Shown here: piece by piece, positions 1 to 64,000 of the stretch
How the letters are laid out: the number at the start of each line of letters is the position of its first letter
Position numbering within the stretch: position 1 is the first letter of the stretch
Assembly: GCA_017478205.1 (NCBI GenBank)
Contig: JAFVDZ010000045.1
Location: forward strand, 1,080 to 65,079
Length of the DNA: 64,000 nucleotides
Reading direction: 5' to 3'
Source of the DNA: Spirochaetales bacterium
GTDB taxonomy: Bacteria; Spirochaetota; Spirochaetia; Sphaerochaetales; Sphaerochaetaceae
Notes under the pieces: model-generated
Databases searched by the model: none
What the model was told of the DNA's origin: nothing
The model's input: only the letters and a program-made list of their open reading frames with translations
Position numbers and translations under genes: made by a program

Positions 1-1152
1 GAAGCCTGAAATTACATTTGCTCCGATTGAGTAAAGGTAGGATGAGAGGCTTGAGATGAGTTCATCGATATAGTAGTAGTTCGATCTTGCTGTAGCCTTG
101 CGAGGAATGTAGAGACCATCCTGAACAGTTGTGATATTCAGTGTATTGTCAGTATCGAGAAGAAGTGACTTGATCGCCTCTGTGTGCTTCAAAGGAAGAA
201 TAATTTTGATGTCGTCCTTTGTTGCTCTATATGTCAGATCGAAGGAACCAAGATCAAGTGTGTTCTCAAAGTAGGTATCTGTTGCGGATGTTGTAACGAG
301 ATCTACTTGGGATGGAGTATTGAATCTACCGATATAGATGTCATAGCTCTTGATTGCATTCTTGAGAATCTCAAGGGCCGTGTTGTTTGAATACTTTGCA
401 GGATAGTAGAAGATAATCTTTCCAGGATAGATGGACTTCTTGAAGCTTGAAATTCTCATATCGTATTCAGCTGCGAATGTCAAAAAGTCGTTGATCTCCT
501 TCTCTGTCAAAGCGTAGCCGTGTCCAATGATTGCCTTTCCTTCTCCGATAGTGTAGTCGAAGATGAGAGCGGATGTAGCAATTGTACCGGTGAGTGCTCT
601 GGTTGAGGATGTGTTGAGAATTGGCTTCATCTCTTTGGTGAAAAGATCCAAAGTATGCATTCCTATAACTGTATAGGACTTGCCTCTGAGAGAATCCTTG
701 ACTGAGACGATTCTGTCAGAAAGGTTGGTAAATCTTGTTCTGTATTCTGTGTACTCAAGTGAGTATGTACCTGCGTTCATTCTGAAGGTTTCAGTAGGAG
801 TATAGAGGGTAAGTGTGCCTTTGCCAGTAACAGTCAAAGAGATAGTACCATTTACAAGGTAGAGAGATGGTCTGTTTTCATCATAGTTTTCTATGACCAG
901 GATAGAATCTGCATCAAGGGCAAAGGAACCAAAAGGAGAAGTGAACATTGCTGATTCATCCTTGGTCTTGATGACATATCCACTCTCTTCTATTTCAGTT
1001 TTTGAATCGATTCTTCTTCCAGAAGGATTGTATATTGATATGTTTGTATTCTCATCTTTAACCTTGATACCGCCCTCGGCAACAACTGGAAAAAGCATGA
1101 AGAAGAGCAGTAGAACTGCCAAAATGGAAACACGGTAATTCAAAATTCTCAT
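1..1152 (-). CDS. Secreted hypothetical protein, possible FecR-like N-terminal domain; 3' end runs off the window
   Basis: Manually translated open frame from ATG at 1152 (AAAGGA RBS) to base 1 with no stop, so it is absent from the ORF track. Signal peptide MRILNYRVSILAVLLLFFMLFPVVA, then a beta-rich region (SLYLVNGTISLTVTGKGTLTLYTPT). Confidence 0.7.
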   Translation of the reverse strand, partial: MRILNYRVSILAVLLLFFMLFPVVAEGGIKVKDENTNISIYNPSGRRIDSKTEIEESGYVIKTKDESAMFTSPFGSFALDADSILVIENYDENRPSLYLVNGTISLTVTGKGTLTLYTPTETFRMNAGTYSLEYTEYRTRFTNLSDRIVSVKDSLRGKSYTVIGMHTLDLFTKEMKPILNTSSTRALTGTIATSALIFDYTIGEGKAIIGHGYALTEKEINDFLTFAAEYDMRISSFKKSIYPGKIIFYYPAKYSNNTALEILKNAIKSYDIYIGRFNTPSQVDLVTTSATDTYFENTLDLGSFDLTYRATKDDIKIILPLKHTEAIKSLLLDTDNTLNITTVQDGLYIPRKATARSNYYYIDELISSLSSYLYSIGANVISGF

Positions 1153-1222
1153 ACTAAAATCCTTTTATGATGGTCAATCATAATCAGTTTAACATGTTTC
1201 ATTGGGTTTGAAAAATAGGTAA

Positions 1223-1975
1223 TTACCCTTTAAGGTTGAAACTATCGTATATATGTTCCCTTGATAGAGAGTTCAATCTGACAAGTTCTCTTACAATTGG
1301 TTTGACTTTTGCTCTTATATTGGTCTGGTCATATGGGCACACAGGCTTGATAACGGGTAAGTTATATTCATTTGCAAGCCTTCTGGTAACTGATTCATGT
1401 ACCTCTATCATTGGCCTAATCACCTTGATTTTCCCATCAAAGAATTCCTGGACAGGTTTCATGGGATAAAGACGAGAGTGAAAGCATTGGTTTATGATCG
1501 CAGTTTCGACAAAGTCATCAAGATGATGACCCATAGCAATCAATCGGGCACTGTTTCTTTCTGCATATTCAAAAAGGATTCTTCTTCTGTTTCTTGAGCA
1601 GATATAGCAGTTGTAATCCTCTTCCTTTTCTGAAGAAAACTGTCTTTCATCGAGAATTTCGAATTCGATATCGAGTGCTTTGAAGTACTCCTTCAAAGAC
1701 ACTCTATATTCATCTGGAATTGGATGCTCAATCCAGTTGATCATCAAGGCAGAAATTCCATAACGGTCCTTTATCCATCTTCGTCTAAGAGAAAGGGCTA
1801 GTGCCAAGGCAAGCGAATCCTTTCCACCAGAGACAGCAAGAAGTACATTCTCATCCTTCTTTATCATCTCATAGCGGTTAACTGCCTTGCCGGTCAGTTT
1901 TACAAATCGCAAGACCCAAGGTGGCAGCTTTCCATCTAGCAGCTCTCTAAAATCCTTTTTTGATTCAGAAGGCAT
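1223..1975 (-). CDS. ttcA: tRNA 2-thiocytidine biosynthesis protein TtcA (PP-loop ATPase)
   Basis: SGGKDS PP-loop, CYICSRNRR CxxC, GHHLDD, IRPM and CPY motifs. Start placed at MPSESK, overlapping the upstream stop. Confidence 0.85.
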   Translation of the reverse strand: MPSESKKDFRELLDGKLPPWVLRFVKLTGKAVNRYEMIKKDENVLLAVSGGKDSLALALALSLRRRWIKDRYGISALMINWIEHPIPDEYRVSLKEYFKALDIEFEILDERQFSSEKEEDYNCYICSRNRRRILFEYAERNSARLIAMGHHLDDFVETAIINQCFHSRLYPMKPVQEFFDGKIKVIRPMIEVHESVTRRLANEYNLPVIKPVCPYDQTNIRAKVKPIVRELVRLNSLSREHIYDSFNLKG

Positions 1976-3218
1976 TGCATACAACCTTTTCAATAGATTC
2001 CTTGGAAACGAAATCAGGAGTGAAGATGCTGACAACTCTGAGAGAGGATGCAAATTGCTTTCCGATATCCTTGCTAAAGAGGCTGGAAACTTCTGAAAAT
2101 GGTTTTGTAGTTCCATCTTCCATTATGATTTCAACATCTGCTTCGAAGGAAATTGGCTCAGGGATATCTATTATGACTTCATGGCGTTCAAGCTGTGGAT
2201 ATTGCTTCTTTACCATGAGATAGATTCTATCTTCGGCTTCGAATCGCTTCTCTATATCACCTGCTGCTCTTTCCAAGGCCCCATATTTTTCCCACTGCTT
2301 TGTGAATGAGGCCTTGAAAAGGCGCCCATTTGCTACATCTCTTATGAGACCGAATGGAGGATAGTCCTTGTTTTCAAGTCCCTGGAACTGGAAATCATCG
2401 AGCATTATCAACTCTTCTTTCTTCAGAACTCCTTCCCTCAAGGCAGAAAGGAGGGCCTTCTTGATCATGGCTGTGGCACTCCTTGTACCCTTGTGCCAAT
2501 ATACATTCTTGTACATCAGATACTTTGAAAAGAGTATGTTCTCAAGTGATTGATAGTTTGAGTAGGGAAGTGCAAGTCTATCATTGTAAAGCACTACAGA
2601 GGACAGTATGTGATCATTGTCCTGAATTCCATATGGAACTCCTGCAAAGAAAGCATCTCGATTCAGATAATCGAGCTTGTCAGGGTCCAGTGCCCCTGAA
2701 AGGAAGTTTCTATAGATTTCAGTTTCTCTGTCTGCCTCTCTTGTCTTATCAATTATTGCTGCAACCATATTGATATCGGCACCAGAGAGCAAAATTGCTT
2801 CACTTAGCTCTTTGTCAGTGAGTATCTGTTCTGCAGCAATCTCTTCATGCTCTCTTATCTTTATCTCCTTAAGTGAGTGTGCATAGGGGAAGTGTCCAAT
2901 ATCATGAAGAAGACAGGCTGCAAGGAAGCTTCTCTCTCCCTTGACGGTGAATGGGCACTGCTGTCTTGTAAGAAGGTTAAGAAGTAGTTCACGACCGATG
3001 CGATAAACTCCAAGAGAGTGAGAAAAACGCGTATGGACTGCCCCCGGATAGACATGGCAGGTAGGTCCATTCTGTCTGATCCTATCAAGCTTCTGCATCT
3101 GTCTTGTCATCACAATTCCCTTCAGCTTGTCATCTAAAGGAATGTTCTTCCAGATCGGATCTCTGAAGGCATGTGTAAAATCTTCAGTTAGTGCATTCAT
3201 CAAACTCGAATTGTTCAT
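1965..3218 (-). CDS. HD-domain phosphohydrolase (YwfO/SAMHD1-like dNTPase family)
   Basis: RIRQNG, HTRFSHSLGV, LLHDIGHFPYAH and DPDKLDYLNRD motifs. Confidence 0.85.
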   Translation of the reverse strand: MNNSSLMNALTEDFTHAFRDPIWKNIPLDDKLKGIVMTRQMQKLDRIRQNGPTCHVYPGAVHTRFSHSLGVYRIGRELLLNLLTRQQCPFTVKGERSFLAACLLHDIGHFPYAHSLKEIKIREHEEIAAEQILTDKELSEAILLSGADINMVAAIIDKTREADRETEIYRNFLSGALDPDKLDYLNRDAFFAGVPYGIQDNDHILSSVVLYNDRLALPYSNYQSLENILFSKYLMYKNVYWHKGTRSATAMIKKALLSALREGVLKKEELIMLDDFQFQGLENKDYPPFGLIRDVANGRLFKASFTKQWEKYGALERAAGDIEKRFEAEDRIYLMVKKQYPQLERHEVIIDIPEPISFEADVEIIMEDGTTKPFSEVSSLFSKDIGKQFASSLRVVSIFTPDFVSKESIEKVVCNAF

Positions 3219-3281
3219 TTCTATCCCCCTAGGAAAAATTTACCAGTCGCGACGATTGTAGAAAAGTAGTATTATCACCGT

Positions 3282-3656
3282 ATGAAGAAAACAGTGGCAA
3301 TTTTACTTCTCATCCTCTGTTTAGGTACGCTTGGCGCTCAAGCCAAATTTGGCATCGACAAGAATATCGGTTCTCTTTCTGATCCCGTGCAGGGTAGTGT
3401 GGAAGAGAAACTTTCCTCAGCCTTCCTGAAAGCGTATGATCTTGCCTGGGTCGAAGGCTATGTAGCGGCTAAGGATCAGCATGTCTTTTCCATGCAGTAC
3501 TCAAAGAGTCTGAGCTCCCTTCTTCCCTTTGATGGCTTTATCTACTCAAAAAAGGGAGAAGAGTGCTTTATGCTGAAATGCCGCGAAAAGAGGACCATCG
3601 TCACAGTGTTTCACTCTTCTGGTCTCATTACCTCTCTTGGTATCTCTAGTTATTGA
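3282..3656 (+). CDS. Small secreted hypothetical protein
   Basis: 124-aa ORF with signal peptide MKKTVAILLLILCLGTLGA. Confidence 0.65.
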   Translation: MKKTVAILLLILCLGTLGAQAKFGIDKNIGSLSDPVQGSVEEKLSSAFLKAYDLAWVEGYVAAKDQHVFSMQYSKSLSSLLPFDGFIYSKKGEECFMLKCREKRTIVTVFHSSGLITSLGISSY

Positions 3657-5418
3657 TCAGACGCTCGAACTCATCAAGCAATCCTTCAAAATACTTTATT
3701 GCAGCTCTGACAGGTTCAGGTGAGGACATGTCTACACCTGCCTTCTTCAGTGATTCAATTGGATAGCTTGAGCCACCGCTCTTCAGGAATGAAAGATAAT
3801 CATCCCTTTCCTTCTCTCCGCCCTCAGTAACTCTATTTGCGAGTGCAATAGCTGCACTGATGCCTGTAGAATACTTATAGACATAGAATGCGTTATAGAA
3901 GTGTGGAATTCTCAAGCCTTCAAGGTCACTTGTCTCTTCGAAGATCATTTCTGGGCCGAAATACTCTTCAAGTAATTTCCTGTAACTCTTTCTGAAATAA
4001 TCGAAAGTGAGAGCTTCACCTCTCTCTCCTGCTTCGTGGCAAAGCAGTTCGAACTCGGCAAACATTGTCTGTCTGAAGAGTGTTGCTACGATATCAGAAA
4101 GCTGGTTTGAGATGAGGTATGCCTTGAGCCTGTCATCCTTGCTTGTGGTTATCAAATATCTTGCCAATAGCTGCTCGTTGAAGGTAGATGCAACCTCAGC
4201 TTCGAAGATCGAGTAGTCATAATGCATGAAAGGGTTGTTTCTCGTGCTGAAGTAGCTATGCATAGAGTGACCGCCTTCATGGATCAGAGTGAAGACTGAA
4301 TTGAGAACTTCATCCTTGTAGCTCATGAGGATATAAGGGTTTCCTGTATAGCAGCCTGCAGAGAATGCGCCTGAGCGCTTTCCTTCATTTTCGTACCTAT
4401 CTACCCATCTGTCTGTAGTGAGGCCCCTTACTATTATCTCCTGATACTCCTTTCCAAGTGGTTCAACTGCATTCTTGATAAGCTCTACAGCCTCTTCATA
4501 GGAGTAGTTAGACTTTATTCCACTCACTAAAGGAACATAGACATCATAGTGGTTCAGCTTAGTCTTACCAAGAACCTTCGCCATCAACTTGTAGTAGCGA
4601 TGGAGAATAGGGAATCCTTCGTGAACACTTTCAATGAGATTCCTGTATACTTCCTCTGGCACATTGTCAGGGTAAAGGGCTGCATCGAGTGATGATTTGT
4701 AACCTCTTGCTCTCGAGATGAAGATATCTCTCTGGACTGAACCTGCATAGAGACGAGCAATTACATGTTGATTCTTCTCGTACTCCCTGTAGTACTTTGT
4801 AAAAGCTTCCTTTCTTATATTCTCATCTTCACTCCTGATAAAGGTGGAGTAGGATGCGTGAGTGAGCTTTTCTCCATTCACAGTGCCAAATTCAAGGTCT
4901 ACGTTGTTGAGATCCTGGAACGCATTGTGTGCTGTCTGTCCTGATTCTATCGAAAGAGCAAGTAGTCTCTCTTCCTTCTTTGAAAGAGTGTAGGGTGAGA
5001 AACGAAGAATCTTCTCAAGGAAGATCTTGAATTCCTTGAACCTATCTTCCTTGAGTTTGCTATCAAGAATACTTCGGTCGATTTCAAGAAGCTCTGGCTC
5101 GAACCAGCTAAGATTCTGACTAAGACTTGCTCCAAGAGTGTCTGATAAACCAGCTCTCTTCTGATTCTCAGCATCTGATGCATCTGCTGAGTAGTTGAGA
5201 AATGCCCAATTTGCTACACACTCATATTCGATTTCGTCATCTCTCAGCTCGGAGAGGAAGTTATAGAGGTTATCACCCTCATTGAGCTTTCCTTGATAGG
5301 ATGAAAGCTTTTCAATCCTCTCTTTGAGACTCTTGTATCGCTCTTCCCACTCTGAGTTATTTTTTACGAGTGCAGAAAGATCCCAAGTATTCTCTATCTT
5401 CTGTTCACTTCTTTTCAC
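3646..5418 (-). CDS. pepF: Oligoendopeptidase F (M3B)
   Basis: TWDL N-terminus, HEGGHSMH zinc motif, EVAST and IPHFYNAFYVYKY. Confidence 0.95.
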   Translation of the reverse strand: MKRSEQKIENTWDLSALVKNNSEWEERYKSLKERIEKLSSYQGKLNEGDNLYNFLSELRDDEIEYECVANWAFLNYSADASDAENQKRAGLSDTLGASLSQNLSWFEPELLEIDRSILDSKLKEDRFKEFKIFLEKILRFSPYTLSKKEERLLALSIESGQTAHNAFQDLNNVDLEFGTVNGEKLTHASYSTFIRSEDENIRKEAFTKYYREYEKNQHVIARLYAGSVQRDIFISRARGYKSSLDAALYPDNVPEEVYRNLIESVHEGFPILHRYYKLMAKVLGKTKLNHYDVYVPLVSGIKSNYSYEEAVELIKNAVEPLGKEYQEIIVRGLTTDRWVDRYENEGKRSGAFSAGCYTGNPYILMSYKDEVLNSVFTLIHEGGHSMHSYFSTRNNPFMHYDYSIFEAEVASTFNEQLLARYLITTSKDDRLKAYLISNQLSDIVATLFRQTMFAEFELLCHEAGERGEALTFDYFRKSYRKLLEEYFGPEMIFEETSDLEGLRIPHFYNAFYVYKYSTGISAAIALANRVTEGGEKERDDYLSFLKSGGSSYPIESLKKAGVDMSSPEPVRAAIKYFEGLLDEFERLINN

Positions 5419-6004
5419 TTGTTACCTCCTCAAGGAGCATTTTTATCTTTCTTGCAGCTCTTCCTCTGTGGCTGTGCTCATCCTTTTGATCTGCACTGAG
5501 CTCTGCTGCAGTCTTTCCTGTGTCTTCGACAAGGAAAACAGGGTCATAGCCAAAGCCTTCGATTCCACGAGGGGAAGGTGCTATTTCACCTTCTACACAC
5601 TCTTCTATGATGTATATCCTGTCATGTGAAAGCATGAGGACAAGGGCGCATACAAAGCGTGCCTTTCTGTTGGCCTTTCCTTCAAGCTCTTTTAAAAGTA
5701 GTGTGTACTGTTCTGCACTTGTCAGTTTTACACCATCACTGCAGCCATATCGAGCTGTGTGTATCCCAGGTGCGCCATCAAGACCATCGCAGACAAGGCC
5801 TGAGTCATCTGCAACGACTGGTTTCTTGACTATCTCATAAAGGCTTCTCGCCTTGATGAGTGCATTTTCAATAAATGTTGAACCATCTTCGATAGGGTCG
5901 AAGGAAATACCTTCTTCCTTTGGAAGAGTGAGCTCGAAACCTCCTAAAAGCCTCGCCATCTCTTCCTTTTTATGAGCATTGCCACTGGCAAAATAGAGCT
6001 TCAT
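5405..6004 (-). CDS. rdgB: Non-canonical purine NTP pyrophosphatase (RdgB/HAM1)
   Basis: ASGNAHKKEE, ENALIKA, ADDSGL, GFGYDPVF and SHRGRA motifs. Confidence 0.95.
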   Translation of the reverse strand: MKLYFASGNAHKKEEMARLLGGFELTLPKEEGISFDPIEDGSTFIENALIKARSLYEIVKKPVVADDSGLVCDGLDGAPGIHTARYGCSDGVKLTSAEQYTLLLKELEGKANRKARFVCALVLMLSHDRIYIIEECVEGEIAPSPRGIEGFGYDPVFLVEDTGKTAAELSADQKDEHSHRGRAARKIKMLLEEVTSEKK

Positions 6005-6035
6005 CGAAATCTCCTTAAATAGAATGTAACAATTA

Positions 6036-7052
6036 TCACTCAGCCTTTTCAATATTCTCAAAGATTTTGCGCTGTCCCTTTATCGTGTACGCAATCTTGG
6101 AAAGTGAGAATCCTGTTTCCCTTGCAATCTCACGGTAGCTGAGGCCTGTCCTGTGACGAGAGTACTTGATTCTCAGTTTTTCAAGTCTTTCTTTGCAGCG
6201 CTTCTTTTGAAACTCCAGCTCTCTTTTCTTTTCAGGACTATTTTCTTTATCAAGTGATTTCTCCAATCTTACAAATTGCGCCCATATCTTTCCTGTTGTT
6301 TGTCTTCTTTCATCTAATTGTTTTAGATAGCAGTTCCTTCCATGATTATGAATCCAACGGGAAATCTCGGCAAAATATACTGCATCGCAATCGAAGACAT
6401 CTGCAAGATGTATCTGAGTCTGTGGATCAATTGAATCGATCATAGTGAGAAGGTATAACAAGAAGTTCGTTCTGTTTCTCTTTGTTGTCAATTGTCTATG
6501 AAGCAGTTCTTTCTTCTCTGGGCTATATTCTATTTTGTAGTTGTGCGGGAGAGAGGATATCTTGTCTAGAAGTCTTGAAAGAGTTGGTTCTTTGCCAAGT
6601 TTCACCATATCTATCTGTTGATTTCTAGTTTCATATGCAGAGACTGGTATTTTATCGACACTGTAGCACCTTTCTTTCTCGCTTATCTCTTCGTTCGTTG
6701 TAATGAAGTTTGTAATTTTTTCTATCTTGCGCTTTCTATGCTGGAAAGATTTGACTTTGAACTTGATTCTCTGCATAAGGAAACTAAGGTAGGTGATTGC
6801 TCCAAGTACAATTCGATATTCCATGATGGTACTTTCTATCAAGGGTTTGAAGTATAGATAGAATTCAGCGCAGTCCTCTCGAGGAAGGAAAAATTCATTA
6901 TACGGAATTGTGTAGGCAATTATCTCGCTCTTCTTTTTGATACATTCAAATAACTTCCTGTCATCCTCTCCTTTCTTAAGCTTTTCGTGATACTCATTGG
7001 CCATAGAATTCAGTGCAATGACTTCTCGGTCAGAGATACTTTGTTTTCTCAT
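6036..7052 (-). CDS. Hypothetical sigma-factor-like protein with C-terminal HTH
   Basis: C-terminal LSYREIARETGFSLSKIAYTIK HTH resembling sigma region 4; N-terminal helical part loosely like region 2. Confidence 0.5.
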   Translation of the reverse strand: MRKQSISDREVIALNSMANEYHEKLKKGEDDRKLFECIKKKSEIIAYTIPYNEFFLPREDCAEFYLYFKPLIESTIMEYRIVLGAITYLSFLMQRIKFKVKSFQHRKRKIEKITNFITTNEEISEKERCYSVDKIPVSAYETRNQQIDMVKLGKEPTLSRLLDKISSLPHNYKIEYSPEKKELLHRQLTTKRNRTNFLLYLLTMIDSIDPQTQIHLADVFDCDAVYFAEISRWIHNHGRNCYLKQLDERRQTTGKIWAQFVRLEKSLDKENSPEKKRELEFQKKRCKERLEKLRIKYSRHRTGLSYREIARETGFSLSKIAYTIKGQRKIFENIEKAE

Positions 7053-7144
7053 AAGTTTTCTCCCTTGTATTTAGTTTTGCAATTGAAATTTTCATTAAAG
7101 GGAGGAGTTTTAGTCAAAGCTTAATTTTTTAACCTATAAGGAAA

Positions 7145-7170
7145 AAGCCCGAGAAAGAGCATCTCGGGCC
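7145..7170 (-). terminator. Intrinsic terminator of the tig-clpP-clpX-nrnA operon
   Basis: GCCCGAGA/TCTCGGGC stem followed by a T-run on the minus strand. Confidence 0.7.
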
Positions 7171-7200
7171 ATTTACTGAATATGAATTTATTTTATGTTC

Positions 7201-8193
7201 TCAAGAGAGTAATATAGAGGCCTTGGCAAGGACTGTTCTTATCACATCATCAAGACTTCCCTTGACTGTTGCCCCTGCTGCATACCTGTGTCCACCACCA
7301 CCAAGACTCTGGGCAAACTGACCAATATCGATGCCTGAAAGGTTCTTGCTTCTCATGCCACAGACAACCTCATCTTCCTTTTCCTTGAAGAAGAAAACAA
7401 CTTTAACATCCTTGACACACAGAAGCTGAGAGTAGAGGAGATCTGAAGCATTTGAGCCTAATTCATCACCCTTGTTTGAGTATGAGTAGAGTATCTTGCC
7501 ATCATACTCGCTCTTGGTCCTTTCCATTATCCTGGCAGCTGCTTTATAGAAATCTAAAGACTCTCCATCGTGAAGGCGGTCATACATGATGTATGGTGAA
7601 ACACCAGCATCGACATACTCTGAAACCATGCGAAGTGTTTCGCCTCCTATCTTTTCGTTTATGAAATGGAAGAAGCCTGTGTCTGTTGCAAATCCAATAT
7701 ATAGATATTCTGCAAGTTCCTTAGAAAGAGGGATATTCAGACTCTTTCGAAGGTTTTCAATAACTAGGGTAGTGGAGACTGATTCAGGAACAATGTATTG
7801 AAGCTCTTTGTCTGTGAAACTTTCACCTGTACTGTGATGGTCAAATACAATCTTGGTAAGGCCATCGAAGGCTGAAAATATCTGTCCAGGACGATCCTTT
7901 GTGGAGCAATCGACAACTATGATCAGAGGGTTTTTCTTGAGAAATTCAGAAGGAACTTCCTTTAGAAAGAGTGGTTCATATTTCTGAATTTCCTTCTTAT
8001 TGAAAGGACCCATATTGAAGATGAAAACCTCTTTGCCAAGGTATTCAAGCATATATTTCATGGCAAGTGTCGAGCTGATACAGTCTCCATCTGGATTCTC
8101 GTGCCCGATAACTCCTACACAAGACGAAGAGAGGATTGTCGAAACAATCCTCTTATTGATTACAGGATAAATAGATGTCCTATTATTTGTCAC
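7201..8193 (-). CDS. nrnA: DHH/DHHA1 phosphoesterase (nanoRNase/pAp phosphatase)
   Basis: [20 protein letters not shown] and [10 protein letters not shown] motifs. Confidence 0.9.
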
Positions 8194-9436
8194 TGCTTAT
8201 CATCTCCACTTTGGCATTCAGCCTAGTCTCAGGTCTAGTTCCAAGTCGGACATTCTCTCCTGTGACATAGACTTCACTTACCTCCTTGTGGGAAGGAATA
8301 TCATAGCTTACATCAAGCATGAGAGATTCAACTATGGACCTTATACCTCTTGCTCCTGTTTTTTGGTCAATTGCCTTCTGTGCGATTGCATCAATACAAT
8401 CATCAGTGAAGGTCAGTTTGACATTATCAAGTGCAAGAGCTGTGATATATTGCTTGAGAATGGAATTCTTTGGCTCCGTAATGATTCTCTTGAGGTCGTC
8501 CTTTGTGAGGTTGTTCAAGGATACATGGATTGGAAGTCTACCAATGAACTCAGGGATGAGACCGAACTTGACAAGGTCATCTGGATGGAGCTCATTGAAA
8601 AGCTCCTCGAAGTTCTTGTCTTCTGAGCTGGTAATATCTGCTCCGAAGCCCATTGAGTGGTTCGCAACTCTCTTCTCGATTATCTTATCTAGTCCAACAA
8701 AGGCACCACCACAGATGAAGAGGATGTTCCTTGTGTTGATCTTGAGCATCTCCTGGTTAGGATGCTTTCTTCCACCCTGAGGTGGAACAGATGCATCTGT
8801 TCCTTCAATTATCTTCAAGAGAGCCTGCTGTACACCTTCACCAGAAACATCTCTAGTGATGGAGACATTCTCTCCCTTCTTGCTGATCTTATCGATTTCA
8901 TCGATGAAGATGATTCCTCTTTCAGCCTTTGCAATATTGTCATCTGCAGCCTGAATCAATTTGAGGAGTATATTCTCAACATCTTCACCGACATAGCCTG
9001 CTTCAGTAAGGGTAGTTGCATCTGCAATTGCAAATGGCACATTGAGCTTCTTTGCAAGTGTTCTTGCAAGGAGTGTCTTACCTGTACCAGTTGGACCGAT
9101 GAGGAGGATGTTGGATTTATCAAGTTCTACACCGGACTCAGCAATCTTATCCTGATACTTGATCCTCTTGTAGTGGTTGTATACTGCGACTGAGAGAACC
9201 TTCTTTGCATTGTCCTGTCCAATTACATATTCATCAAGGTATGCCTTGATTTCTTCCGGAGTAGGGATTTCCTTGATTTCCTCAGCTTCTGAATTCAGGA
9301 TGGTGTCACTTTTGAGGATATCGCGGCAGGTCTGAACACACTCATCACAGATCGCAACACCTGGTCCATGGATAAGCTTTCTGACTTCACTTGCGTCCTT
9401 TCCACAGAAGGAACAGGTTCTAGATGTTCTTGCCAT
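8183..9436 (-). CDS. clpX: ATP-dependent Clp protease ATPase subunit ClpX
   Basis: CSFCGK zinc finger, [27 protein letters not shown]. Confidence 0.98.
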
Positions 9437-10039
9437 TTATTTCCTCATTACCTTATCAACTATACCATAGCTTACAGCCTGGTCTGCATCCAGATAGTAG
9501 TCCCTCTGGATGTCTCTTGCGATTTCTTCTTCGCTCTTGCCTGTGTGTCTTGAGAGAATCTCAACTGAAATCTTCTTTATTCTCTGAAGCTCCCTAGAAG
9601 TGACCAGGATGTCACTTGCCTGACCTTCAGCGCCACCAGATGGCTGGTGGATCATGACTCTTGCATATGGGAGAATGATTCTCTTGCCATTAGCACCGGC
9701 AGCAAGTATGAGTGAGGCCATAGAGCAGGCCTGACCCATACAGATAGTTCTCACCTCCGGCTTGATGTATTGCATTGTGTCGTAGATTGCAAGACCTGCA
9801 GTTACACTTCCACCGGGGGAGTTGATATAGAGATTGATATCCTTCTTTGGGTCTTCAGACTCCAAGAAGAGTAGCTGGGCAACTACTAGATCTGCCATGT
9901 CATCCCTGATTTCTCCATCGAGGAATATGATCCTCTCCTTGAGTAGTCGGGAGAAGATGTCATACTGTCTTTCTCCATTTCCAGACTGCTCAACAACATA
10001 GGGAACCAGATTATGCATTCTGATGCGTTCGTTTTCCAA
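9437..10039 (-). CDS. clpP: ATP-dependent Clp protease proteolytic subunit
   Basis: [29 protein letters not shown] and MIHQP motifs. Confidence 0.98.
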
Positions 10040-10065
10040 TTTATCTATCTCCTGATTGTTTTTTC

Positions 10066-11412
10066 TTAGTTGGCCTTTGGAGCCTTGTATTCTGAGTAGC
10101 TTACTGTTGAAGTAGCCTTGAAGACGTTCTTCTCGAGAAGGAATGGAACAACCTGCTTGTATTCAAGGTCGTCCTTGATTGCCTGTTCGAGATACTTCTT
10201 TGTGTTCTCATCAGTATCTTCCTTGGTGTTCTCAGCAAGCTGCTTCTTTACTTCTTCCTCGTCAACTGGGAACTTTTCGGTCTTCTGGATCTTCTCCATT
10301 ATGAGCTGGTTCTTGAGGTTCTTCTTTGCTGGCTCAGCCCATTCAGCTGTGATAGCTTCCTTGCTCTGTCCGGACATCTCGAAGTACTTCATGAGCTGCT
10401 CTTCAGGAATACCAGTCTGTCTGACATAGTTATACCATGTGTTCTCGGTCTCGTAGTCGACCATGGACTGAGGAATTGCAACTGTAGTAGAAGCAGAAAT
10501 CTTATCAAGAAGAGCATTGAGCTTTACATTCTTGAGGCTCTCTTCAAGCTCTTTTGTGAGTCTTTCTGAGATTCCCTTTCTCATGTCAGCAACAGTCTTG
10601 TACTCTTCCTTTACATCCTGAGCAAATTCATCGTCAATCTCTGGGAGCTCTCTCTTCTTGACTTCAGTTACCTTTACATCAAGGGTGATGGTCTTTCCAG
10701 CGTAGTCTGCATTTGCATAGTCAGCTGCATATGTCTTCTCGAACTTCTTCTCATCTCCCTTCTTCATGCCAACGATCTCGTCGTCGAACTCATAGAAGTT
10801 GTAGGAAGAACCGATAGTGAAGGTGAAGTCCTTTCTGGATGTTGATGCAACCTCTGCACCATCCTTGTCGAGCTCTACATAGTCACAGGTAACGATATCA
10901 CCCTTTTCGATAGCACCGTCCTTGGCAATGACCATTGCATTCTGCTCCTGGAGCTTCTTTACCTCTGCATCGATATCAGCATCGGTAACCTTTGCATCCT
11001 GGAATTCAACTTCAAGACCTGTGTACTGGCCAAGTTCGAACTTTGGAGTTACATCATAGTGAACTGTGAATGTGACAGCCTCATTCTTCTTGAATGGGAT
11101 GAGTTTTTCCTCTTCCTGAAGAACAGGAGTGCAGTATGGAAGTGGCTTCTGGTCAGCTTCGAGTGTCTCGATTACTCCCTTGAGCTCCTTTTCCATTGTG
11201 TCGAAGGAGGTTTCCTCTCTGATAGCATCTCCAAACTTCTTCTCGATCATTGAAGATGGGGCCTTGCCCTTTCTGAATCCAGGAAGCTGGATCTCCTTTG
11301 TGTACTTGCTGAGCTTCTCGTTATAAGCCTTCTCAAGTGTCTCTGCATCGACTGTGATTGTCAGTGCCATCTGGGAGTTTTCAAGCTCAGTTAATTTCTT
11401 GTCAGCAACCAT
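10066..11412 (-). CDS. tig: Trigger factor
   Basis: [10 protein letters not shown] ribosome-binding signature, FKBP-like middle domain, tig-clpP-clpX synteny. Confidence 0.95.
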
Positions 11413-11565
11413 AATATTGCCCTTCCTTATTATATTTGTCTGTTTTTTACTAGACGGTTTTGAATGTGCAGACATACTGCAACTCACTGAGTATAACAAT
11501 AAGCTGAGTGTTTGTCACGTACGTGAAATATAGTGATATTTAAAACTAAAGGAAAGAGATAAAAT

Positions 11566-11598
11566 AGCCTGTGCCAGATTTTTCTTCCTGCACAGGCT
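11566..11598 (-). terminator. Intrinsic terminator downstream of the RNA ligase gene
   Basis: AGCCTGTGC/GCACAGGCT 9-bp stem, T-rich tail on the minus strand. Confidence 0.7.
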
Positions 11599-11603
11599 TG
11601 AAT

Positions 11604-12647
11604 TCAATCTTTTTGCTTGATCAGGTAATCATTGTTGATCACCTTGAAAGAGAGCGGACCCATCAAAATAGGCGAGTAGACTGGAACAGTCGGTCTTATT
11701 ACTATTCCTTCTTTATTGTTGCCACTCTTATATTTTCCTTTAGCTCTTTCAATGAGTTCATCGACGGTTTTATAGGGAAGATTTGGTCCCGTCTCTTCAA
11801 CAGGTACCATATCTATTTTTGATGCCTCTGAGAAGATTTTTAGTTCTTCAAGACCAAGTCTTTTGTTCTTATCAAGATCGATAAGTGTAAAGACATACCA
11901 ATTGGGCTGAGATAGCTTCAATGGATTCTTCTGAATTCCTTCTCCACAGAACTCCCCCTGGACTGCAAGATTTTTGACACTCAGAGCCTTGGCTCCTGTC
12001 TGTATCTTCTCCTTTATTCCTTTTTTGTGAACAAATCTCCAGGCAGGACTTGTTTCATCATCCGCAAGTTCATAGTTGCGTGAGCATACACCAAAACTTT
12101 CGTCTATTAGATACATGGTGACACTTGTGCCATCCATCTTTGTAGAGATGTAATATTCACGATTGTCGAATTCCTTGATGATTTCAGGAATCTCCTGAAC
12201 TCTTGTTTCATCTGTCTTTGGAATACCACCGGGGAAATCTCCGATTATCTTGCCACTTCCTGTAGCAATTTCAGCTATCTCCCATTTCTTTACGCCTAAG
12301 AAAGAGGCAACAGATTCACCAACTTCCCACTTCCTATTGCTCTCACCAAGTATTGAGAGAGGCAGTACAAGTCCCTGTGAAATCTGTCCTCGGAATGTGC
12401 GAGTTCTGATAAGGAAGCCTTCGCCATTGATATCATTCTTCTTATAGCATCCATTTCGAAGGAATTCGAATTTCTCATCGATTGGCAAGAAGGCATCTAC
12501 TTCGAAATAGACGCAGATATCACCTTTCTTGAAATCACCTTTCTTCGCAACACACTTCCATCCGAGTACAGAAACAAGCTCTATCTTGTCTGCTCCCTCA
12601 ATTGGCTGGATGTCCCAAATTACTTGTACACTTGCTAACTTTCTCAT
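11604..12647 (-). CDS. ATP-dependent RNA ligase, DRB0094/Rnl5-like family
   Basis: N-terminal RKLASVQ..PIEGADKIE..VLGWKCV OB-like domain. Nucleotidyltransferase motifs KMDGTS, QGEFCG, EGIV and FKVIN. AAAGGAG RBS. Confidence 0.9.
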   Translation of the reverse strand: MRKLASVQVIWDIQPIEGADKIELVSVLGWKCVAKKGDFKKGDICVYFEVDAFLPIDEKFEFLRNGCYKKNDINGEGFLIRTRTFRGQISQGLVLPLSILGESNRKWEVGESVASFLGVKKWEIAEIATGSGKIIGDFPGGIPKTDETRVQEIPEIIKEFDNREYYISTKMDGTSVTMYLIDESFGVCSRNYELADDETSPAWRFVHKKGIKEKIQTGAKALSVKNLAVQGEFCGEGIQKNPLKLSQPNWYVFTLIDLDKNKRLGLEELKIFSEASKIDMVPVEETGPNLPYKTVDELIERAKGKYKSGNNKEGIVIRPTVPVYSPILMGPLSFKVINNDYLIKQKD

Positions 12648-12678
12648 CTTGTCTCCTTTCTTCTTTTGCAATATAAAA

Positions 12679-12716
12679 GGCATCAGAGCTCCCTCGGGGA
12701 CTAGGAGACTGATGCC
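12679..12716 (-). promoter_or_regulatory. Terminator-like hairpin in the RNA ligase 5' leader (attenuator)
   Basis: GGCATCAG...CTGATGCC 8-bp stem followed by TTTTAT, about 30 nt before the ligase start. Confidence 0.6.
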
Positions 12717-12758
12717 AAAGGCAAATAATTGTCTTAGGGAGAAAAAAAAAGATAGTTT

Positions 12759-12815
12759 TCAGAGCTGGTAGCTAGAGAGAATGGAATGACACGCTATCAG
12801 CTCTGATTGCATCAT
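12759..12815 (-). CDS. Putative 18-aa leader peptide MMQSELIACHSILSSYQL upstream of the RNA ligase
   Basis: Strong AAGGAGG RBS. The ORF coincides with a hairpin (CAGAGCTGATAG/CTACCAGCTCTG) that competes with the downstream terminator. Confidence 0.5.
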   Translation of the reverse strand: MMQSELIACHSILSSYQL

Positions 12816-12862
12816 CTTTCCTCCTTCAAGGATATGATGACGCATATGGAAAGATATTTCAT

Positions 12863-13192
12863 TCAACTTGCAGTTGAATTTAAACTGCCTATCCTATAGA
12901 TAATTACAGGCTCACAGATTTCAATATCTTCTACCTGTTTTGTAATATAAAGTTCTTCAACGTGACAGTTGTACAATTTTGAAAGCAGCGTGAGATGCTC
13001 AAGGCGTGGAATACTTTTATGTTTTTCATTTTCCCATGCGTAGATAGCTGTAGGTGTCTCAAAGCCAAAAACTTCCTGCAGATCCTTGATGGAATAGCCA
13101 TTCTTGATTCTTAGCTCTTTTAAAAGTCTAGAGGTCTTTATGTAATCAATGATATAAAAAATACGTGTATGAAATGAATTGCTGTATTCCAT
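12863..13192 (-). CDS. XRE/Cro-family HTH transcriptional regulator
   Basis: LKELRIKNGYSIKDLQEVFGFETPTAIYAWE...IPRLEHLTLLSKLY HTH_3 pattern. Confidence 0.9.
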   Translation of the reverse strand: MEYSNSFHTRIFYIIDYIKTSRLLKELRIKNGYSIKDLQEVFGFETPTAIYAWENEKHKSIPRLEHLTLLSKLYNCHVEELYITKQVEDIEICEPVIIYRIGSLNSTAS

Positions 13193-13239
13193 ACACGTAT
13201 TATAACGCAATTTTCTATGTTGGGACATTCAACTGCTAG

Positions 13240-14673
13240 TTAACAAATGCTATCCCTGATCTTTCTGATCCTATCTACGAGTCTATCAAGATGAGCTGTT
13301 GTCAATGCAGGATTAAGTAGTGTGAACTTCAGCATCGTAACTCCATCCTTTACTGTCTGGCCAATTACAGTACCCTCACTTAAAAGAACTCTTCTTATCT
13401 TCTTGTTTACTTCGTCACTTGTCCTGGTTGCAAAGACAACTGAACTGATTTCAGGCTCGACAGGGCAGATGAATGCCTTGTCGTCCTTAAGAAGGTCATA
13501 GAGGTATTTTGCATTCTCGACAGAGTGGTCAATTATCTTGCCAAAGCCATCCTTTCCTCTGCAGACGAAACTGACATATACCTTGATGGCATCAGCTCTT
13601 CTAGTTGTCTGCATAGACTTTCCAACAAGGTTGATGTATCCATCCTCCTCATCTTCTTCTCTGTTGAGGTAATCTGCATGGAGCTCGAAGCAATCAAGAA
13701 GACTCTTGTCCTTTACAAGTACACATGAGCAGCTGATAGGGAGGAGGAACATCTTGTGGAAATCGATCGTGATAGAATCACAGAGAGAAACATCGCCAAG
13801 GCGGTATCTGTACTTATCGCTCATCAATAGTCCTGAGCCATAGGCTGCATCGGCATGCAGATGCATGTGATACTTGTCACAGAGCCTTCTCATTTCACCA
13901 ATATCATCAATTGAACCAAAATCGGTAGTTCCGAGTGTTGCAACAGCACAGAATGGAATGAAACCTTTCCTGACATCTTCTTCTAGCAACTTTTCAAATG
14001 CCTTGATATCAACCTTTTCCTTATCATCTACAGGAAGCTTTCCTACAGCTTCGTATCCTAGTCCCAGAATATGGCAGGCTTTGTCCATAGAGAAGTGGGA
14101 GATTGAGGATGTGTAGAGTTTGAGTTTCCTGTAGCATTCAGGAAGCCCATACTTCTTCACATCGTATCCCAGCTCTTTCTTGCAGAAGCTGTCGCGGGCA
14201 GCGATGATTGCGCTGATATTCGATTGGGAGCCACCACTTGTGAAGTTGCCATCGCCGTTCTCAAAACCGACAAGCTTTGCAAGGCGATCAAGTACAGCTA
14301 CCTCCATTTCAGTTGGAAGAGGGGACTGGTCCCAACTGTCCATCGAATCATTGAAAACTGAGATTATCAACTCGGCTGCAATCGATTCAAGGAGAGCAGG
14401 GGAGTGGAGGTGTGGCATGTAATCTGTTGACCAGGTTTTCAGCATGTGAGGGAGAAAATCCTTCACATTCTCTAAAGTCTTATCAAATCCCAAACCCTCT
14501 TCAGGAAGAATTTCAAGCTTGTTTACCTTTTCTCTCAACACAAGAGGATCGATACCAGAGAAGGCACTCTCATCCTTGATGGAAGTCAAGATTGCATCGA
14601 GAGTTTTCATTATCATGCTTCTGAATTCATCCTTTACCTTCTGATCAGATGAAAGAACTAGAGAATTTGCCAT
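13240..14673 (-). CDS. Group II PLP-dependent decarboxylase (diaminobutyrate decarboxylase-like)
   Basis: HLHSP, SGGSQSN, SHFS, ATLGTTDFGSIDD, HADAAYG and SITIDFHK (PLP lysine). Confidence 0.85.
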   Translation of the reverse strand: MANSLVLSSDQKVKDEFRSMIMKTLDAILTSIKDESAFSGIDPLVLREKVNKLEILPEEGLGFDKTLENVKDFLPHMLKTWSTDYMPHLHSPALLESIAAELIISVFNDSMDSWDQSPLPTEMEVAVLDRLAKLVGFENGDGNFTSGGSQSNISAIIAARDSFCKKELGYDVKKYGLPECYRKLKLYTSSISHFSMDKACHILGLGYEAVGKLPVDDKEKVDIKAFEKLLEEDVRKGFIPFCAVATLGTTDFGSIDDIGEMRRLCDKYHMHLHADAAYGSGLLMSDKYRYRLGDVSLCDSITIDFHKMFLLPISCSCVLVKDKSLLDCFELHADYLNREEDEEDGYINLVGKSMQTTRRADAIKVYVSFVCRGKDGFGKIIDHSVENAKYLYDLLKDDKAFICPVEPEISSVVFATRTSDEVNKKIRRVLLSEGTVIGQTVKDGVTMLKFTLLNPALTTAHLDRLVDRIRKIRDSIC

Positions 14674-14817
14674 AGCTACTCCTTTTGATAGTTGTTGATA
14701 ACATCATTATGCATTTTTTCAACCAGCTGTAAAAGAAAAAGCTCTCAAGTTATGAGAGCTTATATCAAAACTAAATAAATATGATTAATAAATGATATTT
14801 GTTGAATATCGATTATA

Positions 14818-15564
14818 TTAAAAACTCATACCAATACCAACAAATGGACTTGCTGCAAATCGGTGAGCATCGTAATCCTTTGCCTTTAGAGATTCGTCGA
14901 TACCGATAGCAGAGAGCTTCATGTTGATATTCCACAGAAGTGCTGCAGAAGCTTCTACACCGAAGTTGATGAAGACGTTTCTGTTCACGAAATACTTACC
15001 ACTGAGCTCGTACATGAGACCAAAGTAGTTATCCGTTCTGTCGATCGGAGTGTTCTTGTTGACCTTGGAATTCTTGGATCCTGAATTCTGATTTGAATGT
15101 GTCCAATAGAGCATGAGTGCCATCTGAGCCTGGAATCGTGAGTTGTTAACAAAACGATATGCAGGACCTACTGCTATTGTTGTAATCCAGCCAAATTCAT
15201 CGAGACTGCTGTTCCAAAGTTCGATATGAGGTTCAACGGTTCCAGCAAGACCATTCTGGATCATCCATGTGGATGCTCCTGTCATATAATTATATCTGAA
15301 GTACTTGTCCAAGGCGGCACTTGCCTGGAAGCCGAAGTTGTTATCAAAGAATTTATCGGCCTGTACTTCAGCATGGAAGGAGTATGCAAGCTCAGAGCTC
15401 TGCTTTCCATCTAGGAACTTCGCTCCGTTGGGTGTATCAGAAGAGATATATATATTCTGATGTGTGTAGGTATAGCCTGCATTGAATGACACAGATGAGT
15501 TTCTGCTTGCGAAAGCACTGAAACATACTAAAAGAACAAGTGCAAGTGTAATTATTTTTTTCAT
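14818..15564 (-). CDS. Putative outer-membrane beta-barrel protein
   Basis: Signal peptide, alternating aromatic/hydrophobic strands, terminal Phe (FVGIGMSF). Confidence 0.6.
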   Translation of the reverse strand: MKKIITLALVLLVCFSAFASRNSSVSFNAGYTYTHQNIYISSDTPNGAKFLDGKQSSELAYSFHAEVQADKFFDNNFGFQASAALDKYFRYNYMTGASTWMIQNGLAGTVEPHIELWNSSLDEFGWITTIAVGPAYRFVNNSRFQAQMALMLYWTHSNQNSGSKNSKVNKNTPIDRTDNYFGLMYELSGKYFVNRNVFINFGVEASAALLWNINMKLSAIGIDESLKAKDYDAHRFAASPFVGIGMSF

Positions 15565-15689
15565 TTTGTCCCCTATGTGAATAGAATTGACATATTAAGA
15601 TAAAAATGTCAATAAAAACAAAATAATTAAAAATGTAAAAATAAACTGAGTTTATCATCAGATAATACTCGTATCTAAATGAAAAAGAA

Positions 15690-15719
15690 TGGCTGTAACA
15701 TTTGAGTCAGTTACAGCCA
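15690..15719 (-). terminator. Intrinsic terminator of mgtE
   Basis: TGGCTGTAAC/GTTACAGCCA 10-bp stem plus TTCTTTTT on the minus strand. Confidence 0.75.
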
Positions 15720-15725
15720 GATTAA

Positions 15726-17099
15726 TTAAAGCAGAATTGCTTTGGTTATAGAGAAGTAGATGAGTAGTGATAGTGCATCTACTATAGTTGTTATGAAAGG
15801 ACTTGCCATTACAGCAGGGTCAAAGCCAATCTTCTTGGCTATCACAGGAAGAGAGCAACCAATCAGCTTCGCAACAATTATTGTTGCTGCCATTGTGATA
15901 CAGACAAGTAGTGCAACCTGTGCTGTTATATCTGTATTGCCGATAAGCAATCTATCTACAAGCATGATCTTGATAAAACAGAGGACTGAAAGGACAGTAG
16001 CGCAGAGTAGGGCTGTTGCCAATTCCTTTGTTATTATCTTAGGTAGATCATTGAATTCAACTTCACCTAAGCTCAACGCTCTTATGATAGTAACTGAACT
16101 CTGAGAGCCGGAGTTACCACCTGTATCCATCAGCATCGGGATGAATGCTGTCAAGACAACCATTCTTGAGAGCGCATCCTCGAATCCTGCGATGATAAGG
16201 CCTGTGAAGGTTGCAGAGACCATGAGAATCATGAGCCAAGGAATTCGATGCCTGAAGATGTCGATAGGGGATGACTTCATATATGTTTTATCAGAAGGCA
16301 TCATACCACCCATGAGTTCGATATCCTCTGTGGTCTCTTCTTCCATGACATCCATAGCATCGTCGACTGTTATGATTCCAACTATCAAACCTTCAGAATC
16401 GACAACAGGAAGTGCAAGCAAGTTGTAGCGAGCAAATATCCTGGCAACCTCTTCCTGGTCAGTATTTGTATTGACACTTATGAAGTTTGTCTGTGTAAGG
16501 GAAAGAATCTTGATAGAGTCATCTTTTGCAAGCAATAGGTCCTTTACAGAAACAGTTCCGATGAGTTTCCTATTTTCAGTGACATAGCAAGTGTAGATGG
16601 TTTCCCTGTCGTATCCTGTTCTTCTGATGTGCTCGATAGCCTGTCCCACATTATAATTAGAGGATAGAGAAACATACTCTGTCGTCATGACAGAGCCTGC
16701 GGAATCCTCTGGATAGCGCAGTATCTGGTTTATATCTTTCCTCATGTCTGGAGCTGCCTGCTCAAGAATTCTCCTGACTACGTTTGCAGGCATTTCTTCG
16801 ACGATATCTACAGCATCATCGACATATAGCTCGTCGATGACTAGTTTGAGCTCTGAATCAGAAAAACTCTGGATCAGGAGCTCCTGGCTGTCGCTATCCA
16901 TCTCGACAAAGGTCTCTGCAGCGAGCTCCTTTGGAAGGAGTCGGAAGATCTTTGGCAGCTGCTGCTGCGAAACTTCATCAAGAATTGCTGCGATATCTGA
17001 TGGGTTCATGGTGGAAAGTACATCTTTGATAGATAGGTACTTTCTTTCTTCAAGTAACTTTTTAAGTGTATTCTCTAGTACGATATTTAATTCTGACAT
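15726..17099 (-). CDS. mgtE: Magnesium transporter MgtE
   Basis: MgtE_N, tandem CBS domains (SAGSVMTTEY), DTGGNSGSQ and DPAVMASPFITTIVD. Confidence 0.97.
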   Translation of the reverse strand: MSELNIVLENTLKKLLEERKYLSIKDVLSTMNPSDIAAILDEVSQQQLPKIFRLLPKELAAETFVEMDSDSQELLIQSFSDSELKLVIDELYVDDAVDIVEEMPANVVRRILEQAAPDMRKDINQILRYPEDSAGSVMTTEYVSLSSNYNVGQAIEHIRRTGYDRETIYTCYVTENRKLIGTVSVKDLLLAKDDSIKILSLTQTNFISVNTNTDQEEVARIFARYNLLALPVVDSEGLIVGIITVDDAMDVMEEETTEDIELMGGMMPSDKTYMKSSPIDIFRHRIPWLMILMVSATFTGLIIAGFEDALSRMVVLTAFIPMLMDTGGNSGSQSSVTIIRALSLGEVEFNDLPKIITKELATALLCATVLSVLCFIKIMLVDRLLIGNTDITAQVALLVCITMAATIIVAKLIGCSLPVIAKKIGFDPAVMASPFITTIVDALSLLIYFSITKAILL

Positions 17100-17167
17100 A
17101 ACAAAAATCCCCTTTGAAAAAGGTGGCCATTGTGATACAGAAAACCGGACAATAGATGAACTATTCT

Positions 17168-17224
17168 TCAGAATGAAATAAGGAGGAATTGTTCTCTACT
17201 AGGGCCAGGGTTTGCTGATTCCAT
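17168..17224 (-). CDS. Putative 18-aa leader peptide MESANPGPSREQFLLISF upstream of mgtE
   Basis: AGGAGG RBS downstream of a TTGACA-17-TAAGTT promoter (17301-17273). An internal TTCCTCCT is complementary to its own RBS. Confidence 0.55.
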   Translation of the reverse strand: MESANPGPSREQFLLISF

Positions 17225-17334
17225 GACGATTTCCTCCTGTTAACTTAATAAATAGGCTCAAAGCCCATTAACAACTTAAATTAGCCTTCGATCAATGTCA
17301 AGGAAAAAGGAAATAGAATAATAATAATAAAAAT

Positions 17335-17495
17335 GTTAAATCATACTAACTTTTATAAAAAATGTACTTGATATTCCTATTTACTTGGTGTATGTTAGTT
17401 ATAGCTAACTTATTGAAACTGATTTCACTCCTATTGTTGTTGTTTGTTTGGAACTTTCTCTTGAAATTACGTTTATAAAGTTAGTGCATACTAAC
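17335..17495. promoter_or_regulatory. Three GTTAG-N6-CTAAC palindromic operator boxes around the DUF3793-flavodoxin promoter
   Basis: GTTAAATCATACTAAC (17335-17350), GTTAGTTATAGCTAAC (17394-17409) and GTTAGTGCATACTAAC (17480-17495). Promoter TTGATA-17-TATGTT at 17368-17396. Confidence 0.75.
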
Positions 17496-17510
17496 AAACA
17501 AGGAGGGGAT

Positions 17511-18050
17511 ATGACACTAGAAAGGCTGCTGGTAACAAATTCAGCCCCTACTCTGGCCAACATGAAGTGTTCGTCATTGATATGCCTCAAGGGACTGAAT
17601 GGAGCAGTGGAAAGTGTCGTTGCCCGTCTGGAGAAGAAGGGATTGAAATTCCGCTTCTTATCAAGCCACTCTGGCAATCCTCTCCTGTTTGTCTTTCGCC
17701 AATCAGAGCTGATGGATGCAATAAGATCCAAAGAAGCTAGCACATATCTTGAAAGTATTGGTTACGATACATCCAATCTTGAATCCTGTCTTTCTCTTCT
17801 CGAGAAAAGACTGCATGAAGAGGATTTTCCTCACGAGATAGGTTTCTTCTTGGGATACCCAGCAGAGGATGTCCTTCAATATATAAAGGAAGATGGACGA
17901 AATTACATTTCTTCAGGTCTTTGGAAGGTCTATACAAACAAAGAGAAGGCTGAAAAGACCTTCATGAAATATGAGAAGTGCAGAAAGGTATATATGACAC
18001 TTTTTGCAAATGGATTTTCAATCGACAGGCTGTGCATACGCACTGCCTGA
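17511..18050 (+). CDS. DUF3793 family protein
   Basis: SAPTLANMKCSSL, FPHEIGFFLGYP and WKVY motifs; adjacent to flavodoxin as is usual for this family. Confidence 0.9.
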   Translation: MTLERLLVTNSAPTLANMKCSSLICLKGLNGAVESVVARLEKKGLKFRFLSSHSGNPLLFVFRQSELMDAIRSKEASTYLESIGYDTSNLESCLSLLEKRLHEEDFPHEIGFFLGYPAEDVLQYIKEDGRNYISSGLWKVYTNKEKAEKTFMKYEKCRKVYMTLFANGFSIDRLCIRTA

Positions 18051-18066
18051 TAGGAAGGAGAAAAAT

Positions 18067-18471
18067 ATGAAGTCTTGTGTAGTATTCTATTCTACAACAG
18101 GTAACACAGAGGCGATGGCTAATATTGTCGCTTCAGCTGCAGGTGTTGAGCTTATCAACGCTGATAGCTTCACACCTGATATGGTTGCAAACTATGATGC
18201 AATCGCATTTGGTTGCCCAGCAATGGGTGAAGAAGTCCTTGAAGAGGATGTATTCGAGCCAATGTTCACAGCAATCGAAGGATCTCTCAGTGGCAAGAAA
18301 GTTGCTCTCTTCGGTTCCTATGGTTGGGGTGATGGAGAATGGATGAGAAACTGGGCTGATAGAGTAAAGGCTGACGGTGCTGAACTGCTTTGTGAGCCAG
18401 TAATTTGTCAGGAAGCTCCAGATGCTGATGCAGAAGCATCTCTCAAGGATCTTGCTGCAAAGCTTGCTTGA
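18067..18471 (+). CDS. Short-chain flavodoxin
   Basis: STTGNT FMN loop, GCPAMGEE, FGSYGWGDGEWM. Confidence 0.95.
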   Translation: MKSCVVFYSTTGNTEAMANIVASAAGVELINADSFTPDMVANYDAIAFGCPAMGEEVLEEDVFEPMFTAIEGSLSGKKVALFGSYGWGDGEWMRNWADRVKADGAELLCEPVICQEAPDADAEASLKDLAAKLA

Positions 18472-18487
18472 TTTATTGTGCTTTATT

Positions 18488-18511
18488 ATCCGCCGGTGAA
18501 AATCGGCGGAT
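18488..18511 (+). terminator. Intrinsic terminator after flavodoxin
   Basis: ATCCGCCG/CGGCGGAT stem plus TTAT. Confidence 0.7.
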
Positions 18512-18617
18512 TTATATCGCAAAAAAAAGCGTAAAAATATATTGACACTTTGAATAGTTTGGTTCATTATCTCATACGTTGATTGCGCTGGTAATGTACA
18601 CCGGACTTTCACACAAT

Positions 18618-18690
18618 GGTGGAAGTAGTTCAGTGGTAGAGCGCCAGATTGTGGATCTGGTTGTCGAGGGTTCGAACCCCTTCTTCCACC
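18618..18690 (+). tRNA. tRNA-His(GUG)
   Basis: Cloverleaf, anticodon loop TTGTGGA, genomic G-1, discriminator C. Confidence 0.95.
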
Positions 18691-18710
18691 CACACCTTAC
18701 TAAGGTAAGG

Positions 18711-18784
18711 GCGCTTGTAGCTCAGCTGGATAGAGCGTCGGACTTCGAATCCGCAGGTCGTAGGTTCGAATCCTACCGGGCGCG
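18711..18784 (+). tRNA. tRNA-Arg(UCG)
   Basis: Cloverleaf, loop CTTCGAA, GGTTCGAAT T-arm. Confidence 0.93.
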
Positions 18785-18802
18785 AGAGATTTTTGAAAAC
18801 AT

Positions 18803-18875
18803 GGGCCGCTAGCTCAGCTGGTAGAGCAACAGACTCTTAATCTGTGGGTCAAAGGTTCGATCCCTTTGCGGCTCA
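18803..18875 (+). tRNA. tRNA-Lys(CUU)
   Basis: Cloverleaf, loop CTCTTAA. Confidence 0.95.
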
Positions 18876-18886
18876 TATTACACACC

Positions 18887-18967
18887 GCGAGAGTGGTGAA
18901 ATTGGCAGACACGCTAGATTTAGGTTCTAGTATCTCAGATGTGCGGGTTCAAGTCCCGCCTCTCGCA
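18887..18967 (+). tRNA. tRNA-Leu(UAG)
   Basis: Cloverleaf with long variable arm, loop TTTAGGT. Confidence 0.93.
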
Positions 18968-19005
18968 GAGATTGGCTGAAGTCTAATGATGTAAGCCTAA
19001 AAATT

Positions 19006-19077
19006 GCGGAAGTAGCACAGTGGTAGTGCTCCACCTTGCCAAGGTGGATGTCGCGGGTTCAAGTCCCGTCTTCCGCT
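19006..19077 (+). tRNA. tRNA-Gly(GCC)
   Basis: Cloverleaf, loop TTGCCAA. Confidence 0.95.
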
Positions 19078-19125
19078 CTACAGACTCTAAGGAGTCAGTC
19101 AGATGAGAGTTCTGACAAATCTTCC

Positions 19126-19198
19126 GGGCCGATAGCTCAGCTGGTAGAGCAACAGACTCTTAATCTGTGGGTCCAAGGTTCGATCCCTTGACGGCTCA
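19126..19198 (+). tRNA. tRNA-Lys(CUU), second copy with A7:A66 mismatch
   Basis: Cloverleaf, loop CTCTTAA; acceptor GGGCCGA/ACGGCTC. Confidence 0.9.
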
Positions 19199-19205
19199 AG
19201 CATAT

Positions 19206-19277
19206 GCGGAAGTAGCACAGTGGTAGTGCTCCACCTTGCCAAGGTGGATGTCGCGGGTTCAAGTCCCGTCTTCCGCT
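19206..19277 (+). tRNA. tRNA-Gly(GCC), identical second copy
   Basis: Identical to 19006-19077, 200 bp downstream. Confidence 0.95.
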
Positions 19278-19284
19278 CTAGAGT

Positions 19285-19323
19285 AAATCCTTCTGGTAAG
19301 AAATTACTGGAAGGATTTCTTTT
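19285..19323 (+). terminator. tRNA operon terminator
   Basis: AAATCCTTCTGGTAA-GAAA-TTACTGGAAGGATTT stem plus CTTTTT. Confidence 0.8.
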
Positions 19324-19360
19324 TGTCCTCAAATACCTGTTTATCTTCATGTAAGAACAC
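19304..19360 (-). pseudogene. Truncated AbiEii-like toxin stub (first ~12 codons)
   Basis: GTG start with GGAG RBS overlapping the antitoxin stop. Reads MFLHEDKQVFED (typical LHEDK start of DUF6088-paired nucleotidyltransferase toxins), then runs into the terminator. Confidence 0.55.
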
Positions 19361-19967
19361 TTGTCAACTCCATATCGTAGATTGCCTTGTAGGTTCTGAG
19401 CGGATAGCTCGGAAGAATCTTGTCCACCATGTTCTTTCTTATTCTATTCTTTGCGATATAGTTTTTCAAACACTCCGAGGAATTGATGTGGGAGTCGGAC
19501 AGATCATCAATGTCTTTGAGAACCTCAAGCAGCATAACTGTCTTTACGTTTTCCCTTGTTATCGTTACAGGCGATTTTCGGACAACATAACTGAATTTGC
19601 CTACCTTGACCTTTCTTGTGATTGCACTTGTGTTATTGCTTACAATCTCCTTTACCTGCGGAACCTGCTCCGAAAGACCCATCATGTTTGCAAGGGTATG
19701 ACCGGTATAGCAGCCGTAATTGTTTGTCTTGTTGCTGAGATACTTGAGCTCGGCTACTGTATCTGCATTGAGAGTATAAGGCACACCGGACACGGTCTTC
19801 CTGGGAAGATAATAAACACCATCCATATAACGGCAGAGACTGCCTTCATCTACCAGTTTCTTCATCTGCTGGCAAAGGTTGTCATACTTAATATCAAGTT
19901 CAAGGTTCTGCAGGAGAATTGGTTCTCCCGGCTTGTAGTTCTCTTTGATATAGTCCAGCAGCATCAT
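19347..19967 (-). CDS. DUF6088/AbiEi-like type IV antitoxin (wHTH)
   Basis: YIKENYKPGEPI, GVYYLPRK, TGHTLANMMGLSEQVP and VKTVMLLEVLKD match the family pattern. Confidence 0.8.
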   Translation of the reverse strand: MMLLDYIKENYKPGEPILLQNLELDIKYDNLCQQMKKLVDEGSLCRYMDGVYYLPRKTVSGVPYTLNADTVAELKYLSNKTNNYGCYTGHTLANMMGLSEQVPQVKEIVSNNTSAITRKVKVGKFSYVVRKSPVTITRENVKTVMLLEVLKDIDDLSDSHINSSECLKNYIAKNRIRKNMVDKILPSYPLRTYKAIYDMELTSVLT

Positions 19968-20220
19968 TCAGCATCCTTAATAATACTAATTAACTTTGCT
20001 GATAATATACAACACAAAATCTTCATTGACAAGTGCTTCGGCAACCAGGGGAAACAGGTCGAGAAAAAGATAACAATATTCATCAAAAACCGTCAGATTC
20101 CATGCCTCCCCGTGGCTAACAAGTAGAGGGTCAGTCAACCGGCTCTCTGTGGAGTCCTGAAAAGTGGGAAGCTTGGGGGTGTTTTTTCAATTACTGGAAG
20201 GATTTTTTTGTAGTGGGCTA

Positions 20221-22470
20221 TTACAGACTTGTTTTCTTATGAACTTCTATCCATTCAGGATCAGTCTTCTTCTTTCCTCTTTTAGGTGATGAGTTTGAAA
20301 GTGTTACAAGAAGGATGGAGTGACGCCAGAAAACACTCTTGCCAGCAAGCTCCTTAAGAAGGATTGCTCTATACTTATCTACTTCTGCTTTAGAAAGAGT
20401 GAGATGCTTCAAATAGCTCTTATCCCACCAATTTCTTAAAGTTTCCTCATCAAGCAATCTCTCTTCCTTCTGGCTGAGCTCTTGTTCTTCCACATGAAGA
20501 AAGGCGTTAGAGAAGAATGAAATCATGTCGAACTTGTTCCAATTGGTCATTGGGTTTTCGCTATCGTGGTAAACTTTCTCTTCAGCTTTTTCAAGCAGGG
20601 CCTTAAGATTTTCATCCTTGATAAATTCAGATAATGTGCTTCCTTCTGAAGGCATACCCTCAGAAAGATTTATCTGTCCATCATCTGAAAGATGCTCTTT
20701 CAGAGTGTGGAGCAACTCTTCCTCTTCATATAGTCGTGTAAAGAGATTGCGGGCAAAGACGAACTCGAATTTGAGGTCGCTGTCCATTTTCTTTAACACA
20801 TCGAGTGCCTTTCCAACTTTGATTTCTGGTCTTGAAAGCTCTTCTAGCTGCTTTGAATAGTGATCGATATATTCAAATTCGCTCTGGTTCTTTACCTGGG
20901 CAAATGTAAGACCTTCAGGATTGTGCTTCAATGCTTCCCAGACAAGAAGTCCATGGGATGCATTGAGAACAAGGATATTGTCGCTTCTCCTGATATTTGC
21001 CTTTCCAAACAACCTATCACGAATATCGAGAAGGAGATTGGAGCCCATGGATGAAGTTCTCTGAATCCACTTGTCCTTCACCTTATCCTTGGGTGTGAAT
21101 GTGAGGTTCTCGACAAAGGCATCCTCGCTTGCACTTTCTATCTGTGCCTCTCTCTTTCTTTCAACTTCATCCTTGATCTTGGCTTCATATCCCTGGTCTG
21201 AAGGACGGTAATAGACCTTTCCCTGTAGACCATTTGGAAGATATTGCTGATTTACCCAGTGGTCCTTATATGCGTGAGGGTACAGATATCCTTCACCGTG
21301 TCCAAAGGCTTCGCTATCACGGCTTGCATCCTTAAGATGGTTGGGAACCTCCGATGCCTTTTCCTTTTCGACATCTGAAAGGGCATCGAAGAAGGCAAGT
21401 GCACTATTACTCTTCTTTGCAGTTGCAAGGTATAAAGCAGAGTGGGTGAGGTGGAAACGTCCTTCAGGAAGGCCAATTCTATCAAATGCAGCAGCATCTG
21501 CCTCGACTACAGAGACAGCCATCGGATCTGCAAGACCGACATCCTCAGCTGCACTGATAAGCATCCTGCGGAAAATGAATCGAGGATCTTCTCCTGCTGC
21601 GATCATTCTGGCCATCCAATAGAGGGCAGCATCTGGGTCGGAGCCACGAAGGGATTTGATGAATGCCGAAATGACATCGAAGTGGTAATCACCTTCCTTG
21701 TCATAGAGGACGACCTTTCTCTGGATCGATTCCTCACAGGCTTCCTTCGAGATGAATATCTTCTCTCCCTTTTCAGGGGGGAAGGTGCTTGGTGTGGTCT
21801 CAACAGCAAGTTGGAGAGCATTCAGAAGACTTCTTGCATCTCCAGATGCAACATCTACAAGGTGTTCGAGGGCACCTTCTTCGAATTCGATATCAAAGTT
21901 TCCATAACCCCTTTCCTTGTCCTTGAGAGCCTGAGAAGCAACCTTCATCAGATCTTCAGATGTCAGTTTTGTCAGCTGGAAAACTCTAGAACGGGAAACA
22001 AGGGCTGCATTCACTTCAAAATAAGGGTTTTCAGTTGTAGCCCCGATCAATATGAAGGTTCCATTCTCGACCCAGGGAAGAAGTGCATCCTGCTGGCTCT
22101 TGTTCCAGCGATGTACCTCATCGACAAAGAGGATGGTCCTGTTTCCATAATGGTCCATCCTGCTTTTTGCAGCATCTATCTCATATCGCAATTCCTTGAC
22201 ACCTGATAGAACTGCATTGAGTGTGGAAAAGTGACTTTTTGTTGTGTTTGCAATGACACGTGCAAGTGTTGTCTTACCAGTTCCAGGTGGGCCATAGAAA
22301 ATGACGGAGGAAAGAAGGTCTGCCTGTATTGCTCTCCTTAATAGTCTTCCCTTACCGATGATGTGTTCTTGCCCGATATATTCATCTAGAGTGCGAGGTC
22401 TCATGCGGTAGGCAAGTGGCTGGTTTTCGTTGTTTTCATTTGCACTGAAAAATAGATCGTCTCTGTCCAT
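20221..22470 (-). CDS. rarA: Replication-associated recombination protein RarA/MgsA with C-terminal methyltransferase-like extension
   Basis: [46 protein letters not shown] and EDVGLADP, plus about 290 extra C-terminal residues. Confidence 0.92.
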
Positions 22471-22471
22471 G

Positions 22472-23131
22472 TCACTTAACCTTTCTATATCTTGTACTTA
22501 CTTCATTGTCACCAAGCAGTGTGAAGTACTCATCACGTGCCCAGTGGGATAGCTCTGAAACTGTTGGTTCTACTATCTCATCTACAATCTTCGTAATCCC
22601 AACAAGAGAAAGATTTTCCAGATTTGCTTTCCAGTTGTCAGCAACTATCTTCATTTCTGCGTATATGCTATCAAGTTCTGCCTTATGCTCTTCTATGGTT
22701 CTTGATATGATCAGAAGCGTTCTCTCTCTACTTTCACCTATGAGTATAGCAGAGATGCTCACATAGCCTGAGCTGATATACTCATCTGGGTTGGTAAAGT
22801 CTACATTCTCAAGTTCATCTAGAAGGAGTACAGAGATTTCAGGGATGCAAGATGATAAGATTTCTGATAGCTTGGCTCTGTAATCATCTTCAAGACTTCT
22901 GAATTCAGCTAACTTTTCTTCATATGGCCTGAATGTGCTGTTGAAGTTGTAATTGGCCTTTTCGGAAAAGGCCAGTCTGTCAGTCAGGAAGATTGCATCC
23001 TCGACACTTGTTATAAGCAATTCTCTCTGCTTTTCTTCCTTCATCAGATCGCGCTCAGAATTCTTTTTTACTGACTGGCAGCCAGCAAGAAGGATAATAA
23101 TCAACAAAAGATAGAGAAAACGCCATTTCAT
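22472..23131 (-). CDS. Putative lipoprotein (weak DUF4197-like)
   Basis: MKWRFLYLLLIIILLAGC lipobox. Confidence 0.65.
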   Translation of the reverse strand: MKWRFLYLLLIIILLAGCQSVKKNSERDLMKEEKQRELLITSVEDAIFLTDRLAFSEKANYNFNSTFRPYEEKLAEFRSLEDDYRAKLSEILSSCIPEISVLLLDELENVDFTNPDEYISSGYVSISAILIGESRERTLLIISRTIEEHKAELDSIYAEMKIVADNWKANLENLSLVGITKIVDEIVEPTVSELSHWARDEYFTLLGDNEVSTRYRKVK

Positions 23132-23184
23132 GCTTTGAAGTATAGCATTAGCGACATAATTCAGAAATATTGAGTTGTGTACTT

Positions 23185-23676
23185 TCAATGTGATTTTTTA
23201 TCAAGGAATGTCAGCAGGAACTCTTCAGCAAGAGAGCCATGGGCTATATTCCTTCTTGCTTCCTCGAATGTAAACCAGGTAGCTAGATCGACTTCCTTTG
23301 TTATCCCTGATAGGTCCTCTGTGTCTGCTACACAGTAGAAATTGTTCATCAAAGTGTTGCTCTTTTCAAAGAACTTGGATTTGTTGAAGGTTATTTCACT
23401 TGCATCAAGACCAATTTCTTCCTTCAATTCTCTTGCGACAGCATCCTCAGCTGCTTCTCCTCTGTTGATGTATCCTGCAACCAGAATATATCTGTCGCGA
23501 CCATATTGCTTTATCAAGAGGATCTTATCCTTTTTGGGGCTGAGAACGACCATGGAGACAGCACTGTTGAAAATAGGGAACCTGAATTCATTGCAATTTG
23601 GGCAGTAGGGTATTTCACCTTCGTTTTCAAGATACTTTGTTACTAGCTTAGTTCCGCATTCGACACAATATTTCAT
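23185..23676 (-). CDS. NUDIX hydrolase with N-terminal zinc ribbon (NudC-like)
   Basis: CVECG...CPNC ribbon; GYINRGEAAEDAVARELKEEIG Nudix box. Confidence 0.9.
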   Translation of the reverse strand: MKYCVECGTKLVTKYLENEGEIPYCPNCNEFRFPIFNSAVSMVVLSPKKDKILLIKQYGRDRYILVAGYINRGEAAEDAVARELKEEIGLDASEITFNKSKFFEKSNTLMNNFYCVADTEDLSGITKEVDLATWFTFEEARRNIAHGSLAEEFLLTFLDKKSH

Positions 23677-23782
23677 AGGGGATGGGGCTCCTTCATAAAA
23701 ATAACACCTTGAAAAATGGTCAAAGTGTCCAATATTGAGTATATTAAATAGTATAACTTCGAAATAGAAAAGGAGAGTTTAA

Positions 23783-24490
23783 ATGAACGATTCCAGAAGT
23801 AATATACTATCCAATGTAAGTGCACGTGAAAATGGACTTCTAAAAAGTGTCTATTCATTTATGTCCCTTGGCCTTTTTGTAACAGCAATCGTAAGCTATC
23901 TTGCATCTAGAAGCCCGGCTGTGATGAATATTTTCCTGAGAAACCCAATGGGAACACTTGTTCTGGTCTTTGCCCAGTTCGGTCTTGTGTTCTACCTCTC
24001 AGCTAGGATAGAGACAATGAGTAGAGAGAATGCAATTATTGCATTCTTCGCATATTCTGTTCTAACTGGCCTCAGCCTCTCAGTTATCTTCCTTGTCTAC
24101 ACTGCAAGTGTGATCTATCAGGCATTCCTTTCCTGTGCTTTGATGTTTGGTGTTACCAGCATATTTGCTGCAACAACAAAGAAGAATATCGCATCTTGGG
24201 GCAACTACCTCACAATGGCACTCTTTGGACTTATCATCGCATCCATTCTCAACATGTTCTTCAGAAGCAATGGTATGACAATGATGATTTCCCTGCTCGG
24301 CGTAATAATCTTCGTTGGCCTCACAGCTTGGGATACACAGAAGATTGTCCAGATGAACAGACGCTATGGTGATGTTATGAGCGTAGATGAGTATACAAAG
24401 CTCGGTATCCTTGGTGCTCTAGAGCTCTATCTCGACTTCATCAACATCTTCCTCTATCTCTTGAGAATCTTTGGTAACAGACGTGATTGA
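23783..24490 (+). CDS. Bax inhibitor-1/YccA family membrane protein
   Basis: Seven hydrophobic segments; GLTAWDTQKI and ALELYLDFINIFLYLLRIFG. Confidence 0.93.
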   Translation: MNDSRSNILSNVSARENGLLKSVYSFMSLGLFVTAIVSYLASRSPAVMNIFLRNPMGTLVLVFAQFGLVFYLSARIETMSRENAIIAFFAYSVLTGLSLSVIFLVYTASVIYQAFLSCALMFGVTSIFAATTKKNIASWGNYLTMALFGLIIASILNMFFRSNGMTMMISLLGVIIFVGLTAWDTQKIVQMNRRYGDVMSVDEYTKLGILGALELYLDFINIFLYLLRIFGNRRD

Positions 24491-25145
24491 AATAGTTTCC
24501 CAAACCGATGATTATCTTGTAGTCTTCAAGCCATCCGGTCTTCCTACGGCCCCTCTCAAGAATCAGGAGGGGGATAGCCTTGTAAAAGAGGTTTCTGAGT
24601 TCTTTCCTCAAATTATGAGTGTCCATGGAAGACAGGAGTGGGAAGGCGGTCTTCTTCATCGCCTTGACACTCCAACTTCAGGTCTTGTCCTGATCGCTTT
24701 GAAGCAGGAGTTCTACAATAGCATATTAAAGCAGCAGGATAGGGGAGACTTCCAGAAGCTCTACAGAGCAACGATATCAAAGAGAGCAGAAAAACTAGAG
24801 GGTTTCCCTCTCTTTGAATTCCCTCGTCGTCTAGATGGTGTTGTAATTGAAAGTGCCTTCAGAACCTATGGGCCAAAAGGTGCCCAGATAAGGCCTGTTA
24901 CAGGGCCTAAAGCAAAGGGGCTCTTGAGATATGAAACCTATGTGGAAAGAGAGAGTGCAGACACATATCTTTGCACATTGAAAAAGGGTTTCAGACACCA
25001 GATCAGAGTTCATATGGCCTGGAGTGGCAGACCACTCTTGGGCGATACAATCTACGGTGGTGAAAAGTCAGATACATTCGGCCTAGAGGCCATAGCTATG
25101 ACATTCTATGGCCTTAATGGAAAGAGAGTGGAAGTTTCTATCTGA
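24483..25145 (+). CDS. RluA-family RNA pseudouridine synthase
   Basis: KPSGL, HRLDTPTSGL catalytic Asp, GFRHQIRVH, LLGDTIYG. Start at GTG 24483, or TTG 24471. Confidence 0.9.
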   Translation: MIEIVSQTDDYLVVFKPSGLPTAPLKNQEGDSLVKEVSEFFPQIMSVHGRQEWEGGLLHRLDTPTSGLVLIALKQEFYNSILKQQDRGDFQKLYRATISKRAEKLEGFPLFEFPRRLDGVVIESAFRTYGPKGAQIRPVTGPKAKGLLRYETYVERESADTYLCTLKKGFRHQIRVHMAWSGRPLLGDTIYGGEKSDTFGLEAIAMTFYGLNGKRVEVSI

Positions 25146-25149
25146 TTTA

Positions 25150-25350
25150 TCACTCCTTGAATGGTTCTACAGAGCCATCTTCCTTGACAGCCTCGACCTT
25201 GCGTCTTACCTCTTCCAGGGTCTTCGAAAGCTTCTTCGAGAGGCTACTTGCCTCCTCGTAGAGCTTGAGGCTTTCTTCAAGTCCAGTCTTATCGTCCTTC
25301 AGGACTTCAGTAATCTCTTCAAGTCTCTTGAGATCTGTTTCAAAGCTCAT
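25150..25350 (-). CDS. xseB: Exodeoxyribonuclease VII small subunit
   Basis: SFETDLKRLEEI...LEESLKLYEE; adjacent to xseA. Confidence 0.93.
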   Translation of the reverse strand: MSFETDLKRLEEITEVLKDDKTGLEESLKLYEEASSLSKKLSKTLEEVRRKVEAVKEDGSVEPFKE

Positions 25351-26744
25351 TTCTTTTCTCCTTTATAGCTTACCTTGATATTTCCATTCTTCATAAGGAT
25401 TGTAAGTTCATCATCGACCTTTAATCCCTTCTTGCCTGTAACAACATGACCCTTGTCATCCTTTACTATTGCATAACCCCTTGAAAGCACATTCATTGGA
25501 GAGAGGGATTCCAGATTCGATATACACTTTTCAAGTCTCATTGAAATGTTTCCAAGTTTCATATCAAATCCCTGTGAAACATCCTTTTTGGCCCTTGCTA
25601 TCATTTCTGGGTATCTTTCAAGTTTTGTTTTTCCTTCTCTCTCTATTTGATCCGATAGATAGTTGAAGCTATCTTTTGCTCTATTGTATTTCACTTTAAG
25701 AAGTGAAAGAGGTGTATCTGATGCATAGACGAATCTGAGTTCAAGAGAAAAAAGCTTTTGAGAAAGCATTCTGAAAAGATCACTTTGGCTCACAAGGGAA
25801 ATTCTTTCACTCTTTCTCATCATGATGGCAGAGAGATATTCCATATCGACAAAGTGGCTCTGAGCTTGATGAAGCTTTGCTATTATTGCAGAACGCAATG
25901 TGTTTTCCACATTCTTGATCTCTTCACGGCGCTTGAATATTCCTTCTGTTGCAATTACTGCTGCATCAGTTGGAGTAATTGCTCTTCTATCTGCAACATG
26001 ATCTGAAAGCGCCCAGTCAATTTCATGGCCTACTGCAGAGATAACTGGAATTTCACTTCTGTAGATTGCTTCGATTACTTCCGGTTCAGAGAAAGGAAGT
26101 AGGTCCTCCTGGCTTCCTCCTCCACGGCCAACAATGAGGACATCACAGAAGGGAACTTCGTTTGCCTGATCTATCCTTGCTGCAATCATCTCTGCGGCAG
26201 TTTCACCCTGAACTAGAGTAGGGTAAAGCAGGATATCAACCCCTGGGGCTCTTGTTAGTGTTGTGTCTAGAATATCGTGTATAGCAGCTCCCGTGCTTGC
26301 TGTAACAACGCCAATAGTTTTTACAATTTCAGGAATCGGCTTCTTCTTTTCCATGTCGAAGTAGCCTAGGCTTTCATAGTAGGCTTTTCGCTTTTCAAGC
26401 TGTGCCTTGAGATCTCCTTCTCCTGCCTTCATCATCACAGAGACAACAAGTTGATATGTTCCTCTTGGAACGTAGACATCGATGTTGCCGATGGCAACAA
26501 CCTTGTCTCCTTCCTTTGGGACTCCTCCCAATCGTGCATTGAAGGAGCGGAACATTACACATGACAGCTGGCTCTGGCTATCTTTCAGCGTGAAGTACCA
26601 ATGTCCGTTTGCACTCGGCTTGAAAGACGATATCTCTCCCTCCACAGATAGATTGAAGAACTGTGTCTTGAAGGTTTCCTTTATGATTTCATTCACTTCA
26701 TGCACCATCAATGGGTGATCAAGCAGAGCATTCTCATTGGCCAT
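25347..26744 (-). CDS. xseA: Exodeoxyribonuclease VII large subunit
   Basis: VEGEISS, GHWYFTLKD, GRGGGS, SAVGHEID, TPTDAA and LSRGYAIV. Confidence 0.97.
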   Translation of the reverse strand: MANENALLDHPLMVHEVNEIIKETFKTQFFNLSVEGEISSFKPSANGHWYFTLKDSQSQLSCVMFRSFNARLGGVPKEGDKVVAIGNIDVYVPRGTYQLVVSVMMKAGEGDLKAQLEKRKAYYESLGYFDMEKKKPIPEIVKTIGVVTASTGAAIHDILDTTLTRAPGVDILLYPTLVQGETAAEMIAARIDQANEVPFCDVLIVGRGGGSQEDLLPFSEPEVIEAIYRSEIPVISAVGHEIDWALSDHVADRRAITPTDAAVIATEGIFKRREEIKNVENTLRSAIIAKLHQAQSHFVDMEYLSAIMMRKSERISLVSQSDLFRMLSQKLFSLELRFVYASDTPLSLLKVKYNRAKDSFNYLSDQIEREGKTKLERYPEMIARAKKDVSQGFDMKLGNISMRLEKCISNLESLSPMNVLSRGYAIVKDDKGHVVTGKKGLKVDDELTILMKNGNIKVSYKGEKK

Positions 26745-27028
26745 AGCTTGATTATATCAAATTTAGGCCAAGTGAAAGAAGATGGATTGAGGGAACAATC
26801 GATTCAACTAGCAGTTGATTTTTTTATCTTTGGACGTCGTGCAAAAAAAGGAAAAAGGAAGAAATTGAAAGAACAAGAGATAGAGAAGTGAATCAAAATC
26901 CTCTGAAAAATCAGGGGATTTTTTAATGCTTATATGTTAAGGAAATATAGAATGTGAGAAAGCGTCTAGATAAGGAAGAATGTAAGAGTGAAAATCCTTT
27001 ATTTATATAAAAGAGATAGGATTAAGGA

Positions 27029-27077
27029 TTGACAAGAGGTTGAGTCTATTGCCACTATACAGTTAGAGATTGCTAAC
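27029..27077 (+). promoter_or_regulatory. Promoter (TTGACA-18-CACTAT) with a perfect GTTAG-N6-CTAAC box over the predicted start site
   Basis: GTTAGAGATTGCTAAC at 27062-27077, 20 nt before the Tp47-like start codon. Confidence 0.7.
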
Positions 27078-27096
27078 ATTATATAAGGAATACAAC

Positions 27097-28833
27097 ATGA
27101 AAATAAATCTCCGCAATACTACATTTTTATTCGTTGCACTGATTATTCTGTGCTTGGTTGGTTGCTCAAAAACTGGTAGCACTGGAAACACTACTACATC
27201 AGTTGCTCCTGAGTCTCTTGTCATAAAGGCAACGGTTGTTGAACCTGAATATCTTTATGGCTATGCGCCAATGACATTTGCAGAATTCTGGTATGGTGAA
27301 ATCAACAAGGTGGAAAAGGTCGACACTTTCAATTCCTCAAATCCTGACTTGACAGCCATGTCTGAAGAGTATCTCCATTTTGGCTATAGCAGTGCAGATG
27401 ATATGGACCGCTATGCAGGCGTTCAGAAGAACACCTGGGATAATGATAGTGGAATGTATGACGCTATCTCCCGTGCAACTTTTGGCTATGGACTCTTCCG
27501 TGCCGGATTTGCTCACATTGTCAAAGTTACTATGGACAATGGGGATGAAAAGATCATGAGCCACGAAATTGTGGAAGATATGACTTCTCCTACTGGTTAC
27601 CGCATCGATCTCAACACTGAGAACGTAGAAGGTATTGTCCTCACAGACAATACTCGTCTTGATACAAAAAAGACCATGGGCTATACACCTGATACAAATA
27701 CTACCTATGCAAATAGCGTTGCAAACGGAGGTGGTGGATATAGGATTGTTGGTCTCAAGAGGGTTCCTGTAAAAGTAAAGAGTTCTACTGTTGGTAAGGC
27801 TCTGGAGATGCAGAAGTCCGGAATGGTCAATGACCAGGTAAAGGCATTCCTTGACCAGTATGAGAAGATTTCATTCGAAGATGAAGCAAAGGCATATGCA
27901 TACAAGGAGCTTTATGCGAATGGAATCTATGGTGAAAGAGAGATCAACGAAAATGCATCTGTGAAGGATCCTGGCATGGTCGCTCTTGGTGATGGCAAAA
28001 ATGGAACAAAGGCTATCGCACATGGAGATGGATATGCAGATCTCACAATGTTTGTCTACTATGATAATTACGAAGGATACACTCGTGGTTCTGTAGGCTC
28101 TCTTGATGAAGCAACACTCGACACTCTCTATTCTGGAACAGATAAGCCAACTTATGCTGAAAACAAGGAAAATGCAGATAAGCTTGCTGCCTTCATGGAT
28201 TATGCATTGCATTTCCAGGGCGCAAAGCTCCAGTGGGCAGGAGAGGACAATGTTTTCGATACTGCAGATGATGTAGTTGTTGGCCAGATGCTTCACAAGG
28301 ATGCATACTACTCCTTCAACCATGGAAACTATATCGAAGTCTCGATTACTAATGATTTTGAACGTTTTGGCAAGCTTGGAAATGGATTCTATCGCATTAC
28401 CATGATTGCAGATGGCTACAAGGATGTCATGCTCGAGACAGGTAGCCTTCTCCTTGATTACCACACACCAACTATCGTCGATGAAGATGTTCCTGCTGTA
28501 GGATTTTCAAAACTCCTAAGCCTCCAGCTCGATATAGAAGGTGTAAAGGTCTCACTTGATGAGAATGTACAGAATGCATATATGGAAGGATTGGAAAATC
28601 CTGATAACTACAGCCTTTACTTCATGAAAGGATCTGGAAGAAGAGCTAAGGCTACAACAGTATGCGACAAGGCACATCTTGTTTTGATCGATGACAATAT
28701 CTTTACAATTACTTTCAATGTAAGGGGTATTGAGGAACTTACTGAAGATATCCATTACTTTGTCAAGATTGATACTGGTGTAGAAGGAATTGCTCCTTCT
28801 AACGTAGAATTCCACTATGCACCAAAGGATTGA
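27097..28833 (+). CDS. Tp47-like lipoprotein (homologue of the Treponema pallidum 47-kDa lipoprotein)
   Basis: Lipobox LVGC. Collinear motifs match my recollection of Tp47: YGYAPMTFAEFWYGE, GMYDAISRATFGYGLFR, GLKRVPVKV, FMDYALHF, FERFGKLGNGFYRITMIADGYKDV. Confidence 0.8.
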   Translation: MKINLRNTTFLFVALIILCLVGCSKTGSTGNTTTSVAPESLVIKATVVEPEYLYGYAPMTFAEFWYGEINKVEKVDTFNSSNPDLTAMSEEYLHFGYSSADDMDRYAGVQKNTWDNDSGMYDAISRATFGYGLFRAGFAHIVKVTMDNGDEKIMSHEIVEDMTSPTGYRIDLNTENVEGIVLTDNTRLDTKKTMGYTPDTNTTYANSVANGGGGYRIVGLKRVPVKVKSSTVGKALEMQKSGMVNDQVKAFLDQYEKISFEDEAKAYAYKELYANGIYGEREINENASVKDPGMVALGDGKNGTKAIAHGDGYADLTMFVYYDNYEGYTRGSVGSLDEATLDTLYSGTDKPTYAENKENADKLAAFMDYALHFQGAKLQWAGEDNVFDTADDVVVGQMLHKDAYYSFNHGNYIEVSITNDFERFGKLGNGFYRITMIADGYKDVMLETGSLLLDYHTPTIVDEDVPAVGFSKLLSLQLDIEGVKVSLDENVQNAYMEGLENPDNYSLYFMKGSGRRAKATTVCDKAHLVLIDDNIFTITFNVRGIEELTEDIHYFVKIDTGVEGIAPSNVEFHYAPKD

Positions 28834-29296
28834 AAGTAAGGGCAATATCCCAATTCTTTACAGATGGGCTATTACAATTTCAGTCATTCTATTTCTTGTA
28901 ATCTATCAGCTGGGGATAAGAACATCCCCAGCTGAAGCTTCAATATCACCAATTGAAGTAACTAAAACTGAAAAAGCAATGAAAATGGACGAAACAGAGG
29001 AGATTGTAGAAGCTATCACATCTGGCCCATATCAAGATGGTGAGTATGTAGGATCTTCAGATGGCTACGGTGGGCCTGTTGTAATCAAGTTGTCAATTGA
29101 AAATGGTTGGATTAAAGATATCACTATCGATGAAGCATATGGAGAGGGTGTTGCTTATCTTAGGGATGCAAGAAAACTGCTTCCTCGAGTAATCGAAAAA
29201 CAGAATACAGATATCGATGCTGTAAGCGGTGCAACTGTAACAAGTTATGCGATTCTGGATGCAATAGATGCAGCGCTTTTTGAAGGTAATAGATGA
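28817..29296 (+). CDS. Membrane-anchored FMN-binding domain protein (ApbE substrate)
   Basis: N-terminal TM, YQDGEYVGSSDGYGG, DAVSGAT flavinylation motif (29216-29236). Confidence 0.92.
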   Translation: MHQRIESKGNIPILYRWAITISVILFLVIYQLGIRTSPAEASISPIEVTKTEKAMKMDETEEIVEAITSGPYQDGEYVGSSDGYGGPVVIKLSIENGWIKDITIDEAYGEGVAYLRDARKLLPRVIEKQNTDIDAVSGATVTSYAILDAIDAALFEGNR

Positions 29297-30165
29297 AAAG
29301 GAATATCCTTAAAATGATAGGGCAGTGCGTTCGTCCACTGAGTCAGATTATATTCTTCATTCTCTCGCCAGGTTTGTTCTCTTCTGCTTTCAGCGCTGTA
29401 AAGACAGTTGCTTCCCAGATTGCCAAAAGACAGCCACTTGAGATGAGTACAGCAATTCTTACGCTGTTGTTTCTGCTTGCATTTACATTTGTTTTTGGCC
29501 GATTCTTTTGCGGTATGGTCTGTAGCTTTGGTGCTCTTGGTGACCTTGTATTCTCTCTCGGTGAAGCAGTAAGAAAAAAGTTCAAGATAGGGAGAATCAA
29601 GTTGTCAAAAAGAGGCGAGTACATACTTTCATATCTGAAATATATCATTCTGCTGTCGATAATTATAATCAGCTACTTACAGATGCAGAGACAACTTCAT
29701 GGCAAGAGTCCTTGGGATGCTTTTGCCACATTGATAAGTGGTTCACCTAGATTCAGAGGATATGAAGTTGGATTTGTCATCTTGTTTTTTCTAATTATTG
29801 GGATGGGGTTAATTCCTCGCTTCTTCTGCCGATTCTTCTGTCCTCTTGGAGCTATATTTGCCATCTTGCCACCACCTCTAATTCCTCTAAAGAAGCCTGC
29901 TAAGGCATCCTTGATTCATAGAGCATGTGGTGGTTGTCAGATTTGTACAAAGGCCTGTCCTGCAGGTCTTGATCTAAATAAAATGGAGAGCCCAATGGAT
30001 GTAGTCAGGAGTGGAGAGTGTTTTCGCTGTATGAAGTGTGCTGAAGTCTGTCCTCAGAAGAAACCAGCCCTACATCTACTTTCTTTGAGACTTCCTCTAA
30101 TTCCCGCTATCGTTTTGATACTTCTTCTTTTCATTATCTTGCTAAAAGTCTTTGGCCTAATTTGA
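29293..30165 (+). CDS. Membrane 4Fe-4S-binding polyferredoxin (NapH/MauN/NosR-type Fer4_5)
   Basis: GRFFCGMVCSFG and FCRFFCPLG CxxxCP motifs, two CxxCxxCxxxCP motifs, several TMs. Confidence 0.9.
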   Translation: MKRNILKMIGQCVRPLSQIIFFILSPGLFSSAFSAVKTVASQIAKRQPLEMSTAILTLLFLLAFTFVFGRFFCGMVCSFGALGDLVFSLGEAVRKKFKIGRIKLSKRGEYILSYLKYIILLSIIIISYLQMQRQLHGKSPWDAFATLISGSPRFRGYEVGFVILFFLIIGMGLIPRFFCRFFCPLGAIFAILPPPLIPLKKPAKASLIHRACGGCQICTKACPAGLDLNKMESPMDVVRSGECFRCMKCAEVCPQKKPALHLLSLRLPLIPAIVLILLLFIILLKVFGLI

Positions 30166-30183
30166 TTACAGGGGACCACCTTC

Positions 30184-31188
30184 ATGAAAGTACAACTACT
30201 ATTTCTTTTCCTCTTTATTGCTATCCTGACAGGGTGCTCAAATAAAGTGGAACGCAATATTTTTGCTATGAATACTCATATGAGTATTACCTGCTATGGC
30301 CGTCAGGCAGAAGGAGCCTGTCAGGCTACAATTGAGGAAATAAAGAGACTTGATGATTTACTCTCTATTGGAAAGCTTGATAGTGAAGTCAGTATTCTCA
30401 ATGCATCTGGAAGAGGAGTTCTTTCGGATGATACCAAGACATTGCTTGAGTTCTCTCTTGCTATGTGGGAAAAGACTGACAAGGTATTCGATGTCACTAT
30501 CTATCCCTTGATGGAGAAGTGGGGCTTTATATCAAAGAACTTCAATGTCCCAGATGATGATTCCATTCGTGAAGCATTGGATCTGGTAGGATTGGATAAA
30601 ATTGAATATAACAGCGCTACAGGAGAGATTGTTCTTGCACCTGGCCAGAAACTAGATTTTGGAGGTATTGCCAAAGGCTATACTTCTGATCAGATTGGAA
30701 AAATCTTGTCAAGATATAAGATCAAGGGAGCAATTGTTTCCCTTGGTGGCAATGTCCAAGTATATGGAAAGAAACCAGACCGGAAACCTTGGCGCTGTGG
30801 GATCCAAGATCCATTTGCTCATGAGAGAAACGCTTCTGTCCTGGGAGTTGTAACTGTTGATAATGAAGCTGTGATAACATCTGGAGCATATGAACACTTC
30901 TTTACCGATGAGAGTGGTAGGATATACCACCATATTATAGATACATCCACAGGATATCCTGCAGAAAGTGATCTTGAATCAGTTACGATTGTAAGTAAGA
31001 GTGGAATTCTTGCAGATGTACTCTCAACTTCTTGTTTCATACTTGGCCTTGAGGGCTCAAAAGCTTTGTGGGAGCAATATGATAGATCGTTTGATATGAT
31101 TCTGATGACAAGTGATGGAACTGTGTATATCACAGCTCCTCTTGAGAATCGATTCAAAACAGATCGCAAACTAAGGATTTTGAGATAA
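30184..31188 (+). CDS. apbE: FAD:protein FMN transferase ApbE (lipoprotein)
   Basis: LTGC lipobox, FAMNT, LDFGGIAKGY, VSLGGN, TSGAYE, YHHIIDTSTGYP and ADVLST. Confidence 0.95.
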   Translation: MKVQLLFLFLFIAILTGCSNKVERNIFAMNTHMSITCYGRQAEGACQATIEEIKRLDDLLSIGKLDSEVSILNASGRGVLSDDTKTLLEFSLAMWEKTDKVFDVTIYPLMEKWGFISKNFNVPDDDSIREALDLVGLDKIEYNSATGEIVLAPGQKLDFGGIAKGYTSDQIGKILSRYKIKGAIVSLGGNVQVYGKKPDRKPWRCGIQDPFAHERNASVLGVVTVDNEAVITSGAYEHFFTDESGRIYHHIIDTSTGYPAESDLESVTIVSKSGILADVLSTSCFILGLEGSKALWEQYDRSFDMILMTSDGTVYITAPLENRFKTDRKLRILR

Positions 31189-31257
31189 ACTTAATAGTTA
31201 TTCAGACGTTGTGGATAACTGAAAAATGAAGAGTTAACGACAAACGAAACTACGTGT

Positions 31258-32580
31258 CTATTCTACTTCTAGTATGTTGATGCTCTTCTTTTTCAATAGG
31301 AATGCATATGCACAAGCTGAAACAACGCTGTCAAATGCATTGCCGATTCCAAAGAGGAGCGCAATTCCTATTAGGCTAGGGCGCCAAACTCCATTTAGAT
31401 ATAGAATGAATGCTGTTCCATAATAAATTGTGTTAGTTACGACTGATTCAAACAGCATGTAGTTTGTTTTACCAAGAGCATAGAATTCTGAGTCAAAGAC
31501 ATTCTGGATTGCATATAGTGCATAGAATCCAAGGAGAATCATTACTAGCGTGAAAAGTTTGTCTACATCAGTAAACTGAAGGATTGTGACCATGAAACCT
31601 TTCCAGAAAGGAATAGTGATGACCCATACAAGAGTGATGATAATTGTCAATGCAAGATAACCAAGAGTGTTATTTTTCACTGCTTTTTCATCTGTGCTGA
31701 TTTCTTGTTTGATGAGTTCTCCAAGTTGATTTACTGGAAGTAGGAGCCATCCCCAGATAAAGCTGTTAGCAACCCAATAGGTTCCCTGTTCGTTTACCAT
31801 ATTGACCATCCTACTGATCATAAGAATATAGGCAATATTTCTTATGAAAGATTCAAGGCCAGAAATTCCTCCTATCTTCAAAAAGTCCTTTGCCCAGGTA
31901 AATGAAAGCTTGCTCCTATTGAAGATAGGGTAACCTTCCTTTGCAAGCAGACTCAGAGATACAAGCAGCAAAAGAATGTTGACAATTATATTACTGAATC
32001 CTATTCCATTTACTCCAAGGTTCAGAGATATGTTTAGATTCGAAACGAAGAATGTATCGAAAACAATGTTCAAGACCATTCTTGCAATGGTCAAAGAGTA
32101 TACATATTTCGATTTCCCGAGTGTGATGAGGCAAATCGCAATATAGTTTGCTAGCAGCGAGAATATATTGGCGATACTTTCAATCCTGATGTAGACACTG
32201 GATGCATCAATTATATCTTTACTTGTTGCCATCAAGGACAAAAGTGGATAGGTGAAACAACATATGAGTAATGAGCAAGTAGCATAGACACAGAAGCTGA
32301 TGATCATTCCAGTCTTTATACGATTTGTATACTCTGCCTTGTCTTTTACAACCTTTCCCATGAAGAAGTACAGAGGGAGGATGATTGCTTCGCTCAAGAT
32401 TTCATATATCAGGTTAACCCAGGAGAGCTGCCCTGCGATGGAAAATGACCAAGTTCCAGGTAGCTGACCTAAAAGGAACACTCGTACAGTTGTGTAGATT
32501 GTTGGACATAATCCCAAGATAAGAAGTGAAAAGAAAAGCTTCCAATTCAGATTACTTAGCGATTTTATGATTTTATTCAT
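31258..32580 (-). CDS. MATE-like multidrug efflux membrane protein
   Basis: About 12 hydrophobic segments in two repeats; GISGLESFIRNIAY and YWVANSFIWGWLLLP. Confidence 0.8.
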   Translation of the reverse strand: MNKIIKSLSNLNWKLFFSLLILGLCPTIYTTVRVFLLGQLPGTWSFSIAGQLSWVNLIYEILSEAIILPLYFFMGKVVKDKAEYTNRIKTGMIISFCVYATCSLLICCFTYPLLSLMATSKDIIDASSVYIRIESIANIFSLLANYIAICLITLGKSKYVYSLTIARMVLNIVFDTFFVSNLNISLNLGVNGIGFSNIIVNILLLLVSLSLLAKEGYPIFNRSKLSFTWAKDFLKIGGISGLESFIRNIAYILMISRMVNMVNEQGTYWVANSFIWGWLLLPVNQLGELIKQEISTDEKAVKNNTLGYLALTIIITLVWVITIPFWKGFMVTILQFTDVDKLFTLVMILLGFYALYAIQNVFDSEFYALGKTNYMLFESVVTNTIYYGTAFILYLNGVWRPSLIGIALLFGIGNAFDSVVSACAYAFLLKKKSINILEVE

Positions 32581-32650
32581 ATCCTTAGCCCCACCAAACA
32601 TAAGAATATCAACGACAAGGTAGTCTAGTAAATAAATGAAAATAAAAATC

Positions 32651-32725
32651 TAACTCGGTTTTAACTCGGTTTTAACTCGGTAAATCGAATTAAAATAATT
32701 TTAACTCGATGAACCCGAGTTAAAC
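32651..32725. repeat. Cluster of six TTAACTCG-type motifs in mixed orientation
   Basis: (TAACTCGGTTT)x~3 at 32651-32681, an inverted degenerate copy at 32684-32695, a direct copy at 32699-32710 and an inverted copy at 32716-32725. Confidence 0.8.
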
Positions 32726-32875
32726 TTGCTTGTTAGAAGTATGAGAAAGGGGATGTAGAAACTTTCTTGGAGCACTTAACTCTAGCTGTCATCAGTAGCC
32801 ATGAGAACTCAGCCATCCCAACGACTACTTGATTCTCCTTCCTTTGTGTCAATGTCTGTAGGGTAGAAGAGAACT

Positions 32876-33187
32876 TCAATCTACTGCCCAGCCATCATCG
32901 ATCATGTCCTCAATGGTTTCGTATGCTATATCAAATTCTGTCCCTCTTGGTCCTTTGATCGGATGATATTCCTTGAATGTGAAAAGGAACATCTCCTTGT
33001 CCTGGTCTTCTTCTGGGAAATCCTTTTTGTAGCTCCCAAAATTGAGAAGATGCCAATTCAAGGCATATCTTTCACCTTTATTTCCTATATGTGTGACAAG
33101 TCCAAAGCCCCATGCTGCAAAATGGTTTCGTGTTGCATCAATGAGAGTTTTGCTCCACTCCTGTGTTATTCTATAAATGCTGCTAAT
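32876..33187 (-). pseudogene. 5'-truncated hypothetical gene remnant
   Basis: The 61-aa ORF frame stays open for 104 codons (ISSIYRITQEWSK...DMIDDGWAVD) with no ATG or RBS, up to the ferredoxin terminator. Confidence 0.45.
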
Positions 33188-33250
33188 TTATGTAAAAAAA
33201 AGACCGATACTTGAAATATCGGCCTTATAACAAATTGATGTAGAAATCTA

Positions 33251-33418
33251 TTACTCTTCTACGATTGCACCTGTTGGGCAAGCGCTTGCGCAGGAACCGC
33301 AGCTGAGGCATTCATCAGCGTTGATAGAATAGATATCTCCCTCAGAGATAGCGCCAACTGGGCATTCGCCAGCACATGTTCCACATGCAACACATGAATC
33401 AGTAATTCTATAAGCCAT
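33251..33418 (-). CDS. fdx: Clostridial-type 2[4Fe-4S] ferredoxin
   Basis: MAYRITDSCVACGTCAGECP...CLSCGSCASACP. Promoter TTGACA-17-TATCAT upstream; terminator at about 33195-33225. Confidence 0.95.
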   Translation of the reverse strand: MAYRITDSCVACGTCAGECPVGAISEGDIYSINADECLSCGSCASACPTGAIVEE

Positions 33419-33556
33419 AATATCACTCCTTTGAAATGATTTGGTTGTTTGTTTATACCTAAATGATAGGAATCGCAAGAAAGAATGTCAAGCAGAAATA
33501 GAAAAATTTTTTTATTATTAATTCCTTTATATATAAAGAGATAGCTGAATAAAAAA

Positions 33557-33596
33557 GTTGCATTTTGCTAACTCATCCAAGTTAGTTTTAGCTTAC
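33557..33596. promoter_or_regulatory. Two degenerate GTTAG-N6-CTAAC boxes between fdx and topB
   Basis: GTTGCATTTTGCTAAC (33557-33572) and GTTAGTTTTAGCTTAC (33581-33596). Confidence 0.45.
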
Positions 33597-33652
33597 TTTC
33601 TGCATGGCTTCTCTAGTTCACTGTTTTTTGTATTTCTGCTATCCTCAAATCC

Positions 33653-35902
33653 ATGAAAAAACTAGTAATTGCAGAAAAACCTTCCGTTGGAAGAGAGATA
33701 GCCAAGACCCTTAACTGCCGTGTTAGAGGGGAAGGCTATATAGAGGGTGATGCTTATATCGTCACCTGGGCACTTGGTCATCTTGTTGAGCTTTGTGACC
33801 CAGCTCACTATTCAGAAAGATGGAAAAGATGGTCCATGAAGGAACTTCCAATGATTCCTGAATCTCTGGATCAGCAAGTAATTGAAGAAAGCAGTGAGCA
33901 ATATGCACATATCGAAGAGTTATTGAAAAGAAAGGATATATCCTCTGTTGTAATTGCAACAGATGCAGGAAGAGAAGGTGAGCTAGTTGCTCGCTGGATA
34001 CTTAAACTTGCTGGCTATGAAGGAAAGTGTGAAAGACTTTGGATCAGTAGCCAGACAGAGAAGGCAATCAAGGAAGGATTTGACCATCTGGTTTCCTCAG
34101 CCTGTTATGATGATCTATATTATGCAGCAGAGTGCCGTGCTGCCGCTGACTGGTATGTTGGCATGAATGTCACCAGAGCCCTCACATGTATCCATGATGC
34201 CAAACTCTCTGCAGGACGCGTACAGACGCCAACACTTGCACTCATGACAAGAAGGGAAGATGAGATAGATGCCTTCCTTGGAAAGTTCTACTACACAGCA
34301 AGAGCTGATTTTGGACTGTTTTCAGCCTCCTACTATCCAGAAGAGAACAGTGTAAGATTTACAGATACAGACAAGAAGGAAGAACTATCTGCTTTCAAGG
34401 GAAAGAAGGGCAAGGTAGTTTCATTGACAAGTGAGGAAAGGGAAGAGAAGGCTCCTCTTGCCTACGATCTAACTGAGCTTCAGAGAGATGCCAATATTAT
34501 GCTTGGCTTCTCTGCAAAAGAGACTCTTGATACACTCCAGAAGCTCTACGAAGTTCATAAGATTGTCACATATCCAAGAACTGATTCCCGATATCTCACT
34601 CCTGATATTGTACCAACATTCAAAGAAAGACTTGCTGCTTTGGATGATACTGAATTTGGCCTTGTCTCAAAGGAATATAGGACCAATGGTTTTGAGTATG
34701 AAGAAGCAAGACTTGTTCAGGAAGCCTTGGTAACAGACCACCACGCAATTATCCCAACAGAGCAGAAGGTAAATGTAGCTTCACTATCACCAGATGAATT
34801 GAAACTTTGGAAGTTGATAGCTATGAGATTTTTGGAAGTTCTGTCTCCTGCATATAGATATAAGACTACTACTGCTGTTATCGATGTTGAAGGAAACCTC
34901 TTCAAAACAAGACTCACACTTGCTGTAAAGCAGGGATGGAGGAGTGTATCTGTGGCACTTGGCACACGAAGTGCTGCTGCGATTATTGATGACAGTGAGA
35001 ACAGTTTTGCTCTGCTTAGACTCAAGGAGGGTGATGAAGTCACTGTTGAAGGAATAAAGATAAGAGAGAATGCAACAACTCCACCAGAAAGATATACAGA
35101 TGCAACACTGCTTTCTGCTATGGAACACGCTGGTAGATTTGTAGATGATGCCAAACTCAAGGGACACCTTTCTGGTGGTCTTGGTACTCCTGCAACTCGA
35201 GCTGATATGATCGAGAAGCTTGTTCAGAACCACTATGTAGAGAGAGAAGGAAAATACTTTGTCCCAACACCAAAGGGCAGGGAAGTAGTACGCCTTGCTC
35301 CAGATGTACTTTCATCCCCTGAGCTCACAGGAGAGTGGGAAGCTCGTCTTGATGATATCTCGCGTGGTGTATCGGACCCAGCTCTGTTCATAAAGGATAT
35401 CAAGAGTATGGCAAGGAACCTTGTCCATGAAGTTGAGACTTCTGGCAAAGTCTTTGCACCAGTTTTCAAGGATGCCAAGACATGTCCATATTGCCAAGGC
35501 CTGATGATGAAGGCAGTTGACCAGACAGGAAGTGTCCACTATATCTGTCAGCGCCTTTCATGCTCCTATGAGGAGAAGGAAGTCAAGGTCAGAGTTCAGA
35601 CTGGAGCACTTTCAGAAAAGAAACTTCCTACCCTTACAGCAGATGGAAAGATCAAGATATCACTAAAGAAGCCAGGCGTTAAGGTTCCAAAGGCAATCTA
35701 CGAAACCAAGATCGAAGTTGTGAGAGAAAGCAAGAAGGCAATGAGACGAAGTAGTCTTGATGAGAGAAACGATAGAAGATTCAAAACTCATATGAGAGAT
35801 ACATGGGAAGCTAAGGGTGAATCAACATCATCTGGTGGTACATTCGCTGATTTCCTCAAGCAGAGTCAGGAGAGAGATAAAAAGAGAAGTAAGAGAAAAT
35901 AG
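33653..35902 (+). CDS. topB: DNA topoisomerase III
   Basis: IAEKPSV, ATDAGREGE, SAGRVQTPTL, TYPRTD catalytic Tyr, GLGTPATRA. Confidence 0.93.
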   Translation: MKKLVIAEKPSVGREIAKTLNCRVRGEGYIEGDAYIVTWALGHLVELCDPAHYSERWKRWSMKELPMIPESLDQQVIEESSEQYAHIEELLKRKDISSVVIATDAGREGELVARWILKLAGYEGKCERLWISSQTEKAIKEGFDHLVSSACYDDLYYAAECRAAADWYVGMNVTRALTCIHDAKLSAGRVQTPTLALMTRREDEIDAFLGKFYYTARADFGLFSASYYPEENSVRFTDTDKKEELSAFKGKKGKVVSLTSEEREEKAPLAYDLTELQRDANIMLGFSAKETLDTLQKLYEVHKIVTYPRTDSRYLTPDIVPTFKERLAALDDTEFGLVSKEYRTNGFEYEEARLVQEALVTDHHAIIPTEQKVNVASLSPDELKLWKLIAMRFLEVLSPAYRYKTTTAVIDVEGNLFKTRLTLAVKQGWRSVSVALGTRSAAAIIDDSENSFALLRLKEGDEVTVEGIKIRENATTPPERYTDATLLSAMEHAGRFVDDAKLKGHLSGGLGTPATRADMIEKLVQNHYVEREGKYFVPTPKGREVVRLAPDVLSSPELTGEWEARLDDISRGVSDPALFIKDIKSMARNLVHEVETSGKVFAPVFKDAKTCPYCQGLMMKAVDQTGSVHYICQRLSCSYEEKEVKVRVQTGALSEKKLPTLTADGKIKISLKKPGVKVPKAIYETKIEVVRESKKAMRRSSLDERNDRRFKTHMRDTWEAKGESTSSGGTFADFLKQSQERDKKRSKRK

Positions 35903-35996
35903 TGTTATAATAAAAACATTTTGTTAAAATATAGACATTAATGTTTTTATCTGATACTCTACCACCCGTACTTAAGAATATATTTGGAGAAATAAT

Positions 35997-36908
35997 ATGT
36001 CTGATCATCTATTCAAAGGTGTATATACAGCACTGATAACCCCATTCACTGAATATGGAACAGTCGACTATGCAGCCCTCGAGCGCCTTGTCAACTTTCA
36101 GATCGAAAGTGGAATCGACGGTCTTGTCCCATGTGGAACTACAGGCGAATCCCCATGCCTTTCCCATGAAGAGCATGATAGAGTAATTGCTCAAACAATT
36201 CGTTTTGCAAAGGGTAGAGTTCCTGTAATTGCAGGCACTGGTTCAAATGCGACCAACGAAGCTATCAGACTAAGCCAGCATGCTCAGGATGCAGGTGTCG
36301 ATGCTGTCCTTCTTGTAAACCCTTACTACAACAAGCCAAACCAGCTTGGGCTATATAAGCACTTCAGAGCAGTTGCTGATTCTGTCTCTGTTCCTTGTGT
36401 GCTCTATAACATCAAGGGAAGAACTGGTGTAAACCTTGAGACAGATACACTTCTAAAGCTTGCAAATGATTGCAGCAACATTGTTGCTGTAAAGGAAGCA
36501 AGTGGAAGCCTTGAGCAGATGGAGGATGTAATCAATCGCTGTCACAAGAGCTTCTCTGTTCTCTCAGGTGATGACAATCTGGCACTTGATCTAGTAAAGC
36601 TCGGTGGACATGGTCTCATATCTGTCGCATCCAACCTCTTCCCAAGCCAGATGGTAAAGCTAGTACATTCTGCAATGGATGGAGATATGGAGAGAGCAGA
36701 AAGAATTCAGAACCTCTTTGCTGACTTCTTCAAGACCTGCTTCATTGAGACAAACCCAATTCCAATCAAGACGGCTCTTGCTCACTATGGTCACTGTCAG
36801 GAGATCTTCCGTCTTCCAATGTGCCCACTTGAGAGGCCAGAGCACAGAGTTACACTTATCAAATCAACAGACAAGATTTTTGATGCTATCAAGAGAGGAG
36901 AAATCTAA
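35997..36908 (+). CDS. dapA: 4-hydroxy-tetrahydrodipicolinate synthase
   Basis: GTTGES, PYYNKP, LYNIKGRTG, VAVKEAS and NPIPIK. Confidence 0.97.
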   Translation: MSDHLFKGVYTALITPFTEYGTVDYAALERLVNFQIESGIDGLVPCGTTGESPCLSHEEHDRVIAQTIRFAKGRVPVIAGTGSNATNEAIRLSQHAQDAGVDAVLLVNPYYNKPNQLGLYKHFRAVADSVSVPCVLYNIKGRTGVNLETDTLLKLANDCSNIVAVKEASGSLEQMEDVINRCHKSFSVLSGDDNLALDLVKLGGHGLISVASNLFPSQMVKLVHSAMDGDMERAERIQNLFADFFKTCFIETNPIPIKTALAHYGHCQEIFRLPMCPLERPEHRVTLIKSTDKIFDAIKRGEI

Positions 36909-38140
36909 TGGCAAAGATCAATACCAACTTTTCAAAGCTTGCAGCAGGCTACCTCTTTCCAGAGGTTGCCAGAAGAACTAGGGTATGGCAGGAGAAGAAT
37001 CCTGGCGTAAAAGTCATGAGACTTGGAATTGGAAACACGACTGAAGCACTTCCTCGTGTCCTTGTCGATGCCATGAAGAAGAAACTCGACCTATTGTCTG
37101 ATAGAAATACATATACAGGCTATGGAGATGAGCAGGGTGATATCCCACTCAGACAGGCTTTAAGAGACTTCTATTCAAGAAAGTATGGTGTCGAGCTTGA
37201 GATGGATGAATTCTTCGTCTCTGATGGAGGCAAGAGCGACTCTGCAAACCTTCAGGAGCTCTTCAGCTCAGACAATATTGTTGCAATCCAAGATCCAGCA
37301 TATCCTGTCTATGTGGACTCCAATGTTGTTGGAGGAAGAACTGGAGAGTTCAATCCTAAGACCGGTTGCTATGATGGGTTTGTATACCTTGAGAGCAATG
37401 CAAAGAATGGCTTCATCCCAGAGGTTCCAAAGTGCAAGGTCGATTTGATCTACCTCTGCTCTCCAAATAACCCAACTGGTGCAGTTGCTACAAAGGCACA
37501 GCTCAAGGCTTTTGTCGATTACGCAAGAGAGAACAAGGCAATTATAATCTTCGACGCAGCATACTCTGCATACATCGAAGATCCAGAGCTTCCTAGATCC
37601 ATCTATGAAATAGAGGGCGCTAAGGAGTGTGCAATCGAAGTCAACTCCTTCTCGAAGCTTGCTGGCTTTACTGGTGTCCGCCTTGGCTGGAGTATCGTTC
37701 CTCATGCACTTGTTTGTGAAAACAGTGGTGAGAATGTACTTCACAATATGTGGAATAGAAGACAGTGCACCTTCTTCAATGGTGCATCCAATATCGCTCA
37801 AGCTGGTGGTATTGCAGCCTTGACTGATGAAGGCTACAAGGCTTGCTCGGAGCTTGTCGATTACTACAAAGGCAATGCAAAGATCATCAGGGAAGGACTT
37901 GAATCTCTTGGTCTTGTCTGTGTAGGTGGTAAGGATAGCCCATACATCTGGGCAAAGGGACCTGAGGGAGTTTCCTCTTGGGATTTCTTTGATATGATCC
38001 TGGACCGCTGTCATGTAGTTGTAACTCCTGGTAGTGGCTTTGGCCCTGCAGGAGAGGGGTATGTCAGAGTGTCTGCTTACGGTCACAGAGAGGATGTAGA
38101 GGCTGCTGTAAAGAGTATCAAGGAGAATTTGAAGATATGA
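36908..38140 (+). CDS. dapL: LL-diaminopimelate aminotransferase
   Basis: AGYLFPEV, LGIGN, GYGDEQG, CSPNNPTG, SFSKLAGFTGVRLG and WNRRQCTFFNGAS. Confidence 0.96.
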   Translation: MAKINTNFSKLAAGYLFPEVARRTRVWQEKNPGVKVMRLGIGNTTEALPRVLVDAMKKKLDLLSDRNTYTGYGDEQGDIPLRQALRDFYSRKYGVELEMDEFFVSDGGKSDSANLQELFSSDNIVAIQDPAYPVYVDSNVVGGRTGEFNPKTGCYDGFVYLESNAKNGFIPEVPKCKVDLIYLCSPNNPTGAVATKAQLKAFVDYARENKAIIIFDAAYSAYIEDPELPRSIYEIEGAKECAIEVNSFSKLAGFTGVRLGWSIVPHALVCENSGENVLHNMWNRRQCTFFNGASNIAQAGGIAALTDEGYKACSELVDYYKGNAKIIREGLESLGLVCVGGKDSPYIWAKGPEGVSSWDFFDMILDRCHVVVTPGSGFGPAGEGYVRVSAYGHREDVEAAVKSIKENLKI

Positions 38141-39399
38141 GCGAAAAGAAGTTACCTGTAAGCGATGAAAGAATGCTGTCCCTTGCCAATGAGCTTGGAA
38201 CTCCATTTCATCTCTATGATGAGAAAGCAATACTGGACAATGCAAGAAATTTCCAGAAGTTATTTTCCTGGGCTCCTGAATTTGTGAACTTCTTTGCCAT
38301 CAAGGCTTGTCCTAACCCAAGCATCATCTCACGCCTTGCAAAACTTGGCTTTGGTGGTGATTGCTCATCACTCCCTGAACTCTATATGGCAAAAGCCTGT
38401 GGAATTCCGGGTGAAAAGATAATGTTCACAAGTAACGACACTCCAGATGAGGAGTTTGCTGAAGCATATCGCCTTGGCGCTATTTTAAACCTTGATGATA
38501 TTACCCATATCAAGGCTGTAAAGAGAGCCTGTGGAAAGCTTCCAAAGACTCTCTGCTTCAGATACAACCCAGGCCCAGATAGAACTGGCAATGCGATCAT
38601 CGGAAACCCTGTTGAGGCAAAGTACGGTGTTACAAAGGATCAACTCCTTGACTGCTACCGCATTGCAAAAGAGGAGGGTGTAGAGCACTTTGGTTTGCAT
38701 ACAATGGTTGCATCTAACGAGCTTGAGGGTTCATATATCGTCGAGACTGCTCGTCAGCTCTTTACACTTGTTGTAAAGATTCATAACGAGCTTGGAATTG
38801 ACATCGAGTTCATCGACCTCGGTGGTGGAATCGGTATCCCATATCGTTTAGAGCAGGAGAAAATGGACCTTGAGTTCGTTTCCAACGAAATTCACAAGCT
38901 CTATGATGAGATGATCTCTTCAATTGGATTATCACTTAAGATCACATTCGAGTGTGGCAGAATGGTCACAGGACCTTATGGCTATCTTGTTTCTCGTGTT
39001 CGCCACGTCACTCACAAGTATAAGGACTATGTTGGTCTTGATGCTTGCATGTCCGATCTCATGCGCCCTGCCTTGTATGGTGCCTACCACCATATCACAG
39101 TAGTGGGCAAGGAAGGAAAGGCTCACGACCATAAATATGATGTCACTGGTTCTCTTTGTGAGAACAATGACAAGTTCGCTGTTGATAGGATGCTTCCTGA
39201 AATCGAAAGGGGAGATGTCCTCGTGCTTCATGATACTGGTGCACATGGTTATGCGATGGGCTTTAATTACAATGCAAAGCTCAAGCATGCTGAGTACCTT
39301 TTGCTTGAGAATGGAGATGTAAAGCTCATCAGAAGAGCAGAAACCTATGATGACTATGTCGCAACCTTGAGATTTGAGGGAGCAGAGGTGAAGATTTGA
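38137..39399 (+). CDS. lysA: Diaminopimelate decarboxylase
   Basis: FAIKACPN, EAKYG, DLGGGIG, ECGR and GSLCENND. Confidence 0.95.
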   Translation: MSEKKLPVSDERMLSLANELGTPFHLYDEKAILDNARNFQKLFSWAPEFVNFFAIKACPNPSIISRLAKLGFGGDCSSLPELYMAKACGIPGEKIMFTSNDTPDEEFAEAYRLGAILNLDDITHIKAVKRACGKLPKTLCFRYNPGPDRTGNAIIGNPVEAKYGVTKDQLLDCYRIAKEEGVEHFGLHTMVASNELEGSYIVETARQLFTLVVKIHNELGIDIEFIDLGGGIGIPYRLEQEKMDLEFVSNEIHKLYDEMISSIGLSLKITFECGRMVTGPYGYLVSRVRHVTHKYKDYVGLDACMSDLMRPALYGAYHHITVVGKEGKAHDHKYDVTGSLCENNDKFAVDRMLPEIERGDVLVLHDTGAHGYAMGFNYNAKLKHAEYLLLENGDVKLIRRAETYDDYVATLRFEGAEVKI

Positions 39400-39791
39400 A
39401 GAAATATTCGTTTCCTGTAAGAGTCTACTTTTCAGATACTGATGCAGAAGGGATTGTCTACTTCGCTCGCTATCTAGATTTCGCAGAGCATGCGAGAACA
39501 GAGATGCTGCGAGAGGTCTTTGGTGGACAGTCCGATATGATGAAGAAGCAAGGAATCTGCTTTGTCATCAGGAATATCAGCGCTGATTACAGGTCCCCAG
39601 CTTATCTTGATGACCTGTTGACGGTTGAAACTTCCTTGATCGAAGCAAAACGCTTCAGCTGTTCATTCTCTCAGGATATATTGAGGGATGGAGAACTTCT
39701 GGTTCATACAGAGATTCGTGTAGCTTGCATAGATCTTGAAAAGAAGCGTCCTGCTTTGATTCCAGAGGAAATAATCGAAGCACTCAAATAA
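39396..39791 (+). CDS. YbgC/FadM-family acyl-CoA thioesterase
   Basis: RVYFSDTDAEGIVYFARYL hot-dog motif. Confidence 0.9.
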   Translation: MKKYSFPVRVYFSDTDAEGIVYFARYLDFAEHARTEMLREVFGGQSDMMKKQGICFVIRNISADYRSPAYLDDLLTVETSLIEAKRFSCSFSQDILRDGELLVHTEIRVACIDLEKKRPALIPEEIIEALK

Positions 39792-39831
39792 AAGTTAAGG
39801 CAGCCATTTTTCTGGCTGCCTTTCACATCTC

Positions 39832-40623
39832 TTATTCAAGATTGGGAGCGAGTCCACTTTCAATTATCTCAAGCATCTTCTGAAAACCTTCTGCAGGGAA
39901 GTCTTCGAATTCTTGACCTAGATTCTGGATCAACTTTCTTGCTTTTGCCATCTCCTTATCGTAGGTAGGTGTTCCCTTTGAAAGGTAAGCTCTGTAGATC
40001 GTTGTCAGCATCTGACCAACAGTATCATCCCAATATTCGCACTCTTTTCTGTGCTTTGAAAGTAAACTCAAGGCCTTTTTCTTCTTTCCTGATTTGTCGA
40101 GGAGCATTGCATATCTTATTACTGCCTGTATGACGTTGTATTCTCCTGGTTCATGTGTATCCATCAAAGTGTCATATACTAGCATGATAGCATCCTGTGC
40201 TTTCTGTATCTCTCCACAAGCTTCAAGACAGTCTACAAGAAGGAAGTGGCAATCAATGATGATATCATCTTCCAAATTGGTATCTAAAGTATCTGAAATT
40301 ACATCGAGAAGAGGGATGAGTGCCTTTTCTGCTTCGTCGTTGTGATATAGTGAAAGAGCATAGTCGTATGTACATTTATATAGAATGTCATTGTAATATG
40401 CGATATCTACGTACTTCTGAAAGCCCTGATATGCACTTTCAAGGTGAGATAAGCTATCTTCATTCTTTCCATCGACGCTGAGTGCCATTGCATAATAGTA
40501 TTCAGCTTCAAGTGTTGCATAGTGTTCAGGGCCGAGTGCGTTGAATAAAGCTGTGTAGGCTTCCTTCCTATTCTTTAGGTCTTCCATCTGGATAACCTGC
40601 ATGCGTTCAATATTATCGTACAT
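39832..40623 (-). CDS. TPR-like helical repeat hypothetical protein
   Basis: Repeated YxxAxAL..G..EEAL helices; acidic composition. Confidence 0.6.
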   Translation of the reverse strand: MYDNIERMQVIQMEDLKNRKEAYTALFNALGPEHYATLEAEYYYAMALSVDGKNEDSLSHLESAYQGFQKYVDIAYYNDILYKCTYDYALSLYHNDEAEKALIPLLDVISDTLDTNLEDDIIIDCHFLLVDCLEACGEIQKAQDAIMLVYDTLMDTHEPGEYNVIQAVIRYAMLLDKSGKKKKALSLLSKHRKECEYWDDTVGQMLTTIYRAYLSKGTPTYDKEMAKARKLIQNLGQEFEDFPAEGFQKMLEIIESGLAPNLE

Positions 40624-40728
40624 AGATTCGAGTATATCACATTAACCAAATATGAATTAACTACCTTAGAGCGATGAGATTAGAATAATCCCTGGAATTT
40701 TTTGTCTTTAGTGGGAGAGATAAAGAAG

Positions 40729-41574
40729 ATGAAAATGGTTACCATGCAAAACATTTCTGATGCGTGTGGTTTTTCTATTACTACAGTCTCGAATGTACTA
40801 AATAACAATGGTAAGTTCTCAAGTAAGACTCGTGATAAGGTTATGATGACTGCAAAGCGTCTTGGCTATCTTATTGATTATTCGCTCTATGAAGATAAAC
40901 TGATCGCAATAAAGATATCGGAAGGGATAAAAGAGCATGAAAGGGAAGCTCTTATTTCTCTTTTATCATCTATTGCATTCTCTATGGGACTTACGCTCCA
41001 GCTTGCAAGGCCTGATGAAGTATATCCTGCATTGCTTGCAATTGGAAAACTCACTGACAAACAGGAGAAGGACTTGAAGGAGCACGCAGCTTCATTTATC
41101 CATGTAGATGATAATAAGAGTCTGGAGCTTGGACCTGTCAGGACAGCAAGGTTGGTTGTGGAGACACTTTCTACCTTGCAGGTGTTTGATCCTGTTGTTC
41201 TGTATGATAGAAAGTCGATTCTTGATCAGTTTGAGGGGCTTGAAAGATATGAGAGATTAGATATTGAGTCTTGGGATGAAAGAAGAATTGAAAAAGAACT
41301 ATCGAAGTTTGAACACAGAACCTTCATTCTTCTCTGTCCACATGATAAAGAGATGCTTTTCCGTGTTCTGAAGCGACTTGATAACAGAGGTCTTCTCTTG
41401 CTTGTAAATTACACAGGGCACGAGATGTTTGATGATAGTAATATGAGATACCTGAGATTCGATGTCTATGAAGTTACTGCAATTGCTCAACTTCTTGCAA
41501 TGCTTTCAGATAAAAAGGGTAGTGGTGATGATCTAGTTCTAAAGACTAGTATCTCCTTGATGGGTGGTATATGA
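40729..41574 (+). CDS. LacI-family regulator with divergent ligand-binding domain
   Basis: VTMQNISDACGFSITTVSNVLN...TRDKV...AKRLGY HTH. Confidence 0.8.
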   Translation: MKMVTMQNISDACGFSITTVSNVLNNNGKFSSKTRDKVMMTAKRLGYLIDYSLYEDKLIAIKISEGIKEHEREALISLLSSIAFSMGLTLQLARPDEVYPALLAIGKLTDKQEKDLKEHAASFIHVDDNKSLELGPVRTARLVVETLSTLQVFDPVVLYDRKSILDQFEGLERYERLDIESWDERRIEKELSKFEHRTFILLCPHDKEMLFRVLKRLDNRGLLLLVNYTGHEMFDDSNMRYLRFDVYEVTAIAQLLAMLSDKKGSGDDLVLKTSISLMGGI

Positions 41575-41616
41575 TTGACTTGAACTCATGATAGATGTTA
41601 ATTTCAACTTGCATTT

Positions 41617-41690
41617 CGGGATATAGCGCAGGGGTTTAGCGTATCAGTCTGGGGGACTGGGGGTCGCCGGTTCAAATCCGGCTATCCCGA
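41617..41690 (+). tRNA. tRNA-Pro(GGG)
   Basis: CGGGATA/TATCCCG acceptor stem, loop CTGGGGG, GGTTCAAAT T-arm. Confidence 0.92.
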
Positions 41691-41762
41691 TTACATGGGA
41701 CCAATCCCAATATAGGAAAAACGGCATAGATTCTCAGTTGTCTCTATGCCGTTTTCTTGTCC

Positions 41763-42728
41763 TCAGCCAAGATTCAGAATGTTCATCAAGACTGAAATCA
41801 TGATTGTTTTCTCCTTAGGTCTTGATTCAGCTATGAGCAGTGTCATTGCAGCTAGTGCACCATTACTTATTACAGCTCTTTCTCCATCTCTTTTCATCAG
41901 ACCATTCTTATGAAGAAAAGCAAGAAAGAGCGTTGCTGCAATTCTTTTGCACCCATCATTGAAAGGGTGGTCCTTTATGAGAAGATACAAAAGGTTGGCA
42001 GCTTTTTCTTCAAGCGTTGGATATACATCTTGACCGAATACACTCTGATAGACATTGCACAGAATTCCTTCAAGCTGTCCATCTTCCTTTTCAGTTCCAA
42101 ATAGGGTGGAAGAAAGACCAAATTTCATCTTGCTGATTATATTACGGCATTCATCAAGCTCAAGTTTCTGAAATACAACATTTCCTTTAGGCTTCGTGAC
42201 ACATTGATGGTCATAGTTATCTAAAAGGTCCAAAGCTTGAGTGTATCTGTTGATTACAGACAGTATTTCTTCTTCTTCGATCCCTACTGTGTGGGAAATT
42301 ATCCTGGACTCTATTTCTATAGTTTTGTTCAGAGCTTCAATTCTTTTCTGGTTGATCGCATAGCCTTGGAGAATATATTGCTTGAGGACGCTATTTGCCC
42401 ACTGACGAAACTCAACACCTCTTTTTGATTTCACTCGGTATCCAACAGAGATGATTACATCTAAGTTGTAGTACTGAGTTTGACGTGTTTGAGTTTTGCC
42501 TGAGATAGCACCATGCTTAGTGGTTGTCAAGAAATCCTTTACAACCACTTCCCTTGACAGTTCTTTTTCCTTGAAGCAGTTGTTTATATGCAAGCTTATG
42601 TTCTGCTTCGTTGTGGAAAAGAGAAGAGCCATTTCCGTTTGATTTAACCAAACTGTTTCAGCATCTACTTTGACAGGGATGGTTACCGACTCATCTTTTG
42701 TTTCAAATAGAATTAATTCATTATCCAT
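41763..42728 (-). CDS. RhuM-family/Fic(Doc) domain protein
   Basis: TVWLNQTEMALLF, YNLDVIISVGYRVKSKRG (RhuM); YPTLEEKAA and HPFNDGCKR (Fic). Confidence 0.9.
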   Translation of the reverse strand: MDNELILFETKDESVTIPVKVDAETVWLNQTEMALLFSTTKQNISLHINNCFKEKELSREVVVKDFLTTTKHGAISGKTQTRQTQYYNLDVIISVGYRVKSKRGVEFRQWANSVLKQYILQGYAINQKRIEALNKTIEIESRIISHTVGIEEEEILSVINRYTQALDLLDNYDHQCVTKPKGNVVFQKLELDECRNIISKMKFGLSSTLFGTEKEDGQLEGILCNVYQSVFGQDVYPTLEEKAANLLYLLIKDHPFNDGCKRIAATLFLAFLHKNGLMKRDGERAVISNGALAAMTLLIAESRPKEKTIMISVLMNILNLG

Positions 42729-42951
42729 GAATTTGTTGTAGCACCAACTGATTTGAAAAAATATAAACCAGTAGTTGAATTGCATTCTGGTTGGATGTTC
42801 ATCTCTTAAGACATTCCATTTACCAAGATGAAGGGGAGTGTATGAGCTCTTCTTTGAATATCATCGTTTTTTCTGGGCTCTTGTTACGTACAAGTAAAAA
42901 TGTTACATTAATCGCCGGTAAAAAATTACTGTTGGAGAAGCTATTATTTCT

Positions 42952-44259
42952 ATGCAAACTCTTTTATTGATTACTATTGCTCTTTTTTCAGGGTTATTGA
43001 TGACCCGTCTATTTGTCAAATTCCGTCTACCTGACGTTACAGCATATCTTGTTGCCGGTGTACTTATCGGCCCTTGTGTAATTGGAAGGCTGGGAATTGG
43101 ATTCACATCCTTTGAACTTGTAGATTCTCTTTCAATCATAAGCGATGTAGCACTGGGCTTCATTGCCTTTGCAATCGGTCATGAGTTCAGGCTCTCTGCA
43201 CTCAAGAATACTGGTAGGCAGGCAACGATCATTGGTATATTGCAGGCAGTAATTGCATCTGCATTTGTCGATGTAGCCTTGATCGCTTTCCATTTTATTC
43301 GCCCTGATCTCATTAGCTTGCCAGTTGCCATCACACTTGGTGCAATTGCATCTGCAACAGCACCAGCTGCTACACTCATGGTTGTCCGTCAGTATAAGGC
43401 AAAGGGACCTGTTACAGATGTTCTTCTTCCTGTTGTTGCCCTTGATGACGCAGTTGGTCTTGTAATCTTTGCAATCTCCTTCGGTGTTGCCCAGGCAATG
43501 AAGAATGGAACTACACATGTTGCTTCCTTGATATTGGAGCCTTTGATGGAGGTTGTCCTCTCTTTGGGCTTTGGTGGCCTGGTCGGTTTTGTATTGACAT
43601 TCCTCGAGAGATACTTCCATTCACACAGAAACAGAAATGCACTCATTGTCGGTAGCGTAATACTTGCAGTTGCAGTAAGCCAGATCAAGATTCCTGTAGG
43701 ACCATTTACATTTGGTTTCTCAAGCCTGCTTGTCTGTATGATGCTCGGTACTGTTTTCTGCAACTTCTGTCCACTCAGTGAGGATTTGATGCTGCAGGCA
43801 GACCGCTGGTCTGGTCCTGCTATCACACTCTTCTTTGTTCTAAGTGGTGCAGAATTGAGATTCAATGTTTTTTCAGATCCATCAGTCATCTTGATCGGCC
43901 TGATATATATCCTCTCCCGTTCCCTTGGAAAATACTTCGGTGCTAAATGGTCTGCAATTTTGGCAAACAGCCCTGAGACAGTAAGAAAGTACCTAGGTAT
44001 CACACTTCTTCCTCAGGCTGGTGTAGCACTTGGCATGAGTGCCACAGTATCCCGTGTAATGGGAGGCTACGATGGTACCTTGATAAGAAACATCGTACTG
44101 TTTGGCGTTCTCATCTACGAGCTTCTTGGTCCTAGCATGACAAAGATAGCTCTGACTAAAGCTGGAGATATCAAGGAGAAATCCTCAGAGCTCAAGGGAA
44201 GACGAAAGAAAGCATTGGAGAGTGTCACAAAGCCTGTGCCTCCAAGGTTTGACAAGTAA
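42952..44259 (+). CDS. Cation:proton antiporter (Na+/H+ exchanger family)
   Basis: About 12 TMs; ASATAPAAT, VALDDAVG and LPQAGVALG. Confidence 0.9.
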   Translation: MQTLLLITIALFSGLLMTRLFVKFRLPDVTAYLVAGVLIGPCVIGRLGIGFTSFELVDSLSIISDVALGFIAFAIGHEFRLSALKNTGRQATIIGILQAVIASAFVDVALIAFHFIRPDLISLPVAITLGAIASATAPAATLMVVRQYKAKGPVTDVLLPVVALDDAVGLVIFAISFGVAQAMKNGTTHVASLILEPLMEVVLSLGFGGLVGFVLTFLERYFHSHRNRNALIVGSVILAVAVSQIKIPVGPFTFGFSSLLVCMMLGTVFCNFCPLSEDLMLQADRWSGPAITLFFVLSGAELRFNVFSDPSVILIGLIYILSRSLGKYFGAKWSAILANSPETVRKYLGITLLPQAGVALGMSATVSRVMGGYDGTLIRNIVLFGVLIYELLGPSMTKIALTKAGDIKEKSSELKGRRKKALESVTKPVPPRFDK

Positions 44260-44519
44260 GATAAGAAGGATGGATGAAGAAGTTTTTTCAGCTTCCATCC
44301 TTATTTATTTTGTGCCCATGAGCGAGGGATGGATAACTTAGACTCATGGAAATGTAATAACTAATTATCTATACCATTGGACACTTTTATGTACTTCTCT
44401 GATACATGAAAGTGTTTTTCGTTTGATGATTCGACACTAGCAACTCTTTTTGCAATATAAAATTGCTAGCTGCAATATTTGGCTATATAATTAACAATCA
44501 ACGAAAAACACTGAAATAA

Positions 44520-45974
<1,455 letters not shown>

Positions 45975-46020
45975 TGTTGAAACACTTATAGAAACATATT
46001 TTCAAAAAAAGAGGTAATAT

Positions 46021-47934
46021 ATGGATTTCAAAGTTCTAGCGACCACCATCTTAGAAAAAGTCGGTGGTAAGGAAAACGTAAACCATGTCGTGCACTGTGC
46101 GACAAGGCTTCGCTTCACACTGAAAGATGCATCACAGGCCAAGACTGATGAGCTCAAAAAGACCAAGGGTGTACTGTCTGTAGTTAATGCAGGTGGACAG
46201 TATCAGATAGTCATCGGTCCAGATGTACCTCAGGTATATCAGGAAGTCATTCAGATCGGAGGGTTCTCCGCAGCTGCTCCTATAGATGATCCAGATGCTG
46301 AGAAGGAAGATACACGCTCTCCTCTTTCAAAGGCACTTGAAGGTATTGCAAGCATCTTCCAGCCTATAATTCCTGCCATCACTGGTGCAGGTCTCTTGAA
46401 GGCTCTCATGGCTCTCTTCTCTGCTATGGGCATTCTCAAGGGTGGCACACAGACCTATATCATCTTGAACGCAATGGCAGACGCTGCCTTCTATTTCATG
46501 CCAATTCTCCTAGCTGAATCATGTGCAAGAAAGTTCAAGTGTAATGTTGGTACCGCAATGGCTCTTGCTGGTGTACTCGTTTATCCAGCTATGATCACAC
46601 TGCTTCGTGGTGCAGAACCAGTTACTTTCCTTGGCTTCCTCCCTGTAACCAAGGCAACCTATACATCCTCTGTAATTCCAATCATCTTGGGTGTATGGTT
46701 CATGTCGATAGTTGAGCACTGGGCACAGAAGGTCTCTCCAAAAGCAATCAAGTTCTTCTCTGTTCCTCTTCTCAGCCTCCTCGTAGGTGGTACTGTTACT
46801 CTCGTAGTCCTCGGACCGATCGGCGCATGGGTATCCAATATCATCAACGTATTCTTTACCTGGCTCAATAATACAATTCCATGGGTTGTTCCAACTATCG
46901 TTGGTATCTTCAGCCCAATGCTTGTAATGACAGGTACACACTATGGTCTGATCCCAATTGGTACAAACAACCTCGCTACAGTAAAGTGGGATACTGTTGT
47001 TGGTCCTGGTATGCTCGTATCTAACGTAGCACAGGGTGCTGCTGGTCTTGCTGTAGGCCTTCGCTCAAAGAATCCTGATACCAAGCAGCAGGCTTCTTCT
47101 GCAGGCCTTACCGCTGTGCTTGGTATCACGGAGCCAGTATTATATGGTGTAAACCTCAGATTCACATTCCCTCTTTATGCTGCAATGATCGGTGGCGGTT
47201 TCGGTGGCCTTTACCTCGGTATCACCAGAGTCGCAAGATTTGCAGGTGGCTCTCCTGGTCTTCTCGTTCTTCCTGCATATATTCCTACTGCTGATGTAAC
47301 TCCACTTGGATATACGATGGCAAACCTTGTAAATGCTGTAATCGGTGTCATCATCGCGATGGTAGTTGCCTTCGCTGTCAGCTATGTGCTCTTTGGTGTA
47401 TGGGCAAAGAAGGGTAAGCTAGATCCAGCAGAAACAGGAGAAAAGGTAGAGGATGAACCAAAGAAGAAGGTTGCTGCTGAGCATGCTGATGATGAGATCG
47501 TAGCTGTTGCAAATGGTGAACTCATTCCAGCTAGTAAGCTTGTAGACCCAATGTTTGCAGAAGAGTCCATGGGCCAGACAGTTGGTGTCGAGCCACAGAA
47601 TGGATTAATTGTTTCTCCTGCAAATGGTACACTTGAGATGGTATTCGAGACAGGTCATGCATTCAGTATCCGCATGAAGGATGGTACTGGTCTTCTTGTC
47701 CATATTGGTGTAGACACAGTCAAATTGAATGGAAAGGGCTTCAAGGTCCTCAAGAAGCAAGGTGATGAAGTAAATGCTGGAGATGCTATAGTAGAAGCAG
47801 ATCTAAAGGTCATCAAGGATGCAGGTCTTTCTGCTCAGACAATGATCGTCATCACAGAGCCTGCTGTTGAAGGTAAGAAAGCTGACTTCATCGAATTCGG
47901 TCCAGTTAAGGCAGGACAGAAGATCAATAAGTAA
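46021..47934 (+). CDS. bglF: PTS beta-glucoside transporter EIIBCA
   Basis: VHCATRLRF (EIIB Cys), GITEPVLYG (EIIC), LVHIGVDTV (EIIA His). Confidence 0.93.
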   Translation: MDFKVLATTILEKVGGKENVNHVVHCATRLRFTLKDASQAKTDELKKTKGVLSVVNAGGQYQIVIGPDVPQVYQEVIQIGGFSAAAPIDDPDAEKEDTRSPLSKALEGIASIFQPIIPAITGAGLLKALMALFSAMGILKGGTQTYIILNAMADAAFYFMPILLAESCARKFKCNVGTAMALAGVLVYPAMITLLRGAEPVTFLGFLPVTKATYTSSVIPIILGVWFMSIVEHWAQKVSPKAIKFFSVPLLSLLVGGTVTLVVLGPIGAWVSNIINVFFTWLNNTIPWVVPTIVGIFSPMLVMTGTHYGLIPIGTNNLATVKWDTVVGPGMLVSNVAQGAAGLAVGLRSKNPDTKQQASSAGLTAVLGITEPVLYGVNLRFTFPLYAAMIGGGFGGLYLGITRVARFAGGSPGLLVLPAYIPTADVTPLGYTMANLVNAVIGVIIAMVVAFAVSYVLFGVWAKKGKLDPAETGEKVEDEPKKKVAAEHADDEIVAVANGELIPASKLVDPMFAEESMGQTVGVEPQNGLIVSPANGTLEMVFETGHAFSIRMKDGTGLLVHIGVDTVKLNGKGFKVLKKQGDEVNAGDAIVEADLKVIKDAGLSAQTMIVITEPAVEGKKADFIEFGPVKAGQKINK

Positions 47935-48094
47935 TCTTACTGTAAATAAATCAAGATGAAGGGGCTCTCTTTCTAGAGTCCCGGTTATCACAATTGATCC
48001 AGCTTCATATGGGGCTGGATTTTTCTATCATCAAGAGAAGCTTGAATGAAGTATTACATTGCTTTTTGAAGTATTTTTACTTAAGCTTTTCTTG

Positions 48095-48682
48095 ATGGAT
48101 ATGACAATTGAATATTATGAGAATAACGCTGCTGACTTTGCATCCTCAACTATAGATGTACCAATGGAGAGTACCCAGGAAAGGTTTCTTGAAAGAATTG
48201 AGAAGGGAGCCTATATACTCGATTTTGGTTGTGGGGCTGGTAGGGATACAAAGTATTTCCTTTCGAAGGGATATAGAGTTGATGCAACTGATGGTTCTGA
48301 GGAGCTATGCAAGATAGCAAGCAAGAACACTGGAATAAATGTCAGAAGACTTCTCTTTACAGAACTCTGTGAAAAGGATTTATATGATGCCATATGGGCC
48401 TGTTCATCAATCCTCCATCTTGATAGAAGGACACTTGCTGAAGTGTTTTATAAGATGCACTCATCACTCAAGGACAATGGCATTGTCTATACGTCTTTCA
48501 AATATGGTGAATTTGAAGGCTATAGGAATGGACGATATTTCATAGATTTCACCAAAGAGTCATTCAATTCCTTCCTTTCTGAATGTGGGTTGTTTTCTCT
48601 TGTAGATGAATGGGTGACATCTGATGCGAGACCTGGTAGAGGTGATGAGAAGTGGCTGAATCTTATCTTGAAGAAAGATTGA
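48095..48682 (+). CDS. Class I SAM-dependent methyltransferase (TehB-like)
   Basis: ILDFGCGAGRD motif I and DAIWACSSILHL; no DNA-methyltransferase DPPY/NPPY/PC motif. Confidence 0.85.
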   Translation: MDMTIEYYENNAADFASSTIDVPMESTQERFLERIEKGAYILDFGCGAGRDTKYFLSKGYRVDATDGSEELCKIASKNTGINVRRLLFTELCEKDLYDAIWACSSILHLDRRTLAEVFYKMHSSLKDNGIVYTSFKYGEFEGYRNGRYFIDFTKESFNSFLSECGLFSLVDEWVTSDARPGRGDEKWLNLILKKD

Positions 48683-51111
48683 ATCAAGCTTCTACCATGA
48701 CTGGTGATATATATGAGCAAAGACAACTATATCACCAGATGAAGAAAAGTCTTGAGAGGGCAGATAGAATAGATATCATCGTTTCCTTTTTGATGGAATC
48801 GGGTGTCAGACTTTTGCTTGATGATCTGAAGAGAGCCCTCTCACGTAAAGTCAAAATAAGACTGTTGACTGGCAATTATCTTGGTATCACACAACCATCT
48901 GCACTCTATCTTGTAAAGTATGAGCTTGGTGAAGATGTTGATCTGAGATTCTACAATGAGAAAACAAGATCCTTTCATCCTAAAGCATACTTTTTCCATT
49001 ATCAGGACTACAGCGAAATCTATATAGGATCGTCAAATATTTCAAAGAGTGCACTCACTTCTGGAATTGAATGGAATTATCGTTTTACAAGCGAGAGCGA
49101 TAGAAAAAGTTATGATGAGTTCTTCTCTGTTTTCAATGACCTTTTTCTTAACCATTCCATCTTGATAGACGATGAGAGATTGAGAGAATACTCCAAATCC
49201 TATCATAGACCTTCCTGTATGAAGGATCTTGAAGAGTATGATGAAGGTGGAAACCAGGAAGAAAGTAAGCATACTGACTTCTTCAGACCACGAGGTGCTC
49301 AGATAGAAGCACTCTGTGCTCTTGCCAGCACGAGAGATGAAGGAGCATCGAAGGCACTTGTAGTTGCTGCAACTGGGGTTGGAAAGACAGCTATTGCGGC
49401 CTTCGATTCTATCGGGTATGAAAGTATCCTCTTTGTTTCTCATAGAGAGGAGATATTGAAGCAGGCTGCCAGAACATTTTCTAGCATCCGGAAAACCAAT
49501 GATTATGGTTTTTTCGATGGAAAGAGTAAGTGCAATGACAAGCCACTGATCTTTGCATCTGTTTCAACGCTTGCAAACAATAGATATCTAGATGATGAAT
49601 ACTTCAAGAGAGATCAATTCAAGTATCTTGTAATCGATGAGATACATCATGGTGTTACCAGTCAATACAGGAAAGTAATAGATTATTTCAAGCCTAACTT
49701 CATGCTTGGACTTACTGCTACACCAGAAAGAATGGATGGGAGAAGTATCTACGAGGTTTGTGATTACAATGTACCGTATGAACTGACACTCAAATCGGCG
49801 ATAAATCAGGGGATGCTTGTTCCTTTCCATTACTATGGTATCTATGATGACACTGTAGATTATACTGATATCCATCTGGTCAGAGGCCATTACGATGAGA
49901 ATGAATTGAATGAACGCTTCTTGGGAAACGAGAGAAGATATAATCTCATATTCAATTATTACAGAAAGTATGGCTCTGACAGAGCCTTGGGCTTCTGTTC
50001 ATCTCGGCTTCATGCCGAGGCCATGGCAAAGGCATTTTCAGAAAGAGGTATTCCTTCAGTTGCTGTATATAGCAATGGAGAAGGGGAATACTCAAGAGAA
50101 AGAAGTATAGCGATAAATGATTTGGAGGAAGGAAAGGTAAAGGTTATCTTTTCTGTGGACATGTTCAACGAAGGCGTTGATATCCCTTCGGTAGATATGG
50201 TCATGTTCCTTCGTCCAACAGAGTCTCCAGTCGTATTTCTACAGCAACTTGGAAGAGGATTGAGAAAGGATAGGGATAAATATTATCTCACAGTTCTTGA
50301 TTTCATCGGCAATTATGAGCGATGTGGAAACGTCAGGAGATATCTCTTTGGAGATGATACAAAAGTAAGATCAAATCCGAAAAAGGGGAATAATCTCCCA
50401 GATGACTGTATTGTCGATTTCGATATGAGGCTTATCGATCTCTTTGAGAAAATGGACAACAGAAACAGGAAGACAAGGGAAATTATTCTTGATGAATATC
50501 ATAGGATTGAGGACCTGCTCTCCATGCGGCCAATGAGAATGGATCTCTTTACCTCCATGCAGGAGGATGTATATCAGCTGGCAATTGAGCATTCAAAGGA
50601 AAACCCTTTCAAGTGTTATCTTGAATATCTTCATTCTTTAAATGCTCTGGACGATGACGAAAAGAAACTTTATGAAGGCATAGGAAGAGAGTTCATTACA
50701 CTGCTAGAAACTACAAACATGACAAAGGTCTACAAGATGCCTGTGCTTCTTTCCTTCTACAATGATGGAGATATTCAGATGGATGTAAATGAAGAAATGC
50801 TCATTTCTGCTTGGAAGCGTTTCTTCACTACAGGAACAAACTACAAGGATCTCGATGAATCTATGACTTATGAGAAGTTCTGTAGTATGAGTGACAAGGA
50901 CCATCTGAAGAAGATAATCGAGATGCCTGTGAACTATCTCTACAAGTCAGGAAAAGGTTTCTTCGTAAAGAAGGAAGGCTCTGTACTATCTCTTTGTGAC
51001 AACATGAAGGATGTAATATCAATGCCTGCATTCAAGCTGCATATGAAGGATGTTGTTGAATACAGGATTATGGACTACTACAAGAGAAGATATCAAAATA
51101 GGGAAGGTTGA
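48652..51111 (+). CDS. PLD-nuclease + SF2 helicase fusion (SauUSI-like modification-dependent restriction candidate)
   Basis: FHPKAY...GSSN (HxK PLD), ATGVGKT, DEIHH, GLTATPER and QQLGRGLR; ~200-aa C-terminal domain starting MTKVYKMPVLL. Confidence 0.85.
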   Translation: MAESYLEERLNQASTMTGDIYEQRQLYHQMKKSLERADRIDIIVSFLMESGVRLLLDDLKRALSRKVKIRLLTGNYLGITQPSALYLVKYELGEDVDLRFYNEKTRSFHPKAYFFHYQDYSEIYIGSSNISKSALTSGIEWNYRFTSESDRKSYDEFFSVFNDLFLNHSILIDDERLREYSKSYHRPSCMKDLEEYDEGGNQEESKHTDFFRPRGAQIEALCALASTRDEGASKALVVAATGVGKTAIAAFDSIGYESILFVSHREEILKQAARTFSSIRKTNDYGFFDGKSKCNDKPLIFASVSTLANNRYLDDEYFKRDQFKYLVIDEIHHGVTSQYRKVIDYFKPNFMLGLTATPERMDGRSIYEVCDYNVPYELTLKSAINQGMLVPFHYYGIYDDTVDYTDIHLVRGHYDENELNERFLGNERRYNLIFNYYRKYGSDRALGFCSSRLHAEAMAKAFSERGIPSVAVYSNGEGEYSRERSIAINDLEEGKVKVIFSVDMFNEGVDIPSVDMVMFLRPTESPVVFLQQLGRGLRKDRDKYYLTVLDFIGNYERCGNVRRYLFGDDTKVRSNPKKGNNLPDDCIVDFDMRLIDLFEKMDNRNRKTREIILDEYHRIEDLLSMRPMRMDLFTSMQEDVYQLAIEHSKENPFKCYLEYLHSLNALDDDEKKLYEGIGREFITLLETTNMTKVYKMPVLLSFYNDGDIQMDVNEEMLISAWKRFFTTGTNYKDLDESMTYEKFCSMSDKDHLKKIIEMPVNYLYKSGKGFFVKKEGSVLSLCDNMKDVISMPAFKLHMKDVVEYRIMDYYKRRYQNREG

Positions 51112-51370
51112 TTCCTTTTCTTACGTACAGTCAAGAATTTGATAATCTTCCTCGAAACCAAACATCCTACGACAATTACTATCGATACTGAAATTGCTAG
51201 CTTCATTGAATTCATCCATACTTTTCCCATTTTCAATAGAAGATTTAAAATTATATACAATAGATGGGAGATAATAACTTTTGTGAAAAGAATTCAACAA
51301 CATTCTGAATCATATTACTAATTTATAACTTATTATAAATCAGAAATTTATATGCGTTTATAAATATGAT

Positions 51371-51438
51371 TTGACAGGTAAAAAAATAGGAGCATATAAT
51401 TGTATACAAGCATATCATAACTGATTAACGGTTAATCA
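51371..51438 (+). promoter_or_regulatory. Promoter TTGACA-18-TATAAT with two palindromic operators
   Basis: TTGTATACAA (51400-51409, FadR/GntR-type box) and TGATTAAC-G-GTTAATCA (51422-51438). Confidence 0.7.
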
Positions 51439-51466
51439 TTTTGAGTGACTAATACGGGGTTAGGAA

Positions 51467-52180
51467 ATGAAAAATATGAGTGATAGGGAATCTTATGTGA
51501 TTCTTGACAGAATTTATAATGCTCACAAACCGGTTGGAGCAACCTACCTTGCTACCGAACTGGGAATTCCCCAGGCAACTATTGGTAGACGTCTGAAATT
51601 TTTAGAGAACAAAGGATTAATCAAGGGAGATGGAAGAAAAGGCAGAATCCTGACTGAAATCGGTCTTGAATGCTATGAAAAACAAAGCCAACTGTTAGCA
51701 ACGGAGACGGATGTCTCAAAGTTGGCTCTGCTCATAAACAATGCACCTAGAAAAACACTTCAGGAAATAGTTGAAATAAGAAGGAAACTCGAAGGTCTTG
51801 CTGTAACTCTTGCATGTAGGAATGCGAAGGAATCAGAACTGAAGCAGCTTGAGGAACTGTCAGGAGTATATGCAGATTCAGTGACAAGAGGGCTCCCTTC
51901 ATCTGCAAAAATTGATCTTGGTTTCCATCTATTGATTGCAAAGATATCAGGTAATAGCACCCTTTACAGTCTTCTTAGGATTCTGCTGACAATGGATGAT
52001 GCAAGTGTAATCTTCCATGCTATAGCTAAGCAGATAGAAAGCAACTTAATAAGTATAGTGCAGCACCATGATCTAATGAAGGCAATTTGCAAGAGAGATG
52101 AGGTAGAAGCTGTTGAAAAGCTTAATGTTCATCTAGATAAAGTCAGTAAAGATATCAATTTGAGATACGATCAAAGTTGA
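51467..52180 (+). CDS. GntR/FadR-family regulator (wHTH + FCD)
   Basis: N-terminal HTH; EIRRKLEGLA, DLGFHLLIAKISGN and QHHDL FCD motifs. Confidence 0.88.
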   Translation: MKNMSDRESYVILDRIYNAHKPVGATYLATELGIPQATIGRRLKFLENKGLIKGDGRKGRILTEIGLECYEKQSQLLATETDVSKLALLINNAPRKTLQEIVEIRRKLEGLAVTLACRNAKESELKQLEELSGVYADSVTRGLPSSAKIDLGFHLLIAKISGNSTLYSLLRILLTMDDASVIFHAIAKQIESNLISIVQHHDLMKAICKRDEVEAVEKLNVHLDKVSKDINLRYDQS

Positions 52181-52257
52181 TATTGGATATTTGTATAACG
52201 GCAAGCCGTTTCGCCAGAGAAACTCGTACGGAACAGTACGGAAAAAGGAGAAGAAGA

Positions 52258-53421
52258 ATGAAAAAGCTTTTAGTTCCTTTCATCGTAGCGGTACTTGTAG
52301 TATCAAGTGCTTTCGCCGGCGGTTCTGCGGAAAAGGCAAAATCAAACATTGTCAAGATTGGTCTAGTGACAGCTGTTACCGGCCCGAACAGCCTTGTTGG
52401 AGAGGAAGCGACGGAAGGCGCAAAACTTGCAATTGAGCAGATCAATGCAAAGGGCGGTGTAAATGGCCAAATGCTTGAACTGATTGTTGCAGACGAAGTA
52501 AACAATGCCGAGGCTTCAGTTCTTGCAACACAGGAACTTCTTGCCAACCCGGAGATTGTAGGTATTGTAGGAAGCATGTACTCTGCTTACTGTATTGCAG
52601 CAATGCCGTCAGTTGCAGAGGCAGGAGTACCATTTATCTGTCTTGGTTCATCATCAGGTGTCTCAAAAGAGAAAAACCGTTGGACATGGCAGGACAGACC
52701 TCTTGATACTGCTCAGGGTAAAGTTGTTGCAAATTTTGTAGTAGATACACTCAAATGCAAGAACCCTGCCATAATGCACTCAACACAAAGCACATTCCAG
52801 AGCCTGTATGAGCAGGTTTTCGCAGCCCTTAAGGAAAAGGGGCTGAACATTACCGAAGCCCGTAATGAATTTGGTTTCCCAGAGGATACTTCAAACTATG
52901 CACCTTACATTGCACAGGTTATGGCTGGTGATTATGACTGTCTCATTGCTTTAGGCAATCAGAATCCTGCCGGTGTTATCTGTCAGCAGGTTGCGCAGGC
53001 TGGTCTAACTAGTGCAAGAATGCCCTTGGTAGGTTCTACATCATGGTGTTCAAATGTCTGTATTACAGCAGCAGGCGACGCAGCTAATGGCTGGTATTCA
53101 ATTTCTGACTGGTGTCCAGGAGGATCAAACGAAACCGCAGCTCAGTTCGAAAAGGACTATTGTGCATACAGCGGAAGAGCAATGTCTGACCTTGCTGCAG
53201 CCTGCGCATATGATGCTGTCTACATTCTTGCTGAGGCAATGAAGATTGCCGGCACCAATACAGACAAGGCAAAAATCAACGAAGCAATGAAACATGTTGA
53301 GTTCGAGGGGGCAATTTCTTACTTCAAGTACAATGAAGACCACAGCTTTGCTTCGACACTCACAGTTACACAGAATATCAACGGAAAAGTTGTGCCTCAG
53401 TTCGCAATACAGTACCGCTGA
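52258..53421 (+). CDS. HAAT (LivJ/K-like) ABC substrate-binding protein
   Basis: Signal peptide AFAGGSAE, KIGLVTAVTGP, INAKGGVNG, YDAVYILAEA. Confidence 0.9.
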   Translation: MKKLLVPFIVAVLVVSSAFAGGSAEKAKSNIVKIGLVTAVTGPNSLVGEEATEGAKLAIEQINAKGGVNGQMLELIVADEVNNAEASVLATQELLANPEIVGIVGSMYSAYCIAAMPSVAEAGVPFICLGSSSGVSKEKNRWTWQDRPLDTAQGKVVANFVVDTLKCKNPAIMHSTQSTFQSLYEQVFAALKEKGLNITEARNEFGFPEDTSNYAPYIAQVMAGDYDCLIALGNQNPAGVICQQVAQAGLTSARMPLVGSTSWCSNVCITAAGDAANGWYSISDWCPGGSNETAAQFEKDYCAYSGRAMSDLAAACAYDAVYILAEAMKIAGTNTDKAKINEAMKHVEFEGAISYFKYNEDHSFASTLTVTQNINGKVVPQFAIQYR

Positions 53422-53549
53422 TTTTACTCCTTGTGCTTTTCCGGAGTGGGGAAGCCCGTCTCCCTGTTCCGGAATATGTTATTTGCCGTTCCGCTTTCCA
53501 TGACCTAGAGAAAATGGATTATTAGGACAGATGTGCAATAGGGAGGACT

Positions 53550-54443
53550 ATGACACTTTCGCTGTTTGTTTCGCTTTTTGTTGACGGACTATCCATGGGA
53601 ATGATTTATGCACTTCTGGGCATGGGACTTATTCTTCTAGTCCGCGCTGTGGGAATACTCAATTTTGCACAGGGTGATTTGTTGATGATCGGAGCCTATA
53701 TTTGTGGATGTTTGTTTCTTGATCTCAAGTTGCCTTTGTGGATTATGTTTCCCATTGCGATTGTGTGGTTTGCACTAATTGGCATTATCTTTATGTTCAC
53801 TGTTTACTGGCCCTTGAGGAAGGCCTCGTACTCACAGGCTACAATAATTGCTACCATGGGTGCGTCTATAGTTCTTCAAGAAGCTGTAAAGCTGATATGG
53901 GGAAGCTCTCCTAGAGCCATGCCAGCAATTGTGCAGAATGCGAATGGATCTCCAAAAATTCTGAATGTCGGACAAGTAACACTTCCTATCCAGTATCTAA
54001 TAATTCTTGGTGTGGGAATGGTCATCATCTATCTTGTCCTGAAACTCTTTGAGAAGCTGTATGTGGGCAAGCTTATGCAGGCCGCATGCCAGGATGCCTA
54101 CGCTGCCAACCTCCTTGGAATTCCGTCAATCCTCACAATTTGTGCTACCTATGCAATAGTGATGATAGTCTGCGGAACTTGTGGCTATCTAGTTGCACCA
54201 CAGTTCATGATACGCTCTACCCTCGGAACGCTTCAGCTGAGGGCCTTTGCTGGTGTTGTTATAGGTGGTTTCGGAAGCATAACCGGTGCCGTAATCGGCT
54301 GTCTCATAGTGGGAGTGGTAGAGTCTTTCTCAACCCTTTTCCTTTCAGGATACAAGGATGTAACGGTCTTTCTGCTTCTCATAATTTTCCTTGTTCTCAA
54401 ACCCACCGGTCTGTTCAAGGGCAAGATAGGCGACAAGGCCTGA
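53550..54443 (+). CDS. HAAT ABC permease (LivH-like)
   Basis: GLSMGMIYAL, NFAQGD and GGFGSITGA. Confidence 0.9.
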   Translation: MTLSLFVSLFVDGLSMGMIYALLGMGLILLVRAVGILNFAQGDLLMIGAYICGCLFLDLKLPLWIMFPIAIVWFALIGIIFMFTVYWPLRKASYSQATIIATMGASIVLQEAVKLIWGSSPRAMPAIVQNANGSPKILNVGQVTLPIQYLIILGVGMVIIYLVLKLFEKLYVGKLMQAACQDAYAANLLGIPSILTICATYAIVMIVCGTCGYLVAPQFMIRSTLGTLQLRAFAGVVIGGFGSITGAVIGCLIVGVVESFSTLFLSGYKDVTVFLLLIIFLVLKPTGLFKGKIGDKA

Positions 54444-54454
54444 GCGAGGTTGAT

Positions 54455-55480
54455 ATGGCAGAGAAAAAACTTGAGCTTAAAAACAAAAGATTTACGGGAC
54501 CTTTTACACTGATTATTTCTGTTGTCGTTTTTTATCTAGTTGTCAAGATTATGTGTAGAAGCCTGTACTCGCAGATGGTCGTGAATATGGCTTTAGTGTT
54601 CTGCCTGGTTGCATACAGCGTCTCCGTCATGCTGGGAATGTGTGGAGAACTGTCTTTTGCTGGGGTAGCTTTCATGGGAATAGGTGCTTTTACCATAGCA
54701 AACCTTACAACCGGACGTTTCGGCTTTAAAATATCGCCATTGGGAGCCTTTCTTGTGGTGATTCCTGTGGCAACCTTCATTGCTTTCATCATAGGACTGA
54801 TTCTTCTAAGGTTGAAGGGTACTTTCTTCTCATTCAGTACAATAGCCTTGGTACAGGTTGCTTACACTTTCTTTAATAACTACAGACCTCTATTTGGTGG
54901 CGTTGACGGAATAAGTGGAATACCGTCAGTAAGGATATTAGGAAAACAACTAACTAACCACTACCTATGGTTTCCTTATCTACTGGTGTTCGTAGTATTT
55001 GTGGGCCTTGTGGTCGAACATATTAGAAACACACAACTTGGTCGTTCAATGGCATCCTGCCGTGATAATGAGACTGCTGCTCGCGTTCTAGGCGTAAACG
55101 TGTATATGACAAAGGTTATAGCCTTTACAATCTCCGGAGTTCTTTCGGCTATGGGCGGAGCCCTATACTCAATGCTGATAAGATATGCTTCCGCTGATAT
55201 GTTCACATATGATACATCGGCAAAGTACTTAATCATGGCCATGTTCGGAGGAGTTCAAAGCACGATTGGAGCCTTTATCGGAGCTCTGATAGTCCAAATT
55301 CTTCCCCAGGTTCTTAAGGTCTTTCAGAGGTATTTCCAACTTATCTGGGGTGTATCCATCATACTTCTTATGGTGTTCATGCCTGAAGGCTTGACAGGAA
55401 TCTTCAGGATGGCACTAAAGAGGAGGAAGTCAAGGAAAAAAGGCCGTATTTCGGTTATTCAAGAAAAGGGAGAGGAGTAA
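54455..55480 (+). CDS. HAAT ABC permease (LivM-like)
   Basis: GMCGELSFA, FGGVDGISGIP, RDNETAARVLGVN and FMPEGL. Confidence 0.9.
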   Translation: MAEKKLELKNKRFTGPFTLIISVVVFYLVVKIMCRSLYSQMVVNMALVFCLVAYSVSVMLGMCGELSFAGVAFMGIGAFTIANLTTGRFGFKISPLGAFLVVIPVATFIAFIIGLILLRLKGTFFSFSTIALVQVAYTFFNNYRPLFGGVDGISGIPSVRILGKQLTNHYLWFPYLLVFVVFVGLVVEHIRNTQLGRSMASCRDNETAARVLGVNVYMTKVIAFTISGVLSAMGGALYSMLIRYASADMFTYDTSAKYLIMAMFGGVQSTIGAFIGALIVQILPQVLKVFQRYFQLIWGVSIILLMVFMPEGLTGIFRMALKRRKSRKKGRISVIQEKGEE

Positions 55481-55484
55481 AGCA

Positions 55485-56258
55485 ATGGCTGAAAATGAAA
55501 CCCGCAAACCGATTCTCAAACTTGAAAATATAAACAAAAGGTTCGGAGGTGTAGTAACAGCAAAAGATATAAAGTTTGATCTTTTTCCTGGAGAGATTAA
55601 GGGGCTTATAGGCCCCAACGGCGCAGGAAAAACCACGCTTATGAACATAATAAGTGGAATCTATACTGCTGATAGCGGAACCATAATCTTTGACGGAATG
55701 GATATTACCAACGTTCCTGATTACCGAAGGGCAAGAATGGGAATAGGAAGAACTTTCCAGTCCCCCAGATTCCTGCAGCGTTCAAGTATCCGAGACAATC
55801 TTCTTATAGGGGCAGACCTGGGTAACCGCATAGGTTTTCTTGAGGGTTTCTTCGGGAAGAAGAGCACCAACTTCGAGCAGGAGCTGAAGGATATGATGGA
55901 TTTACTTCATTTCGGTTTTAACTGGGATGATGAAATCAGCTCCCTGCCTTTCGGACAGAGAAAACTTTTGGAAATTGTTCGATCTCTTCTTTCCCATCCC
56001 AAGGTAATTCTAGTTGATGAGCCTGCAGCCGGTCTCAATCCCAAAGAGATAAATTACCTTATGGACATTCTAAGAATGGCTGCAAGGAAGATGAATATAG
56101 GAGTTCTGCTGATTGAGCACTCAATGGACATGATTATGGATATATGTGACTCAATCTACGTCATTAGTTTCGGTGTACCTATAGGAGAAGGAACACCAGA
56201 ACAGATTGCTAATAATCATGCTGTCATAGAGGCATACCTCGGAAAGGAGGATGAATGA
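55485..56258 (+). CDS. HAAT ABC ATP-binding protein (LivG-like)
   Basis: GPNGAGKT, RTFQ, LPFGQRK and DEPAAGL. Confidence 0.92.
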   Translation: MAENETRKPILKLENINKRFGGVVTAKDIKFDLFPGEIKGLIGPNGAGKTTLMNIISGIYTADSGTIIFDGMDITNVPDYRRARMGIGRTFQSPRFLQRSSIRDNLLIGADLGNRIGFLEGFFGKKSTNFEQELKDMMDLLHFGFNWDDEISSLPFGQRKLLEIVRSLLSHPKVILVDEPAAGLNPKEINYLMDILRMAARKMNIGVLLIEHSMDMIMDICDSIYVISFGVPIGEGTPEQIANNHAVIEAYLGKEDE

Positions 56259-56989
56259 TAACCATAAAGAATCTTCACGCTTATTACGGAACAATCGAAG
56301 CTCTTAAAGGGATCAGCCTCAATATAGCTAAGGGAAAGATTACCTGTTTGATCGGGAGTAACGGTGCAGGGAAGTCTTCGCTGTTAAAGTCAATATCTGG
56401 TGCATGCAGCAGAACTGGAGAAATCTTATTCAAAGGTTCTGATATTGTGGCACTGACTCCACAAAAAGTGGCAAACCTGGGTGTTGCGCATGTTCCTGAA
56501 GGTCGACATATTTTCCCCGGTCTCACTGTTAAAGAGAATCTTGAGGTTGGAACCGTTACATGGCGGGGTTTTTTTGGAAACAGCCCGTATAACGAAGAAC
56601 TTGAGGATGTGTACAACCTTTTTCCTAGACTCCGTGAAAGGGCAGACCAGCTTGGATGGAGCCTTTCCGGAGGTGAACAGCAAATGCTTGCTATAGGCCG
56701 TGCTCTTATGGCGAGACCTGAGGTTCTCCTCCTTGATGAACCATCAATGGGGCTTGCTCCTCTGGTTATTGCTGAGCTGTTTGACAAGATTGTGGATATA
56801 AACAGGAAGAAGCATCTTACTATTCTGCTTGTCGAGCAGAATGCAAAGCTTGCAATGAAGACAGCAGATTACACCTATGTGCTTGAACGTGGAAAAATAA
56901 CTATAGAAGGTCCTTCGGAACAGGTGCGTAACGACGCGCGTGTTATTCAGAGTTATCTAGGTAAGTTTGCGAGAGCGGACAGAAACTAA
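56255..56989 (+). CDS. HAAT ABC ATP-binding protein (LivF-like)
   Basis: GSNGAGKS, VPEGRHIF, LSGGEQQML and DEPSMGL. Confidence 0.92.
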   Translation: MITIKNLHAYYGTIEALKGISLNIAKGKITCLIGSNGAGKSSLLKSISGACSRTGEILFKGSDIVALTPQKVANLGVAHVPEGRHIFPGLTVKENLEVGTVTWRGFFGNSPYNEELEDVYNLFPRLRERADQLGWSLSGGEQQMLAIGRALMARPEVLLLDEPSMGLAPLVIAELFDKIVDINRKKHLTILLVEQNAKLAMKTADYTYVLERGKITIEGPSEQVRNDARVIQSYLGKFARADRN

Positions 56990-57004
56990 GGAGGAAGAGA
57001 AACA

Positions 57005-58048
57005 ATGAAAGCAATTGTAAAGTATGCCCCGGAACCCGGAAATATGGAGATAAGGGAAGTTCCTGAACCAAAGCCGGCACCCGGACAGGTCAAAATCAAA
57101 GTTGTTGCAGCAGGAATCTGCGGTTCCGACCTTCATATTTATGATTCGGACATTGCAATTCCAGTACGTCCGCCTGTGACGGTGGGCCATGAATTCTCTG
57201 GTGTTATTGTGGAACTTGGAGAAGGTGTAACTGAATTCAAAGTCGGGGACAGGGTAGTTTCCGAGACTGCATTCAGCTATTGCGGCAAGTGTGAAAACTG
57301 CCGTGAAGGTTGGTACAATCTTTGTCCAGAGAGAAAGACATTGGGGTACTGGTATAATGGAATTTTCACCAATTATACAGTTGTTCCGGCTGGACGTGTC
57401 CACCTTATTCCAGACAATGTCGATGATATATCGGCGGCTCTTACAGAACCTCTTGCCTGTGTATGTCATGCAGTCTTTGATCTTTCTGTTATTCTACCCA
57501 CAGACCTTGTTCTAGTTTCAGGTCCTGGTCCAATAGGCCTTATGACGATGCAGGTTATAAGATCGTTCGGAGCCCGTGTCATCGTATCTGGAACAGATGT
57601 TGATGAAGAAAGACTTGCTTTGGCAAGGAGACTAGGTGCCGAATACACAATCAATGTCCAGAAAGAGAGTCTTGCAGACAGGATAAACGAACTGACTGCC
57701 GGAAAGGGTGTAGACGTGGTAATGGAATGCTCCGGAAGTGCACACGGAATGAATTCTGGACTCAAAGTGCTGAAAAAGAGGGGCTATTTCACACAGCTGG
57801 GAATGGGAAAACCAGTTATCGAGTTCTATGTTGAAGCTCTCAATTATAAGGAACCCCACATCTCAGGATCACTCGGATCAAGAAAGGCCAATTGGGAACA
57901 GGCTCTGCACCTTCTTTCAAGAGGTAAAGTCCTTGTTGATGAGATTGCGAATGTAAGACTTCCTATGGATGAGTGGAAGACAGCATTTGACAGATTCCGC
58001 AGAAAAGATGGAGGAAAGTTTATTCTTTTCCCGTTCAAGCAAGACTGA
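57005..58048 (+). CDS. Zn-dependent (MDR) polyol/sugar-acid dehydrogenase
   Basis: GICGSDLH, GHEFSG, CGKCENC...C, EPLAC and GPGPIG. Confidence 0.9.
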   Translation: MKAIVKYAPEPGNMEIREVPEPKPAPGQVKIKVVAAGICGSDLHIYDSDIAIPVRPPVTVGHEFSGVIVELGEGVTEFKVGDRVVSETAFSYCGKCENCREGWYNLCPERKTLGYWYNGIFTNYTVVPAGRVHLIPDNVDDISAALTEPLACVCHAVFDLSVILPTDLVLVSGPGPIGLMTMQVIRSFGARVIVSGTDVDEERLALARRLGAEYTINVQKESLADRINELTAGKGVDVVMECSGSAHGMNSGLKVLKKRGYFTQLGMGKPVIEFYVEALNYKEPHISGSLGSRKANWEQALHLLSRGKVLVDEIANVRLPMDEWKTAFDRFRRKDGGKFILFPFKQD

Positions 58049-58066
58049 GAGCTAAATAAGGAGTAT

Positions 58067-58966
58067 ATGATGAGAGAATCAATTCACAAATTTTTTAAGG
58101 TTGGAATAATCCAGTGGATGAGTTTTCCAAAAAGTGATCCTTTGGACTCCCTTTTGGAAATATGCCGTGATGATTACTTTGATGCCATCGAAATCAAAGG
58201 CTACGGCAGTGATGAACTGAATGCAAAGGCAAAAGTTATTCTGGATCAGAGCCATATGAAGGTCTGCTTCGGTTCCCAGCCTTGGCTTCTTGGCCCCAAA
58301 CTCAATCCTAATGATATTGATGAAGAGAGCAGACAGATTGCCGAGGATACACTCAAAAAAGCTGTTGATACGGCAGAATACTTCGGTGCCTCCGGTATAG
58401 CCTTTCTTGCAGGAAAATGGTGTCCTGATACAAAGGAGAAAGCATATGAACAGCTTCTCAAGACAACAAGAGCCGTCTGTGATTATGCAAAGACAAAGAA
58501 CATGAATGTTGAACTTGAAGTCTTTGACTTTGACATGGACAAGGCAGCGCTTATTGGACCTGCTCCATATGCTGCGGAGTTTGCCGCAGATATGAGAAAA
58601 ACCCACAACAACTTCGGCTTGATTGTAGATTTAAGCCATTTCCCTACAACTTATGAGACAAGTAAATTTGTTATCCGCACTCTCAGGCCATACATTACCC
58701 ATTTCCACTTTGGAAATGCTGTTGTCAAGAAGGGATGTGATGGATACGGAGATCTCCATCCCCGTTTTGGTTATCCGGAAAGTGCAAACGATATTCCTGA
58801 ACTTCTTGACTATCTCCGAGTACTCAGAGATGAAGGCTTTTTCAATGCAGATGATCCATATGTGCTTTCAATGGAAGTAACACTCAGACCAGGAGAGGAT
58901 GAGAAGATTGTGCTCGCAAATACCAAACGCTGTCTGAATAGAGCTTGGGCACTATTGGAAGACTGA
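58067..58966 (+). CDS. TIM-barrel sugar isomerase/epimerase (xylose-isomerase-like)
   Basis: LEVFD, VDLSH, HFHFGN, DLHPRFG and SMEV metal ligands. Confidence 0.8.
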   Translation: MMRESIHKFFKVGIIQWMSFPKSDPLDSLLEICRDDYFDAIEIKGYGSDELNAKAKVILDQSHMKVCFGSQPWLLGPKLNPNDIDEESRQIAEDTLKKAVDTAEYFGASGIAFLAGKWCPDTKEKAYEQLLKTTRAVCDYAKTKNMNVELEVFDFDMDKAALIGPAPYAAEFAADMRKTHNNFGLIVDLSHFPTTYETSKFVIRTLRPYITHFHFGNAVVKKGCDGYGDLHPRFGYPESANDIPELLDYLRVLRDEGFFNADDPYVLSMEVTLRPGEDEKIVLANTKRCLNRAWALLED

Positions 58967-59035
58967 GTTAAAGCTACCATAGGATCTTTCGTTGAAGATG
59001 AAACCGTGAAAATGGTCAAAAAAAGGATTAATGTA

Positions 59036-59866
59036 ATGATTAAAGAAAAAGAAATAAAAAAGCTTGAGGAGAAATGCCTCAAATTCCGCAGAGATGTCAT
59101 AGATGTGCTTCATGAGAAGAAGACAGGCCATCCGGGCGGATCATTATCGGTTTGTGAAATTCTCACAACACTTCTGTTTCATCAGATGAAGAATCTGAAT
59201 CCTGCAAATCCACTGCATCCTGACAGGGACCGCCTTATTCTGAGTAAGGGGCATGCTGCACCTATGTTGTACAGAGGACTTGCAGAACTAGGTTACTTTC
59301 CAGTTGAAGAGATGCATACCTTACGAGACTTTGGGTCAAGGCTGCAGGGTCATCCTTGTATGCTCGATACCCCAGGCGTGGATATGACCAGTGGACCGCT
59401 GGGGATTGGACTTTCCGCTTCTATAGGGATTGCCCTTGCATTCAGGCTTGACGGCAGAAAAGGACATGTCTACACGGTTCTTGGAGACGGAGAGTTGAAC
59501 GAAGGTACAATCTGGGAGGCGGCAATGTCAGCCGCAAAGTTCAAAATAGACAACATTACTGCCATTGTTGATTGGAATAGGGTTCAGCTAGACGGAACAA
59601 CGGATGACATAATGCCCATGGGTAACATTGCCGACAAATTCAAAGCATTTGGATGGAATGTTCTCGAATGTGATGGGCATTGCGTGAAGAATCTGTGCGA
59701 CTGCTACGATAAGGCACTTGCAATCAAGGGAGTTCCAACTGTAATTCTTGCCCACACTATTAAAGGCAAGGGCGTTTCTGTAATGGAAGGAAAAAGCGCA
59801 TGGCATGGAAAGCCAATTGATGAAGATACCTTTGCTTTGGCAATGGAAGAACTAGGAGGCAGATGA
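59036..59866 (+). CDS. Transketolase, N-terminal (TPP-binding) subunit
   Basis: GHPGGSLS, LSKGHA, LQGHP, SGPLGIG and GDGELNEG. Confidence 0.93.
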   Translation: MIKEKEIKKLEEKCLKFRRDVIDVLHEKKTGHPGGSLSVCEILTTLLFHQMKNLNPANPLHPDRDRLILSKGHAAPMLYRGLAELGYFPVEEMHTLRDFGSRLQGHPCMLDTPGVDMTSGPLGIGLSASIGIALAFRLDGRKGHVYTVLGDGELNEGTIWEAAMSAAKFKIDNITAIVDWNRVQLDGTTDDIMPMGNIADKFKAFGWNVLECDGHCVKNLCDCYDKALAIKGVPTVILAHTIKGKGVSVMEGKSAWHGKPIDEDTFALAMEELGGR

Positions 59867-60801
59867 TGGCTAAGAGTATACGTGATGCTTACGGTGAAGC
59901 TTTAGTTGAGTTCGGAAAGAATGATACTAGGGTTGTGGTTCTTGATGCTGATGTCAGTTCTTCGACAAAGAGCGGACTCTTTTATAAAACATGTCCTGAA
60001 AGATTTTTCAACTGCGGAATTGCCGAGTCCAATATGGCGGGCATTGCGGCAGGTTTTGCAGCAACAGGTAAAATCCCATTTGTGAATACCTTTGCTGTCT
60101 TTATTACAAGTAACGGACTTAATGCCATAAGGACTTTCGGTTCTTATTCCGAGCTTCCTGTGAAGATTGCAGGGGCATATGGCGGAATTTCTGATTCATT
60201 TGATGGCTCTACCCATCATTCTTTAGAGGATATTGCCATTATGAGAGCCCTGCCCAACTTCAAAGTATTCTGCCCTTGTGATGAGACCCAAACAAGATGG
60301 CTTGTGAAACATGCTATTGACAATCCTGATCCAATGTACCTGAGGTTGGCGAGAAACGAATTCCCAGACGTATATAAGAGAGGTCAGTCATTTGAGGAAG
60401 GCCGGGCCATGATTGTGCGTGAAGGAAAAGACGCCACCGTGATAGCCTGCGGACTTATGGTATCCAACGCTCTGAAAGCTGCAGAAATTCTTGAAAGGAA
60501 AAATATAAGCATCCGTGTTGTTGATATTTTTTCCATAAAGCCAATAGATGAGAATATGATTGAAAAGTGCGCAAGGGAGACCGGTGCTGTGATCACAGCA
60601 GAGGAACACAATATCTATGGGGGACTTGGAAGCGCAGTTGCAGAGGTTCTTGCAAAAAAAGGAATAGGCACCAAGTTTACTATGGTGGGTGTTAATGACC
60701 GGCATGTAGGTAGCGGACCTTACGACACTCTGCAGGCTTATGCTGGAATTGATGCCTATGGTGTTGTCAATGCAGTTTGTAAGTTGGTGGAGTGCAATTA
60801 A
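59863..60801 (+). CDS. Transketolase, C-terminal subunit
   Basis: GIAESNM, DGSTHHSLEDIA and EEHNIYGGLG. Confidence 0.93.
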   Translation: MMAKSIRDAYGEALVEFGKNDTRVVVLDADVSSSTKSGLFYKTCPERFFNCGIAESNMAGIAAGFAATGKIPFVNTFAVFITSNGLNAIRTFGSYSELPVKIAGAYGGISDSFDGSTHHSLEDIAIMRALPNFKVFCPCDETQTRWLVKHAIDNPDPMYLRLARNEFPDVYKRGQSFEEGRAMIVREGKDATVIACGLMVSNALKAAEILERKNISIRVVDIFSIKPIDENMIEKCARETGAVITAEEHNIYGGLGSAVAEVLAKKGIGTKFTMVGVNDRHVGSGPYDTLQAYAGIDAYGVVNAVCKLVECN

Positions 60802-61814
60802 TGAAAAAAACTTGTCTAAAAGCACCGTATCAGTTTGAGAGAATTGAGTCACCAGTACCTGAAATCAGCGATGAACAGGTTTTGCTTGCGATAAGACAGA
60901 TAGGTATCTGTGCCTCAGACATGCAGATGTACCACGGACTACACAAGTATATGACTTTTCCTGTTGTATTCGGTCATGAGGCTGCGGCAACGGTATGCAA
61001 GGTCGGCAAGAATGTGAAGGGTTTCAGTGAGGGTGACAACGTTACAGTTGAGCCTCAGGTTTTCTGTGGTGAGTGTGAGCCCTGTAGGTCCGGATTTTAC
61101 AATGTTTGTGAGCATTTGAAGGTTATGGGAGTTCATATGGATGGTTTTGCCTGTGACTATTACGCAATAAAACCCATGTATCTTCACCATGCATACGACT
61201 TGAATGATGATTATACTGCCCTAATTGAGCCACTTGCCGTAGGTATAGGCTCTGCCAGGCGGGGAAACGTAAAGAATAAGACTGTCTGTGTCGTAGGTGC
61301 CGGAACAATAGGAAATCTGGTTGCTCAGAGTGCAAAAGCTTTGGGTGCAGAAGCGGTTCTTGTGACCGATATCAAGGACAATAAGCTGGATTACGCAAAG
61401 CAATGCGGAATAGATTATGCTGTCAATACTTTGGATAAGACTCTAAATGATGTGATTACAGATACTTTTGGGGCCAGAAAGGCAGATGTAATTATTGACT
61501 GCGCTGCTACGCCGGGATCAATATTATCAGTCCTTCAGGCGGCAAGGCCAAGGTCTGTCATTGTTATTACCGGAAACTTCAAGGTTCCTGTGGAGATTGA
61601 GATTCCTCTAATTCAGAGGCAGGAAATTGATATTCTCGGTCATATGATGTACAGGAGAATAGACTTTGAAGAAGCCATTCAAGCCGCACGTGACGGTCGA
61701 ATCCATCTCAAAGACTTTGTCACCCAGCACTATTCCATGGGGTCGGTTGCTGAAGCATTCAGATTCATTGATGAAAATTCAGATAATGTAATGAAAGTTA
61801 TGCTCAGAAACTGA
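60801..61814 (+). CDS. Second Zn-dependent (MDR) dehydrogenase
   Basis: GICASD, GHEA, CGECEPC...C, IEPLAV and GAGTIG. Confidence 0.9.
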   Translation: MKKTCLKAPYQFERIESPVPEISDEQVLLAIRQIGICASDMQMYHGLHKYMTFPVVFGHEAAATVCKVGKNVKGFSEGDNVTVEPQVFCGECEPCRSGFYNVCEHLKVMGVHMDGFACDYYAIKPMYLHHAYDLNDDYTALIEPLAVGIGSARRGNVKNKTVCVVGAGTIGNLVAQSAKALGAEAVLVTDIKDNKLDYAKQCGIDYAVNTLDKTLNDVITDTFGARKADVIIDCAATPGSILSVLQAARPRSVIVITGNFKVPVEIEIPLIQRQEIDILGHMMYRRIDFEEAIQAARDGRIHLKDFVTQHYSMGSVAEAFRFIDENSDNVMKVMLRN

Positions 61815-62473
61815 AATTCATAAAGCAATTAGAGAGGCATTGGCAAATTGTTTTGCAAATGCAGATTTTAACTTTGCTCGTGGAATCGTAATCCTTAAGG
61901 ATCCATACTCAATTGTTATAGAAAACCCTGGCAGTATTATCACAGGAAAAGCTCAGATGCTTAAAGGAGGAATTTCTGAACCAAGAAATCGAACCATCAT
62001 GAAGATGTTTAATCTGCTTCATATAGGAAAGGGAGCAGGAAGTGGGGTGCCAGATATATTCAGTGTTTGGGATGAGGAGGGATGGATTGCTCCTACTGTT
62101 GAAGAAGAGTATAAACCAGATCGAACACGACTAACGCTTGCCTTTAAAGAGAAACAAGCGGAAAGAGGAACAAAACAAGCGGAAAAAGGAACAAAACAAG
62201 CGGAAAAAAGGAATAAAACAAGCGGAAAGAGGAACAAAACAAGCGGAAAAAGGAACAAAACAAGCGGAAAACAAAATCGACAAGCGGAATACTGATGATA
62301 AAAAAGCGTTGATATTAGATTTTATCAAGAAAGAAGGTCATGCAAAATCATCAGATATTGCAGAGGTACTTGGGCTAAGTCTGCCAAGAGTGAGAGTTCT
62401 ACTATCTGAAATGTCAAACGATGGTTTGATAAAGCCGGAAGGGGAAGGTAGATCTAGAGTTTATAAGCCTTAA
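61807..62473 (+). pseudogene. 5'-truncated, frameshifted AlbA/Schlafen-HATPase_c_4-wHTH (RecG-C-like) gene
   Basis: IHKAIREALANCFANADF begins at the upstream stop. EPRN..GAGSG ATPase-like motif, C-terminal wHTH. Split into ORFs 61840-62295 and 62138-62473 by one extra A. Confidence 0.8.
62152..62270 (+). repeat. Intragenic 21-bp tandem repeat (AAACAAGCGGAAA(G/A)AGGAACA)x~5.6 encoding KQAE(R/K)GT
   Basis: Units start at 62152, 62173, 62194 (22 bp), 62216, 62237 and 62258 (partial). Confidence 0.9.
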
Positions 62474-62737
62474 TCTTGGTGATATCACTCAAGAAATATC
62501 AGAAGATCCATATATTTTGATATAACCAAAGAGTCCCTGAATTGTGTCTACAGGGGCTCTTCATTTTTTTTAGCAAGTAAATCAACAAATTTTATATTTC
62601 TGTCGATTTGAATAATTCAATCAACAGTGTTATTTCATTTCGTTATAATAACATATTTGAATATTGTTGGCTTGAAAAATACTGGTTTAGAATGGTCTTA
62701 GTCAATGTACATTTTTCGAAAAAAAGGAGGAGGAATT

Positions 62738-63763
62738 ATGAAACTTGGCGAAGTACCTATTCTAGATAGTATCAACAGAATTCCTGGCGGTATAATGGTT
62801 GTTCCATTGCTACTTGGTGTTATCGTGAACTCTCTATTTCCTGGATTTTTAGAGATTGGCAGCTTTACAACTGCACTTTTCAAGAACGGCTCAAGTGCGC
62901 TCATTGCAACACTCTTCTTTTGTTCAGGAGCTCAGATACAGTTCAGAAGTGCAGGACAGTCACTATATAAGGGAATAGTCTTGAACACCAGCAAGGTTCT
63001 TTTCGGTGTTTCTCTGGGTGTTCTTCTTGCAAAGATTGGTGGCCCCGGTGCTGTAGTTCTTGGCATAACTCCACTTGCACTTATCGGCTGTATGTCGAAC
63101 TCCAATGGAGGACTTTACACAGCATTGGCAACTAAGTATGGAACCAAGACCGATGTAGGTGCAGTTGCTGTAATCTCATCGAATGATGGTCCATTCTACG
63201 AGATGCTATTCATGGGAATGACTGGTGTTGCAACTATTCCAATCAAATCTTTGTTTGCCTGTATCTTCCCAATTATCGTCGGCATGATTCTCGGTAACCT
63301 TGATAACAAGATCAGAGACTTCTTGAAGCCGGGAATGCTGATATCCATCTTCCTATTCTCATTCCCTCTCGGTGCTGGAATGAACTTCAGAACTTTAGTC
63401 ACTGCAGGGCTTCCTGGTATCCTGCTTGGCGTTCTTACAGTTGTCTGGACAGGTATTCCTTCATATTTCATCTACAAACTTCTTATAAAGAAGGAAAACA
63501 GAAGATCCTGTGCAGTTGGCGCTGCTGTCGGTACATCAGCTGGTAACTCGGTTGCAACTCCTGCTGCAATCGCAGCTGTGGACTCAACTTGGGCACCATA
63601 TGCAGCTGCTGCAACAGCTCAGTGCGCAGCATCAGTTATCGTCACTGCTATACTCACACCATTTGTTGTTAACACCCTTTACCAATATGAGGAAAAGAAG
63701 GGGCTTATCAACTACAATCTTCCACTTGCATCTGAAGATGACAAAGTGGAATCTGAAGTGTAG
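62738..63763 (+). CDS. kdgT: 2-keto-3-deoxygluconate permease
   Basis: IPGGIMVVPLLLG, SNSNGGLYTAL, SNDGPF, FPLGAG and GNSVATPAAI. Confidence 0.92.
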   Translation: MKLGEVPILDSINRIPGGIMVVPLLLGVIVNSLFPGFLEIGSFTTALFKNGSSALIATLFFCSGAQIQFRSAGQSLYKGIVLNTSKVLFGVSLGVLLAKIGGPGAVVLGITPLALIGCMSNSNGGLYTALATKYGTKTDVGAVAVISSNDGPFYEMLFMGMTGVATIPIKSLFACIFPIIVGMILGNLDNKIRDFLKPGMLISIFLFSFPLGAGMNFRTLVTAGLPGILLGVLTVVWTGIPSYFIYKLLIKKENRRSCAVGAAVGTSAGNSVATPAAIAAVDSTWAPYAAAATAQCAASVIVTAILTPFVVNTLYQYEEKKGLINYNLPLASEDDKVESEV

Positions 63764-63780
63764 GTTTTGAACATCGATAT

Positions 63781-63812
63781 AGTCGCCAGAAAGATATTCT
63801 TGGCGACTTTTC
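63781..63812 (+). terminator. Hairpin between kdgT and larA-like gene
   Basis: AGTCGCCA/TGGCGACT 8-bp stem plus TTTC. Confidence 0.55.
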
Positions 63813-63833
63813 TCCCAATAAAAAAGGAGCTTA

Positions 63834-64000
63834 ATGATGCAAATATCATTTCCATATGGAAAAGAGTTCGTGAAACTGGATATCAATGATGATGAACTTC
63901 AGGGAGTTCTTGTTTCACATCTTCATGATTACAAGGCAGCGAAAAGTCCTCAAGAACTTGTCTTGGAAGCGCTTGAAAACCCGATTGGCTCATCAAAGCT
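63834..64000 (+). CDS. LarA-family nickel-pincer racemase/epimerase, N-terminal part only
   Basis: AAGGAG RBS; MMQISFPYGKE...LEALENPIGS matches the LarA N-terminus; truncated by the window edge. Confidence 0.75.
   Translation, partial: MMQISFPYGKEFVKLDINDDELQGVLVSHLHDYKAAKSPQELVLEALENPIGSSK

Follow-up and report, generated by a model that had tools for sequence, protein, structure and literature searches.

The window, by which we mean the whole stretch of 64,000 nucleotides that was analysed, belongs to the genome of a Treponema-family gut spirochaete. It carries on its minus strand a gene for an Xre-type HTH protein followed by a gene for an RNA ligase, and the two are separated by a spacer of 215 nt, hereafter the leader (Table 1). 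An earlier description of this DNA (the original prediction) had assigned the downstream gene to the Rnl5 type, and the assignment holds: residues 1-347 of the product align to residues 4-339 of NgrRnl (5cot_A; E = 5e-56), with TKMDG placed opposite VKLDG, and Pfam recognises both PF21189 (E = 2e-32; PHA02142 OB domain) and PF09414 (E = 5e-25; RNA_ligase). The score on TIGR02306, the DRB0094 family, is just above the cutoff (152.5 bits vs 151.15). Judged by these similarities, the gene encodes a true Rnl5 ligase. Enzymes of this family seal 3'-OH/5'-PO4 nicks in duplexes; their physiological role has been called uncharted, and loss of DraRnl results in sensitivity to ionising radiation (PMC5397189). 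In the literature we found no leader or attenuator described for the Rnl5 family. PADLOC offered no defence-system model for the ligase and returned only weak generic HTH matches for the HTH protein.

The HTH protein is given 109 aa by gene callers, and its homologues in other Treponema (45-66% identity) adjoin ligases or defence-type genes. Related ligases from other Treponema (69-73% identity) also have an HTH gene adjacent and lie in varied, defence-island-like surroundings, among them Schlafen/AlbA ATPase, type I restriction and WYL/PARG genes. Downstream of the T. ruminis orthologue lie two calcineurin-like phosphoesterases and an RF-1-domain protein of 136 aa, a neighbour that leaves room for a link between this ligase clade and translation. 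A sister species (G005; trigger factor 91% identical) is without positions 11557-13249 of the window, and there the stop of the PLP-decarboxylase gene runs straight into the terminator which in the window stands after the ligase. Since the sister species lacks the unit, the HTH gene, the leader and the ligase gene form a 1.65-kb cassette lying between that gene and its ancestral terminator. No healing enzyme is encoded in the cassette.

Table 1. Features of the HTH-leader-ligase locus, in window coordinates and in the order of transcription.
Feature	Positions	Strand	Remarks
Perfect -10 hexamer TATAAT	13199..13204	minus	7 nt before the HTH ATG; no good -35
Inverted repeat ACGTGTAT-N20-ATACACGT, then UUUUUU	13156..13198	minus	RNA hairpin -15.0 kcal/mol; HTH start codon inside
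Xre-type HTH gene, 109 aa (121 aa from the ATG at 13228)	12863..13192	minus	Pfam HTH_3, E = 7e-11
ORFa, 16 codons, MKYLSICVIISLKEER	12812..12862	minus	AUG abuts the HTH stop (UGA then AUG); HTH reading frame
Hairpin A	12808..12844	minus	-17.9 kcal/mol; SD and both AUGs of the 18-codon ORF inside
18-codon leader ORF MMQSELIACHSILSSYQL	12759..12815	minus	Stop UGA 12761-12759
Hairpin B (segments 1 and 2)	12759..12806	minus	-19.8 kcal/mol
U9 run, then CUCCC	12737..12750	minus	Predicted anti-SD; pairs with the purine-rich ligase SD region
Hairpin C (segments 3 and 4; 8-bp outer stem, 5-bp inner stem), then UUUUAUAUU	12670..12716	minus	Probable intrinsic terminator
Ligase SD AAGGAG (12658-12653) and start ATG (12647-12645)	12645..12658	minus	N-terminus MRKLAS common to orthologues, aligns with NgrRnl
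Rnl5-family ATP-dependent RNA ligase, 347 aa	11604..12647	minus	N-terminal OB domain and nucleotidyltransferase domain; KxDG motif as TKMDG
Intrinsic terminator after the ligase, AGCCUGUGC...GCACAGGCU and UUUUAUCUC	11556..11597	minus	Counterpart of the sister-species decarboxylase terminator

Fold and small reading frames of the leader

The leader is predicted to fold far more stably than expected from its composition, with a minimum free energy of -70.4 kcal/mol vs -50.2 +/- 4.2 kcal/mol for dinucleotide shuffles (223 nt; z = -4.8), and none of 200 shuffles did as well. Three hairpins account for its main features. Hairpin B is the structure that the original prediction had drawn between segments 1 and 2, and we found it as an inverted repeat of 12806-12793 with 12772-12759 (14 nt, 93% complementary). 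The pairing of segments 3 and 4 had been described in the same place as a hairpin followed by TTTT, and is indeed a perfect repeat (12716-12709 with 12686-12679; 8 nt, 100%) which continues into UUUU, within TTTTATATT at 12678-12670. The resulting hairpin C has an energy of -20.2 kcal/mol in the haplotype of the window and of about -19 to -23 kcal/mol overall. Hairpin A, which is absent from the original description, pairs the SD of the leader ORF with UCCUU and its AUGAUG with CAUCAU. The stems of the leader repeats hold three G-U pairs vs one A-C mismatch. The arms are 19-22 bp apart in all three repeats and also in the repeat at the HTH promoter. An in-frame AUG (12683) lies inside hairpin C, with GGGAG 5 nt upstream of it.

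Further downstream, the U-run and the CUCC tract are predicted to pair with the SD region of the ligase gene, and in the full-length leader the unpaired probability of this SD is at most 0.14 in all four haplotypes folded. The pairing of poly-U with polypurine is of low complexity, and the length of the run varies from U6 to U9 among strains.

Other classes of element were considered for the leader. An Rfam 15 scan (E up to 10) gave as best matches eukaryotic miRNA and lncRNA models at 22 bits vs gathering thresholds of 50-85. An origin of hairpins B and C by tandem duplication was rejected: arms 2 and 4 have the 8-nt direct repeat AGCUCUGA in common, but it is not significant by local alignment (p = 0.15). 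Readings as an integron attC site or a MITE-type repeat were likewise discarded: the leader has no second copy in the genome, and there is no integrase in the vicinity.

Two short reading frames overlap within the 5' half of the leader. The AAGGAGG ribosome-binding site and the 18-codon ORF of the original prediction are both present, with the SD at 12826-12820, four bases and then ATGATG at 12815-12810, which leaves 7 nt to the second AUG. The SD and the AUG are predicted to be locked in hairpin A (-17.9 kcal/mol), with an unpaired probability of at most 0.04. In order to judge the motif we counted AAGGAGG-N3-8-ATG across the genome: of 96 occurrences, 69 begin ORFs of 60 aa or longer and 27 begin shorter ones, vs about 16 of the latter expected by chance (a rough estimate). 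Because chance would supply about 16 of those 27, the motif alone is no proof of translation. The peptide has no homologue. By inspection it contains no single-amino-acid run, hence no regulatory codons, and none of the arrest motifs known from TnaC, ErmCL, SecM or MifM could be recognised. A type I toxin was also considered; the 18-aa peptide is too short for this and not hydrophobic. The second frame, ORFa, lacks an SD, and it closes with a UGA that overlaps the AUGAUG at the start of the 18-codon ORF. Ribosomes that terminate on the HTH gene and reinitiate on ORFa would, if such a relay operates, melt hairpins A and B.

Terminator-like hairpin C and promoters

Hairpin C is the strongest of the 21 sites recovered in a window scan (128 kb) for hairpins at or below -10 kcal/mol with a U-tract directly adjoining them. 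A generic terminator scan considered only loops of up to 8 nt and hence missed it. With GGCAUCAG...CUGAUGCC and the tail UUUUAUAUU, hairpin C combines a stem of 8-9 bp with a large loop and a tail of the type UUUUAU, a form shared by the terminator downstream of the ligase gene and by the decarboxylase terminator of the sister species. The U-tract exists only in the minus-strand sense, and the whole element ends 17 nt upstream of the ligase SD. Hairpin C with its U-tract is thus probably an intrinsic terminator, and the terminator that the original prediction had placed before the ligase is borne out to the extent that a strong terminator-like hairpin of the local form stands there.

By consensus scan and inspection, no sigma-70-like site was found on the minus strand between 12862 and 12648. 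This negative result carries little weight, as the presumed HTH promoter escapes the same scan. TTGGCA was also considered as a sigma-54-like site and set aside for want of a -12 TTGC element. Upstream of the HTH gene, TATAAT (13204-13199) is probably the promoter of a leaderless HTH mRNA; it was omitted by the consensus scan because its -35 match is too poor. The inverted repeat that follows it, taken together with its U-tract, is a pattern with one match in the window and 0 in 100 shuffles, and could act on decarboxylase transcripts as an entry terminator, serve as an operator, or do both.

The hexamer TATATT (12675-12670), which lies in the U-tract of hairpin C, could serve as the -10 of a -35-less promoter of the ligase gene. 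On this basis the leader might be only the long structured 3' UTR of the HTH mRNA with its terminator, the ligase being expressed, with or without an activator, from a separate promoter that overlaps hairpin C. The hexamer matches 5 of the 6 consensus positions and would leave a 16-nt 5' UTR with an SD, but it has neither a -35 match nor a TGn extension and sits in a T-rich terminator tail, where chance matches are expected. That the HTH promoter is also without a -35 suggests that such promoters may work in this organism, and the ligases of relatives have a regulatory region of their own (operator palindromes directly upstream at the loci L046 and L047, divergent HTH genes at L041 and L047); a separate promoter would, however, leave the conserved hairpins A and B and the anti-SD pairing unexplained. 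We give this arrangement a small chance.

Variation within the species and search for the leader elsewhere

Eight contigs of the same species were available for comparison. The leader varies among them by four substitutions and the U6-U9 length change, and none of these falls in the stems of A, B or C. Diversity is lower than at the flanking third codon positions (4/215 vs 36/609 sites; P about 0.005), and the 5' half with both mini-ORFs has 0 segregating sites out of 111 (P about 0.001 vs the pooled third positions). When compared with the third positions of the HTH gene alone (3/109), the difference is not significant for the whole leader (P = 0.30) and is at P = 0.047 for the 5' half. Hairpin A and the 18-codon ORF are invariant across the 8 contigs. 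We take these patterns as moderate evidence that the leader is under constraint within the species. The commonest polymorphism, 12708 U to G (5 of the 8 contigs), adds a G-C pair and thereby strengthens hairpin C, bringing its energy to -23.4 kcal/mol. In strain L088, the change C12688A falls in base pair 3 of 1:4 and interrupts this helix; the 8-bp stem of 3:4 remains intact.

Outside the species neither the ORF nor the pairings of the original prediction could be recovered: the leaders of the orthologous ligases at L003, L038 (T. ruminis), L041, L046 and L047 share none of them, a result that the original prediction had itself named as counting against it. L003, the closest co-directional orthologue, has an 80-nt spacer without such hairpins. 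A covariance model built on hairpins B-C (R1) gave only chance-level matches in 258 genomes of the family (best E = 0.026). By DNA search there is no second copy of the leader in its own genome and none in 19 genomes of the genus; one 33-nt match in the genus was discarded, as it lies inside an ABC-transporter ORF. The leader pattern was found neither in a scan of one JGI metagenome nor in phage and plasmid collections, and IMG/VR contained only ligases at 33-42% identity. In a search of 5.8 billion proteins there were no relatives of the ligase between 99% and 73% identity and none of the HTH protein between 98% and 66%. As far as these sequence searches reach, only one species has the leader. 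Within it all paired positions are invariant, and outside it no homologous leader occurs, so that the pairings show no covariation.

The narrow distribution would accord with a leader that has no regulatory function, in which the hairpins are fortuitous products of cassette assembly such as leftover terminators or decayed gene fragments, and L003 does manage with its 80-nt spacer; the lack of significance of the 2/4 repeat also fits. Such an origin would account neither for the excess stability of the fold (z = -4.8) nor for a polymorphism that is reduced relative to the flanking third positions and avoids the stems, and we regard it as very improbable.

The surroundings of the related ligases raise another alternative, in which the inverted repeats act in DNA, as operators or roadblocks for the adjacent HTH protein. 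Upstream of the ligase, the palindrome GGTCRCAAWTTGYGACC occurs in four copies at L047 and one copy at L046, as is typical of HTH operators, and T. ruminis has a different inverted repeat there, with 16-bp arms. The 19-22 bp spacing that the leader repeats share with the repeat at the HTH promoter would also suit a common binding protein. In the window, however, GGTCRCAAWTTGYGACC is absent even with 3 mismatches allowed, the arms of A, B, C and the promoter repeat have no common consensus, and the leader contains no promoter to be controlled. Half-sites 28-34 bp apart would be unusual for an HTH dimer, and the G-U pairs together with a strand-specific U-tract fit function as RNA. We therefore consider control through DNA operators extremely improbable.

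Candidate switches and control of the ligase gene

The original prediction had noted that segment 1 is perfectly complementary to segment 4, and a perfect 9-nt complement was found (12807-12799 with 12690-12682; 9 nt, 100%). The duplex reaches -16.8 kcal/mol when two further G-C pairs are counted. From this it had been proposed that segment 2 is masked when a ribosome lingers close to the stop of the 18-codon ORF, so that 1:4 forms and blocks 3:4, and that stalled or slowly terminating ribosomes would in this way induce the ligase. When the upstream 143 nt are shuffled, only 0.26% of the shuffles offer the 3' arm of the terminator a contiguous complement of 9 bp or more, but when partners are compared by duplex energy, one as good as 1:4 arises in 8.6% of shuffles. 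Classical antiterminators capture the 5' arm of the terminator. The best partner of that arm in the leader is the strand with the SD and AUG (-14.5 kcal/mol), which is at chance level (p = 0.12), and an antiterminator of this type was rejected. Since 1:4 uses the arm transcribed last, it must outcompete segment 3, already made and adjacent, and formation of 1:4 would thus be kinetically unfavourable; the helix would, in addition, have to bridge about 108 nt around the ribosome.

We modelled the ribosome as a mask on the leader in a transcript cut at 12679. With the mask on codons 14-19, P(3:4) in the haplotype of the window drops from 0.99 to 0.41-0.77 and P(1:4) climbs to 0.15-0.56, which speaks for the switch. 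In the haplotypes with G at 12708 (5/8 contigs), P(3:4) stays at 0.94 or above at every ribosome position and P(1:4) does not exceed 0.03, and in L088 the 1:4 helix carries a mismatch. The proposed entry of ribosomes has a strong and well-spaced SD and a stretch of 111 nt, spanning both mini-ORFs, that is free of polymorphism, but SD and AUG are buried in hairpin A. In an extended version, ribosomes leaving the HTH gene would reinitiate at ORFa and then at the 18-codon ORF, and hairpin A would be melted in passing; the junction at which the HTH stop meets the AUG of ORFa and the overlap of its UGA with AUGAUG could relay them. Ribosome-stalling attenuators are known elsewhere, in PA5471.1-armZ of Pseudomonas aeruginosa (PMC12057347) and in the tylosin-induced yxjB of Bacillus subtilis (PMC6851288), and the RF-1-domain protein in a row with the T. 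ruminis ligase would accord with a cue from translation. Against these points, the ORF has neither an arrest motif nor regulatory codons, and nothing of the arrangement is conserved in the orthologous leaders or in the 258 family genomes. Release of segment 1 by a ribosome at the leader stop is thus not upheld as originally proposed, with the start region buried and 3:4 persisting in 5 of 8 contigs, and we think it unlikely that the leader works in this way.

The more specific idea that the leader senses damage to translation fares no better, as we found nothing showing that damaged ribosomes are sensed. Ribotoxin cuts leave 2',3'-cyclic-P/5'-OH ends, which need healing enzymes first. Such unhealed breaks are a misfit to the nick chemistry of Rnl5 enzymes (PMC5397189), and the cassette brings no healing enzyme with it. 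Nothing in these data points to ribosome damage in particular as the cue.

Another conceivable arrangement is an attenuator worked by a relay of translation. Translation would pass from the HTH ORF to ORFa, melting hairpin A, and on to the 18-codon ORF, and a pause at the end of the latter, before the anti-SD, would both tip 3:4 towards 1:4 and unmask the ligase SD. Ligase synthesis would in this case follow the state of translation, such as slow termination or stalled ribosomes. We attach only a slight probability to this.

Our preferred reading is that the leader is a species-specific cis-acting RNA, gated by a terminator and masking the SD, through which the ligase is kept low, and we put its probability at roughly 0.5; that the leader is functional and terminator-gated is, in itself, likely. 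Transcription would start at the HTH promoter, and because no promoter is evident between the HTH and ligase genes, transcripts must cross the leader. Most of them would be terminated at hairpin C and its U-tract (12716-12670). In those that read through, pairing of the U-run/CUCC tract (12750-12737) with the ligase SD would add a translational block. Hairpins A and B with the overlaid mini-ORFs are the likely site of any conditional input, for which the most plausible candidates would be ribosomes arriving from the HTH ORF through the abutting UGA and AUG and then through the overlap of UGA with AUG.

With the role of the family uncharted (PMC5397189), a regulatory signal on an Rnl5 gene may serve as a clue to the substrate of the enzyme. 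Here the ligase and an Xre-type regulator travel together in a small cassette, and the leader should keep the enzyme tightly limited. If the relay of translation through the mini-ORFs proves true, it would be the first regulatory input described for the Rnl5 family and would hint at a translation-related RNA substrate. Since a single uncultured gut Treponema species is the whole range of the leader, no general rule for the family follows from it alone.

Among known systems, the internal attenuators of the rplL-rpoB type offer a first comparison. In E. coli, a partial terminator stands between rplL and rpoB. The likeness lies in a Rho-independent terminator between co-directional genes, of which the distal one needs read-through and is expressed at a lower level. 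In contrast, the spacer described here carries, besides its terminator, two strong hairpins, a pair of overlapping mini-ORFs and an anti-SD tract, and it belongs to a recently acquired two-gene cassette, not to a conserved operon.

The armZ, yxjB, trp and his leaders resemble ours in several respects: an SD precedes a short ORF, a terminator stands immediately before the gene, and there is an alternative pairing that would exclude this terminator. They differ in that here it is the 3' arm that would be captured, the start of the ORF is locked in a hairpin, and regulatory codons and an arrest motif are missing; moreover, the switch is thermodynamically viable only in a minority of strains of a single species. 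Like the ermC and ermB leaders, the latter having two leader peptides (PMC8274638), our leader is predicted to mask the SD and AUG of the downstream gene, and it has more than one small ORF whose translation could open the structure. The erm leaders, however, have no terminator and depend on a drug-specific arrest of the nascent peptide, of which nothing comparable is recognisable here.

As an enzyme, the ligase is akin to DraRnl and NgrRnl, being a full-length member with the OB and nucleotidyltransferase domains and the lysine motif. The genetic settings are different: DraRnl (DR_B0094 of D. radiodurans), which is induced by radiation, heads an operon of two genes whose other member encodes a DEDDh-like protein (PMC5397189, PMC4408790), whereas the ligase described here follows an Xre-HTH gene in a cassette that has the appearance of a mobile unit.

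The cassette and its possible control signals

The HTH gene (encoding an Xre-type regulator), the leader and the gene for the Rnl5-family RNA ligase form a single 1.65-kb cassette that is missing in the sister species G005. It lies between the stop codon of a PLP-decarboxylase gene on one side and the ancestral terminator of this decarboxylase, which now serves the ligase, on the other.

Positions of the features described in the text
Feature	Location	Strand	Details
Cassette	window 11557-13249
TATAAT and inverted repeat	window 13156-13204	minus	perfect TATAAT
ORFa (MKYLSICVIISLKEER)	window 12812-12862	minus	AUG immediately after HTH stop (UGA|AUG)
U-run	window 12742-12750		between hairpins B and C
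Internal AUG (12683)	window 12681-12693	minus	in-frame, within hairpin C; GGGAG 5 nt upstream
Genes after orthologous ligase	L038 2021-6053		172-aa protein without family match; two calcineurin-like phosphoesterases; 136-aa RF-1-domain (ArfB-sized) protein
Palindrome GGTCRCAAWTTGYGACC	L047 2246-2500; L046 120-163		four copies in L047, one in L046; between HTH gene and ligase

The TATAAT stands 7 nt upstream of the HTH ATG, a distance that suggests a leaderless HTH mRNA. Downstream of it we found an inverted repeat (ACGTGTAT-N20-ATACACGT) followed by U6, with the HTH start codon inside the repeat. Acting as RNA, this repeat would terminate transcription reading in from the decarboxylase gene, and in transcripts begun at the TATAAT promoter it would be truncated. 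Acting as DNA, it could be an operator for the HTH protein.

Possible translation signals in the leader

The UGA of ORFa overlaps the AUGAUG that opens the 18-codon leader ORF. Judged from these junctions, ribosomes leaving the HTH stop codon could pass by termination and reinitiation to ORFa and on to the 18-codon ORF, in a relay running through hairpin A. The in-frame AUG and GGGAG of hairpin C repeat the layout of hairpin A, in which a stem sequesters both the SD and the AUG, and some gene callers take this AUG as the ligase start, yielding a 359-aa protein. The homopolymer U-run varies from U6 to U9 across same-species contigs, which may reflect real slippage or assembly noise.

Related regulators and ligases

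The neighbours of the closest HTH homologues (loci L053 and L056) are RloB/AAA_21 genes, and Bro-N/YhcG_C plus PTH2 (peptidyl-tRNA hydrolase) genes; these differing neighbours indicate that the regulator family goes with cargo of several kinds, either defence-type or linked to translation. Within the genus, six genomes (L015-L020) carry a second, distant family of Rnl5-like paralogues (384-424 aa, ~30% identity), and a G+C-rich hairpin (GGAACCCCTC...GAGGGGATTCC) was seen upstream of the paralogue in L015 and L018.

At two Treponema loci with orthologous ligases, L047 and L046, the palindrome copies are likely to be operators through which a repressor controls Rnl5. In Treponema ruminis (L038), the genes downstream of the orthologous ligase follow at gaps of 2-60 nt, and the row looks like an operon for RNA repair and ribosome rescue.

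Follow-up and report, generated by a model that had tools for sequence, protein, structure and literature searches.

What reads the GTTAG-N6-CTAAC palindrome that recurs in front of a flavodoxin operon and a Tp47-ApbE operon in this spirochaete, and what does it control? A first-pass annotation of the 64-kb window (the whole stretch of DNA that was analysed, 64,000 nucleotides) had listed three perfect copies, at 17394, 17480 and 27062, and degenerate copies at 17335, 33557 and 33581, and had described all of them as intergenic. The perfect copies were recovered as GTTAGTTATAGCTAAC, GTTAGTGCATACTAAC and GTTAGAGATTGCTAAC, respectively, and the degenerate ones with one mismatch (17335 and 33581) or two (33557); their intergenic placement holds when the start of the DUF3793 gene is set at its true ATG, 17511. 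Three perfect copies in the window compare with 0.02 expected, and three or more were reached in none of 100 shuffles. Sites with up to two mismatches number 16 in the window against 19.3 expected, and only eight sites in the whole genome differ from the 10-base pattern at one position, four of them intergenic. Since this degenerate class is enriched in neither the window nor the genome, the copies at 17335, 33557 and 33581 must be judged by their context, and they are not established as functional boxes.

The 1.9-Mb genome contains 14 perfect copies of the 10-base pattern, all intergenic, from which the consensus was refined to GTTAGC-N4-GCTAAC (GTTAGCNNNNGCTAAC), the flanking G...C being conserved. 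This 12-base pattern occurs six times perfectly and seven times with one mismatch, where third-order Markov simulations give no perfect copies and approximately 1.0 with at most one mismatch. The boxes are arranged as isolated 16-mers or in tandem at intervals of 24 to 100 bp. In principle such palindromes could occur with no protein binding them, as chance matches, as a dispersed repeat, or as RNA hairpins with a post-transcriptional role: in RNA folds of the 5' leader the arms of the box pair as a 6-bp stem around a 4-nt loop, and control palindromes of the same composition are present at 3 to 6 copies each in the genome (vs 14 for GTTAG-N6-CTAAC). We consider this highly improbable, given that coding sequence makes up 91% of the genome and yet each of the 13 sites with no more than one mismatch to the 12-base consensus is intergenic, that the central 4 bp vary freely between fixed arms, that several boxes, being placed over the -35 element or before the -10, are not transcribed, and that the box is conserved across phyla before functionally linked genes. 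The boxes are real and enriched, occupy promoter or ribosome-binding-site positions of iron genes, and are conserved before orthologues in spirochaetes and Clostridia.

Taken as operators, the boxes can be examined operon by operon. Two of the perfect copies (boxes B and C) and one degenerate copy (box A) precede the flavodoxin operon:

17335..17350, no strand assigned: degenerate box A, GTTAAATCATACTAAC; 1 mismatch to the 10-base pattern, 3 to the 12-base consensus
17368..17396, + strand: sigma-70-like promoter of the DUF3793-flavodoxin operon, TTGATA-17-TATGTT (consensus scan, 9/12 positions)
17394..17409, no strand assigned: operator box B, GTTAGTTATAGCTAAC; perfect 10-base match, 1 mismatch to the 12-base consensus
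17480..17495, no strand assigned: operator box C, GTTAGTGCATACTAAC; perfect 10-base match
17511..18050, + strand: DUF3793 protein, 179 aa, first gene of the operon (Pfam PF12672, E = 1.8e-51)
18067..18471, + strand: short-chain flavodoxin, 134 aa (Pfam PF00258 and NCBIfam flavodoxin models)

Box B had been reported to overlap the -10 element, and it does cover the 3' end of that hexamer, along with the predicted start site. A gap of 4 nt separates the end of box C from the Shine-Dalgarno sequence of the DUF3793 gene, and its probable mode of action is that of a roadblock; the function of box A, 18 nt upstream of the -35 hexamer, is uncertain. The promoter-proximal box in front of DUF3793-flavodoxin is kept in relatives, and the layout of box C, abutting AGGAGG, is kept in five spirochaete relatives. 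Within the same genus, four genomes have a box upstream of DUF3793 genes whose proteins are only 41-48% identical. We compared 80 homologous DUF3793 loci, from spirochaetes, Lachnospiraceae, Oscillospiraceae, Christensenella and others: a box lies within 600 bp upstream of DUF3793 in 48 of them, mostly from Clostridia-type gut bacteria, as against 3 of 74 control windows. In 59 of the 80, DUF3793 is found together with a flavodoxin homologue, and the box pairs of the clostridial loci are often 33-38 bp apart. Such conservation in relatives supports the proposal that the flavodoxin operon is a member of the regulon.

The third perfect copy precedes a four-gene operon whose open reading frames overlap or nearly abut:

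27062..27077, no strand assigned: operator box, GTTAGAGATTGCTAAC; perfect 10-base match
27097..31188, + strand: Tp47-like/FMN-binding/NapH-like/ApbE operon (Pfam PF14889, PF04205, PF12801, PF02424)
27097-28833, + strand: Tp47-like lipoprotein (PF14889)
28817-29296, + strand: FMN-binding protein (PF04205)
29293-30165, + strand: NapH-like membrane 4Fe-4S protein (PF12801; NCBIfam NapH/MauN-like model)
30184-31188, + strand: ApbE flavin transferase (PF02424; NCBIfam ApbE model)

This box lies 20 nt upstream of the Tp47-like ATG and directly after a TATACA hexamer. It had been placed over the predicted start site. A TTGACA at 27029-27034 is followed by a TAnnnN hexamer that ends just before the box, and alignment with the closest relative leaves the box and the upstream TTGACA as the conserved blocks, but at 21 nt the spacer is unusual and a simple promoter scan calls no canonical promoter before the box. 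GTTAG-type boxes are also found at the promoters of Tp47-like genes in other lineages, and conservation there and in the closest relative supports this operon, too, as a regulon member.

The remaining degenerate copies lie in the intergenic region between fdx and topB:

33251..33418, - strand: 2x[4Fe-4S] ferredoxin, 55 aa (Pfam Fer4; NCBIfam FdxA_fam)
33491..33463, - strand: fdx promoter, TTGACA-17-TATCAT (promoter scan, 11/12 positions)
33557..33572, no strand assigned: degenerate box, GTTGCATTTTGCTAAC; 2 mismatches
33581..33596, no strand assigned: degenerate box, GTTAGTTTTAGCTTAC; 1 mismatch
33653..35902, + strand: DNA topoisomerase III (Pfam PF01131, PF01751; NCBIfam topB)

The centre of the box at 33557 is about 108 nt upstream of the predicted fdx start. 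At the corresponding position four relatives have GTTG-N6-GCTAAC-like elements, the right half, GCTAAC, being the only half-site kept. The box at 33581 is absent from 11 orthologous intergenic regions and is probably nonfunctional, or functional only weakly. Both genes had been counted in the regulon, a claim that we do not uphold: the boxes are degenerate and far upstream of both promoters, with one half-site conserved, and membership of fdx and topB is not established.

Beyond the window, a genome-wide scan, which the first-pass annotation had proposed, placed boxes directly upstream of feoA-feoA-feoB and other metal-related operons, in line with what had been predicted there. At least 11 unrelated loci carry them. 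The boxed iron-uptake operons, by their Pfam matches, encode FeoA/FeoA/FeoB, an FTR1-P19 (Iron_transport)-FtrD-like system, and a FecCD plus Peripla_BP_2 ABC importer; the distance from box to gene start is 14 to 80 bp for feoA, FTR1, and FecCD, and the box upstream of feoAB is conserved in two genomes. Further targets assigned by Pfam include flavodoxin, two ABC exporter pairs, a NifH/NifDK-like operon, and further transporters. Iron-rich enzymes are boxed as well (NuoE/NuoF-like proteins, a HydA-like protein, and the NifH-like operon); to repress these genes at high iron is contrary to the expected iron-sparing logic.

A DtxR/MntR/TroR-like regulator had been predicted to be encoded outside the window, which fits the genome: it encodes exactly one DtxR-family (PF01325/PF02742) protein, of 124 aa, on contig C24 (C24:1964-2338). 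The winged-helix domain (PF01325, E = 2.6e-10) and the dimerisation and metal-binding domain (PF02742, E = 3.9e-15) both score above their cut-offs, and the polypeptide stops directly behind the latter, at residue 124, without an SH3-like domain. The gene is solitary, with no troABCD or ABC-transporter neighbour. From these genomic data we consider it likely that this sole DtxR-family protein controls an iron-responsive regulon with GTTAGC-N4-GCTAAC as its operator; that it is the protein which binds the box, that Fe(II) is the effector, and that control is by repression are what we infer.

The boxes co-locate with dtxR-like genes: in other genomes at least 15 homologues, among them those of Christensenella sp. 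MSJ-20, Clostridium minihomine and two same-genus spirochaetes, have a box within 300 bp upstream of their own gene. No box was found upstream of the dtxR gene itself in 12 genomes of this lineage, and it is therefore through homologues of 40-56% identity that protein and box are linked. Where perfect 12-base boxes are lacking within the genus, the genomes have another DtxR subtype together with one-mismatch boxes, so that the phyletic co-occurrence of box and DtxR is weaker than first seen. A different regulator, for example a TetR-family protein encoded beside the box at C27:1418 or an unrecognised factor, might bind the box, with the dtxR-like genes as targets only. Besides the unboxed dtxR gene of the lineage, this reading can draw on the TetR gene that directly precedes one of the boxes of this genome, on similar small genes that adjoin boxes and ABC exporters in relatives, and on the residue at the IdeR Gln43 position, which is variable (R, V, I, H) among homologues with the same box. 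It is distinctly unlikely, however: TetR genes are found at ABC-exporter boxes only, the boxes extend to many unrelated loci and recur before dtxR-like genes in other genomes, none of the 80 DUF3793 loci contains a Fur homologue, and pentamer and spacing agree with experimentally defined DtxR-family sites (PMC8464063, PMC10783522).

The genome has two Fur-family genes, one adjoining rubrerythrin/desulfoferrodoxin and the other a znuABC-like operon; because of these peroxide-defence and zinc-uptake neighbours they look like PerR and Zur. A Fur regulon was rejected on these grounds and because the iron genes share the GTTAG box, in agreement with the earlier view that this is not a Fur box.

If the DtxR-family protein is the regulator, its metal must be considered. 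In an alignment to B. subtilis MntR, its residues D7, E10, H78, C101, E104, and H105 correspond to MntR D8, E11, H77, E99, E102, and H103. C101 thus replaces the Mn-type Glu (MntR E99), as in DtxR/IdeR (C102-E105-H106). Among the Fe(II)-subgroup ligands Met10/Cys102/Glu105/His106 (compared with an approximate IdeR sequence), the last three are present as Cys101, Glu104, and His105, and Asp7 stands at Met10, a position at which Met is found in many of the box-linked Clostridia homologues (ESGEMYLE). The predicted Cys-x-x-Glu-His ligands are typical of iron-sensing DtxR members; the role of sulfur ligands of the metal site has been treated elsewhere (PMC11672702).

The same protein and operator might instead respond to Mn(II), or to several divalent metals, as an MntR-type regulon that includes iron transporters. 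The closest solved structures are indeed those of B. subtilis MntR (E = 2e-12) and E. coli MntR (E = 2e-11), the best NCBIfam matches are MntR equivalogs, the two-domain architecture without SH3 is MntR-like, and Asp7 and Glu10 match MntR D8 and E11, with Asp rather than Met at DtxR M10. Yet the equivalog cut-offs are missed widely (87.6 bits vs 153; 74.1 vs 138), the protein falling under the NCBIfam cut-offs of both MntR and DtxR; the Cys at position 101 is kept in every listed box-linked homologue; and the boxed genes are feoAAB, FTR1-P19, the FecCD ABC importer and flavodoxin, with no Nramp or typical Mn importer among the annotated box targets. We regard control by manganese or by several divalent metals as unlikely.

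Most likely, a small DtxR-family iron sensor switches off the flavodoxin, iron-uptake and Tp47/ApbE operons when iron is plentiful. The Fe(II)-loaded repressor would bind as one dimer per box, its two recognition helices reading the inverted pentamers TTAGC and GCTAA across a 4-bp spacing. In front of DUF3793-flavodoxin, the box over the -10 and start site would block initiation and the second, abutting the ribosome-binding site, would serve as a roadblock; the Tp47-like/FMN-binding/NapH-like/ApbE operon would be controlled by a single box over the start region. When iron is scarce the repressor would leave the DNA, and flavodoxin, the feoAAB (ferrous), FTR1-P19-FtrD (ferric) and FecCD ABC (chelate) importers, and the Tp47/ApbE module would be derepressed together.

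The box is an ordinary kind of control element, common to gut spirochaetes and Clostridia; in the literature searched we found no earlier description of a GTTAGC-N4-GCTAAC operator. In the clostridia and proteobacteria investigated to date the usual iron operators are Fur boxes, which have a comparable role in repressing feoAB, flavodoxin, and iron importers at plentiful iron, but protein family and motif are unrelated to the GTTAG box. The MntR proteins of B. subtilis and E. coli, the closest solved relatives, have the same two-domain architecture and a similar length; they differ in the Glu99 to Cys replacement and the unreached equivalog cut-offs, and in that the genes controlled here would be an iron rather than a manganese regulon.

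In spirochaetes, TroR of Treponema pallidum and T. denticola is likewise a DtxR-family metal-dependent repressor, and its operator is found at or close to the promoter (PMC2628430). In T. denticola the TroR gene is part of troABCDR and its product carries an SH3-like domain (PMC2628430), whereas the C24 regulator is a two-domain protein whose gene stands alone, with no troABCD beside it. Identity of the box with the tro operator was rejected: the latter is an 18-bp dyad upstream of troA, the mutated form of which is printed as AGCTTCATATTTCAAAAT, and its sequence is unrelated to GTTAGC-N4-GCTAAC (PMC2628430).

Haloferax volcanii TroR is a DtxR-family master iron regulator that represses iron uptake at sufficient iron through the motif TTTAGGC-NNN-CCTAAA, its boxes often in tandem approximately 30 bp apart (PMC10783522). 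Compared at the level of the motif, it shares with our system a single semi-palindromic box with equal pentamer spacing, and the 33-38 bp interval of many clostridial boxes is similar; it differs in being archaeal, in the inner base, and in having its boxes about 100 nt upstream of start codons, in the setting of archaeal promoters.

The IdeR/DtxR iron box is likewise built of inverted TTAGS/SCTAA-type pentamers, 4 bp apart, as a one-dimer unit (PMC8464063). The 19-bp IdeR box (TTAGGTTAGSCTAACCTAA) comprises four CCTAA repeats, one dimer occupying repeats 1 and 3, and one-dimer half-sites (TTAGG-N4-CCTAA) are bound in vitro (PMC8464063); TTAGG-N4-CCTAA itself has no occurrence in this genome. 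Both proteins would be iron-uptake repressors with boxes on promoters, the direction of control being inferred for the spirochaete, and the Cys-x-x-Glu-His ligands and the Ser-x-Pro-Ser/Thr residues of the recognition helix are kept (against the approximate IdeR sequence). The spirochaete box is a single-dimer site, unlike the overlapping double-dimer 19-mer of four pentamers, with the inner base swapped (TTAGC/GCTAA) and the outer G...C pair conserved, and the C24 protein is without the SH3-like domain and carries Asp at the position of DtxR Met10. Finally, IdeR and DtxR belong to Actinobacteria, whereas the hosts here are low-GC gut anaerobes and a spirochaete.

Three perfect copies of the 16-bp palindrome GTTAG-N6-CTAAC were found by scanning the window, at positions 17394, 17480, and 27062, as the first-pass annotation had reported; shuffled windows averaged 0.02, and none of 100 shuffles reached three. 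The degenerate copies it had also listed are present, with one mismatch at 17335 and 33581 and two at 33557, but the mismatched class is not enriched (16 sites in the window versus 19.3 expected). The sequence comes from contig C71 (1080-65079) of a 1.9-Mb assembly of 98 contigs with 41.8% G+C, in which one-mismatch sites of the 10-base pattern number eight, four of them intergenic. A further element at 13239-13254 (GTTAACAAATGCTATC), with two mismatches and 11 nt away from where a minus-strand ORF of 121 amino acids begins, is probably a chance match. Genes adjacent to the boxes were annotated with Pfam and NCBIfam.

Box-adjacent genes in the window
17511-18050, DUF3793 protein
18067-18471, short-chain flavodoxin
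27097-28833, Tp47-like lipoprotein
28817-29296, FMN-binding protein
29293-30165, NapH-like membrane 4Fe-4S protein
30184-31188, ApbE
33251-33418, minus strand, 2x[4Fe-4S] ferredoxin (fdx)
33653-35902, topoisomerase III (topB)

Ahead of the DUF3793 gene, a promoter-like sequence (TTGATA-17-TATGTT, 17368-17396) is placed such that the 17394 box covers its -10 end and the predicted start site, and 4 nt separate the end of the 17480 box from the Shine-Dalgarno sequence. No canonical promoter was called upstream of the 27062 box in the promoter scan; in an alignment with the closest relative (G005), the conserved blocks are the box and, ahead of it, TTGACA (27029-27034). Rfam identified no riboswitch at the boxed loci, tRNAs being its sole matches in the window; a cluster of seven tRNA genes (18619-19277) lies directly 3' of the flavodoxin gene.

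When folded, the DUF3793 leaders of spirochaete relatives form a hairpin in the stretch from the promoter box to the box near the ribosome-binding site (L037:2391-2505, L043:2383-2505, L045:1691-1822, and L049:2396-2505). The stems vary by species, while the CU-rich loop GGUCCUUCUCUCC is constant, followed in L037 by a T-run. Possible roles for this hairpin are those of an anti-Shine-Dalgarno element, an attenuator, or a small RNA. In the window, the corresponding leader (17410-17479) gave no clear hairpin on folding (z = -0.28); it contains CACUCCU at 17427-17433, which is able to pair with the Shine-Dalgarno sequence.

The genome as a whole contains 14 perfect copies of the 10-base pattern, compared with 3 to 6 occurrences of control palindromes of the same composition. 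Alignment of the 14 refines the box to GTTAGC-N4-GCTAAC, with an A/T-rich spacer and A/T flanks. This 12-base pattern has six perfect and seven one-mismatch occurrences, all 13 intergenic in a genome that is 91% coding, whereas third-order Markov simulations gave 0 and 1.0, respectively. An alternative flavour, GTTCG-N6-CGAAC, was dropped after a single occurrence was found, and the canonical TTAGG-N4-CCTAA does not occur in the genome.

Genes outside the window with a box just upstream
C88, feoA-feoA-feoB
C53, FTR1, P19, and FtrD-like gene
C95, FecCD, ATPase, and Peripla_BP_2 protein
C95, nifH/nifDK-like operon divergent from a HydA-like gene
C27, ABC exporter genes, two pairs
C21, NMT1-like binding-protein ABC system
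C80, SBP_bac_5 binding protein
C60, NuoE/NuoF-like genes
C87, short-chain dehydrogenase gene divergent from a GNAT acetyltransferase gene
C51, leucine carboxyl methyltransferase-family (LCM) gene

Boxes thus precede feoAB and other iron-uptake genes (feoA-feoA-feoB, FTR1, FecCD), as the first-pass annotation had anticipated, and its reading of the palindrome as the operator of a probable iron regulon is supported by these predicted targets, with the exception of fdx/topB. Among the products of boxed genes are iron-rich enzymes, which fit simple repression poorly. At such sites the regulator may act as an activator, or it may be the divergent gene that the box controls; IdeR is an activator of storage genes (PMC11672702). 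On C95 (19480-23948), the box lies between the HydA-like gene (Fe_hyd_lg_C) and a three-gene nifH/nifD/nifK-like operon, and this region adjoins the boxed FecCD importer.

Membership of fdx and topB in the regulon was not borne out, as their boxes are degenerate, far upstream, and poorly kept in relatives. The position of the fdx promoter (TTGACA-17-TATCAT, 33491..33463, minus strand) puts the degenerate boxes at centres approximately 108 and 132 nt upstream of the predicted fdx start; relative to the start of topB, which is likely leaderless, the same two lie approximately 64 and 88 nt upstream. Of the two, only the 33557 copy has a counterpart in relatives, an element resembling GTTG-N6-GCTAAC in four of them; the 33581 copy recurs in none of the relatives' fdx-topB regions. 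These boxes are not convincing. Within 33617-33655, a -10-like TATCCT (33640-33645) stands 7 nt ahead of the topB ATG, and relatives (L152, L155) have TAGAAT 7-8 nt ahead of theirs; these sequences suggest that the topB mRNA is translated without a leader.

Among relatives, the 12-base box was found in 13 of 18 genomes of the same genus, in two of six of the same family (both outside the genus), and in one of 16 from other families of the class; reversed-pattern controls in the same genome set were nearly empty. It precedes DUF3793 genes in four relatives (G006, G008, G013, and G017), where protein identity with the window's copy is only 41-48%, and feoAB in two of them (G006 and G017). In G005, boxes stand ahead of the FecCD and nifH-like operons, a NuoE-like gene, the NMT1-like system, and the Tp47 operon. 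An alignment-based survey of DUF3793, taking one genome per species, yielded 80 loci, 10 from spirochaetes and the rest mostly from Clostridia (Lachnospiraceae, Oscillospiraceae, Christensenella, and Clostridium leptum among them). At least one box (one mismatch or fewer in 12) lies within 600 bp upstream at 48 of the 80, as against 3 of 74 control windows. The spirochaete relatives share the window's two-box layout, a promoter box plus a second box that abuts AGGAGG. In 59 of the 80 loci DUF3793 is followed by a flavodoxin homologue; at least 12 contain feoA or feoB, and none contains a Fur homologue. Boxes in clostridial-type loci (L053, L060, L081, L090, and L121) are often in tandem, spaced 33-38 bp apart; L121 (G074:C40) has three between a dtxR gene with the metal ligands and a divergent DtxR-like paralogue without the Cys-x-x-Glu-His ligands.

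The genome encodes a single DtxR-family protein, a candidate regulator of 124 amino acids (C24:1964-2338, minus strand) that has the domains PF01325 and PF02742 and lacks an SH3 domain. A weak PF01325 match in the window (62138-62473) was set aside as a lysine-rich winged-helix fragment, not DtxR. There are two Fur-family proteins: one adjoins rubrerythrin and desulfoferrodoxin and looks, from this neighbourhood, like PerR, and the other, next to a His-rich ZnuA-like ABC system, resembles Zur.

Autoregulation in this lineage was rejected: in 12 spirochaete genomes, the 1.5 kb around the regulator gene contain no box. Homologues 40-56% identical to the regulator do carry boxes, which at 15 loci or more lie no further than 300 bp upstream of the dtxR-like gene (L084, L117, L121, L128, L132, L138, L145, L146, L164, L165, L166, and L167; L161 and L162, from same-genus spirochaetes with a second subtype; and L091, directly upstream of a boxed DUF3793 operon). 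Because genomes of 2-3 Mb have only 1 to 8 perfect boxes, this recurrence is not due to chance. At the genus level, perfect boxes occur in 13 of the 15 genomes that encode a close orthologue of the regulator versus 3 of the 25 that do not; we dropped this co-occurrence as a main argument, since the motif-poor genomes carry the other DtxR subtype with one-mismatch boxes upstream. Among 50 clostridial-type genomes, 47 have a DtxR homologue, and the phyletic test is therefore uninformative there.

The nearest solved relative of the regulator is Bacillus subtilis MntR (E = 2e-12), whose ligands D8, E11, H77, E99, E102, and H103 align with D7, E10, H78, C101, E104, and H105. The Cys in place of the manganese-type Glu99 presumably corresponds to the DtxR/IdeR pattern Cys102-Glu105-His106, and the recognition helix appears to keep the Ser-x-Pro-Ser positions. 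Sulfur ligands have been linked to Fe(II) selectivity (PMC11672702), and the Ser-x-Pro-Ser positions contact thymine in IdeR (PMC8464063). The regulator may sense manganese or a mixture of metals, given its MntR-like architecture and the Asp that it has in place of Met10. The regulator scores under the NCBIfam cut-offs of both MntR and DtxR and so falls in no curated equivalog. A Gln43-to-Arg change as the cause of the inner-base swap (CCTAA to GCTAA) was rejected because homologues with Val, Ile, or His at that position share the box and IdeR Q43A retains DNA binding (PMC8464063).

Of 41 spirochaete genomes, only this one and G005 have the Tp47-like/FMN_bind/NapH-like/ApbE operon. Tp47-like homologues elsewhere (L169-L175) have S-layer homology (SLH) domains, in three cases, or FMN_bind/Fer4_5 gene neighbours, and GTTAG-type boxes also occur at promoters of such homologues in other lineages. 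The module resembles a mobile unit for flavin electron transfer outside the cytoplasm and may be a ferric reductase. The feoA-feoA-feoB operon (C88:11455-14338) was compared with loci L094, L099, L027, and L035: its FeoB is 70% identical to clostridial FeoB versus 52-63% to same-genus FeoB, and its FeoA 83-86% identical to clostridial FeoA, which suggests recent transfer of the boxed operon between phyla.

Our search of the literature on the motif, DUF3793, and DtxR in Clostridia found no account of the box or of DUF3793 regulation. We propose, with confidence a little short of even, that a small two-domain DtxR-family protein acting on single-dimer boxes serves many gut Clostridia and a Sphaerochaetaceae-like spirochaete lineage as their master iron regulator, in the role that Fur has in species studied to date, and that its regulon moves between phyla with its target operons and has recruited the Tp47/FMN-binding/NapH-like/ApbE module. 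If so, that module would carry out iron-starvation-induced extracytoplasmic flavin-based electron transfer, possibly to ferric iron. A one-dimer DtxR-type box ahead of feoAB, flavodoxin, and iron importers would span uncultured gut spirochaetes and many Clostridia, offering a ready marker for annotating iron-starvation genes in metagenomes, and the low-iron response would give a physiological context to two uncharacterised families, DUF3793 and the Tp47-like lipoprotein with its ApbE module. Cultivable carriers of the box include Christensenella sp. MSJ-20, Faecalispora jeddahensis, Clostridium leptum DSM 753, and C. minihomine.

The 19-bp IdeR box consists of four CCTAA repeats, with one dimer on repeats 1 and 3, a second dimer on 2 and 4, and its half-site is bound in vitro by a single dimer (PMC8464063); read in this way, the one-dimer unit is TTAGG-N4-SCTAA. 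The present box, TTAGC-N4-GCTAA, shares its geometry, with the inner base swapped, with this unit and with the motif of the Haloferax volcanii iron regulator TroR, TTTAGGC-NNN-CCTAAA, which is often in tandem approximately 30 bp apart (PMC10783522), compared with 33-38 bp at the clostridial loci. The tro operator of Treponema denticola and T. pallidum differs from it in sequence (PMC2628430). The box is predicted to work in the manner of the DtxR/IdeR iron box, with a protein of the DtxR family as its reader; what sets it apart is that by its sequence it is strictly a one-dimer site, along with its swapped inner base and conserved G...C flank, a putative repressor of two domains with a hybrid ligand set, and its hosts, which are low-GC gut anaerobes and a spirochaete.
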